In this document: positions 1-64,000 of the stretch, piece after piece
Layout: each line of letters begins with the position of its first letter
Position numbering within the stretch: position 1 is the first letter of the stretch
NCBI GenBank assembly: GCA_026396615.1
Contig: JAPLWK010000010.1
Location: forward strand, 133,916-197,915
Origin: a candidate division WWE3 bacterium
Lineage (GTDB): Bacteria; Patescibacteriota; WWE3; JAPLWK01
DNA length: 64,000 nt
Direction: 5' to 3'
The notes under the pieces: generated by a model
Told to the model about the DNA's origin: nothing
Seen by the model: the letters and a program-made list of their open reading frames with translations, nothing else
Database searches by the model: none
Position numbers and translations under genes: made by a program

Positions 1-10
1 TAGGCTGAAG

Positions 11-445
11 ATGGATCATATTGCCATCATGAAAAAGGAGTGGGGGCTGCTTCCGAAGATACTATCCGGCGTTAAAACTGTGGAAGCGCGTTGGTACAAG
101 TCTAAAATAGCACCGTGGGGCAAGATCAAAGCCGGTGATACTATATATTTTAAAGATTCTGGCGGCCCGGTTTCCGTTAAAGCTGCAGTTACAAATGTCA
201 CCCAATACGAAATTACAAGTAATCAACAAGCTCTAGAAATAATGAGTCAATATGCCATAGATGACCTAGGGACATCTGAAATTCCAGAATCAGTTAAAAA
301 CTATATAACCGAAAAAAAGTACGCCATTTTCGTCCGTTTTGACCGAGTTGAAAAGATCACTCCCTTTGAGGTTGATAAGACTGGGTTTGGTTTGCAGTGC
401 GTTTGGATGCGTGTTGAGAACATAAAAAACCGCACTAATCTGTAA
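11..445 (+). CDS. ASCH (PUA-like) domain protein
   Basis: 144 aa ORF. The N-terminal pattern (…KKEWGLLPKILSGVKTVEARWYKSK…) resembles ASCH-domain proteins. Call made from memory of the family. Confidence 0.45.
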   Translation: MDHIAIMKKEWGLLPKILSGVKTVEARWYKSKIAPWGKIKAGDTIYFKDSGGPVSVKAAVTNVTQYEITSNQQALEIMSQYAIDDLGTSEIPESVKNYITEKKYAIFVRFDRVEKITPFEVDKTGFGLQCVWMRVENIKNRTNL

Positions 446-470
446 AGATTTCGTGCGGCTTTCTGTTTAG

Positions 471-1112
471 TTACTTAGCTTTTATAGCCTCCTCGTATTT
501 TTGTAATGTCAATTTAGCTTTCTCAACTCCCTCGCGATACACATCCGGCAATCCTTCAGGGTACAGCACGTTTATCCAATTTGGATTGAGCCAACTCAGT
601 TCCAATCGGTCCGCAAAAGCCCCATCGACACGCACCGTTCGTAAATGTCGACCAGTTACCATGTAACCGACCCTCTCGAGAGCTTTTCGTGACGGTATAT
701 TTGGCTCCTTAACTTCTGTTGCAATAGTAGCTCGGTTAAGGGTATAGGCAGCAAAGCCGGTCCTCAGGATATGCGCACCCGAGGCAATACCCTGGTGCCA
801 CAAATCAGTTCTGAAAATAATTATTCCCGATTTACAGCTTTGATAATGATTCACTTCGCCTAAGCTAGTAATACCAACTAACTCATCATTGTCATCTATA
901 GTTATTGCCCAAATGTAGCTTGTTCTATCTATTCGGTTTCGCTCGAACCAATCCATTTCATCCGACTCGGTGAACCCGCCAATTTGCAAGGTAAAACGCT
1001 GTACGATTGGATTACTCATATAATCTGCCACGACACCCATTTCTGTTTTGCGACACGGTCGTAGTTGAATTAAGTGACTAGCGCCATGAATACTCAATTT
1101 TGGACCGAACAT
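471..1112 (-). CDS. GNAT family N-acetyltransferase (RimJ/RimL-like)
   Basis: 213 aa. Size and motifs fit a GNAT fold (…IIFRTDLWHQGIASGA…RKALERVGY…). Confidence 0.55.
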   Translation of the reverse strand: MFGPKLSIHGASHLIQLRPCRKTEMGVVADYMSNPIVQRFTLQIGGFTESDEMDWFERNRIDRTSYIWAITIDDNDELVGITSLGEVNHYQSCKSGIIIFRTDLWHQGIASGAHILRTGFAAYTLNRATIATEVKEPNIPSRKALERVGYMVTGRHLRTVRVDGAFADRLELSWLNPNWINVLYPEGLPDVYREGVEKAKLTLQKYEEAIKAK

Positions 1113-1201
1113 TTTCTTTCTCCCATCTTAATTTGATTTAATCGACCATCAAAGCGACTGAGGTTATATTCGACCCCAAAACGAAGTCCTTAAAAACACT
1201 A

Positions 1202-1222
1202 AAGCCTCCGTTTTGGAGGCTT
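1202..1222 (-). terminator. Putative terminator hairpin for the minus-strand tRNA-Lys/tRNA-Leu transcript
   Basis: AAGCCTCC-gtttt-GGAGGCTT hairpin. On the minus strand it is followed by a U-rich run (tagtgttttt). It lies downstream of tRNA-Leu in the direction of transcription. Confidence 0.35.
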
Positions 1223-1408
1223 ATCTACTGCGGTTTAAATTGTAAATTGTTAAATTAGTAGATAAGCCATAAAGTAGGTAGAACCCATATCACCGCTCGT
1301 ATGAGCGGCGACACAAGGATTAATATTAGTTTGTAATTCGAAACAATAACGGTTCATATAGTCCTGTAGTATACTTTAATAATCTATTTTGTCAACTTTA
1401 AGTTTATA

Positions 1409-1493
1409 TGGTGCGCGGGAGAGGAATCGAACCTCCACACCTTGCGGCATACGCACCTCAAGCGTACGTGTATACCATTTCACCACCCGCGCG
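1409..1493 (-). tRNA. tRNA-Leu (anticodon GAG)
   Basis: The reverse complement folds as a type-II tRNA with a long variable arm. Acceptor GCGCGGG/CCCGCGC, anticodon loop TTGAGGT, T-arm GGTTCGATTCC, 3' CCA encoded. Confidence 0.85.
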
Positions 1494-1602
1494 TGTTCTC
1501 TTATATAAATTTATACATCAAAGTATGACTACTTCGTAGTCATGTATTTACCGTGGCGATAAATATAGCGCGTCTGCCATTTCGCCACCTCGGCTTGCTG
1601 TT

Positions 1603-1677
1603 TGGTGACCTCGGTGAGATTCGAACTCACGACGACTTCCTTAAAAGGGAAGTGCTCTACCACTGAGCTACGAGGCC
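1603..1677 (-). tRNA. tRNA-Lys (anticodon UUU)
   Basis: Reverse complement is GGCCTCGTAGCTCAGTGGTAGAGCACTTCCCTTTTAAGGAAG…GTTCGAATC…CCA. Anticodon stem CTTCC/GGAAG, loop CTTTTAA. Confidence 0.85.
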
Positions 1678-1802
1678 AAGTATGGCCATTCTATCGCCTT
1701 AACCTGATTTTAACAACTAGTATTAGGCCTGTTTTTGCGATAAAATGCCAATCGCGACCGATTAAATGATAAATGTTTAATGGTCAATGATCAATTCCAC
1801 TT

Positions 1803-1879
1803 GACCCCATCGTCTAGTGGCCTAGGATATCTGGTTTTCATCCAGGAGATCGCGGGTTCGAATCCCGCTGGGGTCACCA
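1803..1879 (+). tRNA. tRNA-Glu (anticodon UUC)
   Basis: GACCCCATCGTCTAGTGGCCTAGGATATCTGGTTTTCATCCAGGAG…GCGGGTTCGAATCCCGC…CCA. Cloverleaf with anticodon loop TTTTCAT. Confidence 0.85.
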
Positions 1880-1925
1880 CGTAAAGATCCTGACGAGTGG
1901 CCATCACAAGTCTAGAGATTTACAT

Positions 1926-1957
1926 TGTCACGTTTACCTTCTAGGCATTACGTGACA
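1926..1957. promoter_or_regulatory. Inverted repeat TGTCACGT-N16-ACGTGACA upstream of the response-regulator gene; putative operator
   Basis: Perfect 8-bp arms read directly. A possible TTGCAT-17-CATAAT promoter (about 2003-2031) ends only ~5 nt before the ATG, which would make the mRNA leaderless. Confidence 0.3.
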
Positions 1958-2035
1958 GTAAAGAAAGATCTAACGTGGCACAGCCATTAAGACTAAGCTG
2001 TTGCATTTTGGAAAATACGTGGCCATAATACTCGC

Positions 2036-2416
2036 ATGGCTAAAGTCTTAATCGTTGAAGACGATTTAAATTTATATACCCTTTACCAAACTGAATTTGA
2101 GTTTTCCGGGCACGCTACCATTAATAATAACACTGGTGACGGTGTAAACGAGCTTATAAAGAAGGAACATCCCGACATTGTCCTCTTAGACATTATGCTT
2201 CCCAAAAAAGATGGTTTAACTATCTTATCTGAAATTAAAGCCGATCAAGAAATTAAGGACACTCCGGCGATAATGCTCACTAATTTTGGTAACGAAGAAA
2301 ATGTTAAAAAAGCCATTGATACCGGAGCGGAAGATTTTATTTTAAAATTTAAATCAGTGCCGTCAGAAGTAGTTGCTAAAGTAGAAGAGATCATAAAGCG
2401 AAAGGCGGCTAAATAA
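2036..2416 (+). CDS. Standalone response-regulator receiver domain (CheY-like)
   Basis: 126 aa. Acidic pocket (VEDD…), phospho-acceptor (LLDIMLP) and conserved K (LTNFG…K) are present. No output domain. Confidence 0.7.
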   Translation: MAKVLIVEDDLNLYTLYQTEFEFSGHATINNNTGDGVNELIKKEHPDIVLLDIMLPKKDGLTILSEIKADQEIKDTPAIMLTNFGNEENVKKAIDTGAEDFILKFKSVPSEVVAKVEEIIKRKAAK

Positions 2417-2419
2417 GTT

Positions 2420-2704
2420 ATGGGTGGACTTGACGATTATAAAAAAGTAATGAGTGAGATTATTCAGCGCCAAATGGTCATTTTGGGGCCGGATATTTCT
2501 TTACTTAAGGCGCGAAATGTTGAAGGATTAGCGGTAGGCAGTGATGGTTTTGTGACTAACGTTGGCGGCGATCCCTCGGAAACGCTACAAAAATTAATTG
2601 ATGAGTACGTAGCCTTATCCGGTTTAATTGTTAAAAAAGCCATGGAGCCGTTACTTAAAAAATACCCTAATTTAGCGGTCGCGTCAGGTGTTTTAGCAAA
2701 GTAA
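2420..2704 (+). CDS. Hypothetical protein
   Basis: 94 aa ORF packed tightly between the receiver gene and the membrane-protein gene. No recognisable domain. Confidence 0.4.
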   Translation: MGGLDDYKKVMSEIIQRQMVILGPDISLLKARNVEGLAVGSDGFVTNVGGDPSETLQKLIDEYVALSGLIVKKAMEPLLKKYPNLAVASGVLAK

Positions 2705-2707
2705 TTT

Positions 2708-3022
2708 ATGCTAGGTAGATTAATTTTAACTTACAGCGGGCCGATGATAGGCAGTAGCATGCTTTACGTGGCTATTAATTTAGTTGTTTTTTTATTAACC
2801 TTGCTTTTGGTCCTGCGGATTGGGACTGGAAAAATTGCTCAGCCACTTTTAATCATTAGCTTTGGTTTTTTAGTTTCAGCGATTTTGCCTCTTATTTGGG
2901 GGAGTCAAGTTTTATGGGTGGTTCCAATTGTCCAAAGTATTTTTGGCCTTCTTGGTATGCTCATGTTCATGCAAATTTTAGGGGTTTTTGTGCTCCTCTC
3001 CGTAAAGCCAGAACAGAAGTGA
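2708..3022 (+). CDS. Hypothetical small membrane protein
   Basis: 104 aa with three hydrophobic segments. Lies in the same operon as the kinase. Confidence 0.4.
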   Translation: MLGRLILTYSGPMIGSSMLYVAINLVVFLLTLLLVLRIGTGKIAQPLLIISFGFLVSAILPLIWGSQVLWVVPIVQSIFGLLGMLMFMQILGVFVLLSVKPEQK

Positions 3023-3038
3023 TGTTTTTCATTAATAC

Positions 3039-4718
3039 ATGCTGCCCGTTTTCGTAATCGCCTTTTTAATACTGCTCGTTATTATATTATTCGTAGTTTT
3101 CTTAATTTCTCAAAGAAAATATTATAATTTAGATCAAGCTGTAAAAATTCACAGTGTACAATTAAATCGTAAACTTTATGAAAATGCGATTCTCGCAGAG
3201 ATCGGCGATCGGATTGGCTACTCTTTAAATGTTACTAAAATCGCGGAAATTATTACCGGTTCCCTTTCCAACCTAGTTCCATTTTCGACCACTTCTTACC
3301 TAATTATCGAAAGTGACCGATTGCTACTGCGCACTAACCTGCGGGAATCAGTTTCGGAAGCCTTTATTAAGGAGGTAAAGAAACGTATGTTGGCGTCCCT
3401 TATCGCTCTATCGGTTGTTGACTACACCAAATTTAAAGTTGACGAGGGGACTTTTGGTTCTTTAACCTCCGAAACCAATAAAAACAAGATTGGCTCTTTT
3501 TTTAACATTCCGTTAGTAATAAATGACAAGTTAACCGGAATTATAAATATTGCTTCTACCAATGTTGGTTTGTACCAAGAAGCGGATATTAATGTTTTAT
3601 ATAAAATTGCCGCTAAAGCCTCGGATGCCGTTTCTCGCTTACAAACAGTCATTGAAACGGAGAAAGGGAAGTTGGAAATGATGGTGGAAAGTTTGGCTGA
3701 TGGTGTAATGATGCTTAATAATTTCACACGTTTAATGATTATTAACCCTGCCGCCAAAACATTTTTAGGGATTACTGCCGATACCGTCGATTTAATAGAT
3801 GTAGTAACGATTATAGAAAGGTCCACCCCCTTGATGGCCCAAATTAAGGAGGTTACCGCGACTTTAAAAACAATTAAGGTTTCACAATTTCTTCTGAATG
3901 AGCGTTTTTTAGAATTAATTATTTCTCCGGTTTTAGACCAATCCGGTCTTTTAGGGATTGCCATTATAATCCGTGATCGGACTTCGGAACGGACTTTAGA
4001 GCGACTGCGTGATGATTTTACGGCGATGATGGTTCATGAGTTGCGAACCCCTTTGAGTGTTATGTATGGCACCAGCGACTTACTTTTAAAAAGAATTACG
4101 CAACTGAATCCTGCTAAAACTACAGAATTACTTGGTAATATTAAAGATTCCAGCCATTATCTTTTAGACATGGTTAATGATATTTTAGATGCGGCTAAAA
4201 TTGAAGCCGGTAAATTTAAAGTCGTCCCAATATCCGGGGATTTAAGAACGATATTAGTTGATGAGACTCAATATTTTGAAAATGTAGCTTCTCAAAAAGG
4301 CTTAACGATCAAAATCGACGTTACCGATAATTTACCACCGGTACTTTTTGATAAATCTAGGATTATTCAGGTCCTAAATAATCTAATAAGTAACGCCGTT
4401 AAGTTTACAATAAAAGGATCAGTTACTTTGGGGGCTACTATTATCGTTGGCGAAAATATGGCTAAAATATCGGTGAGCGATACCGGGGTGGGGATAGATA
4501 AAGAGGCACAACTAAGGCTTTTTAATAAATTCGAGCAATTACGAAACACGGTCGACCCTAATTCTAAAGGAACCGGTCTCGGGCTTGTTATAGCCAAAGG
4601 AATTGTGGAAGCTCACGGCGGTAAGATTTGGTTGGAAAGTTTGGAGGGTCACGGCACAACGTTCTTTTTTACTCTGCCTTTGGCAGTAGATCAAGTATCG
4701 GCGTTAAAAAACAACTAA
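3039..4718 (+). CDS. Sensor histidine kinase (N-terminal TM, PAS-like region, HisKA, HATPase_c)
   Basis: H-box MMVHELRTPLS; N-box LNNLISNAVKF; G-boxes DTGVGI and GTGLGL…GGKIWLES. Confidence 0.75.
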   Translation: MLPVFVIAFLILLVIILFVVFLISQRKYYNLDQAVKIHSVQLNRKLYENAILAEIGDRIGYSLNVTKIAEIITGSLSNLVPFSTTSYLIIESDRLLLRTNLRESVSEAFIKEVKKRMLASLIALSVVDYTKFKVDEGTFGSLTSETNKNKIGSFFNIPLVINDKLTGIINIASTNVGLYQEADINVLYKIAAKASDAVSRLQTVIETEKGKLEMMVESLADGVMMLNNFTRLMIINPAAKTFLGITADTVDLIDVVTIIERSTPLMAQIKEVTATLKTIKVSQFLLNERFLELIISPVLDQSGLLGIAIIIRDRTSERTLERLRDDFTAMMVHELRTPLSVMYGTSDLLLKRITQLNPAKTTELLGNIKDSSHYLLDMVNDILDAAKIEAGKFKVVPISGDLRTILVDETQYFENVASQKGLTIKIDVTDNLPPVLFDKSRIIQVLNNLISNAVKFTIKGSVTLGATIIVGENMAKISVSDTGVGIDKEAQLRLFNKFEQLRNTVDPNSKGTGLGLVIAKGIVEAHGGKIWLESLEGHGTTFFFTLPLAVDQVSALKNN

Positions 4719-4821
4719 ATTAAGACTATTGAGACCATTACGACCATTAAGATTATTTATCGCTCTTCGAAACCGCTAAATGATCTTAATAGCATTAATA
4801 GACTTAATCGGTCAATAGCGT

Positions 4822-6201
4822 ATGAACCCTTTTATTTTTAGAAAAGATGATATTCGCGGAATTGTTGGTAGTGATTGGTCCTACAATGACGCCTTAGAGA
4901 TTGGCAAAGCTTGGGGAACCTGGCTGCGGAAACACAATGTTAAGCAGTGTCTTTTAGGTCGAGATAATCGATTAACCAGTGAAAAAATTGCTCAAAATAT
5001 AGCTTCCGGTATGGTCGAAACGGGAATTGACGTTGTCGATTTTGGTTTAGCCACTACCCCAATGATTTACTGGTCGCGTTACCGATTTGGTTTTGGAAAA
5101 GTAGGAAGTGTGGAAATAACCGGCTCTCATAATCCGCCGGAGTATAACGGTTTGAAGCCTTGTTTTAACGATGCTACGACTATTACTGGTGATGATATTC
5201 AAGAATTACGTCGCACGCTTGATAAGCGTTCTTATATTGTTGGCGAGGGCAGTCTTAAAAAAGCGGATATCTCCTTGGAATATCTGGCAGACATAAAAGC
5301 CAGTTTGCTTAAAGTTGATTTAAAGCCGATTAGAAAGCTAAAGGTTGTCATGGACAGCGGGAACGCTCTTGGTGGTTACTTCGCGGCGCCGCTGTATCGA
5401 GATTTGGGACACGAAGTCATTGAAATTCACAGTCGACTGGACGGCACTTTTCCGAATCACATTCCCGATCCTTCAGTTGGTTTTAATCTTATGGAACTGC
5501 TAGAGAAAGTACGGACTAATAAGGCCGATATTGGAATTTCTTATGATGGCGATGTGGATCGCCTTAATGTAATCGATGAAACCGGTTACGTGGTGTGGGC
5601 TGACGGAATATTGGCTTTGTTGTCACGTTACTTTTTAAAATTATCTAAAAACGAGCCCATACTCTATAACACTCAATGTTCGCCGGGACTGGAAGAAGAT
5701 ATTATCGCGAACGGTGGTAAACCGGTCTGTGTACCAACGGGTCACGCCATTGTGTCGGACTATTTAAAGCGCTATCAAGGGAAGTTGGCCGGTGAATATA
5801 AAGGTCATATCTACATTGCTGATCATTATTACGGTTTTGATGATGCCATTTATGCCGGAGCCCGGGTACTTCAGCTTCTCGCGGCTTCAGATCTCCCTTT
5901 GTCGAAGTTGCTTGGCGGTGTTCCCTTTTACAAAGCCACCGGTGAAATCGCGATTCCCACCTCCGATGAGCAGAAATTTGTAACTATGAAAAAATTGGCC
6001 GAGTTTTTTAAAGATAAATATTTCGTGGCTGATTACGAAGGTGATTTACGGATAAAATTTGGAGCGGATTTGACCGATACCTGGGGGATGATTCGCAAAA
6101 GCGATACCATGCCAAAACTTGAGGTTTACGTATGGAGTAAAACCGATGAGAATTTAACCGCGGCTCGCGATATTATGGTAGAACAGGTTAATAAGTATTA
6201 A
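4822..6201 (+). CDS. Phosphomannomutase/phosphoglucomutase (alpha-D-phosphohexomutase family)
   Basis: Active-site TGSHNPPEYNG and the metal-binding loop DGDVDR are present. 459 aa. Confidence 0.75.
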   Translation: MNPFIFRKDDIRGIVGSDWSYNDALEIGKAWGTWLRKHNVKQCLLGRDNRLTSEKIAQNIASGMVETGIDVVDFGLATTPMIYWSRYRFGFGKVGSVEITGSHNPPEYNGLKPCFNDATTITGDDIQELRRTLDKRSYIVGEGSLKKADISLEYLADIKASLLKVDLKPIRKLKVVMDSGNALGGYFAAPLYRDLGHEVIEIHSRLDGTFPNHIPDPSVGFNLMELLEKVRTNKADIGISYDGDVDRLNVIDETGYVVWADGILALLSRYFLKLSKNEPILYNTQCSPGLEEDIIANGGKPVCVPTGHAIVSDYLKRYQGKLAGEYKGHIYIADHYYGFDDAIYAGARVLQLLAASDLPLSKLLGGVPFYKATGEIAIPTSDEQKFVTMKKLAEFFKDKYFVADYEGDLRIKFGADLTDTWGMIRKSDTMPKLEVYVWSKTDENLTAARDIMVEQVNKY

Positions 6202-6938
6202 TGATTACTTCAACTAAACATCTATTAACTAAACGCATGGCAGTGGCCGCTTTTAATTTTGGCACTTTAGATATTGCTCAGTCTATTTTGGCCGGAGCAA
6301 CGAGTCTTGCGGAGCCTTTCATCTTTGAGCTAAACGCTAAAGAAGCCGATTTTATAGGGATTGGAACGGCCTTTGTCATTGCGGAATCATTCTCTAAAAA
6401 CAGTTTAGTCGATTTCTCGTTGCATCTTGATCATTGTTCCGACGTCGATACGGTCTTAAAAGCGGCGGCGGCCGGTTTTACCTCCGGGCTAATCGATATC
6501 TCAGAAATGCAGGTCGAAACAGGTTTTAGGTTGGTAGCAAAACTTAAAGAAAAATTACCTAAAGATTTTTTGCTGGAGGTAACCGTAAGTAGTCCCAGTC
6601 AGGCCTTACATCTAGATGAACTGGGGGCGAATCTTTTGGCGGTTGAGAAAGATAATTTTTGCGATTTGTCACTTCTTAAGTCAGTTCGAAGGATCACCAA
6701 TTTACCTTTAGTAATGCATGGCGGATCCAGTCGGTCTATGAATGAAATTCAAGAGGCTATTCGTTTAGGGGTAGTTAAAATAAACATGAATACCTGCCTT
6801 CGTAAAGCTTGGCGAGAGGGTTTGGAAAGTACTTTTAAAGAGAATTCAGACATGTTACAGTCTTATGAGTTATTGAAGAAGTCTAAAGAACTAGTTAAGC
6901 AGGTAGTTATAGAAAAGATACGATATGTCTGCCCATAA
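6201..6938 (+). CDS. fba: Class II (ketose-bisphosphate) aldolase family protein
   Basis: LHLDHC and LVMHGGSS motifs match the class II FBA/tagatose-bisphosphate aldolase family. 245 aa. Confidence 0.55.
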   Translation: MITSTKHLLTKRMAVAAFNFGTLDIAQSILAGATSLAEPFIFELNAKEADFIGIGTAFVIAESFSKNSLVDFSLHLDHCSDVDTVLKAAAAGFTSGLIDISEMQVETGFRLVAKLKEKLPKDFLLEVTVSSPSQALHLDELGANLLAVEKDNFCDLSLLKSVRRITNLPLVMHGGSSRSMNEIQEAIRLGVVKINMNTCLRKAWREGLESTFKENSDMLQSYELLKKSKELVKQVVIEKIRYVCP

Positions 6939-9204
6939 GTATAAATACATAAAATGGTTTTCGGAGCTCCATCGCACCGACACCGATATTGCCGGTGGTA
7001 AGGGAGCCAATCTGGGGGAATTGGTGAACGCCGGCATTCCGGTACTACCTGGTTTTGTAGTGACAGTTAACGCCTACTTTGACTTTTTAGATAAAACTTC
7101 GCTTAAACAAAAAATAAAAACTGAACTCAAAGATTTAGACTACGAAGATTCTAAGGCTTTACAGAGCGCTTCAGCCCGGATTCGGAAAGCCTTTTTAGCC
7201 TCAGAGCTGCCGGAAGATATTAAGACGGATGTTACAGCAGCTTATCGGGAACTCTGTGGCAATCATGATCAGCAAGTGGCCGTTCGGTCCTCGGCGACGG
7301 CTGAAGATCTGCCGGATGCTTCATTTGCCGGGCAGCAGGAAACTTTTTTAAATACTCAAGGAGAAAAGCAAGTTCTAGAAAATTTACTACGTTGTTACGC
7401 CTCACTTTTTGAAGCCCGGGCTATTTATTATCGTAACACCGAAAAATACGATCATTTTAAAGTTGGTCTCGCCTCGCCGATTCAAATCATGGGCAAGTTT
7501 GAAGTGGCGGGAATCATGTTTACTGCCAATCCACTTACTTCCGATGAATCCCAAATTGACATTGAAGCGGCTTATGGGCTGGCGGAGCCGGTTGTACTAG
7601 GGGAACTAACTCCCGATCAATATTTGATTAAAAAAGCCCCTTTAAAAATAATTGATAAAAAAATAATTCGTCAGGAGTGGCAACGGGCCTACTCAGGGCG
7701 TCTTAAAGTTTCTAAAGATTACCAAAAACGTCAGAAATTACCGGATGCCAAGATTTTAGAGCTGGCGGCAATAGGTCTGCTGATTAACGAGCATTACGGG
7801 CATCCGCAGGACACAGAATGGGGCATGCAGTCTGGAAAGTTATTTTTAGTGCAGTCTCGTCCCATCACCACTTTACTAAAAACCAAAGATGCCCTTGATA
7901 ATCCCGAAAAGATTGACGATAGCGCAGTGGTTATTTTAACCGGGTCAGCTGCCAGTCCGGGAGTGGGTTCCGGGAAAGTGCGAATTCTTAAAAATGCCAG
8001 CGAAATTAATAAGCTAAAAGATGGCGAGGTACTGGTAACAAAAATGACTGATCCGGATTACGTTCCGGCCATGAAACGAGCTTCAGCGATTGTTACCGAC
8101 GAAGGTGGCCGCACTTCACATGCGGCGATTGTCTCTCGAGAACTCGGAGTTCCTTGTGTTGTTGGAACTAATGAAGCCACTAAAATGCTACGGACGGGCG
8201 AGGAAATTACCGTTGATGGCGCTTCCGGAAAAATTTATCAGGGAATTTATCAAATCAAAGAGAGTATTAATTTAAGTCGCTATGATGATCCGACTAATAT
8301 TAAGACGGCTACTAAGGTCTATGTCGACCTGTCAGTTCCGGAACTGGCTGCCGAAGTCTCTCAGCGTTACGTCGACGGAGTGGGTTTAATGAGGGCTGAA
8401 TTTATTATTGCTCAAGTAATTGGAGAGCATCCCAAAGCGATGTTGTCGGCCGGTCGCGGTCGCGAGTTCACTGATAAGCTGGCCACAGGGATTGAAACTT
8501 TTGCCAAAGCCTTTAATCCCCGTCAGATCGTTTATCGCGCGACAGACTTCAAAACAAACGAGTACAGGAGTCTCAAAGGCGGCGCCAAATACGAACAAGA
8601 AGAACAAAATCCGTTGATGGGCTATCGTGGGGTGAGTCGCTACATCGCCGATTCTGCTGTCTTCGAGCTGGAACTTAAGGCTCTCGATAAAGTCCGTAAC
8701 AAAATGGGTTATAAAAACGTCCATTTAATGTTGCCGTTTGTGCGAACGGTAAAAGAGTTGCAAGAGGTTAAAAAGATCGTTTCGGCCTTTGGTTTGCATC
8801 GCAGTGCTAATTTTAAATTGTGGATTATGGTGGAAGTGCCGTCAGCCGTAGTGATGCTAGATGAAATGCTGGATTGCGGAGTGGATGGCGTGTCGGTCGG
8901 GACCAATGATTTAACAATGCTAATGCTGGGTTGTGATCGAGATAATGACAAAGTGGCTAATATTTACGACGAGCGACATCCGGCGGTAATGTGGGCCTTG
9001 GAAAAAATCGTTAAAACCTGTGCTAAGCACGGGGTGACCAGTAGCATTTGCGGTCAAGCACCCTCTGACTATCCCGAAATCACTCGGAAGTTAGTGGAAT
9101 GGGGAATCACTTCAGTTTCTATTAACGTCGACGTCATCGAGAAGACTAGGCAGATTGTGCATGACGCCGAGTTAGATTTGGCCCATAAGCGTTCGCGTAA
9201 ATGA
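6925..9204 (+). CDS. ppsA: Phosphoenolpyruvate synthase (pyruvate, water dikinase)
   Basis: 759 aa. N-terminal PEP/pyruvate-binding domain, phospho-histidine motif GGRTSHAAIVSRELGVPCVVG, C-terminal PEP-utilising TIM-barrel domain. Confidence 0.75.
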   Translation: MSAHKYKYIKWFSELHRTDTDIAGGKGANLGELVNAGIPVLPGFVVTVNAYFDFLDKTSLKQKIKTELKDLDYEDSKALQSASARIRKAFLASELPEDIKTDVTAAYRELCGNHDQQVAVRSSATAEDLPDASFAGQQETFLNTQGEKQVLENLLRCYASLFEARAIYYRNTEKYDHFKVGLASPIQIMGKFEVAGIMFTANPLTSDESQIDIEAAYGLAEPVVLGELTPDQYLIKKAPLKIIDKKIIRQEWQRAYSGRLKVSKDYQKRQKLPDAKILELAAIGLLINEHYGHPQDTEWGMQSGKLFLVQSRPITTLLKTKDALDNPEKIDDSAVVILTGSAASPGVGSGKVRILKNASEINKLKDGEVLVTKMTDPDYVPAMKRASAIVTDEGGRTSHAAIVSRELGVPCVVGTNEATKMLRTGEEITVDGASGKIYQGIYQIKESINLSRYDDPTNIKTATKVYVDLSVPELAAEVSQRYVDGVGLMRAEFIIAQVIGEHPKAMLSAGRGREFTDKLATGIETFAKAFNPRQIVYRATDFKTNEYRSLKGGAKYEQEEQNPLMGYRGVSRYIADSAVFELELKALDKVRNKMGYKNVHLMLPFVRTVKELQEVKKIVSAFGLHRSANFKLWIMVEVPSAVVMLDEMLDCGVDGVSVGTNDLTMLMLGCDRDNDKVANIYDERHPAVMWALEKIVKTCAKHGVTSSICGQAPSDYPEITRKLVEWGITSVSINVDVIEKTRQIVHDAELDLAHKRSRK

Positions 9205-10325
9205 ATATGAAAATTACAGATATTTCGGCCAGAAAAATACTCGCTTCTAAAGGCGACTGGACAATTGAGACGACTCTCGTCCTTGAGGATGGGTCATACG
9301 GGATTGCTTCGGTGCCGGCGGGAATTTCTACCGGTAAAGCGGAGGCGAAGACGTTAGAAGTGGGCGATTCGGTCATTCTCACCAATGATTCCTTGTCGAA
9401 GGAGTTAATAGACAAGGATTTTGCGACACTTAAAGATTTCGATTCAGCTTTAATTGCGCTTGACGGGACGCCGGATAAATCAAAACTCGGTGGTAACACA
9501 ACACTGTCATTGTCCCTAGCTTTTGCCAAGGCGTCGGCGATGTTTAAAGATGAGTCACCTCTTTATATTTATTTAAGTGATATTATTGGGTCAAAATATT
9601 TGAAAATTCCAGAATTGCTAGTCTTGATGTTTGAAGGTGGGATGCACGCTCGTAGTTTGTTGTCGATTCAAGAGTTTATGGTCCATTGTAAAACAGTTGA
9701 GGATGGTCTTAAGTCGTATCAAAGGGTCAACGACGCCATGAATACTCGTAATTTGCCAACGACCGTTGGGTTTGAAGGGGCTTTTTCACCGCCAAATTTT
9801 ACCAATGAAAATGCTTTAGATTTATTGTCGAGCTTATTCGGTCCCGGATCAATCAGTCTTGATGTGGCCGATTCTTACACCAATGGCGCGCCGCTTGATT
9901 TTGAAGATATTATTTCTAAATACGCGCCACTATCGATTGAGGATCCGTTTGATGAAGAGGCTTGGGATTCCTGGGAAGTTTTTAATAAAAATAATTCTTC
10001 AAAAACACTCGTTGTTGCTGATGACCTGGTCGTCACTAATAAAATTAGACTTCAGAAGGTAATCGAAAAGCATGCGGCCGGGGCAGTGGTCGTGAAAGCT
10101 AATCAAATCGGGACACTGAGCGAGACTCTAGAATTTGTTCAACTGGCTCGTCAAGCGAAACTTAAAATTATCGTCTCCCATCGCGGCGAAGAAACGACTG
10201 ATGATTGGCTGGCGGATTTAGCGGTCGCGGTCGGCGCTGATTATGTTAAGTTTGGTGGGTTTGCCAGAGGAGAACGAATATCTAAATATAACCGACTCCT
10301 CCAAATTATTGATGACTTACGGTAG
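9201..10325 (+). CDS. eno: Enolase (short form)
   Basis: N-terminal …ARKILASKGDWTIETTLVLEDGSYGIASVPAGISTG… and C-terminal SHRGEETTDDWLADLAVAVGADYVKFGG… resemble enolase signatures. At 374 aa it is shorter than typical. Confidence 0.65.
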   Translation: MNMKITDISARKILASKGDWTIETTLVLEDGSYGIASVPAGISTGKAEAKTLEVGDSVILTNDSLSKELIDKDFATLKDFDSALIALDGTPDKSKLGGNTTLSLSLAFAKASAMFKDESPLYIYLSDIIGSKYLKIPELLVLMFEGGMHARSLLSIQEFMVHCKTVEDGLKSYQRVNDAMNTRNLPTTVGFEGAFSPPNFTNENALDLLSSLFGPGSISLDVADSYTNGAPLDFEDIISKYAPLSIEDPFDEEAWDSWEVFNKNNSSKTLVVADDLVVTNKIRLQKVIEKHAAGAVVVKANQIGTLSETLEFVQLARQAKLKIIVSHRGEETTDDWLADLAVAVGADYVKFGGFARGERISKYNRLLQIIDDLR

Positions 10326-10884
10326 CGTTTATTTATTCCGTCATTCTGAATCAGAGGATAATCGCCAGCATTTGTTTAGCGGTTGGCGGGATCCTGATTT
10401 ATCACAAAAAGGCGTCATTGATGCTGAAGAACTAGCAGAATTGCTTAAAGATAAGGTATTCATGAGTGTCTATACTTCCGATTTGAAGCGTAATTTAAGG
10501 ACTGTAACGGAAGTTTTAAAATATCATCCCAACGTAGCCATAACTCAAGACAAACGACTTCGGGAGCGCAGTTACGGCGACCTTCAGGGAACGCCTCATT
10601 TAGATTTAATGCGTCAAGATTTAGCTTTATATTTAACTTATCATCGCTCCTACAACACACCGCCGCCGAATGGGGAAAGTATTGCTATGGTGGAAGAGCG
10701 GGTGTTGCCGTTTTGTAACGAATTAGCTGACCACGTCAAAAAATCCAGTCAAAACGTCGCTGTTTGCGCCGGGAACAATTCAATGCGTGTGATTCGGCGT
10801 TTTTTTGAAGGTTTTACAATTGAGGAGATGTTAAAAATTGATAATCCTTACGATAATTATTTTACCTACGAAGTAAAGGATTAA
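10312..10884 (+). CDS. gpmA: Phosphoglycerate mutase (histidine-phosphatase family)
   Basis: RHSESEDN motif (RHGE-like) close to the N-terminus. The track ORF opens at 10243, but the ATG at about 10312 fits better and still overlaps the eno stop. Confidence 0.55.
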   Translation: MTYGSVYLFRHSESEDNRQHLFSGWRDPDLSQKGVIDAEELAELLKDKVFMSVYTSDLKRNLRTVTEVLKYHPNVAITQDKRLRERSYGDLQGTPHLDLMRQDLALYLTYHRSYNTPPPNGESIAMVEERVLPFCNELADHVKKSSQNVAVCAGNNSMRVIRRFFEGFTIEEMLKIDNPYDNYFTYEVKD

Positions 10885-10886
10885 TT

Positions 10887-11849
10887 ATGTATGAAGTAAT
10901 TACAATTGGCGGCGCCACTCAAGACATCTTTTTTATCGACGAAGACTTTCCGGTCAAAAATGACGCTTTAAGTATTGAGTGGGGCGAAAAATTCCTCGTT
11001 CGCAAATGCTTGATTACTTTTGGTGGGGGAGCAGCTAACTGCGCAGTAGGTCTTTCACGTTTAGGAATCAAGACCGCCTTTTGGGGGCAAATCGGTGACG
11101 ATTTACCGGGGGCGGAAATTGCTAAAAACTTTAAGCAGGAAAAAGTGAGCTTGCAATTTTTAGAGATTACGGGGAAGGTGCATTCATCTGTATCGTCAAT
11201 ACTGGTGGGGCAGGGTGGGGAACACGCGATAATTATGTACCGTGGGACTAACGATGACTTGGAAATTGAGGCCGAAGCGTTATCAATTGAACTCACAAAT
11301 ACTAAATTCTTTTATTTGGCTGATGCGGGCAGTACTAGTGAAGCTTTAACTACTGAGGTTCTCAAACTTGTTAAATTTCATAATGTGCGTTTGGCTTTTG
11401 TGCCCGGTCAAAACCAATTAAAACTGGGAATTAATAAATTGGCGCCAATTTTGCAAGAAACTGACCTCTTCGTTCTCAATGTTTACGAGGCCTACGAACT
11501 TCTCGATCTTAAATATCAAAAAACAGAACTTAATACCTGCGCTACCATTGAAGAAGACGTTAAAAAAGCCTTGAAAAAGTTTTACGATTTAGGAGCTAAG
11601 AAAGTTATTATCACTCGCGATGTTTGCGGTTCTCAGGCTTATGACGGTAAAACTTTTTATAGCGAACCAAGTCCTGCGATCCTAGAATACATCGACACTA
11701 CCGGTGCCGGCGATGCCTTTGCGACAGGCGCTTTGGCAGCTTTACTTCGCGGTCATGGCCTAGCTACCGCTCTGAAGTGGGGGAATTTGGAGTCGGCTTC
11801 TGTCATCGGCGTCTACGGCGCGCAGCCCGGTTTGCTGTCGAATATTTAA
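10887..11849 (+). CDS. PfkB-family carbohydrate kinase (ribokinase-like)
   Basis: C-terminal DTTGAGDAF anion-hole motif; N-terminal GG motif (FGGGAANCAVG). Confidence 0.65.
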   Translation: MYEVITIGGATQDIFFIDEDFPVKNDALSIEWGEKFLVRKCLITFGGGAANCAVGLSRLGIKTAFWGQIGDDLPGAEIAKNFKQEKVSLQFLEITGKVHSSVSSILVGQGGEHAIIMYRGTNDDLEIEAEALSIELTNTKFFYLADAGSTSEALTTEVLKLVKFHNVRLAFVPGQNQLKLGINKLAPILQETDLFVLNVYEAYELLDLKYQKTELNTCATIEEDVKKALKKFYDLGAKKVIITRDVCGSQAYDGKTFYSEPSPAILEYIDTTGAGDAFATGALAALLRGHGLATALKWGNLESASVIGVYGAQPGLLSNI

Positions 11850-11853
11850 CCCC

Positions 11854-11888
11854 TTGACAACTTCGTATAATATTCGTATATTATACCA
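11854..11888 (+). promoter_or_regulatory. lexA promoter with overlapping direct-repeat/palindromic operator
   Basis: TTGACA at about 11854, then TTCGTATA-ata-TTCGTATA (11-bp period), which also forms the palindrome GTATAATAT-N4-ATATTATAC. The -10-like TATATT lies ~6 nt before the ATG. Confidence 0.4.
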
Positions 11889-12503
11889 ATGCCACCAACT
11901 ACTTACCGCCGCCAAAAAGAAGTTCTCGATTTTGTCTCTCAGTATATTCAGAAATACGGCAGCTCCCCAACTTTACAGGAAATTGCTTCCGCATTAGGCT
12001 TAAGTTCTCTAGCCACCGTTCATCAGCATTTAGAAGCTCTGGAGAAAAAAGGTCTAATTAAAAAATTTGATGGTAATATTAGAGGATTTGAAGTGATTAA
12101 CGAAGTGATTACGCCAGCTTTAGAGGGTGTGGAAGTTCCAATCATTGGCTATATCGCCGCCGGGAAGCCGATTGAGGCTATTGAAAGTCCCCTAGACACG
12201 ATTCGAATTTCGGCCAGCATGCTGTCCGGTAAAAAGCGGGCCTTTGTTCTTCAAGTTCGCGGCGAAAGTATGATTAACGATGGCATTCTCGATGGCGACT
12301 TCGTAGTTTGCGAACAACAACAAACGGCTAATAATGGCGACATAGTGGTGGCTCTTATTAACGGCGCTACGGCCACTTTAAAGCGCTATTACAAGGAAAA
12401 AGATCGAATTAGACTTCAACCGGCTAATGATACGATGAAACCGATTTATGTTAAGAATGTTAAGATTCAGGGTAAGGTGGTGGGTGTAATTAGGCGTTAC
12501 TAA
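11889..12503 (+). CDS. lexA: LexA repressor
   Basis: N-terminal winged-HTH; C-terminal S24 peptidase with the Ser motif (VRGESM) and Lys (…LKRYYK…). 204 aa. Confidence 0.85.
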   Translation: MPPTTYRRQKEVLDFVSQYIQKYGSSPTLQEIASALGLSSLATVHQHLEALEKKGLIKKFDGNIRGFEVINEVITPALEGVEVPIIGYIAAGKPIEAIESPLDTIRISASMLSGKKRAFVLQVRGESMINDGILDGDFVVCEQQQTANNGDIVVALINGATATLKRYYKEKDRIRLQPANDTMKPIYVKNVKIQGKVVGVIRRY

Positions 12504-12511
12504 CCAATCTG

Positions 12512-12539
12512 TCATTCCGGGCTTGACCCGGAATCCAGA
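12512..12539 (-). repeat. GC-rich hairpin element, copy 1 (reverse orientation), upstream of uvrB
   Basis: Its reverse complement, CTGGATTCCGGGTCAAGCCCGGAATGAC, is identical to the copy at 30288-30315. 8-bp stem ATTCCGGG/CCCGGAAT. Confidence 0.5.
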
Positions 12540-12580
12540 AAATCTAACATAAATTTTTAATTAACAATTTAATCTGTTAC

Positions 12581-12609
12581 TGGATTCCGGCTCCGGGGCC
12601 GGAATGACG
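12581..12609 (+). repeat. GC-rich hairpin element, copy 2, ending ~11 nt before the uvrB ATG
   Basis: CTGGATTCCGGCTCCGGGGCCGGAATGAC. Stem ATTCCGGC/GCCGGAAT differs from copy 1 by a compensatory G:C to C:G swap. Confidence 0.5.
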
Positions 12610-12619
12610 TGTTTTATTT

Positions 12620-14701
12620 ATGGAATTCAAGCTTACCTCATCTTACAAGCCTGCCGGAGATCAGCCTCAGGCTATTAAGTCGCTATTAAGTAACTACAAA
12701 GCCGGACTTTCGGATCAGGTCTTACTTGGTGTTACCGGTAGTGGCAAGACTTTCACGGTGGCTAACGTTATCCAAGAAATTAAAAAGCCCACTTTAATTA
12801 TTTCGCACAACAAAACTTTAGCGGCCCAGCTGTATCAAGAATTTAAGGAGTTTTTTCCTAAAAATGCCGTGGAGTACTTTGTTAGTTACTACGATTACTA
12901 TCAACCGGAATCTTACCTCCCGGCTACTGACACTTACATCGAAAAAGATGCCGATATTAATGATGAAATTGATCGACTTCGTTTGCGAGCCACGGCGGCC
13001 TTAATGACGCGTTCGGACGTGATCATAGTGGCTTCCGTGTCAGCGATATATTCACTAGGTGATCCCGAAGAATATAGCCAGGCAATTTTAGAATTGAAAG
13101 TCGGATCAGCCACAACTTTACGTGCCCATGTTCTAAGTCGATTAATAGAAATGCATTATAATCGCAACGATTTTGAATCTAAAAGAGCGACTTTTCGCGT
13201 TAAAGGTGAAAACATTGAAGTTTGGCCGGCTTACGAAGATTACATTTTACGTTTGGAATATTTAGGGGAATCTTTATCTCGCATTTCCAAGCTTAATCCC
13301 ATTACTTTTGGGCAAATAGAACCTTTAAGTGAATTTGTACTTTATCCGGCCCGTCACTATGTAGCCGATCCGGAGACTTTTGATGAGGCTCTGGCGGCAA
13401 TTCAAGTGGATTTGGAGAAGCAACTTAAGTCGCTGGAAGGTCAAGGCAAGAAGCTTGAGGCTTATCGTTTAAAGCAACGCACTAAGTATGACTTGGAAAT
13501 GCTTAAAGAAGTCGGGTTTGTAAATGGTATTGAAAATTATTCGCGTTATTTTGACGGTCGGGCGCCCGGTTCGCCACCTTATACTTTACTTGATTTTTTT
13601 GCCCATCGTTTTGGTAAGGCTAGCTCTAAGGATTGGCTCCTAGTCGTCGACGAGTCCCACATTTCGATTCCCCAAATTCGGGGGATGTATAAAGGGGACC
13701 GCAGTCGCAAACAAACTTTGATCGACTTTGGTTTTCGGCTGCCATCGGCTTTGGATAATCGTCCTTTAGACTTTCCAGAGTTTGAAACTCGCATGCCACA
13801 AACTATTTATATGAGCGCAACGCCTAGTCCTTGGGAATTAACCAGGGCGACAGTGGCAGCCAGTGATTTGTCATCGCTGAGCGGTCAGAAAGCAACTTTG
13901 ACTCCAATTGTAGAGCAATTAATTCGTCCAACTGGCTTAATTGACCCCCAAATTACAGTTTTACCATCGAAAGACCAGATTAATGATTTACGATGTCGCA
14001 TTGAGGAAAGAATAAAAAATGGCCAGCGGGTCCTGGTTACAACTTTAACTAAAAGAATGGCCGAAGAATTATCTGATTATTTAAAGAATTTAAATATTAA
14101 AGTCACTTACCTGCATTCTGATATTCAAACTCTAGAGCGCAGCACCATTTTAGATGATTTACGACGTGGTAATTATGATGTCCTAGTTGGTATCAATTTG
14201 CTACGGGAAGGCTTAGATCTTCCAGAAGTGTCACTGGTCGCCATTCTTGACGCCGATAAGGAAGGTTTTTTGCGGAGTGAATCGGCTTTAATTCAAGTGA
14301 TGGGTCGGGCGGCTCGGCATTTACAAGGCGAAGTGGTCATGTACGCCGATAAAATTACTGATTCCATGCGACGAGCTATAGATGAGGTTGATAGACGACG
14401 GTCGATACAACTGTCCTATAATCAAGAACATAATATTACACCGGTGGGCATTACCAAGTCGATTCGCGATAAAATGGTGGAGTTTACGGCGGCCGAAATT
14501 GCCGAAAAATCTCACCCCACTGTATACAGTAAAAAAGGCGGCAAAGCTTCTTTAATCGACCTGGCTGATGTTCCGCCGTCTGAACGGAAGAAGTTTATTA
14601 AAGAGCTGGAACTAAAAATGCAAACGGCTGCCGAAGAGCTCAACTTTGAACTTGCCGCCCAAATTAGGGACGAGCTACTTGACATAAAGAAGAACCTCTA
14701 G
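12620..14701 (+). CDS. uvrB: Excinuclease ABC subunit B
   Basis: 693 aa. Walker A GVTGSGKTF, helicase motifs, and a C-terminal UVR domain (…ELNFELAAQIRDELLDIKK). Confidence 0.9.
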   Translation: MEFKLTSSYKPAGDQPQAIKSLLSNYKAGLSDQVLLGVTGSGKTFTVANVIQEIKKPTLIISHNKTLAAQLYQEFKEFFPKNAVEYFVSYYDYYQPESYLPATDTYIEKDADINDEIDRLRLRATAALMTRSDVIIVASVSAIYSLGDPEEYSQAILELKVGSATTLRAHVLSRLIEMHYNRNDFESKRATFRVKGENIEVWPAYEDYILRLEYLGESLSRISKLNPITFGQIEPLSEFVLYPARHYVADPETFDEALAAIQVDLEKQLKSLEGQGKKLEAYRLKQRTKYDLEMLKEVGFVNGIENYSRYFDGRAPGSPPYTLLDFFAHRFGKASSKDWLLVVDESHISIPQIRGMYKGDRSRKQTLIDFGFRLPSALDNRPLDFPEFETRMPQTIYMSATPSPWELTRATVAASDLSSLSGQKATLTPIVEQLIRPTGLIDPQITVLPSKDQINDLRCRIEERIKNGQRVLVTTLTKRMAEELSDYLKNLNIKVTYLHSDIQTLERSTILDDLRRGNYDVLVGINLLREGLDLPEVSLVAILDADKEGFLRSESALIQVMGRAARHLQGEVVMYADKITDSMRRAIDEVDRRRSIQLSYNQEHNITPVGITKSIRDKMVEFTAAEIAEKSHPTVYSKKGGKASLIDLADVPPSERKKFIKELELKMQTAAEELNFELAAQIRDELLDIKKNL

Positions 14702-14782
14702 TTATAATGCCCACAATATTCTAATCACAGGCAAGCGTTAATTAGACTTGCCGTTGTTATTATTACTACATCGGAGGCTCTC

Positions 14783-15040
14783 GTGGGTGGTCAAGCTCGT
14801 CATCCAGTGATCGCACAGAGAAGTTCTGGTTTCGTTCATAGTTCAGCGCAGGCATTTACAACCGCCTGGAACTACGTTCAAGATAAGCATCCTTGGGTTC
14901 CAACGGGGATGCTGCATCAAGGTGTTCCGTCGAAAGACCTGAATGCAAAAGCACTTAAAGCTTGGAACAGCCTTCCTAAAGACCAACAATGTGGTCAAGG
15001 GTTGGCGAAAAAGCTTAAGGGCAACTATCATATCAGTTAG
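14783..15040 (+). CDS. Hypothetical small protein (GTG start, strong SD) in the GC-rich uvrB-uvrA spacer
   Basis: 85 aa ORF. GGAGG sits 7 nt upstream of the GTG. Local G+C is visibly above the flanks. No recognisable domain. Confidence 0.3.
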   Translation: MGGQARHPVIAQRSSGFVHSSAQAFTTAWNYVQDKHPWVPTGMLHQGVPSKDLNAKALKAWNSLPKDQQCGQGLAKKLKGNYHIS

Positions 15041-15125
15041 TTGGTTAAACAGCCTGTTGGCAAGGGAAGGCTGTAATCTCAAATGTTCGCGAAAGATTCG
15101 ACAAAGTTTTCAGGAGAGATACATC

Positions 15126-15356
15126 ATGGGTTCCGCAAATAATTCAGGCAAAGTAGTAGCAAGTGTCAGATCGAGTTCTGTGGCGACCAAAGTAAATCCA
15201 ATGGCTTCGCCAAACTCTCAGAATGAATGTCCGCCCGAGGGCAGCATTTGTCCGAGTTGTGGAAAGGGTACTGTGCATTACGGTCGTTTTTCTCGTCGGC
15301 GTGTTTGCACACACTCCCAATGCGTCGTGAACTCGTACAGTATCTATCATTGCTAG
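15126..15356 (+). CDS. Hypothetical small zinc-ribbon protein
   Basis: An internal ATG of the 14943-15356 track ORF is preceded by AGGAGAG. It encodes 76 aa ending in CPSCGKGTVHYGRFSRRRVCTHSQC (C-x2-C…C-x4-C). Confidence 0.35.
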   Translation: MGSANNSGKVVASVRSSSVATKVNPMASPNSQNECPPEGSICPSCGKGTVHYGRFSRRRVCTHSQCVVNSYSIYHC

Positions 15357-15374
15357 TTAGCTTTGCGTAGGTTT

Positions 15375-15430
15375 GGCGGTGGAATTTTTCTCTACAGAGA
15401 GTTAAGTTTCACCGCCCTTTCATTTTTTTA
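15375..15430 (+). terminator. Terminator-like hairpin followed by a T-run
   Basis: GGCGGTG…CACCGCC stem (7 bp, large loop) followed by CTTTCATTTTTTT. Confidence 0.3.
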
Positions 15431-15473
15431 ATTTGAAATTTACAATTTAAAATTGAAAATTATACCTTTGTTA

Positions 15474-15502
15474 CTTGATTCCAGGTCTTGTCCCGGAATG
15501 AC
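15474..15502 (+). repeat. GC-rich hairpin element, copy 3 (degenerate), upstream of uvrA
   Basis: CTTGATTCCAGGTCTTGTCCCGGAATGAC. Same flanks (…GATTCC… / …CCGGAATGAC) as the other copies. One stem mismatch. Confidence 0.45.
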
Positions 15503-15564
15503 GTATCTGAGTGTGACCCTTTATAAATGCTTCAAAATATAGTAGAATACCAGATCGTCATCTT

Positions 15565-18450
15565 ATGGAAGAACTCATTATTCGCGGCGCCAGAGAGCAT
15601 AATTTAAAAAACGTCGATTTAACTATTCCCAAAAATAAATTAATAGTCTTTACCGGCGTTTCCGGCAGTGGTAAGTCCTCTTTGGCCATGGATACTATCT
15701 ATGCTGAGGGGCAGCGCCGTTACGTAGAATCTTTGTCTTCCTACGCCCGCCAATTCTTAGGCGTCATGGATAAGCCCGATGTCGACCTTATCGAAGGACT
15801 TAGCCCCGCAATTGCGATTGATCAAAAGTCGGCTTCTCATAACCCTCGTTCCACCGTTGGCACTATCACCGAAGTCTACGATTATCTTCGTCTTTTATAC
15901 GCTCGCGTAGGCCATCCCCATTGCCCCAATTGCGGTCGAGAAATTTCTCGGCAAACCATCGATCAAATTAGCGATGGTATCCTCGCTTTAGGGCCGGGGC
16001 GCTACATGATCATCTCCCCAATCGTAAAAGACCGCAAAGGCGAATATACGCATCTTTTTGAGAATCTGCGAAAGCAGGGGTTTGGCCGGGCCAGGGTTGA
16101 TGGGCAAGTGATAAGTTTGGATAGCGATTTTGATCTTATCAAAACAAACAAACACACTATTGAAGCCGTAATTGATCGTTTAGTGCTGGAAAAGAAAGTC
16201 TCTAAAGATACTATTACTCGAATTCGCCAGTCGGTAGAAACGGCTTTAAAGTTGGCTGATGGCGTGGCCATTGTTTCTCAAGTAACCGATAAAGCCTTTG
16301 AATTTCCGGAATCCCCGAAAAAGATGGAGGATCATCTATTTTCGGAGCGTTTTGCTTGTCCATTTTGCAATATTTCGCTGCCGGAACTGGAGCCCCGCAG
16401 TTTCTCTTTTAACTCACCGCATGGTGCCTGTCCTAAATGTCAGGGCCTAGGAACAGAACTTAAAATTAATCCGGCCATTATTTACAACCCCGATTTAAGC
16501 GTTCGTGAAGGCGGCATTTTTCCGTGGGCTAATGTAATGGAACATGAAACTTGGAGCGGCAGACTCCTCGAAACAGTGGCCAAAACTAATAATATTGACT
16601 TAAGTGTTCCGATTAGCCAGCTTTCGGATAGCCAACTACACTTAATCCTCTACGGCACCGGAAAAACAGCTTATGCCGTGAACGGTAAAAATCGATTTGG
16701 TAAAGAACGCACTTACGACACTACTTTTGAAGGCATTATTCCCAATTTAGAGCGCCGTTATAAAGAAACCGATTCCGATTATATTCGTCGGGAAATCGAG
16801 CGCTACATGGTTAAAGAGCTTTGTCCTTTATGTAAAGGGGTGCGGCTTAAAAAAGAAGTGCTGGGAGTGACTATTTTAGATTTAAATATTGCCGAGGCTA
16901 GCAATTTAACCATTAAAAAGTTTTTAGATTGGTCGGCTGATTTTAAAACTTTAAATAGTCGCGAACAAGAGATCGGGAAGGCGATTATTAAAGAAATAGA
17001 TGCCCGCTTAAATTTTCTTCTCGATGTTGGACTTGATTATTTAACCATTGACCGGGCCGCCAATACCCTCGCCGGAGGGGAAGCCCAGCGAATTAGGTTG
17101 GCTTCGCAAATTGGCTCCGGACTTTCCGGGGTTCTTTACGTCCTTGATGAGCCGTCAATTGGCCTTCATCAGCGTGATCAGGATCGACTTATTCAAACTC
17201 TCAAGCGCCTGCGGGACCTTGGAAACACGGTCATTGTCGTCGAACATGACGAGCAGACGATGCTTGAGTCCGATTACATTGTTGATTTTGGGCCAGGGGC
17301 TGGGGAGCACGGTGGCGAAATTTTGGCTCAAGGTACCCCAGACGAAATTAAGGCCAACAAAAAATCGATTACCGGGGCTTATCTTTCCGGCCGTCGTCAA
17401 ATTACCGTTCCCAATTTCAATCAAGAAGAAATTGACGTAAAAGTTAAGCCGTCATCTCGCGAGTTAGTCCTCATGAATGCCAGTCATAACAACCTAAAAA
17501 ACGTGACTATTAAAATTCCCTTGGCCAAATTGGTCTGCGTCACTGGTGTCTCAGGATCGGGAAAATCATCCTTGATTAATGAAACGCTATTGCGCCAACT
17601 GCGCCAAGAATTTAATCTTAAAAATGAGGAAAAACCTGGCGCTAACGATGGCATTACAGGCCTGGAGTACATTGATAAGGTGGTTGACATTGACCAGTCC
17701 CCAATCGGTCGAACGCCCCGCAGCAACCCTGCCACTTATACTAAAGCTTTTGATGAAATTAGAGAATTATTCGCGTCAACCCGAGAATCTCAATTACGCG
17801 GTTACAAATCAGGCCGTTTTAGTTTTAATGTTAAAGGTGGTCGTTGCGAAGCCTGCAAGGGTGACGGCCAAATTAAAATTGAAATGCAATTTATGCCGGA
17901 TATTTATATTGATTGTGAAGTATGTGATGGTAGGCGTTACAATCACGAAGCCTTGGAAATTGAGTATAAAGGCAAAAATATCTCCCAAGTTTTAGATATG
18001 ACGATTGATGAAGCGGCGATATTTTTTACCAACCATCCCGGTATAAAAAATAAACTGGATACTTTGCAGGACGTGGGTTTGGGCTACGTGCATTTAGGTC
18101 AGCCCGCACCAACTTTATCTGGCGGAGAGGCCCAAAGGATTAAACTGGCATCTGAGCTTTCGCGTCGCCAAACCGGCAAAACCCTGTATATTTTGGATGA
18201 GCCCACCACCGGCCTCCATTTTGCTGATTTAGAGCGTTTAATCGCCATTTTTAAGCGACTGGTTTCTTACGGCAATTCTGTCATTGTTATTGAACATAAT
18301 TTAGACGTAATTCGTTTTGCCGATCACATTATCGATTTGGGTCCGGAGGGTGGAGTGGGTGGTGGTCGGGTCATTGTCACTGGTACAGTTGCCGAAGTGG
18401 TGGCTTGCCAGGAAAGTTGGACTGGAAAATATCTAAAAGCGAAGTTATAA
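15565..18450 (+). CDS. uvrA: Excinuclease ABC subunit A
   Basis: 961 aa. Two ABC ATPase modules (GVSGSGKSSL twice; LSGGEAQR twice) and zinc-finger cysteines (CPNCG, CPFC…CPKCQG, CEACKGDG). Confidence 0.9.
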   Translation: MEELIIRGAREHNLKNVDLTIPKNKLIVFTGVSGSGKSSLAMDTIYAEGQRRYVESLSSYARQFLGVMDKPDVDLIEGLSPAIAIDQKSASHNPRSTVGTITEVYDYLRLLYARVGHPHCPNCGREISRQTIDQISDGILALGPGRYMIISPIVKDRKGEYTHLFENLRKQGFGRARVDGQVISLDSDFDLIKTNKHTIEAVIDRLVLEKKVSKDTITRIRQSVETALKLADGVAIVSQVTDKAFEFPESPKKMEDHLFSERFACPFCNISLPELEPRSFSFNSPHGACPKCQGLGTELKINPAIIYNPDLSVREGGIFPWANVMEHETWSGRLLETVAKTNNIDLSVPISQLSDSQLHLILYGTGKTAYAVNGKNRFGKERTYDTTFEGIIPNLERRYKETDSDYIRREIERYMVKELCPLCKGVRLKKEVLGVTILDLNIAEASNLTIKKFLDWSADFKTLNSREQEIGKAIIKEIDARLNFLLDVGLDYLTIDRAANTLAGGEAQRIRLASQIGSGLSGVLYVLDEPSIGLHQRDQDRLIQTLKRLRDLGNTVIVVEHDEQTMLESDYIVDFGPGAGEHGGEILAQGTPDEIKANKKSITGAYLSGRRQITVPNFNQEEIDVKVKPSSRELVLMNASHNNLKNVTIKIPLAKLVCVTGVSGSGKSSLINETLLRQLRQEFNLKNEEKPGANDGITGLEYIDKVVDIDQSPIGRTPRSNPATYTKAFDEIRELFASTRESQLRGYKSGRFSFNVKGGRCEACKGDGQIKIEMQFMPDIYIDCEVCDGRRYNHEALEIEYKGKNISQVLDMTIDEAAIFFTNHPGIKNKLDTLQDVGLGYVHLGQPAPTLSGGEAQRIKLASELSRRQTGKTLYILDEPTTGLHFADLERLIAIFKRLVSYGNSVIVIEHNLDVIRFADHIIDLGPEGGVGGGRVIVTGTVAEVVACQESWTGKYLKAKL

Positions 18451-18456
18451 AGTTGT

Positions 18457-19977
18457 ATGCTCAAAGGATTAGCGATTATAACCCTGTCAACCCTTTTGCT
18501 ATTAGTTGGGTCAACTGACGTAAAAGCAGCCGACTCTAAATTTTCTACTTCTTACAAAACTACCTATGACGTTGATATTAGCGGTTTAACGACAGTCACT
18601 TCCGAGATTAGTTTAACCAATAAATCCGCCAATTTTTACGCTTCCAATTACGTTTTAACGTTAAGTTTTCCGCATATTTTAGAAGTTACTGCCTATGATC
18701 GCCTGGGTAATTGTCCGGTGACTCTTAATGGCTCAGAAATTAAGGTCCTGTTCAATGATAAAGTTGTTGGTTTAAATAGCATACTTCATTGGACTCTAAT
18801 TTATAAAACTCCCGATCTGGCAATAAAAAAAGGCCGGATTTGGGAAGTTGATCTTCCTAAAGTTGAAGGGAGTATAGATCTAGCCGATTACGTTACGGTT
18901 CTTAAGGTGCCCCAAAGCTTTGGTGACGATGCCCAAATGGCCAATACCGCAATTAGTAGCGGGGTAGCTGGTAGTAAAAACTTCTATGTTTTCTCTAAAA
19001 ACTTATTACTTAATCAAGGTGTCGCCGCTGTTTTTGGCGATTATCAAGTTTTTAAATATACTCTTAAGTATCATTTAAAAAACCTAAACCTACTACCGCA
19101 TTTTGAAGAAATTACTCTACCTCCAGGTGTTGCTAATTATCAAGAAACTTTTATTACTAGTTTATCACCCCGTCCCATTTCGTCACGAGTTGATAGTGAC
19201 GGTAATTTGCTGGCCAAGTATTTTTTGTGGTGGGGTCAAGATTTAGAAATCACTTTAGACGGAGAGGCCAAAGTTTATAATCGTCAAATTAATCCTTTTG
19301 TTGGAGGTAATGTTACGGCCATAACCTCTAACCTAAAATATTTGACTAATGCGGCAAGTTTTTGGGAGGTAACTGATCCGATTATTAAAAAGATTGCTTC
19401 TGATTTATATAATCCTACTAAAACCGTTTCTCAAAATGCTCAAAATATTTACACTTATGTCGTGGCCACTCTAAAATATAATAATGCCAAGGGTTTTGAT
19501 AATCGTTTAGGAGCCGTAGCAACTTTAAAAACTCCCGATAACGCCGTATGCACTGAATTTTCAGATCTCTTTGTGGCACTGGCTCGGTCAAATGGTATTC
19601 CGGCTCGGGAACTCGAGGGCTACGCTGCGACTAATCAAGATAATCGACCAATTTTAAATGACGTGCTACACGCCTGGGCTGAGTATTATGATCCGGTCTT
19701 TGGTTGGGTGGCCGTTGATCCAACGTGGGGCAATACCGCTAAAACTGATTTCTTCACGCATCTTGACGCTAACCATTTGGTCTTTGTCATACATGGTGTG
19801 TCGCCGGTATCACCCGCTCCGGCCGGAGCTTTTAAACTGGATATTACAGAAAAGGATCAAGTAGCGGTAGTTTTCGCGGATGCGGTCACTACAGATGCGA
19901 CTAAAGTAGTCCCACTTTCCGTCGACAATTCTTTGGGGACTAAAATTATTAGGTTTTTGGCTGGCATTAGTAATTAA
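18457..19977 (+). CDS. Secreted transglutaminase-like (Cys-protease fold) domain protein
   Basis: Signal peptide. C-terminal Cys…His…Asp triad context (…NAVCTEFSDLF…HAWAEYYD…WVAVDPTW). 6-bp and 3-bp gaps to uvrA and uvrC. Confidence 0.55.
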   Translation: MLKGLAIITLSTLLLLVGSTDVKAADSKFSTSYKTTYDVDISGLTTVTSEISLTNKSANFYASNYVLTLSFPHILEVTAYDRLGNCPVTLNGSEIKVLFNDKVVGLNSILHWTLIYKTPDLAIKKGRIWEVDLPKVEGSIDLADYVTVLKVPQSFGDDAQMANTAISSGVAGSKNFYVFSKNLLLNQGVAAVFGDYQVFKYTLKYHLKNLNLLPHFEEITLPPGVANYQETFITSLSPRPISSRVDSDGNLLAKYFLWWGQDLEITLDGEAKVYNRQINPFVGGNVTAITSNLKYLTNAASFWEVTDPIIKKIASDLYNPTKTVSQNAQNIYTYVVATLKYNNAKGFDNRLGAVATLKTPDNAVCTEFSDLFVALARSNGIPARELEGYAATNQDNRPILNDVLHAWAEYYDPVFGWVAVDPTWGNTAKTDFFTHLDANHLVFVIHGVSPVSPAPAGAFKLDITEKDQVAVVFADAVTTDATKVVPLSVDNSLGTKIIRFLAGISN

Positions 19978-19980
19978 TTT

Positions 19981-21264
19981 ATGGTTCCTGCAGAATTCGC
20001 CACTTTACCAAAAACTCCCGGCGTCTATATTTTTAAAGATAAAGCCGGTCATATTTTGTACGTTGGGAAAGCGATTTCTCTAAAAGACCGGGTCTCCTCG
20101 TATTTTCAAGGTAGCCTTGATTTGGGTCCGAAAACCAGAGCTTTAGTAGCTAAGATTATTTTTATTGAACATGTCGACGTCGGTTCGGAACTGGAAGCGT
20201 TGCTCCTTGAAGCCGAGCTTATTAAGAGGCATCGGCCGCCTTATAACATTAGCCTCAAAGATGATAAGAGTTATCAGTATATTGTGATAGAAAAGTCAGA
20301 AAAGTTTCCTCGAATAAGTACCACCCATAATAAAGGTAATTTAAACACAAACTGGTTATATTTCGGGCCGTATCCTGAAGGGCGAACGGTGCGTCAGGTG
20401 GTCAAGGAACTCCGTCGGATCTTCATGTTTCGAGATTGTGGGGCTTCCAAGTATAATCGCTACCAAAATTTGAAGCGACCGTGTTTGTTTGGTGACATTA
20501 ATTTATGTGCGGCCCCTTGCGTCGGCCGCATTTCCGATGTCGACTACAACAAAAATATCAATCGGGTTGTAAAGTTTTTATCTAGTGGTCAAAAAGATCC
20601 TCTCATTCAGGAGATGAAAGGTGAGATGTCAAAATTGTCTGAAAATCAGGAGTTTGAAGCGGCCTCACAGCTTCGTGATCAAATCAGCCGTTTTGAATAC
20701 ATCACCCAGACTTTTAGGCCGGCCTCAGAGTTCCTTATTAACCCTAATCTCCAAAGTGATCAAAATAACGCGTCCGTGACAGATCTTTTAACTGTTCTCG
20801 GTCTTTCTGAAACGTCAAATCAACGCTTAGAGTGCGTCGATATTTCCCATCTTGGAGGAAGCCAAACGGTAGGGAGTTTAGTCGTTTTTAACGGTGGTCG
20901 ACCGGACAAAACTCAGTATCGACGCTTTCGAATCAAGTCTGTTCGCGGCATTTCCGATGTTGATTCTATATCAGAAGTTTTGACGAGACGTTTTAAGCAT
21001 GAAGAATGGCCTCTCCCGAGAGTTTTGATCATCGACGGCGGGAAGCCGCAAGTGGCGGCCGCAAAAAAAGTCCTTAAAGATTTAAACTTGACTTCAAAAC
21101 TAGAACTAATAGGGCTTGCCAAGCAATTTGAGACTATCGTACGCTCAGACGGAACGTCCCTTCGAATTCCAAGAAACCGACCGGCCATTCGACTGCTGCA
21201 AAGCTTACGTGACGAAGCCCACCGATTTGCCAATTCTTACCGTAAAAAGATAACTAATCTATAA
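19981..21264 (+). CDS. uvrC: Excinuclease ABC subunit C (short form without C-terminal HhH region)
   Basis: GIY-YIG N-terminus (PGVYIFKDKAGHILYVGKA), UVR domain (…EFEAASQLRDQISRFEYI), endonuclease domain (…LIIDGGKPQ…). Only 427 aa. Confidence 0.8.
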   Translation: MVPAEFATLPKTPGVYIFKDKAGHILYVGKAISLKDRVSSYFQGSLDLGPKTRALVAKIIFIEHVDVGSELEALLLEAELIKRHRPPYNISLKDDKSYQYIVIEKSEKFPRISTTHNKGNLNTNWLYFGPYPEGRTVRQVVKELRRIFMFRDCGASKYNRYQNLKRPCLFGDINLCAAPCVGRISDVDYNKNINRVVKFLSSGQKDPLIQEMKGEMSKLSENQEFEAASQLRDQISRFEYITQTFRPASEFLINPNLQSDQNNASVTDLLTVLGLSETSNQRLECVDISHLGGSQTVGSLVVFNGGRPDKTQYRRFRIKSVRGISDVDSISEVLTRRFKHEEWPLPRVLIIDGGKPQVAAAKKVLKDLNLTSKLELIGLAKQFETIVRSDGTSLRIPRNRPAIRLLQSLRDEAHRFANSYRKKITNL

Positions 21265-21357
21265 TATAGATCGCTATCTATACTACAGGTTTGTTGGCGA
21301 GTCGATAAAGTGCTAATATATCGTTAATAATCGGTTAATTCAAGTAAGGAGGAAGAA

Positions 21358-21525
21358 ATGTTCCAGCAATTGGATGCAACCGCACAGGTCTTGTTTGAAG
21401 TTGTCGTTAGCGTCGTTCGCGTTTTTGTCATTGGCGGCTTTGTGCTTGTCTTCGCGTTGATCAGCGGTCTAATTGTGACCGAATTAATCAATCCGCAGAC
21501 ATTCTCCGATTATCGCCATTGATGA
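21358..21525 (+). CDS. Hypothetical 55-aa membrane peptide (not in the ORF track)
   Basis: ATG preceded by TAAGGAGGAAG. Translation MFQQLDATAQVLFEVVVSVVRVFVIGGFVLVFALISGLIVTELINPQTFSDYRH contains one TM helix. Confidence 0.3.
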
Positions 21526-21570
21526 CAACCTTTTTATAAATCCCGTCAGCGAAGGCATAATTTAAATGCT

Positions 21571-22008
21571 TTGCACTGGCGGGACTTTTTGCGTTATAAT
21601 AGAGCAGTGAAATCGATATTGCGTCACATCTTTATTAATTTAGTGGCTATTTACGTAGTGGGCTTTGTGGTCACCGGTATTGATTGGCGAGGCGATCTAA
21701 AAGTGCTGCTACTGGCGGCTTTAGCTTTGGGGATTATTAACGTAACGGTTCGGCCGATTGTTAAAATCATCACTTTACCAATTAACGCAATTACCCTTGG
21801 CTTGTTCTCGATTGTCGTTAACGCTTTAATGCTTTACGCGGTCACCCTGATCATTCCGGGATTTTTTATTAACGCCTTTAATTTTTCCGGCTTAAATTTG
21901 TTGGGAGTTATAATTCCAGCGGCCCATTTAAGTAAAATTACGGCAACTGTGGCGGCGGCGGTTGGTATTAGCGTAATAACCGGTATATTTAATTGGTTTG
22001 TGGAGTAG
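21571..22008 (+). CDS. Phage-holin-4/DUF360 family membrane protein
   Basis: …INVTVRPIVKIITLPINAITLGLFSIVVNALMLY… matches the LTLGLF core of that family. The track start is a TTG, so the true start is uncertain. Confidence 0.45.
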   Translation: MHWRDFLRYNRAVKSILRHIFINLVAIYVVGFVVTGIDWRGDLKVLLLAALALGIINVTVRPIVKIITLPINAITLGLFSIVVNALMLYAVTLIIPGFFINAFNFSGLNLLGVIIPAAHLSKITATVAAAVGISVITGIFNWFVE

Positions 22009-22009
22009 C

Positions 22010-22234
22010 ATGAATTTAAATTTAGCCTTTAGCATCACCGAAATCGTTTTATCCGTAATTATAACCGGCTTGATTCTAATTCAAGCCAAAGGGACGGGCT
22101 TAGCTCGGTCTTTTAGCGGGGTCGGTGGTTTTTACAGTAGTAAGCGGGGGCTGGAAAAGATAGTTTTTGTTGCCACTATAGTGTTCTCGGTCGTTTTTGT
22201 AATAGTTATAATTGCACATCTGCGTTTTAAGTAA
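22010..22234 (+). CDS. secG: Preprotein translocase subunit SecG
   Basis: 74 aa from the internal ATG. Two TM helices with a Gly/Ser-rich loop (QAKGTGLARSFSGVGGFYSSKRG). The track ORF starts at a TTG at 21998. Confidence 0.55.
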   Translation: MNLNLAFSITEIVLSVIITGLILIQAKGTGLARSFSGVGGFYSSKRGLEKIVFVATIVFSVVFVIVIIAHLRFK

Positions 22235-22249
22235 TATTTCGGTACGCCC

Positions 22250-23683
22250 ATGATCCTGCAAATCCTAAGTCTAATTCGTTCTTTACTTTTTTTCGCGGCT
22301 TTTTTCGCGGCTTCAATTCTACCTCAACCAACTTACGTTGAGGGCGTTACGGAGCAGCCAACCGGTTTTGTTCCCGTGGCCACGTCAAATGATATTGATC
22401 GCACCGTTCAAAAAATAATTTATCGCAGTTTATTTAAATACGATGTAACCGGAACTATTATTCCCGATTTGGCTGACTACTGGGAGGTTTCCGCTGATGG
22501 CCTTACTTATACCGTGAGAATTAAGGCGAGTCAGCGTTGGCAAGATGGGAAATCGCTTTCGGCTAATGATATTATTTATACCGCCAGTAATTCTCGTGAA
22601 CTAACCGGGGTGGCTACCGACAGGCTTGATTCTCGAACCGTTCGTTTTACTTTACCCAATAAATTTTCGCCTTTTTATGATCTTTTGACTATTCCGGTTT
22701 TACCGGCTCATTTGGAAGGCCATAATGATAAATGGTTACCGGTTGGTAGTAGTAATTATCGGGTTATTCGGGTTGACCGCGATCGTGGGCTTATTAAAGA
22801 CGTTATTTTACAAGGAAATTCTCCCAGTTTGGCAATTACGAGAGTGGAGTTTAAGTTTTACGATTCCGAAAAAGATTTGGAAACCGCGGCTAAACTGGGA
22901 GAGGTTAACGCTTTTTCCGAAAAGGAGGATCAATTTTCTTATAACAACTATACTAAGATTTCAATTCCGGAAAAGAATCGTTATTACGCCCTGTTTTTTA
23001 ATACCCGTGATAAAAAATTAGCAGACGTTTCTGTTCGCGCCAAATTAGCTTCCGGTCTTTCGGTATCGGGTATTTTAAAAAACGTTTTCGGCGATAATTT
23101 TGTAGCCACTACCGGTCCGCTAAGTTTAAACAAATTTGCCCGCGGTGATTTGGATTACGCTGCTCCCGATTCTAAAAAATTGGAATTACCAAAAGAACTG
23201 CGTTTAGCAATTGTTGGTAATTCGGTCAATATAAAAATTGCTAATGAAGTTAGCGCTGCTTGGAAACTATTGTCTGTAAAAGTAAAAATTAATGTTTACA
23301 CGATTGAACAATTTAATAGCGAGGTTATTGGTAAACGTGATTTTGATGTTTTATTATTCGGTCAGGAGGTAAGTAGCGATCCCGATCGTTACGTTTTATG
23401 GCATTCCAGCCAGGCGAATTTTCCGGGCCTTAATTTAAGCGGGATCGCCAACTCCCGAATTGATAAAGCGCTTGAGGAAGGTCGAAAAGAAAAAGCTGCC
23501 GATATTCGTCAAAAACATTACAGTATTTTTCAAAAGGCTGTTATGGATGAAGTTCCGGCGATATTTTTATATCATCCGATTTTTAACTATTATGTACGGG
23601 ATAATTTAAATGGTTTAGATTTAAAAAACTTTTCTCTGCCGTCTGATCGATTTTTATCTCTTTCAAATTGGGGCTTTAAATAG
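22250..23683 (+). CDS. ABC transporter substrate-binding protein, family 5 (peptide/nickel type)
   Basis: Signal peptide. …YTVRIKASQRWQDGKSLSANDIIYT… is typical of SBP_bac_5. 477 aa. Confidence 0.55.
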   Translation: MILQILSLIRSLLFFAAFFAASILPQPTYVEGVTEQPTGFVPVATSNDIDRTVQKIIYRSLFKYDVTGTIIPDLADYWEVSADGLTYTVRIKASQRWQDGKSLSANDIIYTASNSRELTGVATDRLDSRTVRFTLPNKFSPFYDLLTIPVLPAHLEGHNDKWLPVGSSNYRVIRVDRDRGLIKDVILQGNSPSLAITRVEFKFYDSEKDLETAAKLGEVNAFSEKEDQFSYNNYTKISIPEKNRYYALFFNTRDKKLADVSVRAKLASGLSVSGILKNVFGDNFVATTGPLSLNKFARGDLDYAAPDSKKLELPKELRLAIVGNSVNIKIANEVSAAWKLLSVKVKINVYTIEQFNSEVIGKRDFDVLLFGQEVSSDPDRYVLWHSSQANFPGLNLSGIANSRIDKALEEGRKEKAADIRQKHYSIFQKAVMDEVPAIFLYHPIFNYYVRDNLNGLDLKNFSLPSDRFLSLSNWGFK

Positions 23684-24419
23684 TCTTAACTAATTTAATA
23701 AAAATACTGGGGCCGAAATATAATTTTCCTAAAGGTTTGTGAACAAGATTATCAAGAGAACTTAAAACCCTACCGGGAATAATCTTTTTAATAACCGGGC
23801 TTCTAAAATTAGAAACGCTTAAAGTTGCCACCACCTTCCAATTTAGATCATTTAGAATTTTTAAAATATGCTCAGGGTGAAAGTTTAGAAATACGCCGGA
23901 ATCAGCAGTCAATTGATTATAAGGGGTTTTATCGGCGGCGAAGTGTCGACCGTGTTTTAGCAGCGCTTTAAAATGATTTTTATTGGCAAACTCTAGAATA
24001 AAAGTGCTGCCGGGGGCCATTACGCGGTATATTTCTTTTAAAGCCAGTTCCGGTTCTTCCAAATGGTGCATCACTCGAATCATCATACCGCTATCAAAAC
24101 TATTATCCGGGAACGGTAATTTATAAACGTCACCGCGGACGTAAGTAACCTGGTCATCTTTTAGAAATTCGCGAGCTTTGGTTAAATTTTCGGTTGAGTA
24201 ATCAAGTAACACAGCGCTTTGACAGCGATTAAGCAGGTCTTTAAGATTACGGCCAAAGCCACCGCCAACATCAATAAATTTTTGGCACTTTTTAGGCACT
24301 AATTTTTTAATAGCCTGCTGCTCGGCTAAATTTTCGTAATCACGGCCCGTCCAGTATTTTTGATAATTAAAGTGGGTAGAATCGTAATCAGCCAAGTCCA
24401 TGTTAGAGTTTAGTAACAC
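23676..24419 (-). CDS. Class I SAM-dependent methyltransferase
   Basis: Motif I FIDVGGGFGRN and an acidic loop LLDYS. 247 aa. Confidence 0.65.
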   Translation of the reverse strand: MLLNSNMDLADYDSTHFNYQKYWTGRDYENLAEQQAIKKLVPKKCQKFIDVGGGFGRNLKDLLNRCQSAVLLDYSTENLTKAREFLKDDQVTYVRGDVYKLPFPDNSFDSGMMIRVMHHLEEPELALKEIYRVMAPGSTFILEFANKNHFKALLKHGRHFAADKTPYNQLTADSGVFLNFHPEHILKILNDLNWKVVATLSVSNFRSPVIKKIIPGRVLSSLDNLVHKPLGKLYFGPSIFIKLVKTI

Positions 24420-25374
24420 CGGTAACCGCGGTCATTGTTTTATTTCTTTCATCATATAATCCTTGTAAACGCACTTTATCATTTACCTTCAGGTTCTGGA
24501 TTAAGGTGCTACTGGTTGTATCCACAATGATGGTAAGGTTATTTATCAACGTGAAACTGAGTGCCTTGCCGGTAATAGCCGAAACACTGCCGGAAAGATA
24601 GGTGTTACGAGTGGTATTGGTCAAATCGCGGATGGCATAGGCGTCACCACCAATGGCGGCCACCTCGACTTCGTGTCCGGTGGTGAGGTCAACAATATTA
24701 ATATCAGACCCATACTTTCTAATTAACTTGGTGAAGGTGTTAATGTTGAAGACTTTTGACTCACCTTTAGTTGTTGTCACAGTAATAGTTTTGGCTTGAA
24801 TTTCTGAAACAATGCCTTGAAAAGTGTCAATGGTAATATTTCCCAGATCTGCAGGGGCGGCCAGCACATATGCCGATTCGATTTTTTCATTGTTGCTATT
24901 ATCTAGAGCCGTCACTACTAATTCATTGGGACCTATTTTAAGTGGTGCGATCATATTAAAAGACCCATCGTCAGCAATCGTTACTTCCTTTTCATTAAGG
25001 AGGACTTTGGCGCCGCTCGTTGTCTGACCGCGCAGTGGTTCCTGCATATTGGTAGTAATCAATTTATCGGTCGGATTAATTAAAACTAAAAATAACGGTT
25101 GGGCCGAGGTGGTAGCTTCCGGGGTTTGCCAAGGTTGATCCGCTTTTGTTGCGGCGGGCCCTGAAGCCTGTTTGGCCTGCGGTAAATTTAAACTTTTAGA
25201 TTGAATATTTATTTTAATCGGATTAAGAGTATTAATAACGAATAGCGACAACGCAATAGCAGCAACAATTGCTAAAATAGTGGCTATTATCATGGCGTGT
25301 TTAGACATCATATCCGTCTTCATGATACCAGATTTTGACTCTTGCGGGAGCCATAATTTTTTGCGATCATACAA
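24403..25374 (-). CDS. Secreted/membrane-anchored protein with a beta-rich (Ig-like) region
   Basis: N-terminal TM/signal segment (the true start is probably the internal MKTDMMSKH…). No catalytic motif. Confidence 0.4.
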   Translation of the reverse strand: MYDRKKLWLPQESKSGIMKTDMMSKHAMIIATILAIVAAIALSLFVINTLNPIKINIQSKSLNLPQAKQASGPAATKADQPWQTPEATTSAQPLFLVLINPTDKLITTNMQEPLRGQTTSGAKVLLNEKEVTIADDGSFNMIAPLKIGPNELVVTALDNSNNEKIESAYVLAAPADLGNITIDTFQGIVSEIQAKTITVTTTKGESKVFNINTFTKLIRKYGSDINIVDLTTGHEVEVAAIGGDAYAIRDLTNTTRNTYLSGSVSAITGKALSFTLINNLTIIVDTTSSTLIQNLKVNDKVRLQGLYDERNKTMTAVTGVTKL

Positions 25375-25748
25375 CTGTGCCAGAAAACGCCGAAATAACC
25401 GCCATGATAAACAAGGCCTTTGAGCTGATTGAGAAGTCCAAAGAGGATATAAAAGTGATAAAGAATCAATTAGATGAAGTTTTAGCTTCGGATCCGGTCT
25501 ACACGGACGCTCAAAAAGAAGTGGAAGTGGCTCGTGAAGCTAAAGCGATGGCTTCTCAAAAGGCGGAAGCCAACACCACCGTTACCGGCTTAATGAACGC
25601 CTTAAAAGAGCGAAAAATAGAATTACGTGATTACAAAGATTCCTTGTCAGCTTCGTTGGTCGAATACTACAAAGCTACCGGGTCCACCGAAATTACTACT
25701 AGTGACGGTAAAACCTACACTTTCTCTTTCTCGGCTCGCCTTTCCTAA
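25335..25748 (+). CDS. Hypothetical coiled-coil protein
   Basis: 137 aa. The likely true start is the internal Met (MINKAFEL…). No domain recognised. Confidence 0.3.
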   Translation: MTLAGAIIFCDHTTVPENAEITAMINKAFELIEKSKEDIKVIKNQLDEVLASDPVYTDAQKEVEVAREAKAMASQKAEANTTVTGLMNALKERKIELRDYKDSLSASLVEYYKATGSTEITTSDGKTYTFSFSARLS

Positions 25749-25776
25749 GTCGTCTGGTTGCTGTTAAAATGGCCTC

Positions 25777-26874
25777 ATGAGTTCAGTTTGGGGGTTGGTT
25801 TTTTCGACTTTACTTGGTCTGTTTGGGGGCCATAATCAGGTTCTAAGTGCTTCGGTTGGTTCTTGGGCACTTCCAAACAATAAGTTCGGTTTATATATCT
25901 ACTCAGTCAACGATTATGCTTCGGCAGCGGCCACACTCGTTAATAGTAACGGAGGAGACTGGGGGTACGTCCTCGTCCCTTACGCGGTTTACGATACGGA
26001 CATAGAAAAGTGGCGCGGCTTCTTTTTAGAACTTCACAAAGACAATTTAATTCCCATAATTCAACTGTGGGATCTTCGGAACTCTGAGGATACGCAGCAC
26101 GCGGCCGAGTTTTTGGATTCACTACCTTGGCCGACGACTATCCACTATGTTAGCGTTTACAATGAGCCCAACGACAGTCGTTTCTGGTACAACAAAGTCG
26201 ATCCTGCGGGCTACGCTGCGGTTCTAGATCAAACAATTACCACTTTTAAAAAACAAAATTCAGCTTTCTTTATGTTAAACGGGGCCTTTAATGCTTCGGC
26301 CAGAAACGGCAATGGTTACATGGACGAAGTTGATTACGTCACAGCGATGAATAAAGCAGTTCCTGGAATTTTTAAGCGGCTTGATGGTTGGGCGTCGCAT
26401 CCTTATCCACAGCCAAACTTTTCGGGATCGCTGGCAGACACTGGTCGCGACAGTATTAAAGCTTACGATTGGGAATTGTCACTTTTGAAAGATAAGTTCG
26501 GGGTCAATAATTTACCGGTCTTCATTACCGAAACCGGTTGGGCCCACCAAGAAGGCGTCACTCCGGACTATTCATTTTACACCGCTGACCAAACGGCCGC
26601 TTTAATCAAAGAAGCTTACGAACAGGTTTGGTTGCCGGACCCTCGCATTATTGCCGTCACTCCGTTTACTATTAAATACAGTCATCCCGAAGATCACTTT
26701 AATTGGCTGGACCCTGAAAATAAGCCATATCCACAATTTTACGCTATTCAACAAATGCCGAAAGTTGCCGGGAAGCCTACGGAGTCGCCCTGGTATCTTT
26801 TTTATCCTGATATTCGGCAGATAATAATTGATTTATTTGACAGAGCTACTCTTAGGGTCAATACTAATATGTAG
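25777..26874 (+). CDS. Putative clan GH-A glycoside hydrolase (GH5-like)
   Basis: Acid/base motif …VYNEPND… and nucleophile motif …VFITETGWA…, in the order expected for a (beta/alpha)8 retaining glycosidase. Confidence 0.5.
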   Translation: MSSVWGLVFSTLLGLFGGHNQVLSASVGSWALPNNKFGLYIYSVNDYASAAATLVNSNGGDWGYVLVPYAVYDTDIEKWRGFFLELHKDNLIPIIQLWDLRNSEDTQHAAEFLDSLPWPTTIHYVSVYNEPNDSRFWYNKVDPAGYAAVLDQTITTFKKQNSAFFMLNGAFNASARNGNGYMDEVDYVTAMNKAVPGIFKRLDGWASHPYPQPNFSGSLADTGRDSIKAYDWELSLLKDKFGVNNLPVFITETGWAHQEGVTPDYSFYTADQTAALIKEAYEQVWLPDPRIIAVTPFTIKYSHPEDHFNWLDPENKPYPQFYAIQQMPKVAGKPTESPWYLFYPDIRQIIIDLFDRATLRVNTNM

Positions 26875-27360
26875 ATGCGTAAACTTCTGCCTGTTGTTAT
26901 TTTATTTGCTATCGTTTCCTTGGGATTGGTCGTCAAAGCCCAAGCTTCCGTTCTGACTCTAACCGACATTGGTACTGTTTCCACCGCTGGTCATATTTAT
27001 AATCACTGGTGGTATACGGTCGCTAACCCGACGCTTAAGGGAATGGCCGATCCTTCAGCCTCAGTATCCGTCACTATCGACAGTGTTGCTAATACCGCGA
27101 CCGCAGATGCTTCAGGGTTGTGGACACTCTCGACGTCAACTTTGACGATAGGTGATCATGCTGTTGTGATTAGTTCCGGTACATCGACAGCACTTAGCTT
27201 CACTTTAACCATTGGTAGTAGTAGTCCTTCAGGAAATGGCGCGACTCCTTCCGGTACTCCTAACACCGCTAGTCCTTTATATACCGCTGGAGTTGTTTTG
27301 GCTTCCGGTTTAGCCTTATTGATTGGATTTAAAACGCTCAAAAGCTCTAAGGTAATTTAA
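26875..27360 (+). CDS. Cell-surface protein with C-terminal TM anchor
   Basis: Signal peptide, Thr/Ser-rich beta region, C-terminal hydrophobic segment plus KSSKVI. Confidence 0.4.
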   Translation: MRKLLPVVILFAIVSLGLVVKAQASVLTLTDIGTVSTAGHIYNHWWYTVANPTLKGMADPSASVSVTIDSVANTATADASGLWTLSTSTLTIGDHAVVISSGTSTALSFTLTIGSSSPSGNGATPSGTPNTASPLYTAGVVLASGLALLIGFKTLKSSKVI

Positions 27361-27361
27361 T

Positions 27362-29068
27362 TTACCAACTCCCACCACCGCCGCCTCCGCCTCCGCCTCC
27401 ACCACTAAAACCACCACCGCCAGAGAATCCGCCGCCTCCGAAACCACTGCTAAAGCCGGAACTGCTGCGAGTGCTGGTGTAAGGGGCGGCTGAAAATCCG
27501 GTCGTGGCCCTATCAAACGAATTTAAAGTATTCGCAAGTATTAGTGCATTGAACAATTGACCACTGCTGTCGCCGTACCAAGTCACGTCAGTTGGAATTG
27601 ACAGGTCTTTAAAGCGACTGGCCCACTCGCGGGTCACACCAAAAGCCACAGCGTAAGGTAGTAGTTTTTCAAAAAAGTACCAATTCTTCTCTTGAAAATT
27701 GAGCTCTTTTTCTTGAGAAACTAGAAATCTCTTTAAAGCTTCGGCCTCCTCTTTCTTCTGGGCTCCCAGAGCCGTCTTTTTTGGCATTACTCTCGAGAAA
27801 ATTAGAAGCACAATTCCCAGCGGAATGTTTATACCGGTAAATAAAATTGCACTTCCAAAACCGGCGTAAAGTTTACGTACAGTGTCGGGGTTACCAGCGA
27901 ATAGGCCTTCCGCAGTTAAGTCGCTGTATAGGCTTTTCTTGGCTTGATTAACAGTTGTGTAGAAACTGCTTTTTAAATCACTAGTTGAGACTTCCGTGTC
28001 TGTGGCAAATATTCCGTCATAGATTATAGTTTCATACGGCCGAAAAGATCCAAACCCGTTTTTAGGCTCAGTTTTTGTAAATGTAAAATCACTACCATCT
28101 TTTTTAATCGTTAAAAAACCACGAATGGCCAGCGACACTATGGTGGCCGAAATATCACGGCTATCGACTTGCTCCGAAGTTAGTAGTCCCGTTTCCGCCG
28201 GCCTCAAAGGCTCACCGTCAATATGCTTTGGAGGATCGAACAGGACCCGAGGAGCGCCAAGAACTTTAGGATCCCTTCCAAATAAAAACCAGGCGATGCC
28301 GACCAGAATCGGCACTAAAATGTACCAGAGGGCAAAGAGAATTGGTAGTATTGGTGACGATGTGACATTGTTATTGTTTGTTTGACTGGTGGTTCCGAGT
28401 GGCGTTGGGGCGAGCGGTGTCACTAAACCAGTTGGAAAGCCGAAAACAACAGTTAAACCTTCATAAGTGTTAAGCGATTGGGTTGTTGTAAAATTGGCGC
28501 CGTCAGAGGTAGTTAAAGTCGTGCAGTTTTTAGCGGTTGACTTAGTGGTTCCGGTATAACATGTGGCATTAAGATTACTGGAAGTGGTGGGCAGTGTCAC
28601 CGTGACTGAAGCGTTTTGGATTGGGACTTGCCAGGCGTTACCAACGGGACTCCAGTAAAGCTCGTCGTGGTCACTAAAGTTTTGAATAGCTCCCGATAAA
28701 GTGTAATTAATTTGATATTGCTGGATTCCAGTCAGCGTTATATTGGGGTCGCCGATCTTCAAGTAAATCTGATCACTGCTGCTTTGATCGCTGTACGACG
28801 CTCCCGAAACTGAAATGTTTGACGCTGTCACTAAGTAATTACTTCCATCTTGATTAGTGATTTTTAACGGGATATTCCTAAAAATACCATGCTTGGGAGT
28901 TGTACCTAGGTCATAAATGATATCTTCGGTTACATTAATTGTCCCGTTACTTTGAATGGCCCAGTCAGCATGGAATGAATTAATGTTTTCAGCGGCCCTG
29001 GCTTTAGTGACTACTAAGATTGGAAGAATAAGACTTGCGACGATGATTGAAAGTATTAGACGTTTCAT
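27362..29068 (-). CDS. DUF2207-family membrane protein with Gly-rich C-terminal tail
   Basis: Signal peptide, large extracytoplasmic domain, TM helices, and a terminal …GFGGGGFSGGGGFSGGGGGGGGGGGSW tail characteristic of DUF2207. Confidence 0.6.
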   Translation of the reverse strand: MKRLILSIIVASLILPILVVTKARAAENINSFHADWAIQSNGTINVTEDIIYDLGTTPKHGIFRNIPLKITNQDGSNYLVTASNISVSGASYSDQSSSDQIYLKIGDPNITLTGIQQYQINYTLSGAIQNFSDHDELYWSPVGNAWQVPIQNASVTVTLPTTSSNLNATCYTGTTKSTAKNCTTLTTSDGANFTTTQSLNTYEGLTVVFGFPTGLVTPLAPTPLGTTSQTNNNNVTSSPILPILFALWYILVPILVGIAWFLFGRDPKVLGAPRVLFDPPKHIDGEPLRPAETGLLTSEQVDSRDISATIVSLAIRGFLTIKKDGSDFTFTKTEPKNGFGSFRPYETIIYDGIFATDTEVSTSDLKSSFYTTVNQAKKSLYSDLTAEGLFAGNPDTVRKLYAGFGSAILFTGINIPLGIVLLIFSRVMPKKTALGAQKKEEAEALKRFLVSQEKELNFQEKNWYFFEKLLPYAVAFGVTREWASRFKDLSIPTDVTWYGDSSGQLFNALILANTLNSFDRATTGFSAAPYTSTRSSSGFSSGFGGGGFSGGGGFSGGGGGGGGGGGSW

Positions 29069-30192
29069 CCTTTAATTTTATGCTTTGTGAGAGCATCTGT
29101 CACGGCGGATATCTTTGGGACTATAAAGTCAACGAGACGACGAAAGAGACTACTGACTCCCAGTAGAAATGGAATGTAGATAAAAGTGGCTAGGCCGGTG
29201 GGGAGAGTTTTATAAAGAAAATCAAAACGCAGCATGATTGGCCAGTGCAGCAAAAATGTTTCGTAAGAATATTCGCCAAAGATTTTTAAGAATCGACTTT
29301 CAAAATTAATTACAAAAAATAATCCCAAAATACCAATGACTGTTCCCAAACTGCTAAATTGTTCAAGATAAGTAGCGGGGTTTCCGACGTTTGAATGCAC
29401 CGCAAAATAGACAAATATACTTGCGGAAGCTATAGCCAGTAGGACCTTTAAATAGATACTGCTAAATATTTTAGCTGTCCAGTTTTTAAGGGATGTTTGG
29501 GCAAGAGTTGCCAGCAGCATGCCAAGAGGAAAAGCGATAAAATGAATTTTATAAAGTCCCAGAACTTCAAAAGAACTAGGCCAATTAATTATAAGTAGTA
29601 GGAAAATAATCAATAAAGTTATAAATGGGGCCAAAACCTTAACTTTAATTTTCATTACCCATGGGAAAATTAAATAAAAAATTAACAGAAAAGTGAAGTA
29701 CCAAAAGGGCGAATCTAGATTAGCGTATAAATTGGCTTTGGGAAAAAATCCAGAGAAACTACTCACAATTTCATTAGTACTGTAACTTAAATTCAAGAAA
29801 AGCCGTTCCGCAATTATAATAATACCAAGGGCAAACCAGGCCGGAATATATATTTTTAATAGACGCTTTTTATAAAACTCGATTGGCGATAATGGATTTT
29901 TAAGTTGAGAAATTGTGAGGCCGAGTCCCGACAAAACTAAAAATAAATTAACGGCGACACCACCAAAGCCAGAGAGGGGTACTAAAAATCGGTTGTCTGG
30001 TACCAAAAAATAACCAACGTGGGAAAAAATAACCATTAGAATAGCGAGCCCTTTTAACTCTGACACTTTGTTTAAAGAGAGATTTAAGGAGTCAGCTGAT
30101 TTTTTGAATCCCAAGGCCAGGATTAACAAAATGAACAAGCCGCCAAAAATTATCGTCTGGGTTTCGGGGTTACTTGATGTTAAAAAAGGCAC
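29065..30192 (-). CDS. Acyltransferase family 3 membrane protein
   Basis: Ten predicted TM helices. …LKGLAILMVIFSHVGYF… fits the acyl_transf_3 N-terminal signature. Confidence 0.6.
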   Translation of the reverse strand: MPFLTSSNPETQTIIFGGLFILLILALGFKKSADSLNLSLNKVSELKGLAILMVIFSHVGYFLVPDNRFLVPLSGFGGVAVNLFLVLSGLGLTISQLKNPLSPIEFYKKRLLKIYIPAWFALGIIIIAERLFLNLSYSTNEIVSSFSGFFPKANLYANLDSPFWYFTFLLIFYLIFPWVMKIKVKVLAPFITLLIIFLLLIINWPSSFEVLGLYKIHFIAFPLGMLLATLAQTSLKNWTAKIFSSIYLKVLLAIASASIFVYFAVHSNVGNPATYLEQFSSLGTVIGILGLFFVINFESRFLKIFGEYSYETFLLHWPIMLRFDFLYKTLPTGLATFIYIPFLLGVSSLFRRLVDFIVPKISAVTDALTKHKIKG

Positions 30193-30239
30193 GTGACTAT
30201 TTTAACATCAGATAGGCCTAAAAAAGCAATACCGAAGAT

Positions 30240-30268
30240 TTGACGAAATAGTAAAGAGCGATCATAAT
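30240..30268 (+). promoter_or_regulatory. Putative rarA promoter (TTGACG-17-CATAAT)
   Basis: Read directly. It places hairpin copy 4 inside the 5'UTR. Confidence 0.35.
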
Positions 30269-30287
30269 AATAGTATCTAGTCTTTTA

Positions 30288-30315
30288 CTGGATTCCGGGT
30301 CAAGCCCGGAATGAC
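30288..30315 (+). repeat. GC-rich hairpin element, copy 4, ending 12 nt before the rarA ATG
   Basis: CTGGATTCCGGGTCAAGCCCGGAATGAC, identical to the reverse complement of copy 1. Confidence 0.5.
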
Positions 30316-30327
30316 ATACTTAAACAT

Positions 30328-31476
30328 ATGGAACCGCTGGCTTTTAAAATTCGTCCTAAAAATTTAAGTGAGTTTGTAGGTCAATCGCATCTGGTTGGCG
30401 AGGGCAAACCGTTACGCGTTGCCATCGCTAATAAACATTTATTTTCTTTTGTACTTTGGGGTCCTCCGGGGGTGGGGAAGACGACTCTGGCTAAGATTTA
30501 CGCCGGAGAAATGGGGGCCAGTCTTTCGGAGTTGTCGGCCGTCTCGGCCGGTAAAGATGATATTCGTAAAATTATCAAAAGTGACGGTCAGAACAAGCCA
30601 AAAGTGCTTTTTTTGGATGAGATTCACCGTTTTAATAAAGCCCAACAGGACTTTCTGCTTCCCTATGTTGAAAGAGGTGAGTTAACACTCATTGGGGCGA
30701 CTACGGAAAATCCCAGTTTTGAAATTATTCCGGCTTTGCTTTCTCGCTGTCGTGTCTTTGTTCTAAACGAACTTAGTAACGATGAAGTGTCACAGATCAT
30801 TGATCGCACGGAGGTAAAACTTCCGACGGACGCCCGGGACTGGTTAATTGGAATGGCTAATGGTGACGCCAGACAGGCGATTACCATGATTGAAAATACT
30901 CTTAAACTTTACGGATCGATCACAGTCGACAACTTGAAGAACACGCTGCAGTCAAAGTTTTTGCGTTTCGATAAGCAAGGCGAAGAACATTACAACACAA
31001 TCAGCTCATATATTAAGAGTATGAGAGCCTCTAATGTTGATGCAGCCTTATACTACCTGGCTAGAATGGTAGATGCAGGGGAAGATCCTTTGTTTATTGC
31101 CAGACGAATGGTGGTGTTTGCTTCGGAAGACATTGGAATGGCCAATGCCTCTGCACTAGGAGTGGCTAATGCAGTCTTTAGAGCTTGTGAGACCATTGGC
31201 TACCCTGAATGCCAAGAAAACCTCGCCCACGGAACTGTGTATCTAGCCAGGGCTCCCAAGGACAGGTCAGCCTACGAAGCCTATATGAAGGCTCTAGGCG
31301 ATGTTAAGCAGTATGGAAATTTGCCAATACCCCTTAATCTAAGGAATGCACCCACAAAGCTTATGAAAGAGATAGGTTATGGGCAAGGTTATAAACCATA
31401 CACAGATGAAAGTTTGTTGCCTGACACATTAAAGGGCAGAAAGTATTATGAAGATATTAAACCAAGAGATAAATAG
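30328..31476 (+). CDS. rarA: Recombination factor RarA/MgsA (AAA+); 3' end supplied by the integrated element
   Basis: Walker A GPPGVGKTT, Walker B LFLDEIHRF, MgsA C-terminal domain. The nucleotide composition changes at about 31012, where the element-borne 3' end begins. Confidence 0.8.
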   Translation: MEPLAFKIRPKNLSEFVGQSHLVGEGKPLRVAIANKHLFSFVLWGPPGVGKTTLAKIYAGEMGASLSELSAVSAGKDDIRKIIKSDGQNKPKVLFLDEIHRFNKAQQDFLLPYVERGELTLIGATTENPSFEIIPALLSRCRVFVLNELSNDEVSQIIDRTEVKLPTDARDWLIGMANGDARQAITMIENTLKLYGSITVDNLKNTLQSKFLRFDKQGEEHYNTISSYIKSMRASNVDAALYYLARMVDAGEDPLFIARRMVVFASEDIGMANASALGVANAVFRACETIGYPECQENLAHGTVYLARAPKDRSAYEAYMKALGDVKQYGNLPIPLNLRNAPTKLMKEIGYGQGYKPYTDESLLPDTLKGRKYYEDIKPRDK

Positions 31477-32719
31477 CATTAGTTTTGATGATGTAGTAGC
31501 CAGTTGTCAGGAAAAACAGCCTGAGGGGATAGAACTGGACTACAAGAAAGATTTTCCAGATAAAGACTTATCAAGGCTTATTGCAGCCTTTTCTAACACC
31601 CGTGGTGGTTTAATTATCATTGGTGTTACTGAAGATAAGCAAACTGGTTTTCCATCATCTTGGGATGGTATATCCGATGACGCTGGGCTTATTGAGAAAA
31701 CTAACCAACTTGCCTTAGCTGTATCACCACTTCCAGATTTTAAGGTTAGGAAAACAGACGAAAAGAATGGTAAAGTTTTCATCCTTATTAAGGTTTACGA
31801 GGGGGATGCCACGCCGTACTTTGTTAAGAATGACTCGAATGTGTGGACGAGAACAGGAAATATCAGAAATCTTGTGGATATAGCGTCTCCTGAATGGCTT
31901 GATTTGCTTTATAGAAAGAGAGATAGGTCTGAGAAAGCCAGAAGGAATTACATTACTATTGCAGATGAGGTTTTTAAGCACGGACTAGCACTAGAGGAAA
32001 AGCTAAGAATTCGCCTGGTCGAAGAGGCTAAACTAAAAGGCGATGGTAGCGAAAATAACTATTATCTGAAGAAGCTAGGCACAGATACGGAGATTTTTAC
32101 AATTACAATACTTCCTAATTATCCTAGAAGTGCCAAAGTGACACCCAGGGACATATTAGAGAATGCAAACATATTTCGTTGTACTACTGATTTCACTGAG
32201 TTTCCTAAACAAAACCTAAGACCAATCCCTGATGGTGTTATGGCAACCAGCCACTCATTTCGTGGAGATATCGGATGTAATCAGATATATGCCACCGGAC
32301 TTTTGTACAACTGCTTTGATGTGTTGGCACAAAATAGAGAAACAGGAAAGTCAGTGATTTATATTTCGCACATTATTGGAGGGTTATTTACTACTCTAAA
32401 ATCTGCCAAGCTTTTTTACAACTACATTGGGTACCAAGGCGTATTAAAGATAAATTTAACTCTTAATCTAAATTCGAAGGACGTCAATTTCTATCGTCTT
32501 ACAGGGAACGATCCATTCCATTGGAATGCGGAGGAGCAAGCTTTGCTACCAAACTATACTTGGGAATTTACCTTAAATACAGCTGAATTAAATGATATTA
32601 ACGAGGCTTTTGGTAAGTTTTTCGAGATGGTGGATGAAATTCACTGGAACCTAGGATTTAAGACTGTTTCTGTTGAATTAGTTAAAGACTTTATGAAGAA
32701 AAATAGGTTAGTATTTTAA
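31448..32719 (+). CDS. AlbA_2/Schlafen-like putative DNA-binding domain protein
   Basis: The N-terminal …ELDYKKDFPD…LSRLIAAFSNTRGGLIIIGVTED…YEGDATPYFV…RTGN… pattern fits AlbA_2. The C-terminal ~250 aa are unknown. Confidence 0.5.
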   Translation: MKILNQEINSISFDDVVASCQEKQPEGIELDYKKDFPDKDLSRLIAAFSNTRGGLIIIGVTEDKQTGFPSSWDGISDDAGLIEKTNQLALAVSPLPDFKVRKTDEKNGKVFILIKVYEGDATPYFVKNDSNVWTRTGNIRNLVDIASPEWLDLLYRKRDRSEKARRNYITIADEVFKHGLALEEKLRIRLVEEAKLKGDGSENNYYLKKLGTDTEIFTITILPNYPRSAKVTPRDILENANIFRCTTDFTEFPKQNLRPIPDGVMATSHSFRGDIGCNQIYATGLLYNCFDVLAQNRETGKSVIYISHIIGGLFTTLKSAKLFYNYIGYQGVLKINLTLNLNSKDVNFYRLTGNDPFHWNAEEQALLPNYTWEFTLNTAELNDINEAFGKFFEMVDEIHWNLGFKTVSVELVKDFMKKNRLVF

Positions 32720-32802
32720 TCTTCCTTGCATAAATCCCTAGCCTTTAGGTTATAAATAAAACGACAAGGAGAAGCTACAAGCTTTTTATCTGTTAGTAGG
32801 AC

Positions 32803-33258
32803 TTAGGTCTTAGGAGAGTTTCGCCAATCAGCGATTAATTTCAACAGGAAGTTGCCTATTATAGGTGCTAATTCTTTTGTCTCGTCATAAGTTGGCTCTT
32901 CTTGCTTTAGGTTCCAAAGTACCCATAAACCTATTGTAGTGGCTACCATTTCCTCTTTCCCTTTATTCTTGTTCGTAAAAGAAATGAAGTCGTCAATTGC
33001 TCTAGGAATGTCTTTGTTAATTTCTGATGCTCTGCCTAGTACTTTTTCGTGCTCTCCTTTGTAGGTTTCGTCAGAAGTTAAAACAAGTCCTGAACCAGCT
33101 GCTGTCATAAAGAAATCCCAGTCATCAGCAGGACGTTTGCTTTTACTTTTATTTAGAATGTCCTTCAATATTGGGTATTTATCTATTAAAGGAACCAACA
33201 ACGTAATTGAGGAGACATGGATTGCGTCAACAATAGATACTATTTCTTCACCTGACAT
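32803..33258 (-). CDS. Hypothetical protein (element cargo)
   Basis: 151 aa, no recognisable domain. Confidence 0.35.
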   Translation of the reverse strand: MSGEEIVSIVDAIHVSSITLLVPLIDKYPILKDILNKSKSKRPADDWDFFMTAAGSGLVLTSDETYKGEHEKVLGRASEINKDIPRAIDDFISFTNKNKGKEEMVATTIGLWVLWNLKQEEPTYDETKELAPIIGNFLLKLIADWRNSPKT

Positions 33259-33412
33259 ACTAAAATGATACTTTTCTTAGTTAAACTTGTAAACCCTTAA
33301 CTTTAGAAGGTTATCAGTTGGGGGGGAGCTTTACTGTTATGTTTGGGACCCGAGTCCCAAACTTACCACCTGCTAGTGTTAAATCTGGCAAATAGACATG
33401 CTGGTTTACCCT

Positions 33413-33631
33413 TTACAGGGTGGAGAAGAACTCAGATAAAGTCACACCCAAACCTTTGGACACTTTTTCTATATTTTTCAAGGAAATGTTTTTCTCACCA
33501 CGTTCTACTGCTCCTATGTAGGTGTAGTGCAAGTGTGATCTATCCGCTAAACCCTCTTGTGTTAAGCCTTTTAGCTTCCTAAGTTGCTTAATTCTATTTC
33601 CAAATCTGTCTAGTATTTTACTTACAGGCAT
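33413..33631 (-). CDS. XRE-family HTH transcriptional regulator (Cro/CI-like)
   Basis: 72 aa. HTH …LKGLTQEGLADRSHLHYTYIGAVERGEKNISLKNIEKVSKGL… Divergent from the next gene across an AT-rich switch region. Confidence 0.7.
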   Translation of the reverse strand: MPVSKILDRFGNRIKQLRKLKGLTQEGLADRSHLHYTYIGAVERGEKNISLKNIEKVSKGLGVTLSEFFSTL

Positions 33632-33751
33632 ATAAAAATGATTGCTATTACAATTAAAGGTTATTTGGATAATGCCAATGTATCCAGAGTCGAAGAATAG
33701 TAATTATGTTATAATGTGGTTATAGGTAAGCATTTCGTAGTTTAGATACAT

Positions 33752-34837
33752 ATGAAACTTGTTGAGAGGTTAAAAACTGATAGAAAGTTTTTACTGGCTG
33801 TTATCTGTGTCTTTTTAGCAATCTTACTTATCCCCTATTTAACGCTACCCTGTTTAGTTATCTGGTGGTTTTATAAGAAATCAAAAATATCAAAAAGAAC
33901 AAAGATCATTACTACAGCTGGTTTTGGCTGTATTTTCGCACTACTGGGGGCCTGGATGTCTATATCCTACTCAAAGGATGCAGAACCTCACCTACAATTA
34001 TTAAGCCCTGCCTTAATTTCTACTGTTCAAGCAGACAAAGTTGTTATTAAGGGTACTTACGAGCCAGCTGATAGGAAGATTTGGATAAACGACACTGAAG
34101 TAACAGCATCTAATGGGAGCTTTGAATATACCTATCCCCTAAAAATGGGAGAAAACAAGGTTGAAGTTAAAGCTGGTGATTGGAAAAGAGCCTCAGTTAG
34201 TCTAGTAATTACCAGAGAGATTTCAGCCGAGGAAAAAACACGACAGGAGGCAACTAATAGAAAAGTGACAGAAGAAGCTACAAAGTCCACTGTTGCACCA
34301 ACACCAAAACCTACGCCATCAGCGAGTCCCACTGTTGCCACACCCAAAGCAAGTCCAGAGCCTACAAAAACACTCACCCCAGTAGTAACTCATTCTTCCA
34401 TTATGGATCAGCTTTGGACTGCACTTGATGATTCTATTAAAACCAGAAAAGGCTACGATATTCAGTATGAAGATATAGATAAAAGGGTCACAGTTACTCA
34501 AACAGGCAGTACTTTTTGGGATGAAACAGGTACTGTGCGGGGTGGTTACTCAACCTTAGTTGCATATGGATCTAAAGCCTTCAAAATATCTGGGGTTGAT
34601 GTCGTAAAGGTAGTTATTAGGGGTGAATTCACTGATACTTATGGGAAAGATAGTACAGAGGATGCTATGCGTATATCTATGGCAAAAACAGAGTTTGATA
34701 AATATGATTGGGGCAATCTAATATACCAGCCTATTTATACGCAAATGGAGAACTCCACAATTGAGTATTACATTCATCCTGCAATTTTGAAAAATGTTAA
34801 GTTAAAAGACCTTTATCTTTCGCCTTTAGTCTCCTAA
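33752..34837 (+). CDS. Membrane-anchored protein with Pro/Thr-rich linker
   Basis: Two N-terminal TM helices, a Big-like segment, and a PTPKPTPSASPTVATPKASPEPT linker. Confidence 0.4.
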   Translation: MKLVERLKTDRKFLLAVICVFLAILLIPYLTLPCLVIWWFYKKSKISKRTKIITTAGFGCIFALLGAWMSISYSKDAEPHLQLLSPALISTVQADKVVIKGTYEPADRKIWINDTEVTASNGSFEYTYPLKMGENKVEVKAGDWKRASVSLVITREISAEEKTRQEATNRKVTEEATKSTVAPTPKPTPSASPTVATPKASPEPTKTLTPVVTHSSIMDQLWTALDDSIKTRKGYDIQYEDIDKRVTVTQTGSTFWDETGTVRGGYSTLVAYGSKAFKISGVDVVKVVIRGEFTDTYGKDSTEDAMRISMAKTEFDKYDWGNLIYQPIYTQMENSTIEYYIHPAILKNVKLKDLYLSPLVS

Positions 34838-34978
34838 ACAGCACTTTTCGTGGGAAGCATTAGCATTAGCCTAGAGGTAATAGGCCCATTGTTGGGAACA
34901 AAGAGTTAAGAAAGCACAACGTAGAAATAAAAACTTTAAATGATGAAATAACAAAGAAAAAAAAGAGGTGATAATTAA

Positions 34979-35602
34979 ATGAAAAAATTACTAAAATGGG
35001 GTGTAATTGCAATAGGGGGATTTTTTGTACTGTGCTTAATTGTTGGTTTAACTACAGGAGACAAGAAGGGTGCCAGTACTAATAACGCCCTTCAAAAGGG
35101 AATGGAACAAGCCAAACAAACCCTTGAGAGCAGTGAAACTCCAGTGCAAGAAACTAGTCAAGCAAAGCAAGTCGCTAATACTAGTGGTACTGTGGCACAA
35201 CAAATAGAAGCAAAAGTGCGAGCATCCATATCAGGTAGTAATAAATTCAAGGACGTTCAAGTAACAGATTTCACTAAACTTGGTGAGGGTTACAACGTGT
35301 TTGTAACAATCAACGTTGACGATAACTTAACAACTGGCTTCATTTCCAAAGGGATTTGGCAAGATATGTCTAATATTTATACAGCTTTGTATAAAGTGCC
35401 AATGAACATAGATACAGTCATAATTTTTGCTGATATGAACACTGTTGATAAATATGGGAAAACGAATAACGAAACTGTGATGAAAACTAGATTGACTAAA
35501 GCTGAGGCGCAAAAAGTGAATTGGAATTATGCTCCCAAATCAACACTTGATTTGCAAATATTACCCAATGTTTGGGAAACTGTTCTTGACATGTTTAAGT
35601 AA
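34979..35602 (+). CDS. Secreted protein
   Basis: Signal/TM segment MKKLLKWGVIAIGGFFVLCLIVGL. Preceded by AAGAGGTG. Confidence 0.4.
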   Translation: MKKLLKWGVIAIGGFFVLCLIVGLTTGDKKGASTNNALQKGMEQAKQTLESSETPVQETSQAKQVANTSGTVAQQIEAKVRASISGSNKFKDVQVTDFTKLGEGYNVFVTINVDDNLTTGFISKGIWQDMSNIYTALYKVPMNIDTVIIFADMNTVDKYGKTNNETVMKTRLTKAEAQKVNWNYAPKSTLDLQILPNVWETVLDMFK

Positions 35603-35914
35603 GCTAATCCACTAACAAAAGCCTCCTGAATAAGGGGGCTTTTCTGTTGTCTAAGTAGTTCAGTAGGCGCTGGTTAGGTATAAGAAACTGTAGTTAGTTA
35701 TAAATTCATCACTTAATAACAAAAACGAATCTCTACGAGTGCTACAGAGGCTTCTAGGCATAGTCTAGTAGTTCAAATTTCTAAAAATAGCAGGGGTATA
35801 TCGCCTAGAGGATCCTTAGGGCAAAGTGTAGAGAAATGCTGTAACGACAACTAATTGTGTACATAGGGAATGATACAAATTATAATCAAATAATTATAAA
35901 TATTGTAAATTAGT

Positions 35915-36295
35915 ATGAATTCGATAAGCACGATAGGACACTCTAACTATAGTCTTACGTTTTTCGTTGAAGCGCTTGTAAAATACGATATTGAGGTGCT
36001 TATAGACGTACGTTCTATTCCTTACTCCAAAAGAAACCCTCAGTTTAATCGAGAGAGTTTGGCTGCAGTGCTTCCCAATCATAAAATTACATATCTCTTT
36101 AGAGGCCACAATTTAGGTGGACTATATGAGAACGTTAATTTTATTGAAACAATTGATGAATTGCTTAAACTTTCCGAAGACAGAAAGGTTGTTCTGATGT
36201 GCAGTGAAGGCGACTACCACAAGTGCCACAGGTACCTGATTTTAACTCCAGCACTAGAAGCCAAAGGAGTAAAAGTCAAACACATTACACCGTAA
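35915..36295 (+). CDS. DUF488-family protein
   Basis: …ISTIGHSNYS…LIDVRSIPYSKRNPQFNRESL…GHNLGG… matches the DUF488 signature. Confidence 0.5.
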   Translation: MNSISTIGHSNYSLTFFVEALVKYDIEVLIDVRSIPYSKRNPQFNRESLAAVLPNHKITYLFRGHNLGGLYENVNFIETIDELLKLSEDRKVVLMCSEGDYHKCHRYLILTPALEAKGVKVKHITP

Positions 36296-36332
36296 GAATA
36301 AGTAAGTATAATTAAGACATTAAAAATGCATT

Positions 36333-37226
36333 ATGAAAAAGATAATTCCAGTTCTTGAGGATTCGAAGCCAAAGAGTTTTGGCAATAACAATGACCCTTA
36401 CACTTTCTTGGCAGAGTTTTGCGAATTAAATACAGAAAGTTGGCAGAAGATTGAGAATTTCTCAAAAAGATGGGATGTTTATATTGACGTAGTTGCTAAA
36501 TATACCCCAAAACAACGTGATATTAAAGAAAGATTCTCACAGGCTAAGGAAAAATATGAGTCGTTAATCAATAAGGTTAGAGGTTTAGACTATACGTATG
36601 CCAACTATTCAGAGTTGGAAGAACTAAATAAAGATTTATCAGAAATTAAAGTTGCTGTTATATCAGAAAATCCTGGATTTGGTAAATTGTTTAACTACCT
36701 GCCAGTCTTTTGTAACTCGGACACTCTCGAAACCCGTTTTACCAGTATAGAAATTCTAGGACACCCTGAAATATCTCCTAAGGCTGCCAAAATAAAAATT
36801 CTAATTGAACCTACAAATCAAAGGAATTGGGTGCCCATACGAAAAAAACTAGACAGCAAACTCGTTAAGGATATATTGACACAAATAAATTATCCACTAG
36901 ACGAAAAGTTTTTGCATCAGTGGGTAGTTGCGTCTACGAAATTGATTGGCCCTCGCATTCGCTACGAAGCTACTCTTAAACTAGGAGAGCCGAGTGAACT
37001 TCTTGTATACGCACCAAATACTCTTAGAGGAATGCATACATCAGGATGTGGCATCGAAAGTATAGTTGCTCAAAATATATGGCGTGTTTTATTTGGTAAA
37101 AACGACAAAATAAGATTATGCCGAGTTTGTGGTAGACCTGCGTCCCGACCTAACAGTAAAACCTGCAAACAAGCTATCTGTAGGAATAGGTTCAGGAGTT
37201 TAAGAAATAGGAAAATTTACGTGTAG
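36333..37226 (+). CDS. Hypothetical protein with basic Cys-rich C-terminus
   Basis: Ends in …LCRVCGRPASRPNSKTCKQAICRNRFRSLRNRK (zinc-ribbon-like). Confidence 0.4.
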   Translation: MKKIIPVLEDSKPKSFGNNNDPYTFLAEFCELNTESWQKIENFSKRWDVYIDVVAKYTPKQRDIKERFSQAKEKYESLINKVRGLDYTYANYSELEELNKDLSEIKVAVISENPGFGKLFNYLPVFCNSDTLETRFTSIEILGHPEISPKAAKIKILIEPTNQRNWVPIRKKLDSKLVKDILTQINYPLDEKFLHQWVVASTKLIGPRIRYEATLKLGEPSELLVYAPNTLRGMHTSGCGIESIVAQNIWRVLFGKNDKIRLCRVCGRPASRPNSKTCKQAICRNRFRSLRNRKIYV

Positions 37227-37280
37227 GGTTTCGTGACAGATTTTCGTATTCAAAAATTGATTTCGTAAGATGTTTGCATA

Positions 37281-37604
37281 ATGAAAGATGCAAACAGATT
37301 TACAACAAAAGACCTCCATCTCTCCGCATTTTTAGTCGTATCCTTTTTAAAAGTTATAGAGATTGTCCCCGATAATTTATCGGGTGAGTCTTGGTTTATA
37401 TTTGAAGATTGCGATAAATGCAACGCTTTGGAGAAGAACTACTGGAGTCAGATAGCACAAGTTGAGCCAATCGCATACATAAATGCAATTAAGACATTAA
37501 AGCAACGGATACTGCGTTACAACGCTAGTCCGAGCATTCGGGGGGGTCTGAGGAAACGAACGACGACGGGGCAACGGCGAAGCAAACTGGGAATTAATTT
37601 ATAA
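37281..37604 (+). CDS. Hypothetical protein
   Basis: 107 aa with an Arg-rich tail. Weak coding call. Confidence 0.3.
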   Translation: MKDANRFTTKDLHLSAFLVVSFLKVIEIVPDNLSGESWFIFEDCDKCNALEKNYWSQIAQVEPIAYINAIKTLKQRILRYNASPSIRGGLRKRTTTGQRRSKLGINL

Positions 37605-38203
37605 CAAAAATAAGTGGAACGAGGGGTGTAGGTTAAAAGCTCTTAACCCTCGAAACCCTGCGGAGGCTAAGGCATCCTCAGGAGAGATAGAGCGAAGGGT
37701 ACGCAGAGGTAAAAACTGATAAACGTATCCACTGAAAATCCCTTGGGGGGTTTGGGGGGCCAATGAGAAAATACGATCGCCTCAGGAGGCTCAGCTCGCT
37801 CTGGGAATAAATATATGACTTCATTTAATAAATTTTTAACTATGGAGGTTACGAAAATATCAATTGGTAAAGATAAGCTTATTTATTTTACAGTTAAGCA
37901 CCCCGTGTCAACAAACTGGCCAAGCTTTACTTTCAAATGGCAGGATATCGAGAAGAATGAGCAACTTAAAAACATTTTTGACTCACTAATAAAATATGAA
38001 ATCTAAAATGAAAAAGAATATCAAAATTGTAGTTTCATCGAATCTAAACAATCTGACGCCAAGGCAGAAAAGTAATGCGCGTAAAGCAGTTGGTATTTTT
38101 ATGTCAAAAGTGTTAAATAACGTTGCTGTGACAACATAAACCCTTGCATTAGGGGGTAAAAAAGTTAGAATAAAAGTATACAAAACAAAAACCAGAGACA
38201 CCC

Positions 38204-39949
38204 TTGCGAGATGAAGCTCTGGTTTTGAACACGGTAAGTGTTATGAATTATTGTACTACACCAAACCCTATTTCTAAAGATTTTGTAGAAGTGATTTCGG
38301 AGTTAGAGTCTTCACGCTTAAATGACCCCCTATTTCTAGAAAGCCTTAGCCAACCCTACTCATTGAGAGTTGCTATTTACTTAAGGGTATCCACAAAAGA
38401 CCAGGCTACAGAAGATAAAGTATCCCTAGATATTCAGGAGTCTGAATGTAATTCATATCTTAAACAATTTAGTAGTTACGTAATTGCGGGAACGTACTGC
38501 GATGGTGGAAAAAGTGGTGGGACTATGGTGGGCAGGGATGAGTTTAACAAAATGATAGCTGACGCTAAAGCGGGAAATATAGATGTTCTGCTCGCTTGGA
38601 GTACCGACAGGTTAGCAAGAAATGTAGATGAAATGACGCAACTTAGGGCAGAACTAAGAAAAATAAACGTTCAGGTTACGACTACCAAAGAGCCTGCCGA
38701 AATTATTGACCCCCGCAAACTTACGTTGGAAGGCAATGAAACAATGCAAAAAATACTAGCTTACGTTCAAGATTGGAGTGCTGAGTGTGATAAACGAAAA
38801 ATATCGGAGAGGTTTAGGATTGGGAAAATCGGAAAGGCCGAAAAAGGATTGATACCAGTCAAAACACCTTACGGGTTTAGAAAGTCAGTCAAATACATAA
38901 ATAACGACCCGAAGCAGAAAATTGAGGAAGATGTAACGGTACCAGATGAGATTTGTGTGGTGAAAGATATTTTTAACTATTACGACACCAACTCGTGGGG
39001 AATACGAAAAATTGTTGATGAACTTAATCTTAAAGGCATTAAATCACCAAAAGGAGGAATCTGGTGTTATTCTAGCGTTAAATACACTCTGCAAAATCCT
39101 ACTTACTGTGGGTTGGTTAGGTACGGCTGGCGACTAAGTAAGAGCAAAATTAGTAGAGCAAGGTTACAACAGGGCCATAAAGGAATTATTGTTAAAGGAA
39201 AGCACCAAGCTGTCATTAACCCCGAGCAGTTTAAGCGAGTGCAAGATAAACTTAAACGCAGAGCAGAACTAGGAGGTAAAGCCGTACACTCCAAAGGTTT
39301 ATTAACTGGGATCCTTAAATGTGGCAGGTGTGGTGGAAGTGCCTATTTATGCAGTTATCACCATTGGCTAGCGTACGAAAAAAATAAGAAGGACAGAACC
39401 AAGTACACGAAAGGTTCTGCCTATATGTGTGGCAATTATTCCCAGCACGGAAAGACAGTCTGCAGCCAAAGGTATATATTATCTCAAGGTAAAATTGAAG
39501 AAGCAGTAGTTAAGCAAATACGCGAGTTAGCCAACAGTAAGGAAACGCAAGAGGAGTTTATTAAGCAAATGAAGAAAAATAGGGTTAAAGATATTAAGCA
39601 GGAACTGGTAATGCTAAACAAAACGAAGGAGGATTTACTAATACGTAAGGATAGACTAAAGGCTGCGTATTTGGCTGGCACAATTCAACTAGAAGAGTAC
39701 GAACAAGATAGGAGGAAGCTGGAAGAAAGAATTAAAAATCTGGAAAACAAGTGTGCAGAAACTCAGGAGGAGCTTTTAAGGGAGGCGGACGCCGAAAGAC
39801 ACTCTAGGGACGCCATTTTAGCTCTTGCCAATTTTGACGAGATCTGGGAAAAGTCCGAATTTATGCACAAAAAAGAGCTCCTGCAGACTCTCCTCGAAAA
39901 GGTAACTATCGTAGGTGGTGTGGTGAACATCAGTTTCAGAAATTGTTAA
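38204..39949 (+). CDS. Large serine recombinase (integrase)
   Basis: Resolvase catalytic domain (…AIYLRVSTKDQ…LLAWSTDRLARN…), recombinase domain, zinc ribbon (CGRCGG…C…C) and C-terminal coiled-coil. 581 aa. Confidence 0.8.
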   Translation: MRDEALVLNTVSVMNYCTTPNPISKDFVEVISELESSRLNDPLFLESLSQPYSLRVAIYLRVSTKDQATEDKVSLDIQESECNSYLKQFSSYVIAGTYCDGGKSGGTMVGRDEFNKMIADAKAGNIDVLLAWSTDRLARNVDEMTQLRAELRKINVQVTTTKEPAEIIDPRKLTLEGNETMQKILAYVQDWSAECDKRKISERFRIGKIGKAEKGLIPVKTPYGFRKSVKYINNDPKQKIEEDVTVPDEICVVKDIFNYYDTNSWGIRKIVDELNLKGIKSPKGGIWCYSSVKYTLQNPTYCGLVRYGWRLSKSKISRARLQQGHKGIIVKGKHQAVINPEQFKRVQDKLKRRAELGGKAVHSKGLLTGILKCGRCGGSAYLCSYHHWLAYEKNKKDRTKYTKGSAYMCGNYSQHGKTVCSQRYILSQGKIEEAVVKQIRELANSKETQEEFIKQMKKNRVKDIKQELVMLNKTKEDLLIRKDRLKAAYLAGTIQLEEYEQDRRKLEERIKNLENKCAETQEELLREADAERHSRDAILALANFDEIWEKSEFMHKKELLQTLLEKVTIVGGVVNISFRNC

Positions 39950-40095
39950 AAAATATAGCAGACTAGAGGCTTATTAATTTATCTTCTTAAATCCCAATAT
40001 AAGCATATAAATAACCTTCAAACAGTAGTCAATTTAGCTAGTAGAAAGTCTAATATGAGCAGATACTCAACACCATTAGTGCTTTCATTAAAAGT

Positions 40096-40539
40096 ATGCG
40101 GGCCAGTCAACCGGACGCGGCTCTTTACTATCTCGCTCGCATGATTGATGCCGGGGAGGACCCGCTCTTCATTGCGCGGCGCATGGTCGTTTTTGCTTCG
40201 GAAGATATCGGAATGGCTAATTCGGCCGCTTTAAGTGTCGCCAACGCTGTCTTTAGGGCTTGCGAAGTTATTGGCTACCCGGAATGTCGCGAAAATCTAG
40301 CGCACGGTGTGGTTTATTTGTCATGCGCCACTAAAGATCGAGGTGCCTATGATGCTTATATGAAAGCTCTTGTGGACGTTAAAGAATTTGGTAATTTGCC
40401 AATTCCGCTGTCCGTTCGCAACGCCCCCACGCAGCTAATGAAAGATCTGGATTACGGCAAAGGCTACCAAGCTTATACTAATAAGTCGTATTTGCCGGAA
40501 AAAATAAACGATCGTCACTACTACCAAAAACCTGTTTAA
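40096..40539 (+). pseudogene. rarA: Displaced original 3' end of rarA (remnant, attR side)
   Basis: The 147 aa align residue-for-residue with the rarA C-terminus (MRAS…DAALYYLARM…DAGEDPLFIARRMVVFASEDIGMAN…). There is no 5' part. Confidence 0.7.
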
Positions 40540-41267
40540 GCGCCACGAGTGAGGTAAATAATTCCAATTCCAAGTAGAAATAATAAAAATGAAGAGACAA
40601 TATTAAGACGTGAATTATCGGTTCTAACTTCCGGGATTAAGTCTGCCGCGGCAATGTAAATAAAACCACCGGCAGCAATTGGTAAAAGATACGCAATGAT
40701 TAATGGTGACGACTGACCTAAAAAGTAGCCGCAAATTCCCCCTAAAATTGCGATCATAGAAATCCCAAAATTAGCAAGAACGGCTTTTTTACGGCCGAAG
40801 CCGGCGTGTAAAAATACTCCCACATCACCAATTTCTTTGGGAATTTCGTGAAAAATGACGGCGGTACTAATAGTGACGCCAAGGGCCGGACTTGTTATAA
40901 AAGCGGCGGCCACAATTAAGCCATCTATAAAATTGTGAACCGCTTCGCCAATTAGATTTAGAGTGCCAAAATGCTTATGGGCATCTTCCGCTTCGTTGCA
41001 GTGATGCCAGTGCAGGACTTTCTCCAGGAGTAAAAAACAGACGAATGACGCTAGAGTAACTTCAAACAAGGTCGTCACGGGAAGTCTGGCCGCCCCCTCT
41101 GGTAGCAGATCCAAAAAAGCTCCACCCATTAAAGTTCCGGCGGCTAAAGAAACTAACGAGAGTAATATTTTTGAGAGGATTTTTTGATTTATAACTAGCG
41201 TCAGCGCTCCCAGTAAGGACCCAAAACCAACGATTGATAAAGCGATAATAATATAGAAGAGTGTCAC
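40536..41267 (-). CDS. ZIP-family metal transporter (ZupT-like)
   Basis: HNFIDGLIVAAAF and HEIPKEIGDVGVFLHAGF motifs. 8 TM helices. Confidence 0.7.
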   Translation of the reverse strand: MTLFYIIIALSIVGFGSLLGALTLVINQKILSKILLSLVSLAAGTLMGGAFLDLLPEGAARLPVTTLFEVTLASFVCFLLLEKVLHWHHCNEAEDAHKHFGTLNLIGEAVHNFIDGLIVAAAFITSPALGVTISTAVIFHEIPKEIGDVGVFLHAGFGRKKAVLANFGISMIAILGGICGYFLGQSSPLIIAYLLPIAAGGFIYIAAADLIPEVRTDNSRLNIVSSFLLFLLGIGIIYLTRGA

Positions 41268-41283
41268 GAGGCCATTTTACACT

Positions 41284-41715
41284 TTAAACGATGTTTCGAC
41301 CATCGTATTCTTTAAACCAGCTATCAATTGGGTTTTGATCTTCAGGGAAACCGTTGTAGTTTACCAATATCTCTGATTCTTTTGCGATATCTGTAACCGC
41401 GACATAAACCAAAAGTTCGTTAGTGTAATCAAAAACATATTCTGCGTTAGGTTGATAGGAGTGGTTGTATAGCATGGCGTAACCAAGAGGCAGGCACCAG
41501 TTGTTATCGTCCCAATCGTAATAATAATTGTCGATGATGTTTCCAGACGGTCGAGATTCAAGCTTCTTTCTTTCATCTTCGTATTTAATAAGTATCAAAG
41601 GACATTTTTCTATAACTTCACCCTTTTTAATATCACTGGACGCAAACATTCCTCGGCACTTTAAAGTTTCCGACCAACCAACATAAACCGGCCATTTGGG
41701 GTAAATACTATTCAT
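41284..41715 (-). CDS. SET-domain protein (putative protein-lysine methyltransferase)
   Basis: GRGMFASSDIKKGEVI…, NHSYQPNAEY (NHSCxPN-like) and …ELLVYVAVTDIAKESEILVNY post-SET-like tail. 143 aa. Confidence 0.6.
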   Translation of the reverse strand: MNSIYPKWPVYVGWSETLKCRGMFASSDIKKGEVIEKCPLILIKYEDERKKLESRPSGNIIDNYYYDWDDNNWCLPLGYAMLYNHSYQPNAEYVFDYTNELLVYVAVTDIAKESEILVNYNGFPEDQNPIDSWFKEYDGRNIV

Positions 41716-41908
41716 AAATCATGTGCTCAAACCACCGCTCTTGAAATTTCACCGCTTTTTCAATCTCCTCATTTTGCATTGTAGTTCCTTCTACAGTCTT
41801 CCCAAGAAATGTTTTTGCAAGCTTTAAGGATTCAGATTCATTCATATTAAAATAAAACTCCTCTTTCGTAATGTAAAAATTTACTAAACTAGTGGAATTA
41901 TATAACAA
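41708..41908 (-). CDS. Hypothetical small protein overlapping the SET gene start
   Basis: 66 aa with an 8-nt overlap. Weak coding call. Confidence 0.3.
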   Translation of the reverse strand: MLYNSTSLVNFYITKEEFYFNMNESESLKLAKTFLGKTVEGTTMQNEEIEKAVKFQERWFEHMIYE

Positions 41909-41970
41909 ATGATTGGTATTTAAAGGGTTTTATAACTATGTTTCAAACTAGCTTTCGAAAGTAATTTATC

Positions 41971-42045
41971 TGGCTGGGGAGCTTGGAGTCGAACCAAGAA
42001 TACCCACCTCCAAAGGGTGGTGTCCTACCATTAGACGACTCCCCA
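41971..42045 (-). tRNA. tRNA-Gln (anticodon UUG)
   Basis: Reverse complement is TGGGGAGTCGTCTAATGGTAGGACACCACCCTTTGGAGGTGG…CTTGGTTCGACTCCAAGCTCCCCAGCCA. Anticodon loop CTTTGGA. Confidence 0.8.
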
Positions 42046-42091
42046 AAACGTCGCCGCATGTGCATTATACCCATTTAAATCTAATTCCGCT

Positions 42092-42120
42092 TTGACATTC
42101 GTACTTTATTCGGTAATATT
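42092..42120 (+). promoter_or_regulatory. Promoter/operator of the dinB operon: TTGACA directly followed by TTCGTActtta-TTCGGTAatat
   Basis: Same 11-bp-period TTCGTA direct repeat as at lexA, in the same position relative to the -35 box. Confidence 0.4.
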
Positions 42121-42125
42121 AAAAC

Positions 42126-42386
42126 ATGAATCAACGTCTTAGTTTACCGGTTTCGGTAATTTCTATTTTCGATCATAAGACGCGTTTAGTAAAGCCGTTG
42201 CGGGTTTTATTTGAGGGTAGGGCTTATGAAATCGTAAAAATTGGTTATCACCACACCTACCGAACAGGCCGCGTCCTTTACCATATCTTCTCTGTCGCCA
42301 GCGATAATTTATTCTTTAGATTAAATTTAGATACCGAAAGTCTTTTTTGGACTTTGGAGGAAGTGAGCGATGGAGAATCCAATTAA
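42126..42386 (+). CDS. Hypothetical protein co-transcribed with dinB
   Basis: 86 aa. Overlaps the dinB start by 17 nt. Unknown family. Confidence 0.4.
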   Translation: MNQRLSLPVSVISIFDHKTRLVKPLRVLFEGRAYEIVKIGYHHTYRTGRVLYHIFSVASDNLFFRLNLDTESLFWTLEEVSDGESN

Positions 42387-43616
42387 TTTGCCTTTTAATC
42401 CAAATGATCCCACGATATTACATCTGGATTTAAATTCCTGTTTTGCTTCTATTGAGCAGCAGGCCAACCCTTTATTACGCGGTCGTCCGGTGGCTGTAGC
42501 CGCCTATGTGTCGCCGCGTGGCTGTATCCTCGCCGCTTCTTATGAAGCAAAAAAACTGGGGGTAAAAACCGGAATGCGCGTTCAGGACGGCAAAATGCTC
42601 TGCAAAGATTTAGTGGTACTGCCGCCGGACGCCAATAAATATCGGGCTGTCCATTTAAAGATGCGGCAGCTTTTAAACTCTTACACTAATTTAGTGACCC
42701 CAAAGTCAATCGATGAGTTTGTATTAGATTTGGCCGGATCACCATCTTTAAAGCTGGGAATGGCGGAGACGGCTTTGAATATTAAACGTCGTATTAAAGA
42801 GGAAGTAGGGGATTACTTGCGGGTTTCTGTTGGAATTGCTCCCAATCGGTATTTGGCTAAAGTGGCTTCTTCCTACCAAAAGCCCGACGGTTTAACGGTT
42901 ATAAACAACTCTAACTATGCCGCCATTTACGATTCCCTTAAGCTTACTGATTTATGCGGTATTAAAGAGGCGAATGCGGCCAGACTTAACGAAGGTGGTG
43001 TGTATACCGTCACCCAAATGTATGCAGCTTCCGCGGCGACTCTAAAGTTAGCCTTTCATTCTGTTTGCGGCTACCAGTGGTATTTGCGTCTGCATGGCTA
43101 CGAAATTGATGACGTTCTTTTTGCCCGTAGTAGTTACGGCAACTCTTATGCGCTTCCCGATAAGCGGGACTGTCGCGGGTGCTCCTCAAGTTAGTTGAAA
43201 AGACGGGCTCTCGGATGCGATCTGCCGGTTATAAAGCGCGAGGTGTTCACGTTGGTCTTTTATATAGAGATGGCAGTTATTGGCACCACGGTCAAGTAAC
43301 GCACTCTTTGCTTTTTGATTCTCGCGATATTTACAAGGAAGCTCTTCATATTTTACGGCATTCGCCTTGCGTAAAAGCGGTCCATAATTTAGCGGTATCC
43401 TGTTTTAATCTAGAAAAAGAAACCAATCAGCAATTATCACTAGTTGAAAATTTGGATCGTAAAGAACGGCTGGTCTCAGCGATGGATGCGATTAATAAAC
43501 GCTACGGTAGCTTTGTGATTACTCCGGCTTTGATGCTGGGAACCGAAAAAAACGTTCCCGACCGGGTGGCGTTTGGTGGGATCAAAGAGTTAGAGGAGGT
43601 ATTAATTGATCGTTGA
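42370..43616 (+). pseudogene. dinB: DNA polymerase IV (Y-family) split by a -1 frameshift near 43165-43180
   Basis: ORF 42370-43194 carries palm/fingers/thumb (…ILHLDLNSCFASIEQQ…). ORF 43179-43616 (GTG start) carries the little-finger domain. Together they reach ~415 aa. Confidence 0.65.
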
Positions 43617-43641
43617 GGACGGGGCATGCCCCGTCCTCAAC
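43612..43641. repeat. Perfect 30-bp palindrome GTTGAGGACGGGGCATGCCCCGTCCTCAAC starting at the dinB stop codon
   Basis: Read directly. Followed by a TATAAT -10-like box and the dus start. A near-copy lies at 51806-51838. Confidence 0.6.
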
Positions 43642-43666
43642 CGATATAATGTACAATACAACTTTA

Positions 43667-44617
43667 ATGACTAATTTCTGGCAAAGACTTCCCAAACCTT
43701 TCACAGTTCTCGCCCCTATGGATGGGGTGACTGACGTGGCCTTTCGGGAAGTCTTATTCCGGGCAGCAAGGCCGGACGTTTTCTTTACTGAATTTACCAG
43801 CTCCGAAGGTCTGCTTTCTCGCGGTCGTGAGCGACTGCTGCGTAACTTCGTTTTTAACAAGGCGGAACATCCGATCGTGGCTCAGATCTGGGGCAGTACA
43901 CCGGCCGCCTTTACTGAAGCCGCGCGAACGGTCAAAGATCTAGGCTTTGATGGGGTTGACATCAACATGGGATGTCCAGTGCGGGGCGTAATTGCGCATC
44001 ATAGCTGTTCCTACCTCATCACTGACGAAAAATTAACAGCCGATATCGTTGCGGCGACCAAAGAAGGAGCTGGCGATATGCCAGTTAGCGTTAAAACTAG
44101 AATCGGTTTTAATAAAATTGACACTGAACGCTGGTTTAGCTTTCTGCTTGGTCAGAATTTAGCCGCTATTACGGTGCATGGCCGGGTCGCTTCGCAGCTT
44201 TCTAAATATCCGGCTAATTGGGAAGAAATAGGTAAAGTGGCTAAACTTCGTGACGAGTTAAGTCTCAGCACTATTATAGTGGGTAATGGTGACGTTAAAA
44301 GTTACGCTGATGTGGTCAAGCGGTCAGAAGAGACAGGGGTTGACGGCGTTATGATTGGTAGGGGAGTGTTTGAGAATTTGTGGTGTTTTGAGAAGCCTCT
44401 TGATTCGGTCGAACACACTGAAGGCGAGAAGATCGAAATGTTTAGATATCACATTGCAAATTATCAAGAATATTTTGGAGAGACCCGTGATTTTAATATG
44501 CTCAAGAAATTCACCAAAGTCTATATAAACGGCTTCCCGGGTGCTTCAGAATTAAGGCAAAAACTGATGGAAACTCAATCATTAGCAGAATTAACAGAGA
44601 TTTTAAGGAAAGCTTAA
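43667..44617 (+). CDS. dus: tRNA-dihydrouridine synthase
   Basis: …VLAPMDGVTDVAFRE…, the Dus active-site Cys region (…INMGCPV…) and FMN-binding TIM barrel. Internal ATG of the 43613 track ORF. Confidence 0.7.
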   Translation: MTNFWQRLPKPFTVLAPMDGVTDVAFREVLFRAARPDVFFTEFTSSEGLLSRGRERLLRNFVFNKAEHPIVAQIWGSTPAAFTEAARTVKDLGFDGVDINMGCPVRGVIAHHSCSYLITDEKLTADIVAATKEGAGDMPVSVKTRIGFNKIDTERWFSFLLGQNLAAITVHGRVASQLSKYPANWEEIGKVAKLRDELSLSTIIVGNGDVKSYADVVKRSEETGVDGVMIGRGVFENLWCFEKPLDSVEHTEGEKIEMFRYHIANYQEYFGETRDFNMLKKFTKVYINGFPGASELRQKLMETQSLAELTEILRKA

Positions 44618-44778
44618 TCTTTTATATATACATGAATATAACGTGCGTTTAGTGGTAATGGTCCGTGGTTTGTACAATTTAACAATTTTTGCATAGTTTT
44701 AGCTGTTTATTGCGTAGATTTGGACAATATAGTATAAATATTAAAATATGAAGCTAGAACTTTGGAAATTTGGAAATA

Positions 44779-44934
44779 GTGCTTGATTTCCAGGGGGTAA
44801 TAACTCTTACACCGTCATGGGCGGACGAGTTTTTGACTAAATTAGGAGAACGTTACGGAGACAGAGTCCATCTTATAAACACTAAGAATCCGTCTATTGA
44901 AGCGACTTTAAGCCTATTAAAAAGGCTGGGCTAG
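44779..44934 (+). CDS. Small ORF resembling the C-terminal half of STAS-like/DUF4325 proteins (possible fragment)
   Basis: VLDFQGVITLTPSWADEFLTKLGERYGDRVHLINTKNPSIEATLSLLKRLG. Not in the ORF track. Alternative TTG start at 44770. The family assignment is from memory and tentative. Confidence 0.2.
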   Translation: MLDFQGVITLTPSWADEFLTKLGERYGDRVHLINTKNPSIEATLSLLKRLG

Positions 44935-44970
44935 AATCTTGGTAGTGAGTAGTATATAATATAGACACAT

Positions 44971-45732
44971 ATGAATATAATTGAAGTAACTGATTTAGTT
45001 AAAACTTATAAAAAATCGACTACAAATGCCGTTGATCACATTTCTTTTAACGTCGCGGAAGGGGAGTTCTTTTCTTTTTTGGGCCCTAATGGCGCTGGTA
45101 AAACGACTACAATTTCCATTCTAACCACAATCTTGGCTATGACCTCAGGTTCCGTTAAAATATCCGGTCACGACATCGATAAAGACGCTTCGTTTGTACG
45201 GTCGCAAATCGGAGTGATCTTCCAAAAACCCAGTCTTGACTTGAATTTAACCGGTGAAGAAAACATTCGCTTTCATACGATTCTTTATAAAATGTACTCT
45301 TTTCGTCCTTCGTTTAAGCTAATGCCAAAAGAATATCAGGATAAAGTTTTAGAATTGTCGGAACTGATGGGCTTAAAATCGGAAATATTTAAACCGGTAA
45401 AAACCTTTTCTGGAGGCATGAAGCGAAAACTGGAAATTATGCGGACTTTGATGCATAAGCCAAAAGTATTATTTTTAGACGAGCCTACAAGCGGTCTTGA
45501 CCCTTTGAGTCGTCGCAATCTTTGGGAATATTTAAAGGATGTTCGTAAAAAAGAAAACATGACGATCTTTTTAACTACTCACTATTTAGAAGAAGCGGAG
45601 GACTCTGATCGAGTGGCGATAATTAATCATGGAAAAATTGTTATGAACGACAGTACCAAAAACATTTTGCTCGATAACACACAATCTTTGGAAGATGTGT
45701 ATTTGGATATAATAAAGGAGAATGATGCATGA
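44971..45732 (+). CDS. ABC transporter ATP-binding protein (ABC-2 type)
   Basis: Walker A GPNGAGKTT, signature SGGMKRKL, Walker B LFLDEPT. Confidence 0.8.
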   Translation: MNIIEVTDLVKTYKKSTTNAVDHISFNVAEGEFFSFLGPNGAGKTTTISILTTILAMTSGSVKISGHDIDKDASFVRSQIGVIFQKPSLDLNLTGEENIRFHTILYKMYSFRPSFKLMPKEYQDKVLELSELMGLKSEIFKPVKTFSGGMKRKLEIMRTLMHKPKVLFLDEPTSGLDPLSRRNLWEYLKDVRKKENMTIFLTTHYLEEAEDSDRVAIINHGKIVMNDSTKNILLDNTQSLEDVYLDIIKENDA

Positions 45733-46504
45733 ATTAAGCCCAATTTTAGTAATCGCTTATCGTGATTTAATGAAGTTTCTACGCGATCGGCAACGAATCG
45801 TGTTTTCTTTAGTTTTTCCTTTGGTCTTTATTGCGGTTCTTGGTGGCAGTATTAACTCAAATCTTGCTCAAAACGTTGGTTATAATTATTTAACCTTTAT
45901 TTTCATTGGAGTGATCGCTCAAACTTTGTTCCAGACCACCGCTTCCGGTGTCATCTCACTAATAGAAGATCGGGAAAATGATTTTAGTCAGGAAATTTTC
46001 GTCTCCCCAATTTCTCGCTACTCTATTATCATCGGCAAAATCTTAGGAGAATCACTCGTCGCCATGGTTCAACTCATCGGAATTTTCGCAATCGGTTTTA
46101 TAATTCGAGTACCACTACAGATGTCGCATTTAATACTGCTGATACCGTTTAGCTTATTAGTATGCCTCTTTGGCGGGGCCTTTGGGATTTTAATTTTATC
46201 TAATTTAGGTAGTCAGCGCTCAGCTAATCAGATTTTTCCTTTTATAATGTTCCCGCAATTTTTCCTGGCCGGTGTTTTTACGCCTATTAAAACTTTACCA
46301 ATCTACCTGTTAATTTTGTCACGCATTGCCCCAATGACTTACGCCGTTGACCTCCTGCGCAGCATTTACTATTCAGGGCTCCCGGAAATTAATAAAGTGG
46401 TGTTGCACCCTTTTATTCTTAATTTGGGGGTTATCCTGGCTTTTACAGTTATCTTCATTTCGATCGGTACTTTCTTGTTTGTAAAAAACGAAAAGAATAG
46501 ATAA
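45722..46504 (+). CDS. ABC-2 family permease
   Basis: Six TM helices. Overlaps the ATPase gene by 11 nt. Confidence 0.6.
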   Translation: MMHELSPILVIAYRDLMKFLRDRQRIVFSLVFPLVFIAVLGGSINSNLAQNVGYNYLTFIFIGVIAQTLFQTTASGVISLIEDRENDFSQEIFVSPISRYSIIIGKILGESLVAMVQLIGIFAIGFIIRVPLQMSHLILLIPFSLLVCLFGGAFGILILSNLGSQRSANQIFPFIMFPQFFLAGVFTPIKTLPIYLLILSRIAPMTYAVDLLRSIYYSGLPEINKVVLHPFILNLGVILAFTVIFISIGTFLFVKNEKNR

Positions 46505-46549
46505 TAATCTATCAGCTAAATTTCAGCGTAGTCTCATATATTAAATTAT

Positions 46550-47023
46550 ATGAAAAAAATACTCCTATCTGTCGTCGTCGTCTCCGCCTTTATTTTTTAT
46601 AGCTTAACTCAACAGGGAAACTCCGCGACTGTTCCTGTCATCGCTACTGTTCCTACTACAACACCGCAAGCACCAGTGATGGCCCCGCCAACTACGCCTG
46701 CAGTGATTGCACCACCAGCCAGGCCGCCAATGATGTCTAAATATAAAGATGGCACTTTTATCGGTTCCGTGGCCGATGCTTACTACGGTAATATTCAGGT
46801 GGCAGCAGTAATTAAAAACGGTAAGTTAACCGCGGTCAATTTTTTGCAGTATCCCAGTGATCGTTCCCGCTCGATCGAAATTAATAAACACGCGATGCCG
46901 CTACTATCGCAAGAAGCAATTAGCGCTCAAAGTAATCAGGTTGATGGCGTTTCCGGAGCCTCTGATTCCAGTGCCGCCTTTGTGCAATCCCTTGGCGATG
47001 CATTAGCATCCGCCTTAAATTAA
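46550..47023 (+). CDS. FMN-binding domain protein with flavinylation-type motif
   Basis: Signal peptide, Pro-rich linker, FMN_bind-like core. A D-x-x-SGAS motif (DGVSGASDSS) resembles the ApbE target sequence [S/T]GA[S/T]. Confidence 0.55.
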   Translation: MKKILLSVVVVSAFIFYSLTQQGNSATVPVIATVPTTTPQAPVMAPPTTPAVIAPPARPPMMSKYKDGTFIGSVADAYYGNIQVAAVIKNGKLTAVNFLQYPSDRSRSIEINKHAMPLLSQEAISAQSNQVDGVSGASDSSAAFVQSLGDALASALN

Positions 47024-47026
47024 TTT

Positions 47027-47767
47027 ATGCAGGAAAAACGTGTCATGTGGGACATGCCAATCACTGTTGAAGTCTTGGACACTAGGGTTGGCCTTCACGA
47101 TCTAAATAAAGTTTACGACTATTTTAAATATGTTGACGACACCTTTAGCACATTTAATAAAAATAGTGAGATTGAGCGGATTAATCGCGGAGAATTAAGT
47201 CTGGCCGACGCGTCACGCGATGTCAAAGAAGTTTTAAAACTATGCGACCAAACAAAAGAGGATTCACACGGATATTATGATATCAATCGCAGCGGTCGCC
47301 TAGAACCTTTAGGACTAGTTAAAGGCTGGGCTATATTTAAGGCGTCACAGATTCTTGACGGGCTGGGCTTTACTAATTATTACGTCGAAGCCGGCGGCGA
47401 CATTCAAGTCAAAGGGCCGGGGCATCAATGCGACGGTTGGCATATTGGAATTCGCAATCCGTTTAAGCATCAAGAAATAGTAAAAACTGTTAAATTAATA
47501 GAAGGTGGTGTGGCTACCTCTGGCACGTCGGCTCGCGGTCAACACATCTATAATCCATTTAAACCCGGTCAGCCAATTCTGGAAATCGCTAGCCTAACGG
47601 TCATTGGACCAAATATTTACGAGGCGGATCGAATGGCGACGCCAGCTTTTGCGATGGGCACAGAGGGCATTAATTTTATTGAGGCTCTGCCAGGTCTGGA
47701 AGGCTATTTGATAGATAAAGACGGCCTTGCTACATATACCAGTGGTTTTACTAATTATGTGGTCTAA
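47027..47767 (+). CDS. apbE: FAD:protein FMN transferase (ApbE family)
   Basis: …PLGLVKGWAIFKA… (DLGGIAKGYA-like) and metal/FAD-binding residues. 246 aa. No signal peptide was seen. Confidence 0.65.
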   Translation: MQEKRVMWDMPITVEVLDTRVGLHDLNKVYDYFKYVDDTFSTFNKNSEIERINRGELSLADASRDVKEVLKLCDQTKEDSHGYYDINRSGRLEPLGLVKGWAIFKASQILDGLGFTNYYVEAGGDIQVKGPGHQCDGWHIGIRNPFKHQEIVKTVKLIEGGVATSGTSARGQHIYNPFKPGQPILEIASLTVIGPNIYEADRMATPAFAMGTEGINFIEALPGLEGYLIDKDGLATYTSGFTNYVV

Positions 47768-49244
47768 GTTTTTAAACTTAATCGACAACTTTTTAAACCG
47801 AATTACGATGTACCGTTTGGTACTGTATGTTCTGATCGGACTACTAGCCTCAGCGGTCATATTAGGGGCTCTCGGCGTCGTTCCCTACAACCCAGCAGCT
47901 CTAATTTTATCGACTAGTTTTATTCTCCTCATATCTCTTATTACCAACGACGTTTTTGCCAAAGTTTTTAAAGCAGTCAAAAATCAGGAATCGGTTTATA
48001 TTACCGCTTTAATACTGGCTTTAATCGTGTCTCCTATCACGTCATTTCATGATTTAATCTTTTTATTTTGGGTTTCGGTACTAGCCACGGCCGGAAAATA
48101 TATCCTGGCAATCGGAAAGAAGCATTTATTTAATCCGGCTGCCATCGCCGTCGTCATAACAGCCTTTGGTATTAATCAAAGTGCCAGCTGGTGGGTAGGG
48201 AATACCTTCACGACGCCTTTAGTTATCATCGGCGGCCTGCTACTCACTCGCAAAATTCGACGCGAGAAGATAGTTTATACATTCATTGCCATTGTTGTTG
48301 GGGTGAGTTTACTCTTCGGTTTAGTTAAAGGATCGAATATGCTTACTATGCTAAATACGATTTTATGGCACTCTCCACTATTCTTTTTCGCTTTTGTGAT
48401 GCTCACCGAACCGATTACCAGCCCTGTCAATAACACATTTCAAATGATATTCGCGTTTATAGTTGGCATTTTATTCGTGCCCCAGATTCACGTTGGCAGT
48501 TTTTACTTTACGCCGGAATTAGCTTTGGTCATTGGTAATGTTTTTGCTTACTTCGTGACCCCAAAATATAAATTAGTCTTTAATATCAAAGAAAGAGTAA
48601 AAACGGCCGCCGATACTTTCGATTTCGTCTTTCCACTAACTAAAAAAGTATCTTATCTCCCCGGGCAATATATGGAATGGACTTTGGGATCGAGTCGCAA
48701 CGACAACCGCGGCAATCGTCGCTACTTTACTTTAGCTTCTTCGCCAACCGAAAATAATTTACGATTGGGCGTTAAGTTTTATCAACCAGCCAGTAGTTAT
48801 AAAGAAGCCTTGTTGACGGGATCTAACGCCACTATTGTGGCTTCGCAATTAGCCGGTGACTTCGTATTACCGTCATATAAAAATGAAAAATGCGTTTTTA
48901 TTGCCGGTGGCATTGGCGTCACGCCGTTTCGGAGCATGCTTAAATATTTGATAGACACGAACGATAAACGCGACATTAAAGTAATTTATGCTAATAAAAA
49001 AGCCGAGGACATCGTTTATAAAGATGTGTTTGACGCGGCGAAGGAGACACTTGGCATTGAGACAACTTATACTTTTGGCCATGTCACTACTGAGCTAATT
49101 AAAGAGACAATAAAAGATTACCAGGACAGAGTTTTTTATATTTCCGGGCCGCAATTGATGGTTAAGGCAACTAAAGAGGCTCTTCTCGGACAAGGCGTAA
49201 GTAATCACCATATTAAAACCGACTTCTTTCCCGGCTTTGCATAA
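47757..49244 (+). CDS. Membrane oxidoreductase: NqrB/RnfD-like multi-TM domain fused to ferredoxin-NADP-reductase-like FAD/NAD(P) domain
   Basis: …GKKHLFNPAA… in the TM domain. C-terminal RRYFTLASSP (FAD-binding R-x-Y-S/T) and …GGIGVTPFRSML… (NAD-binding). Start taken as the internal ATG. Confidence 0.5.
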   Translation: MWSKFLNLIDNFLNRITMYRLVLYVLIGLLASAVILGALGVVPYNPAALILSTSFILLISLITNDVFAKVFKAVKNQESVYITALILALIVSPITSFHDLIFLFWVSVLATAGKYILAIGKKHLFNPAAIAVVITAFGINQSASWWVGNTFTTPLVIIGGLLLTRKIRREKIVYTFIAIVVGVSLLFGLVKGSNMLTMLNTILWHSPLFFFAFVMLTEPITSPVNNTFQMIFAFIVGILFVPQIHVGSFYFTPELALVIGNVFAYFVTPKYKLVFNIKERVKTAADTFDFVFPLTKKVSYLPGQYMEWTLGSSRNDNRGNRRYFTLASSPTENNLRLGVKFYQPASSYKEALLTGSNATIVASQLAGDFVLPSYKNEKCVFIAGGIGVTPFRSMLKYLIDTNDKRDIKVIYANKKAEDIVYKDVFDAAKETLGIETTYTFGHVTTELIKETIKDYQDRVFYISGPQLMVKATKEALLGQGVSNHHIKTDFFPGFA

Positions 49245-49270
49245 TTTAAAAAATAAGGCATTATTAAAAG

Positions 49271-50998
49271 GTGCTGGAAAAATTAGGTTCAGAACAGTAT
49301 TTATCGGAAGCCGCGGTGGATGCCTACTATCGTGTCGCTTCCCAGTTCCCTGTAAACATTACGATTGATAGATTATCGTCCGAAAATAAAACAGACTTAG
49401 GGATTATTTTTAGTGCCTGGAAGGAGTCCAAAGATCAAACAGACGAGCTGAGGCTAGGGATTAGCGACAGGGGCAACTATAACGATGAGATTCTCGACGA
49501 ACGTTTTATTCGCCAGGACGAATATTTAGACCGGTTTTTTGGAGGACTCACAAATAAACCTAACCCCAAATTAATTTTAGAAACTTTGCGGGATCCAGAA
49601 ATAACTGCTCGAGAAGTGCTGATTCCGTATTTACTAAATCAAGTTTACGGAGCCTGGGTAACGTCCCCGGAAACTTATTATTACGCGAGTCTTGAGGATC
49701 AGATTTCGCCTATACTAACAGCGGCAGTGCCGTTACTGTTAGAAAATGGTGACCTAGCAACACCACGACTAATTTTAGAGCATTATAAGTCAATTCATGA
49801 CGAGGTTACTCCTCGCGAATTGCTGTTATTGGAGGATCTTCCAGAAACAGATAGGCGGACGCTTTTAGTACACTATATTAATACTTTTGGCTTTATTAAA
49901 GCTGTTGATACTTTGTCTACCGCTCTCAAAAACGAAGATTTACCAGTTGAGTTACGTCAGAATTTAAAAACTCTTTATGACGAGATTGAGGGAGAGCAAG
50001 TGCAGGCGGTCATGGCCAGTCTTGACGAAGTCTATTCGCACGTGGAGTTTAGTAAGTATGCTCTTAATAATAAAGAGTTAACTGACTTTGAGGTCGGTTT
50101 AATCGAGCGGGTTAGTCATCAGAATGATCGGATCGCCGACCTAGGGGCCGGAGCGGGGCGCCATACTTTAGCGCTTTTGCGGGCTGGTTATACTGACGTT
50201 ACCGCTTGCGACACTTTTCCAGATCACTTAAAGCTTATCAAAGAAGAGGCGGCTACCGAGGGTCTTGATGAGGTTAAAGTGGCGGCCATGAGCTGGCACC
50301 AATTAGGCTTTGAGGCGGATAGTTTAGATATGGTTTACTGTTTAGGCCGTTCAGCGCTGCACAATCGCACTGGCTCTGATTGGGCCAGTTTTATGAATGA
50401 AAGTTGGCGGGTTCTTAAAGACGATGGTTATCTTCTTTTAGACGTGCCGGATATGGCCGATGGCGTTTATAACGACAATGAGGCTCATCTACGGGAGCAC
50501 GCTCGTAACTTAGGTCTGGATAGTTCCGAGTCGATGCGGCTTTTTGATGGGCCAGATCAACTTCATAAGTTTAACCGGATGGCTTTAACCGATACTCAAA
50601 TACATGAATACGCCGAACTTTTTGGTTTTACGGTTGAAGCGATGGAGAAGCATCGACTAGGTGATCATGGCGAAATAACTAACGTTTACTACACTTTACA
50701 AAAAGATCCGAATTTTGACCCCGGTAAAATGAATCGCTGGGAGCTACAAGATGCGCTTGCACATATGGGGTTACTTGATAGCGGGGTAGATTACAATCAA
50801 AATATTAAGTCGTGGCGGGGCACTTTGGGGCAAGCGTTAGCCCTTGGTCCCTATACGCTGGATCACGCTAAACCGGAAATGCTCGGGCCGTGTTTGGCGC
50901 ACGTCACTGCTTACGGCACAGAGTTAACTACGGAGTACGCGGGGGCGTATTATACGACCCTGCTTGATCCCATGCCAGGGCAAAGAGGGCACGCATAG
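49271..50998 (+). CDS. Protein with central class I SAM-methyltransferase domain and large unknown N-terminal domain
   Basis: Motif I …IADLGAGAGRHTLALLRAGYTDVTACD… 575 aa. Ends and start are plausible. Confidence 0.5.
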   Translation: MLEKLGSEQYLSEAAVDAYYRVASQFPVNITIDRLSSENKTDLGIIFSAWKESKDQTDELRLGISDRGNYNDEILDERFIRQDEYLDRFFGGLTNKPNPKLILETLRDPEITAREVLIPYLLNQVYGAWVTSPETYYYASLEDQISPILTAAVPLLLENGDLATPRLILEHYKSIHDEVTPRELLLLEDLPETDRRTLLVHYINTFGFIKAVDTLSTALKNEDLPVELRQNLKTLYDEIEGEQVQAVMASLDEVYSHVEFSKYALNNKELTDFEVGLIERVSHQNDRIADLGAGAGRHTLALLRAGYTDVTACDTFPDHLKLIKEEAATEGLDEVKVAAMSWHQLGFEADSLDMVYCLGRSALHNRTGSDWASFMNESWRVLKDDGYLLLDVPDMADGVYNDNEAHLREHARNLGLDSSESMRLFDGPDQLHKFNRMALTDTQIHEYAELFGFTVEAMEKHRLGDHGEITNVYYTLQKDPNFDPGKMNRWELQDALAHMGLLDSGVDYNQNIKSWRGTLGQALALGPYTLDHAKPEMLGPCLAHVTAYGTELTTEYAGAYYTTLLDPMPGQRGHA

Positions 50999-51710
50999 TC
51001 TGGGCGATGAGAGCATTCTGAACTATTATCGCCATTAAATCTTTTTCGGCGTGGAAGTTAATAAAAGCCACTTTATCGCCATAAATATCCACTTCAATTC
51101 CTACTGGAAACTTATCTTTGGGGACGACTCGCGTCTCCCGCTGTTCCGCTTCGTCACGACTGGTATAGGTCTTGGTTTTGGCGTCTTCGGCGACGATGAC
51201 TTTGGCCCAGACCTTGGCTTTTGATCGCTTCACAGCATAAACCTTGGTCAACCAAGCATAAACTTTAGGGTCAACGTCTTCGGTCTGCAGAATAGCCCAA
51301 ATTTCGGCCTGCTCTTTAATAGTATCCTCGTACACCGCTTTAATGCCTTCCAGTCCTTCGTAAATCTTCACCCCAGGCTTATTTTCGGTGGTCTTAAAGG
51401 CGGAGATTAGTTCTGGCAGGTAGGTTTGCAGTGACACCTCACTGTTTTTAGCTTCTTTCAACCGGTTCTCAATGATATCGGCTAGCTTAAAGGGATGCTC
51501 CGGGCGAAAGTGGAGCCGTTTCTTAATCGTTACTTGCGATACCAGGCCCTTTTCTTCAAGGTCATACAGAGTCTTATAAACAATCCCGCGCTTCAGGCCC
51601 GATTTCTTAATCACGTCACCGACGGGGGAGACACCTGATTGTAGGAGAACGGAGTAGAGGAGCGCCTCTTTGTCCCTTAATCCAGATTCTTTAAGTGCTT
51701 TCTCGTACAT
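50928..51710 (-). CDS. TrmB-family transcriptional regulator
   Basis: N-terminal winged HTH (…EALLYSVLLQSGVSPVGDVIKKSGLKRGIVYKTLYDLEEKGLV…) and a C-terminal effector domain. Convergent 70-nt overlap with the upstream gene's end. Confidence 0.55.
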   Translation of the reverse strand: MYEKALKESGLRDKEALLYSVLLQSGVSPVGDVIKKSGLKRGIVYKTLYDLEEKGLVSQVTIKKRLHFRPEHPFKLADIIENRLKEAKNSEVSLQTYLPELISAFKTTENKPGVKIYEGLEGIKAVYEDTIKEQAEIWAILQTEDVDPKVYAWLTKVYAVKRSKAKVWAKVIVAEDAKTKTYTSRDEAEQRETRVVPKDKFPVGIEVDIYGDKVAFINFHAEKDLMAIIVQNALIAQTMRALFALAWDQAGSYNTPPRTP

Positions 51711-51753
51711 ACCAATAATATATTCGATTCCATGTAGAGACGCAATCGGGTTG

Positions 51754-51832
51754 AGGACGACCCATGGGTCGTCCCTACAGATCTATAGGAGGCCTCCTGA
51801 AACACGGTTGTAGGGACGGGGCATGCCCCGTC
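51754..51832. repeat. Cluster of three perfect GC-rich palindromes (20, 12 and 20 bp)
   Basis: GGACGACCCATGGGTCGTCC (51754-51773), AGGAGGCCTCCT (51786-51797) and GGACGGGGCATGCCCCGTCC (51813-51832). The first and third have GTTGAGG-type flanks. Confidence 0.55.
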
Positions 51833-51859
51833 CTCAACCAACATAATTGTCAATACCAC

Positions 51860-51976
51860 TTGACAATACTATAGGGGTATGCTACAATATGATTGTCACA
51901 GTGAGGAACACGGCAAGGGCCCTACCTGCCAGCGCCGTCAAACCCCCTTGACAAATAAGACTATAGGTGCTATGAT
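51860..51976 (+). promoter_or_regulatory. Two tandem consensus sigma70-type promoters (P1 TTGACA-17-TACAAT; P2 TTGACA-17-TATGAT)
   Basis: P1 is 51860-51888, P2 is 51948-51976. Both spacers contain ACTATAGG. A TGTCACAGTGA palindrome sits 5 nt after the P1 -10 box. Confidence 0.5.
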
Positions 51977-51979
51977 GAT

Positions 51980-52985
51980 AGCATGCTGAGAAAGGGTCAA
52001 ATAAGCCCCCCGCTCAGAGCCCTATAAATAGAGAACAAATAGAAACAACAAAAAACAAATAACACAGAACAGTAGCCGAAGCGGTTTTGCCTACAAGCCT
52101 ACCGGCCACGACTGGGTATATCCCAACCGCGGTACTCAAAACTCGCACGTTGTCACCTGATAACACGGCCCCAAGAGAATCTGCTGGAGATTGGCAAATG
52201 ACTTGTCAAAATAACTTGTCCTGAGCTTGTCGAAGGAGTAAGGCTCAAATAAAGAGACAAACTAAGAACCGTATAAATAGAAGTAGTAAACATCAATTTG
52301 TTTACCTAAACCTACCTTAGGTACTTACCAAATAGATTCGTGGGTACTAGAGGAGAGACCGAGAAGGCAATGAGAGAGAAAAGATTACCTACCAATTAAG
52401 TACTCTCTCATTTTCTTCCCCAAACCAATTCGATTAATGATTAATGATTAATGTTTAATGGCAAATGATTAATGCCGATCAGCTTGTTAGCTGACCCCAA
52501 AAAACATACCGTGCAGTTTTTTGGAGTTAGGGAATAACTAGACTTTCAGTCTAGATAAATGTCACAAGTGACATTTAGAAGCAGCACTTTGAGAACTTAA
52601 CGACTAACAAACTTCTTTAAGAAGCGCAACGTGGTTATCAAACTTGGTAGCTAGGTTGCCTTCTTAAAGAACAAGTACTTTGAATCTGCTTAACAGCAGG
52701 CCTATCCATAGGTTTATTAATTGCTGCGAGCCGCCCTAAAGGCGCATAAGCTTCGCGTATGGCAACTGGTAAAGTTTGGAAAAGATACTTTCGGAGAGAA
52801 GACTAGGAGATCGTCCTAAAAACGAGGCTGGTCCAGAAGCGGGGTAACCCAAGGGACTTAGGAGCACAGCTGAATCTGTGACTAGAACTGGAAACTTGAA
52901 CTCGCAAGAGCAAGTAACAGAAGGTTCTTGAAAAATCGAATCCGACAATCTTCCCGACGAGGCTTCGATGTGAAGTATAGGAAGA
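51980..52985 (+). other. ~1 kb ORF-free leader/candidate ncRNA downstream of P1/P2
   Basis: No ORF of 60 aa or more on the plus strand. Dense inverted repeats. Only tiny SD-led peptides (8-9 aa) are possible. Confidence 0.3.
52433..52474. repeat. Six tandem heptads (ATTAATG)n, iteron-like
   Basis: ATTAATG ATTAATG ATTAATG TTTAATG GCAAATG ATTAATG, read directly. Confidence 0.6.
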
Positions 52986-52988
52986 AAA

Positions 52989-53750
52989 ATGAAGCAGTAT
53001 TTTTTCGTTCGTGAGGGTACGGTCGATAAGTTCGGTAAGTTGATTTCCGGTGCTGTCGTCGTTACATACGACGATGGGAATGAGGTCACAGCGGTTACCT
53101 GTGAGGGAAAGTCGGTCTCTCTTAAAAAGACCGATTTAATTCCAGAAGTTGGCTCCGAAAAAGCTTGGAAGTTGGCGGCTGCAGCTCACGTGCAGAAGGT
53201 TGCGGATAACCTCGTTCAAGCCGGATTCCAAGTTGCGAATCTTCGTTGGGTATATGAGCCCAGCGGCAATTCTACCGAAACGAACGCTGACGTTGCGGAA
53301 AACGTGGATTGGATCGGCAACAAGATTGCTACGATTGCTGGGCAAGTCCGCAAACAAGCTCGGGCTGTTTTTGCCTTGCCAATATGGTACCGAACATTTC
53401 AGATGGACATACAACAGTGGCCAGTATTTGACTGCCACGAGACGTGTTTTAATCTGATACCGCCAGACGGTGACGGTAAAGATTGGAAAGTTCTAGCTGA
53501 AGGCGAATCAGTTGATTTGCCTTGTGATCAAGTGTCCGAAGGTCGTTTTTTGAGTGGCACCAGACATATCGAAAATGTGGATGGTTGGTGTGATCGTGCA
53601 CAGAGCAATCACTTTCGGATCATGAAGAACGGCTTGAGTCCCGAGGTTTACGATGCGTGCAATGCGGCGTATGAAGCGTTGAGTAAAAAGGCGCCAATAT
53701 CGGCAGCCCGTAAAGCTCTTCGCGAAATCATGGACGCCCTCGGAAAGTAA
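52989..53750 (+). CDS. Hypothetical protein P1 of the GC-rich module
   Basis: 253 aa. SD GGAAGAAAAA before the ATG. High G+C. No recognisable domain. Confidence 0.5.
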   Translation: MKQYFFVREGTVDKFGKLISGAVVVTYDDGNEVTAVTCEGKSVSLKKTDLIPEVGSEKAWKLAAAAHVQKVADNLVQAGFQVANLRWVYEPSGNSTETNADVAENVDWIGNKIATIAGQVRKQARAVFALPIWYRTFQMDIQQWPVFDCHETCFNLIPPDGDGKDWKVLAEGESVDLPCDQVSEGRFLSGTRHIENVDGWCDRAQSNHFRIMKNGLSPEVYDACNAAYEALSKKAPISAARKALREIMDALGK

Positions 53751-54004
53751 GTCGTTAGTTAATGGTGCTAAATAAGTTTACAAGCAAATTAGTTGTAAAC
53801 GGCACTGAGCCACTCCACTAAGCTCTAAGATTTGTGGAAAGAAACGTTTGTCTCGATCGGGAGGTGATGTGTTTTTGACTTTATTGTCTTTAACATCACT
53901 TCCCGAGTTCGTAAGACTTCATCAAGTAATTGGTGAGGTGCTACGAATTAAATAGATCTGCACTTTCACAAATATTACAAATATCTTTTTCTTCTAGAAA
54001 TTGG

Positions 54005-54050
54005 TTTCGGCCTTTATGGATCTAATAATTTGGGTCTGCAAAGGTCGAAA
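54005..54050 (+). promoter_or_regulatory. Conserved 5'UTR hairpin element upstream of P2
   Basis: TTTCGGCCTT…(26 nt)…AAGGTCGAAA. Ends 26 nt before the ATG. SD AGGAGAG between. Paralogous to 55050-55096. Confidence 0.4.
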
Positions 54051-54075
54051 TCACAGAAAAGTTTAGGAGAGAAAA

Positions 54076-54774
54076 ATGATTACAGTAGAACAAATAAAGT
54101 CCGCTCGTTCAGAACGCGCAGCAAAGGCTGCAGAACTTCGAGCCATGTACGAGTCACGCATTCCGAAGCTCCAGGCTGCCGATTGGCCGGAGAAGGGTTG
54201 GGAATGGAAGCAAGCCAACACATGGGTGTGGCTGCGTAAGGAGTGGGCGCACGGGGATAAGTCTGCCACTTTGCGGGCCTATTTGGCGCCGACCGAGGAC
54301 AAAGATCCGCAGCCGCATTTCTCGCCCCGCGAGGCCGGTTTCGTGGCAAAGTGCTTCACAGTCGAACCGCGGTGGCCTGATTCACCGTTCGGTGGTGAGG
54401 AATGCCGTCAGAAATGGATCGGTGAGCTGGTCGAACGCGATCTGCCAGCCCGGCCGCCTGAGATTTTCGAAAATGACCCGTTCGACGCCGGCGAGGAAGT
54501 TTGGATCGAGGTCTGGGATTCCACGAAAGCGGGTCCGTTCGCTGCTTTCAACGCAGTATGGGGGCCGGAGGCGAAGCAGGCGATCCACGACGCTCAGGAC
54601 AGCCTGTTCGCTCGTGAGCGCGGCAACGTCAACGTATCTGAGCATATCTATGCACACGGTGTTTGCCAGCATCGCCCCGCTTTCGGACCAAACTTCAACG
54701 GTTTGGAGGAGAATTGCCCCAAGGCAGCTCCGATCGTCGAAGAGGAAGTGGTCGAGGAGAACGACGAGGAGTAG
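54076..54774 (+). CDS. Hypothetical protein P2 (acidic C-terminal tail)
   Basis: 232 aa. SD TAGGAGAG. Ends …EEEVVEENDEE. No known domain. Confidence 0.5.
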   Translation: MITVEQIKSARSERAAKAAELRAMYESRIPKLQAADWPEKGWEWKQANTWVWLRKEWAHGDKSATLRAYLAPTEDKDPQPHFSPREAGFVAKCFTVEPRWPDSPFGGEECRQKWIGELVERDLPARPPEIFENDPFDAGEEVWIEVWDSTKAGPFAAFNAVWGPEAKQAIHDAQDSLFARERGNVNVSEHIYAHGVCQHRPAFGPNFNGLEENCPKAAPIVEEEVVEENDEE

Positions 54775-55049
54775 ATATTTAGTTCTAAGAATTGACACGG
54801 CTTGGTGAAATAAAACTTCAATGGCAAATAAGCATTGAGGAAGTGTCAAATTGTGTTAGATCCGTTCCGTTTGTCTCTTTGGTTCAGTAGCAGAAGAAAT
54901 TAGCCACCTGGTGAAATCGCTGCTACTGGACCTAAAGTTTTTGGACTAAATCGGAGTTACTGGATCCGCCAGCCGGCGGATGACAAGTGATTAATGGTTT
55001 AGATCAAAAACTTTAGGAAAGAGAGGCACGTTGAAAATATAAATACTGG

Positions 55050-55096
55050 TTTCGACCTTGATGAGTCTAAATGACTTGGATTTATTAAGGTCGAAA
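55050..55096 (+). promoter_or_regulatory. Conserved 5'UTR hairpin element upstream of P3
   Basis: TTTCGACCTT…(27 nt)…AAGGTCGAAA, a perfect 10-bp inverted repeat. SD AGAGGAG. ATG 24 nt downstream. Confidence 0.4.
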
Positions 55097-55119
55097 TCAG
55101 AAGAATTAAAGAGGAGAAA

Positions 55120-55596
55120 ATGAATACAATCGCCGGTGCTTTCGCTCGGGCCTTTAAAAACCCAGAGCCATACATGTTCGGTACGGAAGAATTCTTTCCG
55201 GTAGGGGATTGGGATGAACCACTCCCGATCGGGAAGATTATGCCGGACATCAAGCGCTTGATTTCATTGTGGCAATTGCCACTGGATCGGGCGTTGTATG
55301 AGACTGGCGAAGGTTTGGCTTTACTAGCAAACCTGGCGAATTTGAGCGCGAAAGAGATCGACCCGTCGTTTTACGACATCAAGTCGACTTTGATCGCGCA
55401 CGCACAGAGACTTAGCGATCATTGCTGGGCGAACGACGGCATCGTCTATTTCGAGACGGTCGTTGGTCAGGTCTCGTTCCATGTTTTCGATGAGGACATG
55501 GAGGTTCTTAACCCCATGCGCCACACCGAAGAGTGGATTGGGTGGTCAACTCAGGAGATCGCTCCCGAGTTGTGTTACGAGTTTTTGGATATTTAG
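55120..55596 (+). CDS. Hypothetical protein P3
   Basis: 158 aa. No known domain. Confidence 0.5.
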   Translation: MNTIAGAFARAFKNPEPYMFGTEEFFPVGDWDEPLPIGKIMPDIKRLISLWQLPLDRALYETGEGLALLANLANLSAKEIDPSFYDIKSTLIAHAQRLSDHCWANDGIVYFETVVGQVSFHVFDEDMEVLNPMRHTEEWIGWSTQEIAPELCYEFLDI

Positions 55597-55612
55597 AAGG
55601 AGGTCCAAGAAC

Positions 55613-56092
55613 ATGAAAGACGCCATGAAGTTGAATATTTGGATCCGCAAGCAGCTTGAGGAGCGTTGCGGAAAGTTCGACGATCGGACGGGGGTGGGTT
55701 TTTCACAATTTGTGTGGCATCCGCTTTCGAATCGGGGGCTCCACGAGCAGTATTTAAAGCCTCGTGGGCTATCCATACAGGCGCCAGCCATGAGCGTTTT
55801 ATGGACAGTGGAGTTCACAGAGCGCAGCGTTCGGTTTACGCCGAAGGTCTATTTAATAGACCGGGACGATTTTTCTCAGCGTTACGCAAAGGCGAATGTT
55901 GAGATTCGGGTGGCTTTGCGGGAGCAATTTAACATTGTCTCCTTCGAACTCGCCACACCCGAACCGATTGTTTTCTTGCCGGGCTCGAGTTTGACCGGTG
56001 GTTCAACCGCTGTGTTAAGATCCGACGCCGTAGCAGAGATTGATCGACAAATTGCTGACCTGGAGGCCTTTAAGAAGGCTACGTTAGGTTAG
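55613..56092 (+). CDS. Hypothetical protein P4
   Basis: Internal ATG of the 55463 track ORF, preceded by GAAGGAGG. 159 aa. Confidence 0.5.
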   Translation: MKDAMKLNIWIRKQLEERCGKFDDRTGVGFSQFVWHPLSNRGLHEQYLKPRGLSIQAPAMSVLWTVEFTERSVRFTPKVYLIDRDDFSQRYAKANVEIRVALREQFNIVSFELATPEPIVFLPGSSLTGGSTAVLRSDAVAEIDRQIADLEAFKKATLG

Positions 56093-56149
56093 CGATCAGC
56101 AGACGGAGCGAGGGCGGGGCGCCAGCTCTGTTTCCTAGGAGGTAATCAA

Positions 56150-56527
56150 ATGAACGTTTACGTTGTATCTCGCGAGACGAATGACCCGATCTTCGGGGAG
56201 GGCCAGTCGTACTACGGAAATAGCTTCGCAGTCGAAGGCAAGGTTTACACCATGCCGGGGACACTCGCGAGGGATTTCCTAAAGCTAGTTAGCGACTTTT
56301 CGCAGCTAGCAAATCCGTTATTAGGGAGGGAACTGGTTACAAAAGAAACCGGCATCTCTCTCGACGAAGAGCCCGAAGACGAATATTGCTGGGAGTTCCT
56401 ACTCTCCAGCATAAGCAACAATAATCCGATCGAAGGCCGCATACGCTACAGCGTATACGATCGGAAGACCAAGGAAACTCACCGCTACCAGACGACGTAT
56501 ACAATTACTCGTCTTAAGCTCGTGTAG
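56150..56527 (+). CDS. Hypothetical protein P5
   Basis: 125 aa. SD TAGGAGG. Confidence 0.5.
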   Translation: MNVYVVSRETNDPIFGEGQSYYGNSFAVEGKVYTMPGTLARDFLKLVSDFSQLANPLLGRELVTKETGISLDEEPEDEYCWEFLLSSISNNNPIEGRIRYSVYDRKTKETHRYQTTYTITRLKLV

Positions 56528-56733
56528 TTTCGTGAAGGGTGCTGTATAAGTTTTAGATCAAATTTAATCTAAAACCGCACCGGAGCCAAGACCACCAATG
56601 CTCTTGAAAAAATTAGGTGGAAAGTTCCCTCCTTCGCTAAACCAGACTTCGCTAAAGCTACGTCTGGCAAAGCTTCGGAGGGTTAAGAGACTCTAATTCG
56701 TTTACTCATAAGAGTCTCTAAATGTCTCTTTAC

Positions 56734-56783
56734 GGGAGGTAGTTTATTTGCAGCAATGCTTATAAATTTTACCTCCCGTTTTT
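56734..56783 (+). terminator. Stem-loop plus T-run terminator; left copy of a 45-bp direct repeat
   Basis: GGGAGGT…(30 nt)…ACCTCCC GTTTTT. The core GTTTATTTGCAGCAATGCTTATAAATTTTACCTCCCGTTTTT recurs at 58237-58280. Confidence 0.5.
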
Positions 56784-56804
56784 CGTTTTCTATAGATTGG
56801 TTGA

Positions 56805-56824
56805 GGGCCGCATATATGCGGCCC
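56805..56824. repeat. Perfect palindrome GGGCCGCATATATGCGGCCC with GTTGAGG / CCTAAGG flanks
   Basis: Same flank architecture as the palindromes at 43612 and 51754. Confidence 0.55.
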
Positions 56825-56908
56825 CTAAGGTTTCTTCGGGATCTACTCGAAGTGGCGGCGTAGGGGATTGATATATCAAGCCTTTAAGGCACATGGCTAT
56901 CTTCAGCC

Positions 56909-56950
56909 TTGACTCCACGACACGTTGTGATATACTGTACATATATGTAC
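56909..56950 (+). promoter_or_regulatory. AbiE promoter (TTGACT-16-TATACT) with the palindrome GTACATATATGTAC overlapping the start codon
   Basis: Read directly. AbiEi antitoxins are known to autoregulate through inverted repeats in their promoter. Confidence 0.4.
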
Positions 56951-57478
56951 AGAATACAAGAACTGATGCTCCAAAATAGACCGTACTATCATACTCAGGA
57001 CTTAGCCGTTATTTGGGGCATTTCCAATAAAAACACTTTATATAAGACTATTAGCCGCTACTTAAAAAATGGCGTTTTGCGGTCGGTTTACAAAGGTTTT
57101 TACAACACGGTTCCTCTAGAGCAACTTGACCCTGTCGAGCTAGGACTGGCCTCTCTGCACACTTTCGCTTACTTAAGCACCGAGAGCGTTCTTGCCGCAG
57201 CTGGCGTCATCAATCAAAACCCCACTGCCATTACCCTGATTTCCTCAGTCTCTAAAAATTTCAAAATTGGTGATAATATTTATAAAGCGCGTCAGCTGAA
57301 GGGTCAAAATCTGTTTATCGACCTTGGTTTGGTAGATAAGAGTGGCTATTTTGTTGCTACTCCAGAGAGAGCAGCGGCGGATTTGCTATATTTTGATCCA
57401 AAATATTTTATCGACAATAAAGAACTGCTTAACTGGTCACAAGTGATCCAGATTAGAAAAGAGGTCTACGGATTATGA
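56945..57478 (+). CDS. AbiEi-family antitoxin/transcriptional regulator (type IV TA)
   Basis: Internal ATG (MYRIQELM…) of the track ORF, which starts at a TTG at 56909. N-terminal wHTH-like AbiEi_4 pattern. Confidence 0.6.
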   Translation: MYRIQELMLQNRPYYHTQDLAVIWGISNKNTLYKTISRYLKNGVLRSVYKGFYNTVPLEQLDPVELGLASLHTFAYLSTESVLAAAGVINQNPTAITLISSVSKNFKIGDNIYKARQLKGQNLFIDLGLVDKSGYFVATPERAAADLLYFDPKYFIDNKELLNWSQVIQIRKEVYGL

Positions 57479-58215
57479 TGCCAATTTCTAAACCAGCTGA
57501 TGCTATCCACAAAGTCTGGCTGTATCGGGTCCTAACCGAGATCCTAGATAACACACTTCTCTCTCAACATCTCTATTTTAAAGGGGGTACATGCGCCTCA
57601 ATGATTGGATATCTCGATCGATTTTCGGTGGATTTGGACTTTGACTTGAAAGATGGAACTGCGAAAGCCGAGCTGCGTACCCAGATTTATAAAGTTGTCA
57701 AAACCTTGGGCTTGTCGATCAAGGATGAGAGTAAGAATGCTTTGCAATTTTTTCTAAAATACGAGGCCCCCACCGACTCTCGAAACACCCTTAAACTCGA
57801 TATAAACGATCTGGTTCCTCAAACCAATGATTATATAGCGAAGTCACTTATGGAGATTAATCGGACAGCTAATTGCCAGACAATCGAAACCATGTTTGCT
57901 AATAAACTGGTCGCTTCTTTGGAGCGTTTCGAGAAAACTCGGAGTGTTGCCGGTAGAGATATTTATGACATACATCATTTCTTTATGTCTGGTTATAAAT
58001 ACAAGCCAGAAATTATAAAGGAGCGGCGCGGCACGTCAGTCATTGATTTTATTAAAAATCTTCTAAGCTTTATTGAGATAGAAATCACGGAGACTGTGAT
58101 CGACCAGGATTTAAATTTATTACTGCCCCCGCTTAAATATAGGCAGTTAAGAAAGACTCTAAAGTCGGAAGTACTCGTCTTCCTGAAAGACGAGCTGACG
58201 CGACTCCAGCCTTAA
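57475..58215 (+). CDS. AbiEii/AbiGii-family nucleotidyltransferase toxin
   Basis: …YFKGGTCASMIGYLDRFSVDLDFDL… (GG…R.S.DlDf NTase motif). 4-nt overlap with the antitoxin gene. Confidence 0.7.
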   Translation: MMPISKPADAIHKVWLYRVLTEILDNTLLSQHLYFKGGTCASMIGYLDRFSVDLDFDLKDGTAKAELRTQIYKVVKTLGLSIKDESKNALQFFLKYEAPTDSRNTLKLDINDLVPQTNDYIAKSLMEINRTANCQTIETMFANKLVASLERFEKTRSVAGRDIYDIHHFFMSGYKYKPEIIKERRGTSVIDFIKNLLSFIEIEITETVIDQDLNLLLPPLKYRQLRKTLKSEVLVFLKDELTRLQP

Positions 58216-58236
58216 CATAATTCGGGGGGAGGGGTG

Positions 58237-58280
58237 GTTTATTTGCAGCAATGCTTATAAATTTTACCTCCCGTTTTTTT
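58237..58280 (+). terminator. Right copy of the 45-bp direct repeat/terminator
   Basis: Differs from the left copy at 1 position in 42. Confidence 0.5.
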
Positions 58281-58641
58281 GATTAGTTGCTTAGTGAACT
58301 CGGTGAATTTAGCAACTATCAATCCCGCCGTAGCTTCAACGAAGGCGGATGTTGGTTAACGTGCGAAAGATGATGTTTTCGTCTCAAATGATATATAATC
58401 AACATTGTTATGACTAAAAATATGACACTGCGAAAAAATTACCAGAAATATCGAAAAAATAAGAAGTCTCATGCTTCAGCTTTAAGTTTTTTTAAGGCTT
58501 TCATGCCAGAAATGACTTTTAGGACCACTAAACTTGAGGGAGAACCTATAACCAGATCACTAATCAAACGAGTGTTTTAAATTAAGACTACTTGTAGATA
58601 CTCTACCGGAATGAGTTTGGATTTAGTGCTAGAATTTATAC

Positions 58642-59106
58642 GTGCCTCAGGACTCTGATTACGAAACTTCGAAAGGTCTTGCTTACAAGAACTACAAAGA
58701 GACCCAGCAAATCTATTGTCCATATCTTAAAACTAAGATCTCTTTCAGCAGTGATGGATTTAGACATTTAGTTTATAAGGGTGGTGGAAAGAAACGTGAC
58801 GAAGAGTCTCAGCTAATGCGTTTTACACTTCTTGAAAAGGCTCGTGAAGTTTTAAGCATCACTACAACTCTTCAGGAGTATCAGTCAGAAAGTCGGGAAA
58901 TGCTAGTAGAGGAACACGAGCAGAAAGTCTCCAAAATTGTGACGGTTGTATACTTTGGTTTCATAGCAATTATTGAAAACTGGAAATTTAAAGTTATTGT
59001 TAAGCAAATCGGAAAGGGCAGACCATTCTTTTGGAGTGTGATTCCCAATTGGCGGACTAGAAATAAAGAACGAATAATGTTTAAAGGGAATTTGGAGGAA
59101 GGCTAA
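58642..59106 (+). CDS. Hypothetical protein
   Basis: 154 aa. No recognisable domain. The start is uncertain. Confidence 0.35.
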   Translation: MPQDSDYETSKGLAYKNYKETQQIYCPYLKTKISFSSDGFRHLVYKGGGKKRDEESQLMRFTLLEKAREVLSITTTLQEYQSESREMLVEEHEQKVSKIVTVVYFGFIAIIENWKFKVIVKQIGKGRPFFWSVIPNWRTRNKERIMFKGNLEEG

Positions 59107-59244
59107 AAGGTGCCTGCTGCAGGTACTCCCTAAAAGGGGACCGACTGGAGCCGAAGCTCACAGGCAATGCTATTATAGCATTTTCTTAGAACAAATCAAC
59201 TACACTAAAAGCCTTTTTAAAAGCGTATTTTTGAGCTCACAGTT

Positions 59245-59309
59245 AAATATACGTTGGGTTATACCTTACACATATGTACAGAATAAATGAACTGAATAGA
59301 GTAAAATAG
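59245..59309 (+). pseudogene. Remnant of a second AbiEi promoter/start (MYRINELNRVK*)
   Basis: ACGTTGGGTTATACCTTACACATATGTACAGAATAAATGAACTGAATAG parallels 56921-56975 (…GTTGTGATATACTGTACATATATGTACAGAATACAAGAACTGATG…). Confidence 0.4.
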
Positions 59310-59350
59310 TGATTGACGTACTAATTTATTTGGTTTAATCTCTAATCACT

Positions 59351-59752
59351 ATGAAACATGGTTATTCTTCAAATCTAGAATCCCTAACTCTTCAAAACTC
59401 CAGTTTTAGACATGTTATTTATACTGCTAAGTACTGTCAACTGGTTTTGATGTCTCTGTTACCTGGTGAAGAAATTGGTTCCGAAGTTCATGAAGATGGC
59501 GATCAATTTTTCCGCTTTGAAAAAGGGGATGGTAAAGTCGTTATCAACGAAACAGAGTACATAGTTTCTGACGGATCAACGGCGATCGTTCCCGCCGGAG
59601 CTCAGCACAACGTCATCAACACATCATCTACGGAGCCTCTTAAACTCTACACTTTATATTGCCCACCTCATCACCAAGACGGCATTGAGCGCGTCACTAA
59701 AGCCGAAGCTGTGGCAGATGGTCCCGAGTTCGATGGCGTAACCTCCGAATAA
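59351..59752 (+). CDS. Cupin-domain protein
   Basis: …GEEIGSEVHEDGDQFFRFEKGDGKVVIN…AIVPAGAQHNVINT… has the cupin_2 two-motif arrangement. Confidence 0.6.
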   Translation: MKHGYSSNLESLTLQNSSFRHVIYTAKYCQLVLMSLLPGEEIGSEVHEDGDQFFRFEKGDGKVVINETEYIVSDGSTAIVPAGAQHNVINTSSTEPLKLYTLYCPPHHQDGIERVTKAEAVADGPEFDGVTSE

Positions 59753-60985
59753 TTAGTCGACGAAAGTTAAAGCGGTACCTTTTTTTCCAGCTCTCCCGGT
59801 TCTTCCAATGCGGTGAATGTAATCCTCGTAAGTGGCGGGCAGGTCATAATTAATAACATGACTAATATTGTCAACATCAATGCCTCTTGATGCTAAATCA
59901 GTAGCCAGTAGAATATTAATGTCATTGCGTTTAAAACTATTTAAAATTTGTTGCCGCACCCCTTGCGATTTGTTGCCATGAAGCGCCCCCACCCGTAACC
60001 CTTTGAGCATTAAATGTTTGTGAATCTTATCAATCCCATTTTTAGTCCGACCAAAAACCAAGACTTTACTAAATTCCGAGGTTTGCAGTAAAGCACTTAA
60101 TTGCTCAATTTTAGTTTCTCGGTTAACTATTTTAATAATATTTTGCTCAATGTTGCTAAGGTTGTCACTCTTTTTAAGAGAGATAGTTAGCGGATTGCTT
60201 ACAAAACTATTAATAATCTCAGTCACTTTAGGCGGAAAAGTCGCTGAGAAGAATAAGGATTGCCTTACTTTAGGCAGCAGATTAATAAAATATTTAATAT
60301 CGTTAATAAAACCGATATCAACCATTAAATCCACCTCGTCTAAAATAAAGGTCGAAAAAGTGCTTAATTTAATGAAGCCGCGGTCTATTAAATCCTTAAG
60401 TCGGCCCGGAGTGGCAATAACTACTTGCGGATTTTGACGAAGTTCCGAAATTTGACGAAAAGAACTGGTGCCGCCCATAACGACAGTCGCATAAATCCGA
60501 GTATTCCAGCAAAAACTACGGAGCTCATCGCGAATTTGACAGGCTAATTCTCGAGTGGGAGCAACGATTAAGGCTCGGTCATTGGGATTTTTATAAAGTC
60601 TGTCGACAATTGGAATTAAAAAAGCGGCCGTTTTGCCCATACCGGTGTTAGTAACGCCGATTACGTCGCGACCGGCGATAATAGGTTCAATTGACTGATC
60701 TTGAATGGGGGTAGGAATTAAGTAGCCTTTACGTTTAATATTTTGCTTAACTACGTCAGAAATTGGAAAGTCGTTAAAACTGTGTGTAACCGGTACGTCA
60801 ACTGTTATTTTTTCGTCACTGGCTTTTTTAATAAAGATGTTAATATCAGCTGTTGCCAGCCGGCTCATTCCGGGGCGACCTTTGATTAGCCTACCATATC
60901 GAGGTTGTGATCCAAAATTATTACGACTGGAACCCGCAGAAGAACGGAACCGACCCGGTCCGTAGCTGCGAAACGCTTGCGCCAT
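59753..60985 (-). CDS. DEAD-box ATP-dependent RNA helicase with N-terminal RG-rich extension
   Basis: Q-motif, GTGKTAAF, PTRELA, DEVD (DEAD variant), SAT, HRIGRTGRAG. The first ~45 aa are rich in R/G/S. Confidence 0.8.
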   Translation of the reverse strand: MAQAFRSYGPGRFRSSAGSSRNNFGSQPRYGRLIKGRPGMSRLATADINIFIKKASDEKITVDVPVTHSFNDFPISDVVKQNIKRKGYLIPTPIQDQSIEPIIAGRDVIGVTNTGMGKTAAFLIPIVDRLYKNPNDRALIVAPTRELACQIRDELRSFCWNTRIYATVVMGGTSSFRQISELRQNPQVVIATPGRLKDLIDRGFIKLSTFSTFILDEVDLMVDIGFINDIKYFINLLPKVRQSLFFSATFPPKVTEIINSFVSNPLTISLKKSDNLSNIEQNIIKIVNRETKIEQLSALLQTSEFSKVLVFGRTKNGIDKIHKHLMLKGLRVGALHGNKSQGVRQQILNSFKRNDINILLATDLASRGIDVDNISHVINYDLPATYEDYIHRIGRTGRAGKKGTALTFVD

Positions 60986-61153
60986 AAATTGTTTAATTGA
61001 AGAAGAAGGCTAAGAGTAGGACGGGATAGTATCTTAGAGGCTTTTAACAACGTTTAAGAGAGGTAAAAACCGATTATCTAAATCAACTTTATTATTATAG
61101 CACATTTAAGGCAACTCAGCCACTTCTCAGGTAGTATAATTATTCTACCAACT

Positions 61154-62569
61154 ATGAGCATTTCATTAAAAGCTAGAATTGCTAAAACGCCACTGTTTAT
61201 AAAGATCGGTGTTGCTGTATTTTTACTGGGACTGGGTTATTTTATTTATACTCGGGTTAAAGCTACCAAATCAAACGTACCGCAATACGTGACCGGCACT
61301 GTTACTAAAGGCACTTTGGTGGTGGCGGTAACCGGCTCCGGCAATATCTCTTCCGTAAACAGTGCGCAAATCAACACCTTAGTTTCGGGAACGGTGACTA
61401 AGGTTTACGTTAAAAACGGTGACACTGTTACTAAAGGCCAGGTTTTAGCCGACGTGGCTTTAGATACCGATAGCACTTTAAATTCAAGCAAAAACTGGAC
61501 TTCCTATCTATCCGCCAAAAACTCTTTGGTAAACGCTCAAATTAATAAAGTAAGTTTAGAGCAAGGCCAAGTGGCTGCTTCTAATAGTTTAGACACTGCA
61601 ACACAGTCCATCACGACTCTGGGGCAAGCGGTTTCCAATGCCGAAACGGCCTATACAACGGCGCAACAGAACTGGCAAGCGGTTGTTAATGATTCTCACG
61701 ATGATCCAAACCGTCAAAAGGCAGCGACAGCTCTTAGTGCCGCCGCGGCAGCTAAAGATGCCGCTATAGCCTCACGGGATAATTATAATCAGAATGTTGC
61801 CGCGTCTTCGCTTAGTAGTGACGTTGCCACTCAAAAATACGGCACGGCTGATGACGCTATTAGCTTGTCACAAGCCTCTTTATCGACCGCCTGGCTTACT
61901 TACCAACAATCATTACCGCAAATTACCGCCCCCACCGACGGCATTTTAAGCAACTTTAATTTATTACCTAACACCGCCATTTCCACTAGCACCAGTACTT
62001 CCGGCACTAAAAATTCCACTGTCGTTGGCTTTATTAACTTGCCGGCCAGCAGTTTACAGGCCAAAGTAAGTTTATCGGAAATTGACGTAGTGAAAGTAAT
62101 TCCGGGCCAAAAAGTCACTCTTACAATGGACGCATTTCCCGGGAAAACCTACACCGGTAGGGTTTTGGCTATTGATACGTCAGGTACTACCAGTTCCAAT
62201 GTCACCAGTTATCCAACCACGATTATTTTAGATTCAGGAGAGGCCAACATGTACCCCAATATGGCCGTGAATGCCAGTATCATCACCAGTATTGTTGACA
62301 ACGCTTTACTTATTCCCAACGGCGCTTTGCAAACAGCCAATGGCGCGACGACTGCCCGAATTTTGACAAACGGGCAACTTAATTCCGTCGCGGTCACCGT
62401 AGGCCTTAGTGATGGTACGGATACGGTCGTAACTACCGGTCTTAATGAAGGCGACAGCGTCGTGACCGGCATTGTTTCAGCAACGACCACGTCGGCTGCG
62501 TCCTCTAAATCTTCGATCTTTAGCACGCTTGGCGGGTCTCGCAGTGGCGCAGCTAGCTTTGGACGTTAA
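61154..62569 (+). CDS. HlyD/MacA-type periplasmic adaptor subunit
   Basis: N-terminal TM anchor, lipoyl-like/beta-barrel motifs (…VTGTVTKGTLVVAV…VKNGDTVTKGQVLADV…), long alpha-helical hairpin. Confidence 0.6.
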   Translation: MSISLKARIAKTPLFIKIGVAVFLLGLGYFIYTRVKATKSNVPQYVTGTVTKGTLVVAVTGSGNISSVNSAQINTLVSGTVTKVYVKNGDTVTKGQVLADVALDTDSTLNSSKNWTSYLSAKNSLVNAQINKVSLEQGQVAASNSLDTATQSITTLGQAVSNAETAYTTAQQNWQAVVNDSHDDPNRQKAATALSAAAAAKDAAIASRDNYNQNVAASSLSSDVATQKYGTADDAISLSQASLSTAWLTYQQSLPQITAPTDGILSNFNLLPNTAISTSTSTSGTKNSTVVGFINLPASSLQAKVSLSEIDVVKVIPGQKVTLTMDAFPGKTYTGRVLAIDTSGTTSSNVTSYPTTIILDSGEANMYPNMAVNASIITSIVDNALLIPNGALQTANGATTARILTNGQLNSVAVTVGLSDGTDTVVTTGLNEGDSVVTGIVSATTTSAASSKSSIFSTLGGSRSGAASFGR

Positions 62570-62580
62570 GTTTATGAACT

Positions 62581-63297
62581 ATGAAAAATCATCCTATCAT
62601 CAAAATTTCCAATTTATCTAAAATTTATAAAACTGATTTTTTAGAAACAGTTGCTCTCGATAAAGTGTCTCTCCAGGTTGATGCTGGAGAATTTGTGGCA
62701 ATTATGGGGCCTTCCGGTTCCGGTAAATCAACCTTAATGCACATAATTGGAGCGTTAGATAAACCAACTTCCGGTGAGTATATTTTGGATGGCGATAATG
62801 TTGAAAAGCTAAATGATGACGAATTGGCGGATATTAGGAACCGCAAAATAGGCTTTATTTTTCAGGCTTTTAATCTTTTACCACGAACGACCGCTCTCAA
62901 GAACGTCATGCTGCCAATGAAATACGCTGGAGTGCCAAAAGAAGAGCAGGAAATCAGGGCCAAGAAGTTTCTTGACCTAGTTGGTCTTTCCGATCGGCTA
63001 ACGCATACTACTAACCAACTTTCCGGTGGTCAGCAGCAGCGAGTGGCCATTGCCCGTTCTCTTGTTATGAATCCGGCCATACTCCTTGCAGATGAACCAA
63101 CCGGTAATATTGCCACAGCGCAAGCTGACGAGATCATGGCCATTTTTCAAGAGTTAAACGACGCCGGCCATACTATTGTAATGATTACGCACGAGCCGGA
63201 TATTGCCGAGCACGCTAAGCGTATCGTCCATATTAGGGACGGTCATATTGCCCTAGACTCTTCACAGCACCAACAACGGCAGGTAAAAAGGAGCTGA
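62581..63297 (+). CDS. MacB/LolD-type ABC ATP-binding protein
   Basis: Walker A GPSGSGKST, signature LSGGQQQRVAIAR, Walker B LLADEPT. Confidence 0.8.
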   Translation: MKNHPIIKISNLSKIYKTDFLETVALDKVSLQVDAGEFVAIMGPSGSGKSTLMHIIGALDKPTSGEYILDGDNVEKLNDDELADIRNRKIGFIFQAFNLLPRTTALKNVMLPMKYAGVPKEEQEIRAKKFLDLVGLSDRLTHTTNQLSGGQQQRVAIARSLVMNPAILLADEPTGNIATAQADEIMAIFQELNDAGHTIVMITHEPDIAEHAKRIVHIRDGHIALDSSQHQQRQVKRS

Positions 63298-63301
63298 TAC
63301 T

Positions 63302-64000
63302 ATGAATTTTTGGGATATTTTTATCGAAAGTTTATCCACGTTAACTTTAAATAAAACGAGGACAGCTTTGGCGATTTTGGGAATTGTCATAGGCATTGCC
63401 AGCGTTATCGCCTTAATCTCTTTGGGAGAGGGTACGTCTTCCGCTATTCAATCGCAAATCGAAGCTTTGGGCTCAAATCTTCTCTCGATATCACCTTCGT
63501 CTTCAGGTCAGGGGGCAGTGCGAGGGGGATTCGGTGGTGGCACTACACTTACTGTGGCCGATGCTACGGCCATCGCCAACTCATCTCAAGTAACCACAAT
63601 TTCAATGGTGTCACCGGAAGTTTCCAAGCGCGCCCAGGTAGTGACCGGTGGTAATAATACAAATACATCTGTTACCGGAGTGACTTCGTCCTACATCACG
63701 GTTCATAAGATATCAATTGCTTCCGGTCGTTTCATTAGTGATTATGACGAAGCTTCGATGGCTAAAGTGGCTGTGATTGGTCCTCAAGTGGTCTCTGATT
63801 TATTTGGAACGAACGACCCACTCGGGCAGTCAATTAGAATTAATAATCAGTCGTTAATTATTATTGGCGTGACGGTTAGTAAAGGCGGCACCGGCTTTTT
63901 GAATCAAGATGATAGTATTTACGTGCCTTTATCGACCGCTCAGAAACAGCTTTTCGGTCAAAGTTATTTAAATACGATATCAGTTGAAGCCAAAAGCGTT
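63302..64000 (+). CDS. FtsX/MacB-type permease (5' partial; runs off the window end)
   Basis: N-terminal TM (…TRTALAILGIVIGIASVIALISLG…) followed by a periplasmic domain. No stop codon before position 64000. Confidence 0.55.
   Translation, partial: MNFWDIFIESLSTLTLNKTRTALAILGIVIGIASVIALISLGEGTSSAIQSQIEALGSNLLSISPSSSGQGAVRGGFGGGTTLTVADATAIANSSQVTTISMVSPEVSKRAQVVTGGNNTNTSVTGVTSSYITVHKISIASGRFISDYDEASMAKVAVIGPQVVSDLFGTNDPLGQSIRINNQSLIIIGVTVSKGGTGFLNQDDSIYVPLSTAQKQLFGQSYLNTISVEAKSV

Follow-up and report, generated by a model that had tools for sequence, protein, structure and literature searches.

The 64-kb stretch of candidate division WWE3 (Patescibacteria/CPR) MAG DNA analysed here (the window) includes a lexA gene and a dinB operon, each with an 11-bp-period repeat of TTCG-led units within its promoter, which raises the question of whether these repeats are operators of the LexA protein encoded nearby. 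The findings described below indicate, with a probability of about 0.9, that both sites are SOS operators of the Patescibacteria type, at which the LexA encoded at 11889–12503 would repress lexA and the small-ORF/dinB/dus operon, with release after DNA damage.

The two sites have a common layout of TTGACA, two 11-bp TTCG units, 5–6 nt, and ATG (11854–11888 and 42092–42125). At lexA, the −35 hexamer TTGACA (11854–11859, + strand) is followed by ac, the units TTCGTATAATA (11862–11872) and TTCGTATATTA (11873–11883), tacca, and the ATG at 11889. The two 11-nt units constitute the putative LexA operator (11862–11883, + strand), which occupies the promoter spacer and overlaps the −10 hexamer TATATT (11877–11882, + strand) located within the second unit (TTGACA-17-TATATT in the promoter scan, 11/12 matches). 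In the promoter of the small-ORF/dinB operon, the −35 hexamer TTGACA (42092–42097, + strand) is followed by the units TTCGTACTTTA (42098–42108) and TTCGGTAATAT (42109–42119), taaaac, and the ATG at 42126. These units form the second putative operator (42098–42119, + strand), and the −10 hexamer TAATAT (42114–42119, + strand) again lies within unit 2 (TTGACA-16-TAATAT, 10/12 matches). The letters of both promoters are exactly as given in a preliminary description of this DNA; its end coordinate was about 1–2 nt off, which is immaterial.

The lexA gene (11889–12503, + strand) encodes a protein of 204 aa with the Pfam domains LexA_DNA_bind and Peptidase_S24, namely an N-terminal winged-helix DNA-binding domain (PF01726, E = 2e-18) and a C-terminal S24 peptidase domain (PF00717, E = 4e-34). 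The AAG at residues 90–92, Ser127 (GESM), and Lys165 (TLKR) align with A84-G85, S119, and K156 of E. coli LexA, respectively. The protein is 100% identical to LexA of a candidate division WWE3 MAG. A dimer of this LexA would bind the two TTCG-led half-sites as a direct repeat, and the half-site starts are 11 bp apart, i.e. one helical turn, so that both would face the same side of the double helix. As the repeat starts 0–2 nt past the −35 hexamer, spans the spacer of 16–17 nt, and extends over the −10 hexamer, LexA bound to it is predicted to block RNA polymerase. LexA would thereby repress its own gene (autoregulation) and the operon of the small ORF, dinB (translesion polymerase), and dus, and DNA damage would lead to derepression via RecA-stimulated self-cleavage between Ala91 and Gly92 by the Ser127/Lys165 dyad.

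The bare pattern TTCG-N7-TTCG is not rare in the window (4 found versus 3.1 expected). The composite TTGAC-N0-3-TTCG-N7-TTCG occurs twice versus 0.02 expected, and none of 100 shuffles reached two. With a position weight matrix built from other genomes only, the lexA and dinB operon sites were the two best matches when both strands of the 64 kb were searched (16.6 and 13.8 bits). Scoring of 57 ORF-upstream regions gave top values of 16.6, 13.8, and 12.7 bits, the next being 5.9 bits. Markov simulations yielded ~3.4 matches of ≥12 bits per window-sized sequence and attained equal scores; hence significance was not claimed from the matrix score. Since the window scores are modest relative to the group matrix and arise in simulated sequence, the argument depends on where the sites lie and on their conservation.

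No such site was found by this scoring upstream of uvrA (15565–18450), uvrB (12620–14701, + strand; identified by Pfam), or uvrC (19981–21264), consistent with the earlier statement that these genes lack the motif. A 10.4-bit site at 15086, in or beside an unannotated ORF ~480 nt upstream of uvrA, was judged to be due to chance. The third-best match in the window, TTCGTCAAATCTTCGGTATT (30228–30247, − strand; 12.7 bits), is a candidate site located 36–55 nt upstream of an acyltransferase gene (29065–30192, − strand) and ~80 nt from the divergent rarA; it has no consensus −35, and chance alone would give ~0.2–0.35 such matches in the amount of promoter-proximal sequence examined.

Conservation was assessed in other Patescibacteria. 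Of 77 species genomes from this group, 70 have a site of ≥12 bits in the 150 nt preceding lexA, where the consensus is TTGAC-TTCGGGTAWTnTTYGKnTA. The density of sites of ≥15 bits is 5.9 per kb upstream of lexA, as compared with 0.017 per kb in the remainder of these loci (~350-fold), and in 47 of the 70 orthologous lexA promoters the repeat is immediately preceded by TTGAC. The 11-nt start-to-start repeat is shared by the window and every relative; for example, a Collierbacteria lexA promoter reads TTGACA-TTTGGGTATTG-TTTGGTAATAA-7 nt-ATG. A non-circular test pattern derived from the window, TTGAC-N0-3-TTYG-N7-TTYG, gave a single match in each of 59 of the 105 loci fetched; all 59 matches are on the coding strand, immediately ahead of lexA or the small ORF. 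The composite pattern was absent elsewhere in ~600 kb of related loci, being confined to lexA and dinB operons. A metagenome scan with DinB gave 6 loci, after which homologues of the small ORF were looked up one by one. As in the window, the site precedes the translesion synthesis genes in seven independent related small-ORF/dinB promoters (L081, L082, L085, L095, L096, L097, and L098), and a dinB locus without the small ORF (L084) has an 11.9-bit site. Phylogenetic footprinting, suggested previously as a check, thus shows the motif to be retained upstream of lexA, and the earlier proposal of a non-canonical, lineage-specific LexA operator agrees with an 11-bp-period repeat that lies between the −35 and −10 hexamers and is conserved at lexA and small-ORF/dinB.

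The TTCGTA given previously as the repeat unit is present in the window, but it is a local, clade-specific variant of the group consensus TTCGGGTA. TTCGTA-N5-TTCGTA was found in all five lexA promoters of the clade that has Gln in the LexA recognition helix (the window and four others), whereas Glu-type lexA promoters have TTCGGG or TTTGGG half-sites. The helix reads VHQHL or IHQHL in the 12 closest full-length LexA clusters (P0001–P0012) and VHEHL in 107 more distant ones; P0013, an N-terminally truncated record that does not include the helix, is outside this count. In the alignment, the E. coli counterpart of Gln46 of the window LexA is Glu45, one of the helix III residues listed in PMC3091678 as contacting DNA. 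In the sequences compared, the TTCGTA half-site is thus associated with Glu46-to-Gln in the recognition helix. As this co-variation involves one clade, it may reflect one evolutionary event. It can be suggested only tentatively, as a possibility rather than the expected outcome, that one WWE3 clade retuned its SOS operator by combining Glu46-to-Gln with a GG-to-TA change at half-site positions 5–6 (TTCGGG to TTCGTA). Both half-sites of the lexA operator carry the GG-to-TA change, as does unit 1 at dinB.

Comparison with known LexA boxes showed that the window sites are neither the Gram-positive nor the alphaproteobacterial box, as noted in the preliminary description; its view that they are unlike known boxes does not extend to Patescibacteria, for which a direct repeat has, according to papers citing PMID 28618189, already been published and validated. 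This 2017 study is cited in PMC7739468 for the evolution of a direct-repeat motif by LexA in Patescibacteria, and LexA proteins of Collierbacteria and Parcubacteria are listed as experimentally validated therein (Table S2 of PMC8565304). As judged by conservation and these citing papers, the window sites appear to be the Patescibacteria LexA box of Sánchez-Osuna, Barbé and Erill (Environ Microbiol 2017), with which they share, as far as the citing papers describe it, the bacterial group, the direct-repeat structure, and the location in the lexA promoter. The recognition helix of the window LexA hardly differs from its counterpart in Collierbacteria, a validated lineage (SSLATVH(E/Q)HL). The window differs in having the TTCGTA half-site and Gln46 in place of the group-wide TTCGGG/TTTGGG and Glu46.

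The alphaproteobacterial (and Acidobacterium) box GTTC-N7-GTTC (as cited in PMC8565304) likewise consists of a directly repeated 4-nt core, the starts being 11 bp apart, but this core is offset by one base from the TTCG of the window and the LexA lineage is different. Two matches to it in the window (14823 and 29562) are at chance level, and none was found near either promoter. The LexA direct repeat of Balneolaeota, TTACACATATTTTWTACATA, is described in PMC7739468 as controlling lexA and translesion polymerases and as having evolved independently; it shares the direct-repeat structure with the window box, but the sequence is unrelated and the phylum different. The Gram-positive (Cheo) box CGAAC-N4-GTTCG has TTCG/GTTCG letters in common with one half-site of the window sites and also overlaps the promoters of lexA and of operons encoding Y-family polymerases, but is a palindrome rather than a direct repeat. 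Allowing ≤2 mismatches, no match to it was found at 11800–11900 or 42050–42130, and the whole window contains 14 matches, fewer than the 24 expected by chance.

The repeat might serve as the operator for a different repressor whose targets happen to include lexA and dinB, given that damage regulators other than LexA exist in other bacteria and that comparative data reveal conservation of the site and not the identity of the binder. This is very improbable, as the near-universal placement of the site in lexA's own promoter fits autoregulation, the DNA-contacting helix residue of LexA changes together with the half-site sequence, and LexA of two patescibacterial lineages is listed, in the table cited above, as experimentally validated.

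The promoter geometry also bears on translation. In both promoters, 6 nt separate the −10 hexamer from the ATG, and no Shine-Dalgarno-like sequence was found ahead of the start codons of lexA or the small ORF, both of which are fixed by conserved N-termini. This is the geometry of leaderless mRNA, in which the −10 ends ~5–8 nt before the start and a Shine-Dalgarno sequence is lacking. Among the relatives, 28 of 70 lexA sites start 24–40 nt before the ATG, and a Shine-Dalgarno-like sequence accompanies 1 of these 28, compared with 27 of the 41 sites that have long leaders. Hence, as proposed previously, the lexA and small-ORF/dinB transcripts are probably leaderless, judging from promoter geometry. 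A literature search on leaderless translation in Patescibacteria found nothing relevant. Four other genes in the window share a similar leaderless-type geometry, and the repeat lies wholly inside a consensus sigma-70-type promoter, with its second unit overlapping the −10; it could be taken for a compositional feature (spacer or −10) of strong, AT-rich promoters of the leaderless type, without participation of a repressor. This is very improbable, because the conserved letters, TTCG/TTYG(G), are not −10-like and are held in a fixed 11-bp register, the four other leaderless-type promoters do not have the motif, and the composite pattern is limited to lexA and dinB operons in the related loci.

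The least probable alternative, that the real operator is a 22-bp palindrome, GTATAATAT-tcgt-ATATTATAC, bound symmetrically by LexA with the direct repeat as a by-product, was rejected because of its lack of conservation: most LexA boxes are palindromic, and the palindrome reported in the preliminary description does exist at the window lexA, where the repeat search detected a near-perfect inverted repeat (12 nt, 92% complementary) as well as the 11-nt direct repeat, but it is peculiar to this genome, is missing from the four nearest relatives (no inverted repeat in L088 and L100, only unrelated 6-nt ones in L089 and L103, and the 11-nt direct repeat in all four) and from the dinB operon site, and the group-wide motif is the direct repeat.

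The extent of the regulon under the direct-repeat LexA operator was considered from the genes downstream. Between lexA and uvrB lies a hairpin element of ~100 nt with a T-rich tail (12511–12608, + strand; −45.2 kcal/mol, z = −5.4), which is terminator-like in the promoter/terminator scan and was not found in close relatives; its left arm recurs exactly at 30288–30315 (− strand). This hairpin may make uvrB independent of the lexA promoter. In three close relatives (L088, L089, and L100), synteny places the start of uvrB 4–16 nt after lexA, and uvrB may be cotranscribed downstream of lexA. The earlier claim that the box controls only lexA and the translesion operon is not deducible from 64 kb and, given this proximity of uvrB, is probably too narrow.

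The first gene of the dinB operon, the small ORF (42126–42386, + strand), encodes a conserved 86-aa protein whose family includes at least 523 cluster representatives at E ≤ 1e-3. Its AlphaFold model is all-beta (pLDDT 89.5) and gave no fold match in the PDB; the window protein has no Pfam match, and 8 of 40 family members match DUF6504 weakly. The Y-family polymerase gene dinB (42370–43616, + strand) is split between two ORFs (IMS, 42370–43194; IMS_C, 43179–43616), with a frameshift near 43158–43170 seen as a frame switch in tblastn against intact relatives of 408–418 aa. Hence, the polymerase encoded here may lack function, or the frameshift may stem from an assembly error. The dihydrouridine synthase gene dus (43613–44617, + strand; Pfam Dus) overlaps the dinB stop by 4 nt and is probably the last gene of the operon.

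As a direct-repeat LexA site has been known for the group since 2017, the recognition of the window sites, though a good observation, is not a new discovery; they appear to be real and mechanistically ordinary, with no new regulatory principle. They confirm that a small SOS regulon in uncultured Patescibacteria can be read straight from a raw MAG, comprising an autoregulated lexA, a translesion operon led by the conserved 86-aa protein, and, in relatives, uvrB. If causal, the retuning would represent a natural minimal specificity switch and would show LexA boxes drifting without loss of the regulon. The natural variant pair Glu46/TTCGGG and Gln46/TTCGTA could be used for studying direct-repeat recognition and specificity drift.

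The lexA gene of the window (11889-12503, + strand; Pfam LexA_DNA_bind and Peptidase_S24) is preceded by TTGACA (11854-11859), ac, the units TTCGTATAATA (11862-11872) and TTCGTATATTA (11873-11883), and tacca, which adjoins the ATG at 11889. The site of the dinB operon, also on the + strand, consists of TTGACA (42092-42097), TTCGTACTTTA (42098-42108) and TTCGGTAATAT (42109-42119), followed by taaaac and the ATG at 42126. Both agree letter for letter with the preliminary description, which proposed them as a non-canonical SOS operator.

On the + strand, lexA is flanked by pfkB (10887-11849) and uvrB (12620-14701), with uvrA (15565-18450) and uvrC (19981-21264) further downstream; pfkB, lexA, uvrB, two small ORFs, uvrA, a transglutaminase-like gene and uvrC form a single block (10887-21264). 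In two of the loci fetched from related genomes (L091 and L093), lexA directly follows a transglutaminase-like gene. The dinB operon includes a small ORF of 86 aa without a Pfam family (42126-42386), the Y-family polymerase gene dinB (Pfam IMS, 42370-43194, and IMS_C, 43179-43616) and a dihydrouridine synthase gene (43613-44617), all on the + strand. A tRNA-Gln gene lies just upstream of the dinB promoter and is divergent from it. A frameshift at 43158-43170 divides dinB, which encodes an intact protein of 408-418 aa in relatives, into two overlapping ORFs; the split marks a pseudogene or else results from faulty assembly.

The bare pattern TTCG-N7-TTCG was observed four times in the window (3.1 expected) and is not significant. 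A score against a position weight matrix built from the lexA upstream regions of other genomes only is likewise not significant alone, with ~3.4 matches of at least 12 bits per Markov simulation of the window. The combination TTGAC-N0-3-TTCG-N7-TTCG was found twice where 0.02 occurrences are expected, a count that none of the shuffles reached. The lexA (16.6 bits) and dinB (13.8 bits) sites are the top two matrix matches on both strands of the 64 kb, and the upstream regions of 57 ORFs gave scores of 16.6, 13.8 and 12.7 bits, the next being 5.9. The significance resides in the motif combined with its position, not in the motif or the score alone.

A MAG labelled 'candidate division WWE3 bacterium' encodes a LexA with 100% identity to that of the window, and every close homologue belongs to Patescibacteria/CPR (WWE3, Microgenomates and Parcubacteria). 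For footprinting, 80 loci encoding LexA relatives at 51-63% identity were taken from GTDB species genomes, and 77 were usable. The lexA upstream regions have one architecture in common, TTGAC(A)-(0-2 nt)-TTCGGGTAWTn-TTYGKnTA, in which T1, G4, T12, T13 and G15 of the site are invariant. Of the 77 loci, 70 have a site scoring 12 bits or more no further than 150 nt from the lexA start, and TTGAC abuts the first unit on its 5' side in 47 of these 70. Sites of at least 15 bits occur at 5.9 per kb upstream of lexA vs 0.017 per kb across the rest of those loci; as the matrix had been trained on the very regions whose density was measured, a second test was made with a pattern derived from the window only and relaxed to TTYG. 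This gave one match each in 59 of the 105 fetched loci, always on the coding strand just 5' of lexA or the small ORF, and none elsewhere in the 105 loci. Seven other patescibacterial genomes (L027, L037, L042, L052, L064, L068 and L069) have TTCGGGAAAnnTACGCCCGAA ~60-90 nt 5' of lexA, in which inverted TTCGGG/CCCGAA arms and the direct TTCG/T(A)CG register occur together; these sites may represent a related, palindromic form of the direct-repeat box.

A further set comprised loci encoding relatives of the small ORF product or DinB. The site is present right after TTGAC and just 5' of the small ORF in seven independent small-ORF/dinB operons (L081, 26.6; L082, 23.6; L085, 15.9; L095, 13.8; L096, 25.7; L097, 14.2; and L098, 25.0 bits), and in four short contigs (L095-L098) it is the sole match of at least 11 bits. 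A dinB gene without the small ORF (L084) has an 11.9-bit site, and the L081 operon runs on into an SRAP (yedK-type) gene. The family of the 86-aa protein includes at least 523 cluster representatives at 50% clustering. Its model is a confident seven-strand all-beta fold (pLDDT 89.5) for which comparison with the PDB gave no match, and its relatives gave only weak DUF6504 matches. The protein may assist the Y-family polymerase as an accessory factor.

Five lexA promoters belong to the clade of the window, in which the LexA proteins are 76-100% identical: TTGACAac-TTCGTATAATA-TTCGTATATTA in the window, TTGACAtc-TTCGTATTTCC-TTCGTATATTA in L088, TTGACAgc-TTCGTATTTTC-TTCGTAAAGTT in L089, TTGACAaac-TTCGTATTTTG-TTCGTATTATT in L100, and TTGACTtc-TTCGTATTATC-TTCGTAGTATA in L103. 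All five keep the TTCGTA cores in the 11-nt register but differ in the intervening letters. No inverted repeat like the 22-bp palindrome of the window, which the preliminary description had also noted at lexA, was found in L088, L089, L100 or L103 (L089 and L103 have unrelated 6-nt ones); hence the palindrome is incidental. The recognition helix VHQHL/IHQHL is exclusive to the 12 full-length LexA records of the clade (P0001-P0012; P0013 is truncated N-terminally and lacks the helix), and 107 more distant LexA clusters have VHEHL and promoters with TTCGGG or TTTGGG. Gln46 of the window LexA aligns without gaps with Glu45 of E. coli LexA, which is listed among the DNA-contacting residues of helix III (PMC3091678). 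This co-variation of helix and half-site points to LexA itself as the binder, but is suggestive only, because it perhaps reflects a single evolutionary event.

The promoter scan identified TTGACA-17-TATATT (11/12 matches) at lexA and TTGACA-16-TAATAT at the dinB operon; in both, the spacer is occupied by the half-sites, which extend over the -10 hexamer. Judging from this geometry and the established LexA mechanism, a repressor bound there would exclude RNA polymerase. With a spacing of 11 bp, the two half-sites face the same side of the helix. Since the window LexA carries both the Ala-Gly site and the Ser/Lys dyad, RecA-dependent induction would be expected. At both promoters, 6 nt separate the -10 hexamer from the ATG, the start codons being fixed by conserved N-termini, and no SD-like sequence was found at either start, in a window where just 13 of 57 ORFs have one 5-18 nt upstream. 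Across the group, the distance from the start of the site to the ATG is 24-40 nt for 28 of the 70 lexA sites; an SD-like sequence accompanies 1 of these 28 vs 27 of 41 in the long-leader class. The close -10 hexamer and the scarcity of SD sequences in the short class make it likely that both transcripts are leaderless, as originally suggested. In six ORFs of the window, a -35/-10 pair is positioned for leaderless transcription, and four genes besides lexA and the small ORF show this type of geometry without the motif.

No site was found in front of uvrA, uvrB or uvrC in the scan of upstream regions, in line with the preliminary description. Its proposal that only lexA and dinB are controlled is not established, given the position of uvrB in relatives and a third candidate site. 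In L088, L089 and L100, uvrB starts 4-16 nt past the lexA stop, and the simplest reading there is that it belongs to the lexA transcription unit. In the window the two genes are 116 nt apart, and between them lies a hairpin of ~100 nt (12511-12608; -45 kcal/mol, z = -5.4) with a T-rich tail behind it; this could terminate or attenuate read-through into uvrB. The hairpin has a perfect stem (gtcattccgg...ccggaatgac) where close relatives have only 4-16 nt between the genes, and its 28-nt left arm recurs exactly at 30288-30315 (- strand), near the intergenic region of rarA and the acyltransferase gene. The element resembles a dispersed palindromic repeat of small size. The third site, TTCGTCAAATCTTCGGTATT (30228-30247, - strand; 12.7 bits, third-best in the window), is preceded by TTTACT-at and lies 5' of an Acyl_transf_3 gene, ~80 nt from the divergent, replication-associated rarA. 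Chance alone would give some 0.2-0.35 matches of this grade in the promoter-proximal sequence that was scanned, and the site may be a chance match or an extra SOS target.

The region 31000-40540 is a probable integrated element. Besides full-length rarA/mgsA (30328-31476) there is a displaced 3' rarA fragment (40096-40539; 75% identical to rarA residues 232-375), with a large serine recombinase gene (38204-39949) next to it. GC content is 0.37-0.385 over 32-40 kb vs 0.41-0.44 in the flanking 4-kb windows.

Neither the Gram-positive palindrome nor the alphaproteobacterial GTTC-N7-GTTC box is present at the lexA and dinB promoters, although the latter box has the 11-bp period in common with the sites found here. 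The lexA promoter of Collierbacteria GW2011_GWD2_45_10 (L099) reads TTGACA-TTTGGGTATTG-TTTGGTAATAA-7 nt-ATG, and its LexA is 57% identical to that of the window, with a nearly identical recognition helix. The 2017 abstract of Sánchez-Osuna, Barbé and Erill reportedly presents a LexA-binding motif that was new, had been validated experimentally and had an 'unusual direct-repeat structure', along with a core regulon that is small and conserved.

According to later papers, LexA independently evolved direct-repeat recognition several times, the Patescibacteria study of Sánchez-Osuna, Barbé and Erill (2017; PMID 28618189) being cited for this (PMC7739468), and that study validated experimentally the LexA of Candidatus Collierbacteria GW2011_GWB2_45_17 and of a Parcubacteria MAG (Table S2, PMC8565304). 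The sites in the window are an instance of this published motif class, as known through those citing papers, and not a new one. The proposed lineage-specific direct-repeat LexA box, conserved at the lexA genes and small-ORF/dinB operons of relatives and overlapping two putatively leaderless promoters, is well supported by the comparative sequence evidence. The present analysis adds the TTCGTA/Gln46 clade variant, the lack of conservation of the palindrome, a likely lexA-uvrB linkage and a widely conserved 86-aa first gene of the dinB operon.

Follow-up and report, generated by a model that had tools for sequence, protein, structure and literature searches.

Four hairpins that lie in front of uvrB (two copies), uvrA and rarA in a WWE3 genome are very probably recent insertions of an oriented, REP-like repeat of the NTS/dRS3 type, and not a conserved operator or riboswitch. 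The copies and their neighbouring genes, in positions of the window (the whole 64-kb stretch of DNA analysed here), are as follows.

11854..11882, + strand: TTGACA-17-TATATT, promoter of lexA, with the direct repeat TTCGTAT-N4-TTCGTAT overlapping it
11889-12503, + strand: lexA (canonical LexA), the gene just 5' of copy 1
12511..12538, + strand: copy 1, NTS-forward, with the layout GTCATTCC GGGCTTGACCC GGAATCCAG; the + strand reads GTCATTCCGGGCTTGACCCGGAATCCAG
12539..12579, no strand: AT-rich spacer of 41 nt that separates copy 1 from its inverted neighbour, copy 2
12580..12608, - strand: copy 2, NTS-forward as read on the - strand; + strand sequence CTGGATTCCGGCTCCGGGGCCGGAATGAC
12620-14701, + strand: uvrB, closely coupled to lexA in relatives, the pair being separated here by the 98-nt hairpin doublet
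15474..15502, - strand: copy 3, sequence CTTGATTCCAGGTCTTGTCCCGGAATGAC, degenerate (CTTGATTCCAGG...CCCGGAATGAC)
15565-18450, + strand: uvrA, in a block (15565..21264) that also holds a transglutaminase-like gene
19981-21264, + strand: uvrC, downstream of uvrA and the transglutaminase-like gene
30288..30315, - strand: copy 4, an exact reverse complement of copy 1
30328..31476, + strand: rarA/mgsA-type AAA+ ATPase gene, downstream of copy 4

Four copies of one hairpin and their promoters

The preliminary description had reported four hairpins beside uvrB, uvrA and rarA, and all four were found, next to genes for UvrB, UvrA and a RarA/MgsA-type AAA+ ATPase as claimed; copies 1 and 2 were each moved one base to the left (from 12512-12539 to 12511-12538, and from 12581-12609 to 12580-12608). 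All four copies in the 64 kb are intergenic and they precede no other gene of the window, again as had been proposed. Copy 1 begins 8 nt past the lexA stop codon, and the distance to the downstream ATG is 11 nt from the end of copy 2 (uvrB, 12620), 62 nt from copy 3 (uvrA) and 12 nt from the end of copy 4 (rarA, 30328). The exact 10-mer CCGGAATGAC has four sites within the 64 kb, every one a hairpin copy, and a 27-nt hairpin pattern gave no match across 100 shuffles of the sequence. Copies 1 and 4, 17.7 kb apart, are 97% complementary across 33 nt and share a 28-nt identity.

Stems of 8-9 bp are formed by copies 1, 2 and 4, for which RNA folding gave -14 to -16 kcal/mol (copy 1: -16 kcal/mol, z -4.1), and the doublet of copies 1 and 2 can alternatively fold as one long hairpin (-45 kcal/mol, z -6.3). 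Copy 3 carries a single stem mismatch and a single flank change and folds weakly (-10.1 kcal/mol, z -1.6); its degenerate state suggests that it is under no selection. A compensatory swap that preserves pairing had been described and was confirmed as a G-C to C-G change of the innermost stem pair. Because this pair is Watson-Crick in 159 of the 164 viral-contig copies among the matches listed (see below), with four pair types, the swap is a trait of the whole family.

The position of the copies relative to promoters is inconstant. Copy 2 occupies an operon spacer; copy 3 precedes a proximal uvrA promoter-like site (TTTATA-17-TAGAAT), with 18 nt to its -35-like box; and copy 4 sits past the -10 box of the rarA promoter, between that box and the ATG. 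The last promoter, TTGACG-17-CATAAT, was present at 30240-30268 as previously described. At the doublet, the loop of copy 1 and the 41-nt spacer together build a promoter-like TTGACC-16-TAACAT (12523-12550), and the hairpin of copy 2 with its GACGTGTTTT tail looks terminator-like. Promoter matches in the consensus scan were weak (9/12). No hairpin occurs at dinB or uvrC, both inside the same window. The direct repeat TTCGTAT-N4-TTCGTAT, conserved in six loci and occurring once in the window, is a candidate LexA operator separate from the hairpins and a better operator candidate than they are.

Orthologous sites in relatives and copies elsewhere

The preliminary description had itself named absence from orthologous promoters in relatives as evidence against its proposal, and in syntenic relatives the element is indeed missing at all three loci. 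The gene order pfkB-lexA-uvrB-uvrA is kept in the relatives, in which lexA and uvrB overlap (L289, 0 nt) or are separated by 4 nt (L203), 6 nt (L290) or 16 nt (L202), against 116 nt here; these relatives include one whose LexA is 95% identical. A fifth relative (L291) has an AT-rich spacer of ~110 nt without a hairpin, and the entire 12511-12608 block is missing from the lexA-uvrB junction of all five. Likewise, no copy was found in the uvrA upstream regions of L202, L203, L290 and L291. At the third locus, the syntenic L282 and L283 retain the rarA promoter without the element, with 6 nt separating its -10 box from the start codon, compared to 59 nt here. Among uvrB loci of reference genomes, 0 of 80 carry the element.

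The element is also abundant in unrelated settings. A scan of viral contigs with the pattern TGGATTCCGG-N4-10-CCGGAATGAC, for which we estimate a chance expectation below one, recovered at least 164 exact copies on at least 120 stretches in unrelated contexts; among the matches listed, flank G+C ranged from 0.33 to 0.70 and up to 12 copies lay in 8.5 kb of one contig. Copies in front of many unrelated genes had likewise been named beforehand as evidence against a regulon-specific element. In the organism itself, assembly breaks fall at the copies: one of its Logan contigs ends exactly at 12538 (copy 1), one starts exactly at 12580 (copy 2), and contigs from two samples end inside copy 4. Such breaks in short-read contigs are what a sequence that is polymorphic, or present more than once, in the sample should produce, and they suggest further copies there.

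Kinship with NTS repeats and other known elements

The closest known relatives are the Neisseria NTS repeat, CGTCATTCCCGCGMAVGCGGGAATCYRG, and the NTS-like "Ssn-related motifs" (SRM) found across many phyla together with Ssn nucleases (Chenal et al. 2025, PMC11893778). SRM repeats, in which Wolbachia genomes are among the rich ones, build up in intergenic DNA, often clustered or as inverted pairs; the characterised members are recognised as ssDNA, and the small GIY-YIG nuclease SsnA binds the ssDNA hairpin form and cuts a few nt 5' of the hairpin (PMC11893778). In Neisseria, NTS repeats modulate transformation, and their clustering at certain genes is non-random (PMC11893778).

The window copies share with NTS/dRS3 and SRM a length of ~28 nt, an orientation given by asymmetric ends (GTCATTCC ... 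GGAATCYRG), a palindromic ATTCC/GGAAT core in which a stem of 7-9 bp closes a loop that varies, and an intergenic occurrence, with an inverted pair, in very different genomes. NTS/SRM repeats have many copies per genome, and more than the four copies seen in 64 kb may likewise exist here. The 5' flank (C)GTCAT stands directly ahead of the palindrome, as GTCATTCC, in 4/4 copies, and the 3' flank, which in the family (GGAATCYRG) has a cytosine directly behind the palindrome, is GGAATCCAG in copies 1, 2 and 4 and GGAATCAAG in copy 3; between them, the ATTCC...GGAAT semi-palindrome forms stems of 8-9 bp in copies 1, 2 and 4 and a stem with one mismatch in copy 3. The inner stem differs (CCGG(G/C) versus CCCGCG in NTS), and the window copies miss the published SRM string, HGTCWYN(0-2)YYVSBRHN(0-5)WNVSBRGN(0-2)RNCYNB, by one position per copy. 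This string had no exact match in the window; if a single substitution is allowed, it matches copies 1 and 4, the substituted base lying in the loop, but a search so relaxed is unspecific (8 matches versus ~5.5 expected). By hand parsing, the commonest loop variants among the viral-contig matches listed fit the string.

Further differences are that the window copies belong to a WWE3/Patescibacteria metagenome-assembled genome (MAG), in which four are visible and no ssn gene lies within 64 kb, and that they neighbour repair genes, versus membrane-protein genes for NTS in Neisseria. Genomes with such repeats have a small single-domain GIY-YIG gene (cd10448, Ssn) that the repeats often flank. No small Ssn-type GIY-YIG gene was found in the window or in 120 viral loci, and the sole GIY-YIG domain in the window lies within UvrC; the syntenic relative L282 carries a 97-aa gene, assigned at the level of the GIY-YIG domain, with no repeats near it. 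Altogether, the earlier suggestion of a repair-gene-associated REP-like element held in its REP-like part, which can now be specified as an NTS/dRS3-like "Ssn-related" hairpin repeat; the association with repair genes was seen within the 64-kb window.

The doublet also resembles WsnRNA46 (Rfam RF02625), whose consensus places two GTCAT...CCAG hairpins in inverted orientation on either side of an A/U-rich spacer. The full 151-nt model aligned to the doublet at 35.6 bits (E 5e-6 for a 231-nt stretch), which does not reach the gathering score of 65.3 bits, and the family was absent from the gathering-threshold scan; copies 3 and 4 singly gave no WsnRNA46 match. Both show the same inverted-pair architecture (a GUCAU...CCAG hairpin, AAAA and an A/U-rich spacer, a CUGG...AUGAC hairpin), and a Wolbachia repeat of this architecture was reported as an expressed sRNA (PMC12796755). 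The inner stems differ.

Regarding other families, the hairpins stand beside lexA and the classic SOS genes uvrA and uvrB as LexA operators (SOS boxes) might, but are missing in relatives, vary in half-site spacing and have asymmetric flanks. Neisseria Correia elements and ERIC-type miniature inverted-repeat transposable elements (MITEs) are small inserts in 5' regions and operon spacers that may bring promoters, terminators or RNase III-sensitive hairpins, and the cis effects that the window hairpins may have would be of the same kind; the window elements are, however, much shorter (28 nt; doublet 98 nt) and have neither Correia-type terminal inverted repeats nor a TA target duplication. REP/BIME/REPIN sequences, with their RAYT transposases, and the sub-terminal hairpins of IS200/IS605 are short, GC-rich palindromes of extragenic DNA, conserved asymmetrically at one end. 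They share with the window copies the arrangement as single units or inverted doublets and the insertion between genes and at operon junctions, and with the characterised SRM relatives the recognition as ssDNA hairpins. The window head is GTCAT, not GTAG, and the consensus is another one. The enzyme of the known relatives of the window copies is a GIY-YIG nuclease, whereas that of REP is a Y1 transposase, and no Y1 (RAYT/TnpA) domain was found among the window proteins (Pfam). These REP and IS200/IS605 hairpins have been discussed beside SRM (PMC11893778).

Insertion, recruitment or regulation

Read in the NTS orientation, each copy consists of GTCATTCC, inner stem, loop, inner stem and GGAATCCAG, with constant ends and a stem and loop that vary yet stay complementary. 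In the reading we favor, the repeat would have spread by a possibly transposon-like route; the copy junctions revealed neither a target-site duplication nor a mechanism of transposition. The copies would have arrived after the split from the relative with the 95% identical LexA, the 98-nt inverted doublet splitting lexA and uvrB, which had overlapped before, a single copy, within ~53 extra nt, entering between the rarA -10 box and start codon, and another, probably decaying, standing 5' of the core promoter of uvrA. The repair genes would feel any effect as a side effect in cis: translational coupling of uvrB to lexA was probably lost, the leaders of uvrB and rarA presumably gained a stable hairpin, and the doublet may supply a promoter-like and a terminator-like site. 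One point that a purely neutral picture does not explain is placement: of the 35 intergenic regions in the window, five stand in front of repair genes, and all three copy-bearing regions belong to these five (hypergeometric p ~0.0015 under random insertion, post hoc).

This non-random placement argues for exaptation, in which NTS-like inserts beside repair genes were retained in the lineage as useful, an alternative we consider unlikely. Possible uses are a LexA-independent uvrB promoter, an RNase III or stability hairpin separating lexA and uvrB mRNA, or cutting of incoming ssDNA by an Ssn-type nuclease, which would modulate how these genes are replaced by recombination. The promoter-like site built from copy 1 and the spacer, the strong doublet fold and the terminator-like, T-tailed copy 2 also speak for exaptation. 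The clustering of NTS around particular genes and its effect on transformation in Neisseria (PMC11893778), along with the report of an expressed sRNA for the Wolbachia repeat (PMC12796755), would be precedents. The statistic is nevertheless post hoc and concerns three sites, copy 3 is already degenerate, the promoter sites reach only 9/12 of the consensus, and the window holds no Ssn gene. Quite improbable, too, is the narrower idea that a few such hairpins were placed or retained specifically at uvrB, uvrA and rarA as a newly recruited cis element, which could, for example, uncouple uvrB from LexA control or mark the loci for an Ssn-type ssDNA nuclease during DNA uptake and recombination.

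A regulon-specific operator or 5'UTR RNA switch, that is, a cis element of a LexA-independent damage regulon read by a dedicated DNA- or RNA-binding factor, was the first interpretation offered, and we regard it as very unlikely. The exclusive adjacency to uvrB, uvrA and rarA (with the same post-hoc p), the shared orientation of copies 2-4 toward their downstream genes and the compensatory change would all fit it, but the claim is contradicted by the absence of the element from every syntenic relative, including that with the 95% LexA, by its ubiquity in unrelated genomes and contexts and by its shifting position relative to promoters. Moreover, dinB and uvrC of the same window lack the hairpin, loops of either 5 or 6 nt change the half-site spacing, which is unusual for a dimeric operator, the covariation is family-wide among elements whose known members are recognised as ssDNA (PMC11893778), and no Rfam riboswitch or leader matched the hairpins. 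Finally, ordinary intrinsic terminators or chance palindromes alike by accident, to which the place of copy 1 after the lexA stop codon and the T-rich tail of copy 2 might point, are refuted by the identity of copies 1 and 4 and the presence of the family in other contigs, and the empty shuffles, the conserved non-palindromic flanks and the site of copy 4 amid divergent promoters, where one would not expect a terminator, leave this account next to no credence.

Recent repeat insertion carries a caution, in that a striking, covarying hairpin before three repair genes would be a promiscuous recent repeat and no regulon signal. It also places NTS/SRM-type repeats in a candidate-phyla-radiation (CPR; WWE3) genome and dates their insertions to after the separation from a relative with 95% identical LexA. 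Confinement of the copies to repair genes across the full genome would add greatly to the interest of the finding, and recruitment, if true, would mean a repeat family caught mid-domestication into a repair-gene module of a CPR bacterium. The insertions offer a natural experiment on how such repeats affect gene expression, with a translationally coupled lexA-uvrB pair broken and an almost leaderless rarA message lengthened.

Four hairpins and their likeness to a known repeat

All four GC-rich hairpins claimed in the preliminary description are present in the sequence, next to the genes named there (for UvrB, UvrA and a RarA/MgsA-type ATPase). The coordinates of copies 3 and 4 hold as first read, while those of copies 1 and 2 had been placed one base too high:

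12511-12538, copy 1, 8 nt past the end of lexA; the + strand reads GTCATTCCGGGCTTGACCCGGAATCCAG
12580-12608, copy 2, upstream of uvrB; CTGGATTCCGGCTCCGGGGCCGGAATGAC
15474-15502, copy 3, upstream of uvrA, degenerate; CTTGATTCCAGGTCTTGTCCCGGAATGAC
30288-30315, copy 4, upstream of rarA; exact reverse complement of copy 1

The gene whose end precedes copy 1 is a canonical lexA, and the inverted copies 1 and 2 with their spacer (12511-12608) are referred to here as the doublet. The 10-mer CCGGAATGAC occurs at exactly four places in the 64 kb, all at copies 1-4, and 100 rounds of shuffling gave no match to the 27-nt hairpin pattern. Across 33 nt, copies 1 and 4 show 97% complementarity. Folded as RNA, copies 1, 2 and 4 form hairpins of 8-9 bp (-14 to -16 kcal/mol), and copy 3, which is decaying, reaches -10.1 kcal/mol (z -1.6); the doublet has an alternative fold as a single long hairpin (-45.2 kcal/mol, z -6.3).

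On the opposite strand, every copy consists of GTCATTCC, an inner stem, a loop, an inner stem and GGAATCCAG. A literature search with DNA strings led to the Neisseria Transformation Sequence (NTS), defined as CGTCATTCCCGCGMAVGCGGGAATCYRG (Chenal et al. 2025, PMC11893778); a literature search for the peptide motifs of spurious ORFs (SFRRKPES and similar) found no paper. The NTS is an oriented 28-nt hairpin repeat that includes the older dRS3 repeat ATTCCC-N8-GGGAAT, and NTS-like "Ssn-related motifs" (SRM), found across many phyla, go together with SsnA, a small single-domain GIY-YIG nuclease (CDD cd10448) that binds the hairpin only in its ssDNA form and cleaves a few nucleotides upstream (PMC11893778). 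Both asymmetric ends and the ATTCC/GGAAT palindrome are alike in the NTS and the window copies, whereas the inner stem (CCCGCG in the NTS, CCGGG/CCGGC in the window) and the loop differ. Oriented flanks, palindrome, covarying stem, intergenic site and multi-phylum spread are common to NTS/SRM and the window element, which resembles these repeats in look and, by analogy, would work like them. The window elements are insertions of an NTS-like hairpin repeat.

The published degenerate SRM search string had no exact match in the window, each copy missing it by one position; with one substitution allowed, the string was too unspecific on the window and was dropped. No small GIY-YIG (Ssn-like) gene was detected in the 64-kb window or the fetched loci by regular expression, and phmmer with a protein from L282 (a contig carrying a related rarA) returned only its query. 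This protein is encoded by a 97-aa single-domain GIY-YIG gene (L282 6736-7029, region 6620-7055) that lies directly after an apparent tRNA 3' end (...GGTTCGACTCCAAGCTCCCCAGCCA) and is bracketed by the 15-nt direct repeat CAAGCTCCCCAGCCA (6688-6702 and 7040-7054), an arrangement that suggests a small mobile cassette inserted at a tRNA gene. Its sole PDB relative is the uncharacterised UPF0213 protein BH0048, and there are no NTS-like repeats within 18.7 kb of it.

Insertion sites in relatives

A UvrB-based scan of reference genomes found no close relative (best match 58%). The window's LexA is identical in sequence to one from a MAG annotated as candidate division WWE3, and every RarA homologue in the 73-78% identity range belongs to Patescibacteria. 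Among metagenome and Logan contigs, syntenic relatives were found that share the gene order pfkB-lexA-uvrB-(small ORF)-uvrA.

The lexA-uvrB junction and the lexA promoter with its direct repeat in the window and its relatives
Window: gap 116 nt, of which 98 nt are copy 1, a 41-nt AT-rich spacer and copy 2; promoter 11854-11882
L289: LexA 95% identical to that of the window; lexA and uvrB overlap (ATGA); promoter/repeat ~612-650
L290: LexA 81% identical; gap 6 nt; promoter/repeat ~7283-7320
L203: LexA 77% identical; gap 4 nt; promoter/repeat 4170-4212
L202: LexA 76% identical; gap 16 nt; promoter/repeat 530-571
L291: LexA 77% identical; gap roughly 110 nt (10616-10727, from sequence), AT-rich, no hairpin; promoter/repeat ~9966-10000

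Similarly, no copy is found upstream of uvrA in L202, L203, L290 or L291. At rarA, the window shares the gene order SBP, methyltransferase, DUF2207, acyltransferase, rarA with L282 and a second contig, L283; these two retain the rarA promoter TTGACG-17-CATAAT with 6 nt between the -10 box and the GTG start, and in the window this distance is 59 nt, with copy 4 in the middle. The element is missing at all three sites in the relatives, and we therefore recognize three lineage-specific insertions, of which the doublet is younger than the split from L289. A regulon-specific operator, as originally proposed, is not supported by these element-free orthologous sites at lexA-uvrB, uvrA and rarA. No target-site duplications were recognisable at the junctions in comparison with the relatives.

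In short-read Logan contigs from the same organism, breaks coincide with the elements. The final base of copy 1 is the end of L001, L286 begins with the first base of copy 2, and L287 and L288, which come from separate runs, both stop at one identical base within copy 4; the remaining ends of these contigs are inside genes. De Bruijn assemblers produce such breaks where a sample contains repeated or polymorphic sequence, and the breaks are indirect evidence for further or polymorphic copies there.

Two further features were observed near these sites. The L291 lexA-uvrB spacer is rich in TTTCAAATT/AAATTTAAAATTT motifs and resembles the AT-rich stretch directly upstream of copy 3 (15423-15465, ATTTGAAATTTACAATTTAAAATT); together they may represent an AT-rich intergenic module of the lineage, either a second repeat or a promoter. 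The last 144 RarA residues are encoded twice in the window at 75% identity (rarA 30328-31476, fragment 40096-40539; whole region 31020-40540), bracketing ~9 kb of lower GC and strong AT skew with a large serine recombinase gene (38204-39949) at its end; both junctions carry ...AAGTATG(A/C)G(A/G)GCC, and the ~9 kb looks like an integrated mobile element, inserted into rarA and bringing a replacement 3' end.

The 39-nt pfkB-lexA spacer contains the promoter TTGACA-17-TATATT (11/12 consensus matches), overlapped by a direct repeat (C)TTCGTAT-N4-(C/G/A)TTCGTAT, i.e., CTTC-N7-CTTC, and both are kept in all six loci covering the spacer (window, L289, L290, L291, L202 and L203). With only 7-9 nt between the promoter and the lexA ATG, the lexA message is near-leaderless. 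We regard TTCGTAT-N4-TTCGTAT as a candidate LexA operator of the direct-repeat type, with CTTC-N7-CTTC reminiscent of the alphaproteobacterial site GTTC-N7-GTTC. A LexA box at the hairpins was rejected: they look nothing like this repeat, which occurs once in the window, at the lexA promoter alone. Because uvrB is translationally coupled to lexA in the relatives, it stands behind the lexA promoter, and SOS-type control can be explained without the hairpins.

Spread of the element and its placement at repair genes

The pattern TGGATTCCGG-N4-10-CCGGAATGAC was found in viral contigs in at least 120 stretches and at least 164 copies, where we estimate fewer than one chance match for 20 specified bases in such a collection. 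Among the viral matches listed, flanks are mutually unrelated (G+C 0.33 to 0.70) and some contigs hold 6-12 copies within <10 kb. Of the 164 listed copies, 159 have a Watson-Crick pair at the innermost position of the stem (C-G 112, G-C 34, A-T 10, T-A 3), as expected for an element recognised as a hairpin. Since this pair covaries across the listed copies, the "compensatory swap" reported initially is real but is a general property of the family. L279, an unrelated metagenome contig, has the same flanks around the stems CCCGCG, CCCGTG and CCTATG inside one repeated unit, and the inner stem is thus free to vary.

The lineage-specific extended pattern, TTAC plus the element, had no match in viral contigs, and TTAC as an IS608-like target was unsupported since the copies in other contigs are flanked mostly by TCC, TAC or CCC. 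Inverted doublets as a rule (REPIN-like) were also dropped, with direct and inverted pairs at 16:4 in the viral loci listed.

No element was found in 80 reference-genome uvrB loci, and among 80 metagenome uvrB loci exact NTS-type copies occur only in L279 and in L234, another unrelated contig. In L279, a composite repeat of ~120 nt is present twice (2300-2420 and 3490-3610), comprising a conserved leader, an NTS-forward hairpin, a ~30-nt purine-rich spacer and an NTS-reverse hairpin; between the two copies, downstream of polA, lies a dephospho-CoA-kinase-like gene, and a spurious 67-aa ORF with ...LDSRFRGND... reads through one of them. In L234 (985-1008 and 1135-1150), an NTS-type hairpin, which reads GATTCCCGCCTTCGCGGGAATGAC on the gene's strand, lies 177 nt upstream of uvrB, oriented as in the window (a single case without statistical weight), and a classic GAAC-N4-GTTC LexA box lies nearer to uvrB.

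The window contains 35 intergenic regions that are 25 nt or longer. Five of these lie ahead of repair genes (lexA, uvrB, uvrA, rarA, dinB), and all three element-bearing regions are among the five. Under random placement this has p = 10/6545 (~0.0015), a post hoc value from three events where repair genes are clustered, and the placement is unexplained by random insertion. Elements kept for function at these genes would account for it, but given the post hoc test, the lack of copies at dinB or uvrC and the decay of copy 3, we consider such retention improbable; domestication of the repeats there is slightly less probable still. The same three points make a true regulon element very improbable, and this part of the preliminary description gives way to the absence in relatives and the wide spread elsewhere, while its alternative of a REP-like element survives as an NTS/SRM-type repeat.

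The dinB and uvrC genes have features of their own. The DinB/IMS Y-family polymerase is encoded in two overlapping ORFs (IMS 42370-43194, IMS_C 43179-43616), either a frameshift or a pseudogene, with neither the hairpin element nor the TTCGTAT repeat upstream. UvrC is short (427 aa, 19981-21264), with GIY-YIG, UVR and RNase H-like endonuclease domains and no C-terminal helix-hairpin-helix domain by Pfam; its gene starts 3 nt after a transglutaminase-like gene within a uvrA-TGase-uvrC operon.

Other repeats were also observed. A second, unrelated GC-rich palindromic family, GGACGGGGCATGCCCCGTCC(TCAACC...), is present in the dinB-dus spacer and in the long non-coding stretch 51711-52988, with three copies of which two form an inverted pair:

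43607-43664, palindromic repeat
51749-51786, palindromic repeat
51809-51861, palindromic repeat

A 45-nt repeat (56922-56966 and 59251-59295, 84% identical) holds the perfect 18-bp palindrome CTGTACATATATGTACAG and precedes, respectively, the ORF upstream of an AbiEii toxin gene and a cupin gene, possibly as an operator, and a separate 46-nt repeat (56738-56783 and 58233-58278) has copies 98% identical.

Possible effects of the insertions in cis

By analogy with the NTS (PMC11893778), an Ssn-type nuclease would act on the ssDNA form of the element, which may spread by a possibly transposon-like route. The doublet insertion would have abolished the translational coupling of uvrB, whose ATG is preceded by 11 nt lacking a Shine-Dalgarno sequence, and would have brought two sites into the lexA-uvrB gap, a terminator-like hairpin with a T-tail and a promoter-like TTGACC-16-TAACAT. 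At rarA, where the message would have been almost leaderless before the insertion, copy 4 would have added a hairpin that stands 12 nt ahead of the AUG. The proximal promoter-like site of uvrA, TTTATA-17-TAGAAT, is downstream of copy 3, which is therefore probably outside the mRNA.

At gathering thresholds, Rfam returned tRNAs only, and for the uvrA and rarA leaders, scanning by E-value gave nothing relevant. The doublet matches the Rfam model for Wolbachia sRNA 46 from one end to the other, below its gathering score (35.6 bits, E 5e-6 for the stretch searched); in the model consensus, too, two inverted GUCAU...CCAG hairpins enclose an A/U-rich spacer.

Cis side effects of this kind are known for REP, ERIC and Correia elements, and by comparison with these the changes at uvrB and rarA are plausible as side effects of insertion. 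Overall, the hairpins are real in sequence and ordinary in nature: the element is a CCGG-stem variant, in a WWE3 genome, of an already known kind of repeat and not a new regulatory system.

Follow-up and report, generated by a model that had tools for sequence, protein, structure and literature searches.

A probable serine-recombinase island in the rarA gene of a WWE3 bacterium that carries its own rarA 3' end

The rarA gene in the stretch of candidate division WWE3 DNA analysed here (64,000 nucleotides, hereafter the window) very probably houses a site-specific integrative genomic island, inserted by a large serine recombinase (LSR) and carrying a replacement for the 3' end of the gene. The original prediction, of an integrative element that targets rarA and supplies its own 3' replacement, is supported by the recombinase, by a palindromic attP and by the recurrence of such islands at one and the same codon. 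Indeed, islands occupy this rarA codon in at least seven other Patescibacteria-type genomes, with nine element lineages in all, and they form a recurring, previously undescribed family of an otherwise familiar kind. Between its junctions the island of the window extends over some 9,073-9,075 bp (9.1 kb) and has a GC content of 38.1%, all other 9-kb segments of the 64 kb being higher, at 41.4-46.0%. The features on which its delimitation depends are the following.

30328-31476, + strand: rarA, whole gene, 382 aa (Pfam AAA, AAA_assoc_2, MgsA_C, E 1e-50)
30328-30993, + strand: host-derived rarA 5' part, codons 1-222, AAA+ ATPase core and lid (Pfam AAA, AAA_assoc_2)
30970-31020, + strand: attL, comprising B arm, centre and P' arm (sequence read directly, symmetry analysis, junction alignment across loci)
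30994-31476, + strand: element-borne replacement rarA 3' end, MgsA_C domain, ~160 codons (ISS[YLF] signature, GC3)
31004-31015, + strand: attL P' arm motif GCTCATATATTA, within codons S-S-Y-I-K
38243-39949, + strand: LSR, intact, 568 aa from ATG (Pfam Resolvase PF00239, Recombinase PF07508, Zn_ribbon_recom PF13408)
40040-40095, + strand: attR, comprising P arm, centre and B' arm (sequence read directly; P arm conserved in relatives)
40051-40060, + strand: attR P arm motif TAATATGAGC
40069-40539, + strand: displaced native rarA 3' end, 5'-less (ISAFIKS motif, host-5'-tracking divergence, GC3, ORF layout)

The ~160 terminal codons of rarA are present twice (30988-31476 and 40063-40539), the left copy being joined in frame to the host 5' part. 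That the two copies differ clearly in their DNA, as was predicted, is borne out by a nucleotide identity of 66% over 140 ungapped codons, with differences of 35/14/92 by codon position, mostly therefore at third positions. The encoded proteins, on the other hand, are not near-identical as had been claimed; 106 of 140 residues agree in the window (76%), and identity lies at 76-80% across the comparisons made. The right copy occupies an open frame at 40054-40539, preceded by a stop codon at 40051-53, and within it a 147-aa ORF still runs from the ATG at 40096.

The presence of an LSR beside the right rarA copy is confirmed by its three Pfam domains and by invariant catalytic residues. The longest ORF is of 581 aa, from TTG 38204 to 39949, and the start is taken as ATG 38243, on which the alignment of the family and the 568-aa NCBI record agree; the protein is a 100% match to an NCBI WWE3 protein. 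It lies upstream of the right copy, with 114 nt between them. The catalytic residues R61/S63 and the zinc-ribbon cysteines C373/C376/C409/C420 are invariant in an alignment of 40 family sequences, and the enzyme matches the PHROG 95 integrase at E 2e-104. Its relatives are 34-62% identical to it, while the family is < 33% identical to any named protein, CcrB being among the closest of these outside the family (30% identity, 71% of query, E 1e-32).

The two copies also allow the ends of the island to be placed. Homology begins at a shared hexamer, CAACAC (30993-30998 on the left, 40068-40073 on the right), and not at ATTAARAGTATG (31012 / 40087) as was at first proposed, the true start being 19 nt further upstream. 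Across the junctions the left peptide is HYNTISSYIKSMRAS and the right one ILNTISAFIKSMRAS, and the B arm of attL is the terminal stretch of the rarA 5' part. These 6 bp are all that attL and attR have in common; so short a core, without long direct repeats, is in keeping with serine recombination, for which a brief stretch of identity is enough. Within the hexamer, the proposed crossover dinucleotide is AA (30994-30995 left, 40069-40070 right), which opens Asn codon 223. A central AA is invariant in 17 tabulated junctions, and in locus L176 (related loci carry L numbers, the element of the window being W) it is GA at both junctions, with a host codon GAC; AA and GA are both non-palindromic, as befits the core of an LSR att site.

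When attP is rebuilt from the left of attR and the right of attL, a palindromic arrangement TAATATGAGC-8-AA-8-GCTCATATATTA is obtained. Of 31 candidate centres in each of six elements tested, symmetry is best at the junction dinucleotide in five (W, L081, L083, L171 and L176; 13-14 of 22 positions), a maximum that shuffled sequence reaches with a probability of 0.005-0.06 per site. Ahead of the rarA fragment, W, L081 and L083 keep the P arm motif (C/T)AAT(T/A)ATGAGC, and L171 and L176 have variant forms of it. No symmetry in the junction register was found for L093, which belongs to a distant LSR subgroup (L093, L095 and L089; ~35% identical) in which the P arm differs. The converse reconstruction, of attB from the left of attL and the right of attR, encodes GEEHYNTISAFIKS, that is the canonical rarA motif HYNTISAFIKS, the ISAF form of which occurs in 81 of 100 rarA copies examined. 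Rebuilt attB sites have little symmetry in five of six loci, L171 being the exception (12 of 22 at the same centre), and the attB segment is more conserved than 92% of rarA. What is seen at the locus is thus what is expected of an LSR integrative element, namely the recombinase domains, a short non-palindromic core, an imperfect attP repeat of ~50 bp and an attB that is the uninterrupted target.

The comparison with genomes lacking the insert that had been suggested could be made with 78 other genomes, in which rarA is uninterrupted and neither a second copy nor an LSR lies within 10 kb; the rebuilt attB matches the common ISAF form. Neither an empty site nor a circular form of attP turned up for the host itself or for any close relative; the best-matching RarA from any source is 77% identical, and exact-protein look-ups of neighbouring genes gave no match.

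In occupied genomes, every relative of the LSR on a sufficiently long contig has the same layout of rarA, cargo, LSR and rarA 3' fragment, and the fragment always starts at RarA residue ~219-224. The sequences of L081/L172/L173, L083, L093, L095, L171 and L176 include both junctions, those of L082, L085, L089, L090, L096, L097, L100, L174/L175 and L177 one. The L171 island is syntenic with that of the window gene for gene, with proteins 23-60% identical, and the native fragment of its host reads ISALHKSVRGS. Clear decay is seen in at least one relative, L095/L096. Some relatives have in addition a stand-alone MgsA_C protein, which is highly diverged.

Taken together, these arrangements suggest a mechanism in which the LSR would recombine a pseudo-palindromic attP of ~50 bp with an attB inside rarA. 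On the circular form, attP would have the recombinase gene on one side and the rarA 3' segment of the island on the other, its P' side being the beginning of the island-borne copy of the last ~160 rarA codons. Crossover would fall within Asn codon 223 (HY-N-TISAFIKS), at its first two bases, ~10 codons ahead of MgsA_C. Since the P' side lies within the island's rarA copy, integration would place the MgsA_C domain of the island in frame behind the 5' two-thirds of the host gene, such that the outcome would be a full-length chimeric RarA, with the native 3' third left promoter-less behind attR. Excision would need the same recombinase together with a directionality factor, and would restore the native gene. 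The exact crossover dinucleotide, the directionality factor, present-day mobility and the route of transfer from cell to cell are parts of this scheme that we infer.

Besides the LSR, the island contains the following genes.

31448-32719, + strand: SLFN/AlbA_2-domain protein, 423 aa, cargo (Pfam PF04326, E 4e-12)
32803-33258, - strand: 151-aa protein, cargo (ORF; no family match in Pfam or PHROGs)
33413-33631, - strand: XRE-type HTH regulator, 72 aa (Pfam HTH_3, E 4e-16; divergent from the next gene)
33752-34837, + strand: membrane-anchored Glucodextran_B (Ig-like) protein, 361 aa, cargo (Pfam PF09136, E 4e-7)
34979-35602, + strand: 207-aa protein with N-terminal hydrophobic segment, cargo (ORF; PHROG 8263, of unknown function, E 1e-10)
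35915-36295, + strand: DUF488 protein, 126 aa, backbone (Pfam PF04343, E 8e-18)
36333-37226, + strand: 297-aa protein with Cys-rich C-terminus, backbone (no family match in Pfam, PHROGs or PADLOC)
37281-37604, + strand: DUF5659 protein, 107 aa, backbone (Pfam PF18903)
37815-38006, + strand: 63-aa protein between DUF5659 and the LSR, backbone (homologues at the same position in L171, 49%, and L180, 42%)

The predicted cargo (SLFN_AlbA_2, XRE, DUF488 and membrane or secreted proteins, with no capsid or terminase) is found as described, with Glucodextran_B and DUF5659 to be added. The XRE regulator had further been placed in a divergent switch; it does face a divergently transcribed gene, but nothing indicates a switch of the lysis/lysogeny type, and its match to PADLOC models of restriction-modification 'control protein' is at E 2e-24. 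Across the family a backbone emerges, made up of the XRE regulator (homologues in seven related loci), DUF488 (conserved in L171, L180, L172 and L083; E 3e-31 to the PADLOC candidate defence family PDC-M45B), a protein of ~300 aa (same position in L171, 23% identical, and L180, 32%), DUF5659, a protein of ~63 aa and the LSR. DUF5659 always stands just upstream of the recombinase, with synteny conserved in at least six loci; its AF2 model (pLDDT 80) has no fold match in the PDB, and the protein may be a regulator or a directionality factor. The 63-aa protein gave no informative sequence or fold match. Indeed, no directionality factor and no replication or transfer function was identified in the element by Pfam, PHROGs, PADLOC or fold match. 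The remainder of each island is variable and often defence-like, with restriction-modification systems, a methylase, PIN and SNF2/PLD proteins elsewhere in the family. In the window, the start of the SLFN/AlbA_2 gene overlaps the end of the element's rarA copy, and a homologue 60% identical is found at the same position in L171; homologues of the Glucodextran_B protein are found in L171 and L093.

The XRE regulator opposite a divergent gene, the small size of the elements (9-15 kb) and the PHROG 95 'integrase' match of the LSR would also suit an integrated virus in degraded or unconventional form, or a phage satellite, for instance inovirus-like or helper-dependent, that uses the LSR as its integrase and has virion genes for transfer that are unrecognised or provided in trans. 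Two membrane or secreted proteins without explanation and a hypothetical protein that matches a PHROG of unknown function point the same way, and inoviruses have been reported from Candidate Phyla Radiation genomes (PMC6813254). Such an origin is nevertheless improbable, as no capsid, portal, terminase or tail gene is matched in any ORF, the ten main ones included, and the element's ORFs contain no Zot/pI-type ATPase nor any other P-loop ATPase (Pfam, PHROGs). Moreover, the LSR family is absent from IMG/VR, where the best viral LSR is 26% identical, the conserved backbone of the relatives has no virion-like gene, and cargo elsewhere in the family is of the restriction-modification, methylase, PIN and SNF2/PLD kind. 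A tailed prophage is rejected on the missing structural genes and the absence from IMG/VR, and an inovirus-like element on the missing morphogenesis ATPase. An integrative conjugative element is likewise rejected, there being no Pfam match to a relaxase, a coupling protein or type IV secretion in the element of the window; conjugation genes are also absent from the Pfam listings of the L171, L172, L174 and L176 loci.

There is, in addition, the matter of which rarA copy is foreign. The motif ISS[YLF][IL]K..SN(V/I/P)DA is limited to the left copies of occupied loci, the L100 fragment and L002/L021. Left copies are 73-80% identical to the left copy of the window, whereas host parts are 48-59% identical where measurable; right copies, by contrast, drop to ~60% where host 5' parts drop to 48-50% (L081, L171), and the right copy of the window carries the host-type motif ISAFIKS. 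In L171 the two copies within the locus are 60% identical, against 78% between its left copy and that of the window. Because the left copy has ISS[YLF] and the right diverges in step with the host 5' part, the left copy is shown, judging from sequence, to be the imported one and the right copy the native one. It is therefore scarcely credible that the order is reversed, with the element lying downstream of an intact native rarA and the right fragment coming from a previous host, by imprecise excision for example. The left copy does complete a normal-looking gene, the window alone is silent on which copy is native, and differences in GC3 are modest; yet the GC3 of the left copy (0.395) fits a low-GC island, that of the right (0.480) is closer to the rarA 5' part (0.446), and the stop of the right copy overlaps by 4 nt a convergent host gene for a ZIP transporter (40536-41267). 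Right copies track host 5' divergence where left copies do not, and ISS[YLF], in left copies alone, forms the P' half of the palindrome. The reading of an imported left copy also bears on the notion that the rarA 3' end was duplicated locally long ago and that genes including the recombinase, not itself the cause, gathered there later. Left and right copies within a locus are often more alike than copies between loci (W 80%, L093 83%, L176 86%), and those of L093 share an indel. Such likeness points to co-evolution with the host lineage or to gene conversion; it would be expected after local duplication too, though other evidence excludes the latter. A duplication of this sort has only the slenderest probability, given a same-codon junction in nine element lineages with different cargo, a left signature shared between loci, right copies that co-vary with the host 5' part, left copies foreign to the host in L171 and L081, a single rarA in 78 genomes, and a conserved non-coding P arm before every right copy that pairs palindromically with the start of the left.

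An integrative island is thus the reading to be set beside known systems, and none of their principles is overturned by it. SCC and SCCmec of staphylococci are non-phage, non-conjugative islands with Ccr LSRs and variable cargo that keep the target in frame, the target being the last ~15 nt of rlmH (orfX), of which a few codons are replaced under a ccrA/ccrB pair. The rarA island is similar in that it is an LSR-moved, non-phage island of variable cargo in the 3' part of a housekeeping gene whose frame stays intact. It is different in entering at codon 223 of 382, in replacing a whole domain of ~160 codons, in having one recombinase gene and in its Patescibacteria host; with rarA, not rlmH, as target and an LSR only 30% identical to CcrB, it does not belong to SCC. 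Other LSR-integrated elements interrupt genes, such as A118 in comK, SPbeta in spsM, skin in sigK and Bxb1 in groEL1; their targets are split and inactivated, with function back only on excision. The enzyme class, short core, pseudo-palindromic attP and directionality factor for excision are common ground with these, but the rarA island is without virion genes, and rarA, unlike those targets, would stay functional because the element supplies the missing part. Elements with a tyrosine integrase that bring a substitute 3' end include phage 21 and e14 in icd, ICESt3 in fda and tRNA- or tmRNA-targeting islands. Both kinds enter a conserved gene, bring a replacement end and leave the displaced native 3' piece of the target at the far junction; the rarA island, however, has a serine recombinase, shares only 6 bp in place of a long identical core, replaces a much longer segment and has one attP half-site in coding sequence.

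As an integration target rarA is indeed unusual, as the original prediction had it, but a precedent exists in the bont/E cassette, found in rarA of Clostridium botulinum group II and C. butyricum by independent insertion at the same position in the two species (PMC2764570, PMC4824171). This cassette, of 24 kb, splits rarA at codon 102, contains a complete second rarA (414 aa) and is flanked by a 6-bp TTCATC repeat, with no large serine recombinase implicated (PMC2764570, PMC4824171). It is the only published bacterial cassette found that targets rarA with its own rarA sequence. In common with the island, it leaves the cell a working copy; the island is nevertheless not of its type, being inserted at codon 223, supplying only the 3' ~160 codons and forming an in-frame fusion. 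The rarA island and the botulinum type E toxin cassette together make rarA a recurrent landing site for elements that bring their own rarA sequence. There is a small chance that the imported domain does more than patch the gene, and that the islands, by exchanging the oligomerisation domain (MgsA_C) of the host RarA for one of their own and, in some relatives, by expressing the additional stand-alone MgsA_C protein, re-tune or blunt recombination and fork repair in the host to their own benefit.

Patescibacteria (Candidate Phyla Radiation) have tiny genomes and, with few exceptions, are uncultured; hardly any of their mobile elements have been characterised. Here a family of small islands is defined whose ends are exact, whose recombinase is identified and whose attP and attB can be rebuilt, offering a route by which defence-type genes (restriction-modification, PIN, SNF2/PLD, DUF488, Schlafen-like) may pass between genomes while a repair gene is spared. 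Because attB lies in a conserved part of a gene that is nearly universal, the LSR with its att pair is a candidate integration tool; there is a small chance that it is the first system of site-specific integration to be defined in Patescibacteria, and one that could serve in their genetics. Finally, a recombinase half-site within coding sequence is under a dual constraint, which imposes on the element its peptide signature, SSY for SAF.

The 3′ end of rarA is present twice in the window, as the original prediction held, in that a complete gene is followed, immediately 3′ of a stop codon at 40051-53, by a second 3′ copy which is open in frame. The principal features are as follows.

30328-31476: rarA, 382 aa, with AAA, AAA_assoc_2 and MgsA_C domains (Pfam)
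30994-31476: left copy of the rarA 3′ end, fused to the host 5′ part
38243-39949: large serine recombinase (LSR)
40054-40539: second, right copy of the rarA 3′ end, displaced (fragment from 40069)

Over 140 ungapped codons, the two copies share 76% of their residues and 66% of their nucleotides, with nucleotide differences of 35/14/92 over the three codon positions, such that the DNA is clearly different, as had been noted, while the proteins are similar and not, as was also stated, near-identical. The homology starts at CAACAC (30993-98 and 40068-73), 19 nt upstream of the ATTAARAGTATG from which it had been slightly inaccurately reckoned; the peptide across the left junction is HYNTISSYIKS and that across the right ILNTISAFIKS. 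The ca 9 kb between the copies has a GC content of 38.1%, all other 9-kb windows of the 64 kb being higher (41.4-46.0%). The recombinase that had been placed beside the second copy is indeed the last gene of this stretch and contains all three LSR domains (Pfam); its start is corrected to ATG 38243, on which the family alignment agrees with the 568-aa NCBI record (candidate division WWE3).

In what follows, attL denotes the left junction, made up of B arm, centre and P′ arm, and attR the right junction, made up of P arm, centre and B′ arm; from these the parental junction sequences can be rebuilt as GCGAAGAACATTACAACACCATTAGTGCTTTCATT for attB and GTCTAATATGAGCAGATACTCAACACAATCAGCTCATATATTAAG for attP. 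The latter joins the left part of attR to the right part of attL as GTCTAATATGAGCAGATACTC-AA-CACAATCAGCTCATATATTAAG, in which the central AA corresponds to 30994-95 and 40069-70, with the motif TAATATGAGC (40051-60) placed 8 nt to one side of this centre and its reverse complement GCTCATATATTA (31004-15) 8 nt to the other. Two-fold symmetry of the rebuilt sites was scored at 31 candidate centres in six elements with both junctions. The junction dinucleotide is the best centre of attP symmetry in five of the six (the window and the comparison contigs L081, L083, L171 and L176), with 13-14 of 22 positions symmetric, and shuffled sequence attains the observed maximum with a probability of 0.005-0.06 per site. 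By the same scoring, rebuilt attB has little symmetry in five of the six loci and is not convincing in this regard, that of L171 being symmetric at 12 of 22 positions about the same centre; the window attB encodes GEEHYNTISAFIKS, which is ordinary rarA sequence. Serine integrases need a non-palindromic central dinucleotide for polarity. The centre is AA in 17 tabulated junctions, and in L176 (a 1.2-Mb contig) it is replaced by GA as the common centre of both junctions (1266 and 11730), where the host codon is GAC (Asp, in HYD); both dinucleotides are non-palindromic. Crossover would have to fall within the common CAACAC, where symmetry points to AA, the exact position not being fixable by sequence alone. 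The crossover, at codon 223, lies some 10 codons ahead of MgsA_C (Pfam 235-376), and so the island replaces the whole domain. The nucleotide conservation of the 42-nt attB window exceeds that of 92% of rarA windows (78 genomes), at 1.40 bits compared with a gene mean of 1.15 bits, which would offer a wide choice of hosts.

The arrangement is a recurrent one. The LSR has ca 47 relatives at 36-62% identity, nearly all in Patescibacteria-type metagenome bins; outside this family, identity falls to 33% or below. Metagenome contigs were scanned with the LSR family alignment and four further relatives were looked up. Wherever the contig is long enough, the layout consists of a full rarA, 8-15 kb of cargo with the LSR, and then a rarA fragment, which in all such loci begins at RarA residue ~219-224. 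The loci with both junctions are L081/L172/L173, L083, L093, L095, L171 and L176, and those with a single one L082, L085, L089, L090, L096, L097, L100, L174/L175 and L177. Ahead of the rarA fragment, the P arm, which is non-coding, is conserved, with the consensus (C/T)AAT(T/A)ATGAGC, and an LSR subgroup at ~35% identity has a second type of P arm motif. L171 is syntenic with the window island gene for gene, at protein identities of 23-60%, the common order being SLFN_AlbA_2, HTH, Glucodextran_B protein, DUF488, ~300-aa protein, DUF5659, ~63-aa protein and LSR, with an additional DNA methylase in L171 between the LSR and attR.

Some loci depart from this layout. In L095 (~1421-1480) the attL core is deleted and rarA is frameshifted (...GEDFFK*, then SNVDAA in another frame), and the displaced right fragment (15642-16075) is also frameshifted; the same element occurs in L096, and it looks like a locked-in, decaying copy or else an assembly error. 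L100 (1-10382) has at its junction (5271) P-arm-type sequence and AA followed by an element-type (ISSY) rarA fragment in place of a host-type one, with two DNA methylases and an AlwI-like endonuclease between LSR and junction, and DUF4268 and DUF4365 genes beyond. Two islands in tandem would give this order, as would the attP of a free form, and the contig ends fall too close to tell which. In human-gut contigs of a high-GC organism (L116 10001-13594; L117 2390-5962; L127 10001-13616; L141), a full-length rarA (441 aa) is preceded, at a distance of ~0.9 kb, by a distantly related LSR (26% identity), and no rarA fragment was detected in these four; the proximity may be fortuitous or may reflect another kind of association of an LSR with rarA.

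Other accounts of the duplication are that the 3′ end of rarA was duplicated in tandem, anciently and unrelated to the recombinase, as the original prediction set against its own reading, or that the orientation is reversed, with the left copy being native. Left copies at occupied loci, however, all read ISS[YLF][IL]K...SN(V/I/P)DA, whereas right copies read ISAFIK, save for L171 (ISALHK) and the element-type fragment of L100; of 100 rarA copies examined, 81 have ISAF. The SSY codons of the left copy coincide exactly with the P′ half-site GCTCATATATT, such that the predicted recombinase-binding site constrains the protein sequence. Moreover, it is the right copies that co-vary with the host: the host 5′ parts of L081 and L171 are 48-50% identical to that of the window and their right copies ~60% identical to its right copy, while their left copies are 73-78% identical to its left copy. 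The two L171 copies are only 60% identical to each other, and the native fragment there reads ISALHKSVRGS. As to context, the right copy and the convergent host ZIP gene overlap by 4 nt at the stop of the former, and GC3 is 0.480 in the right copy, 0.395 in the left and 0.446 in the host 5′ part. Together, signature, co-variation and context exclude both the tandem duplication and the reversed orientation, and the integrative element with its own replacement for the rarA 3′ end is supported by the att reconstruction, the recurrence and the foreign left copy. In several loci the two copies are closer to each other than to those of other loci (window 80%, L093 83%, L176 86%), with an indel in common in L093, a likeness which suggests either that the association with the host lineage is an old one or that gene conversion has acted outside the att half-site.

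With respect to cargo, no ORF of the island matches capsid, portal, terminase, tail, Zot, relaxase or type IV secretion families (Pfam, PHROGs), which bears out the earlier remark on capsid and terminase genes. A prophage is accordingly rejected, the LSR family also being absent from IMG/VR (best match 26% identical), as are an ICE, for want of relaxase and type IV secretion families, and an inovirus, for want of Zot. The family backbone comprises DUF488, the ~300-aa protein, DUF5659, the ~63-aa protein, the LSR and an XRE-type HTH, to which individual islands add the following.

Window: Schlafen/AlbA_2 protein and two membrane or secreted proteins
L100: type IIS R-M system
L174: type IIG R-M enzyme and SNF2/PLD protein
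L171: methylase
L176: PIN protein and tyrosine integrase
L095: P-type ATPase and Na/Ca exchanger

DUF488 matches the PADLOC candidate defence family PDC-M45B (E 3e-31) and the HTH matches PADLOC R-M control-protein models; these are the sole PADLOC matches of the island, the SLFN/AlbA_2 protein having none. The most fitting description is that of a small genomic island, predicted to be LSR-driven and largely of the defence-island type. Candidates for a directionality factor are DUF5659 (37281-37604), the 63-aa ORF (37815-38006) and the 297-aa protein. The DUF5659 homology search returned two proteins only, its profile found no match among PDB sequences, and its AF2 model (pLDDT 80, confident) has no significant PDB fold match (best E 0.19, TM ~0.3).

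The SLFN/AlbA_2 gene, the first of the cargo, starts before the element-borne rarA copy has ended, within its final codons (window 31448-31476, L171 4924-4937), which suggests that it may be co-transcribed with the repaired rarA. Several related islands, though not that of the window, contain mid-element, beside the HTH gene, a highly diverged stand-alone MgsA_C protein of 199-215 aa (Pfam E 1e-6 to 7e-17; L082 5281-5880, L085 5880-6476, L093 4356-5003, L095 6239-6868, L174 6155-6754); they may be left over from earlier nested insertions, or else be functional proteins that interact with RarA.

For the window host, neither an empty site nor a circular form was found in the RarA search or exact-protein look-ups. 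The RarA scan of genome contigs gave 80 loci, the best 75-76% identical and none a close relative, with patterns partly derived from the left copy, which biases any comparison of left with right; no LSR or second rarA copy lies within 10 kb in the 80 species-representative genomes. The reconstructed native RarA, as query in a protein search, is matched at 77% identity at best, with no close relative bearing an empty site among the results. Look-ups of RarA, the ZIP transporter (two ways) and the SET-domain neighbour gave no alternative contigs on record. L002 (10682-14509, Patescibacteria bin) and L021 (2468-5563, Komeilibacteria bin) seemed empty, yet their rarA reads ISSL/ISSF...SNVDAA and their contigs end 3-4 kb downstream of it, so that they are probably occupied sites severed by contig ends. 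Logan contigs L178 and L179 (SRR20698641, SRR20698644) are 100% identical to island-internal parts (window 35258-38421), so that this strain or island occurs in at least two other read sets as well; the contigs stop short of either junction.

By mechanism, the closest known systems are the SCC elements, which also use an LSR, the 3′ end of a housekeeping gene and a retained frame, and are not phages; indeed, CcrB is among the nearest named proteins to the window LSR (30% identity). LSR prophages and intervening elements interrupt their target genes and, unlike the rarA island, do not repair them. Among tyrosine-integrase elements, such as those in icd, fda and tRNA genes, bringing a replacement end is a classic strategy. 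The rarA-targeted LSR islands are, therefore, a new family within an already known kind of element. The literature search yielded no paper on LSRs or Patescibacteria elements in connection with rarA, the only rarA precedent found being the bont/E cassette of botulinum, in which rarA is split at codon 102, a whole second rarA is carried and no recombinase is assigned (PMC2764570, PMC4824171).

Outside the island, the window encodes at 27362-29068 (minus strand) a 568-aa membrane protein with a long C-terminal glycine run (...GGGGFSGGGGFSGGGGGGGGGGGSW), a homologue of which (28% identical) adjoins rarA in L001. A tRNA-Gln(ttg) lies at 41971-42045, 1.4 kb beyond the displaced rarA fragment, and is followed at 42126-43194 by an 86-aa ORF overlapping the start of a 274-aa ORF, which by eye looks like a putative Y-family (DinB-like) polymerase.
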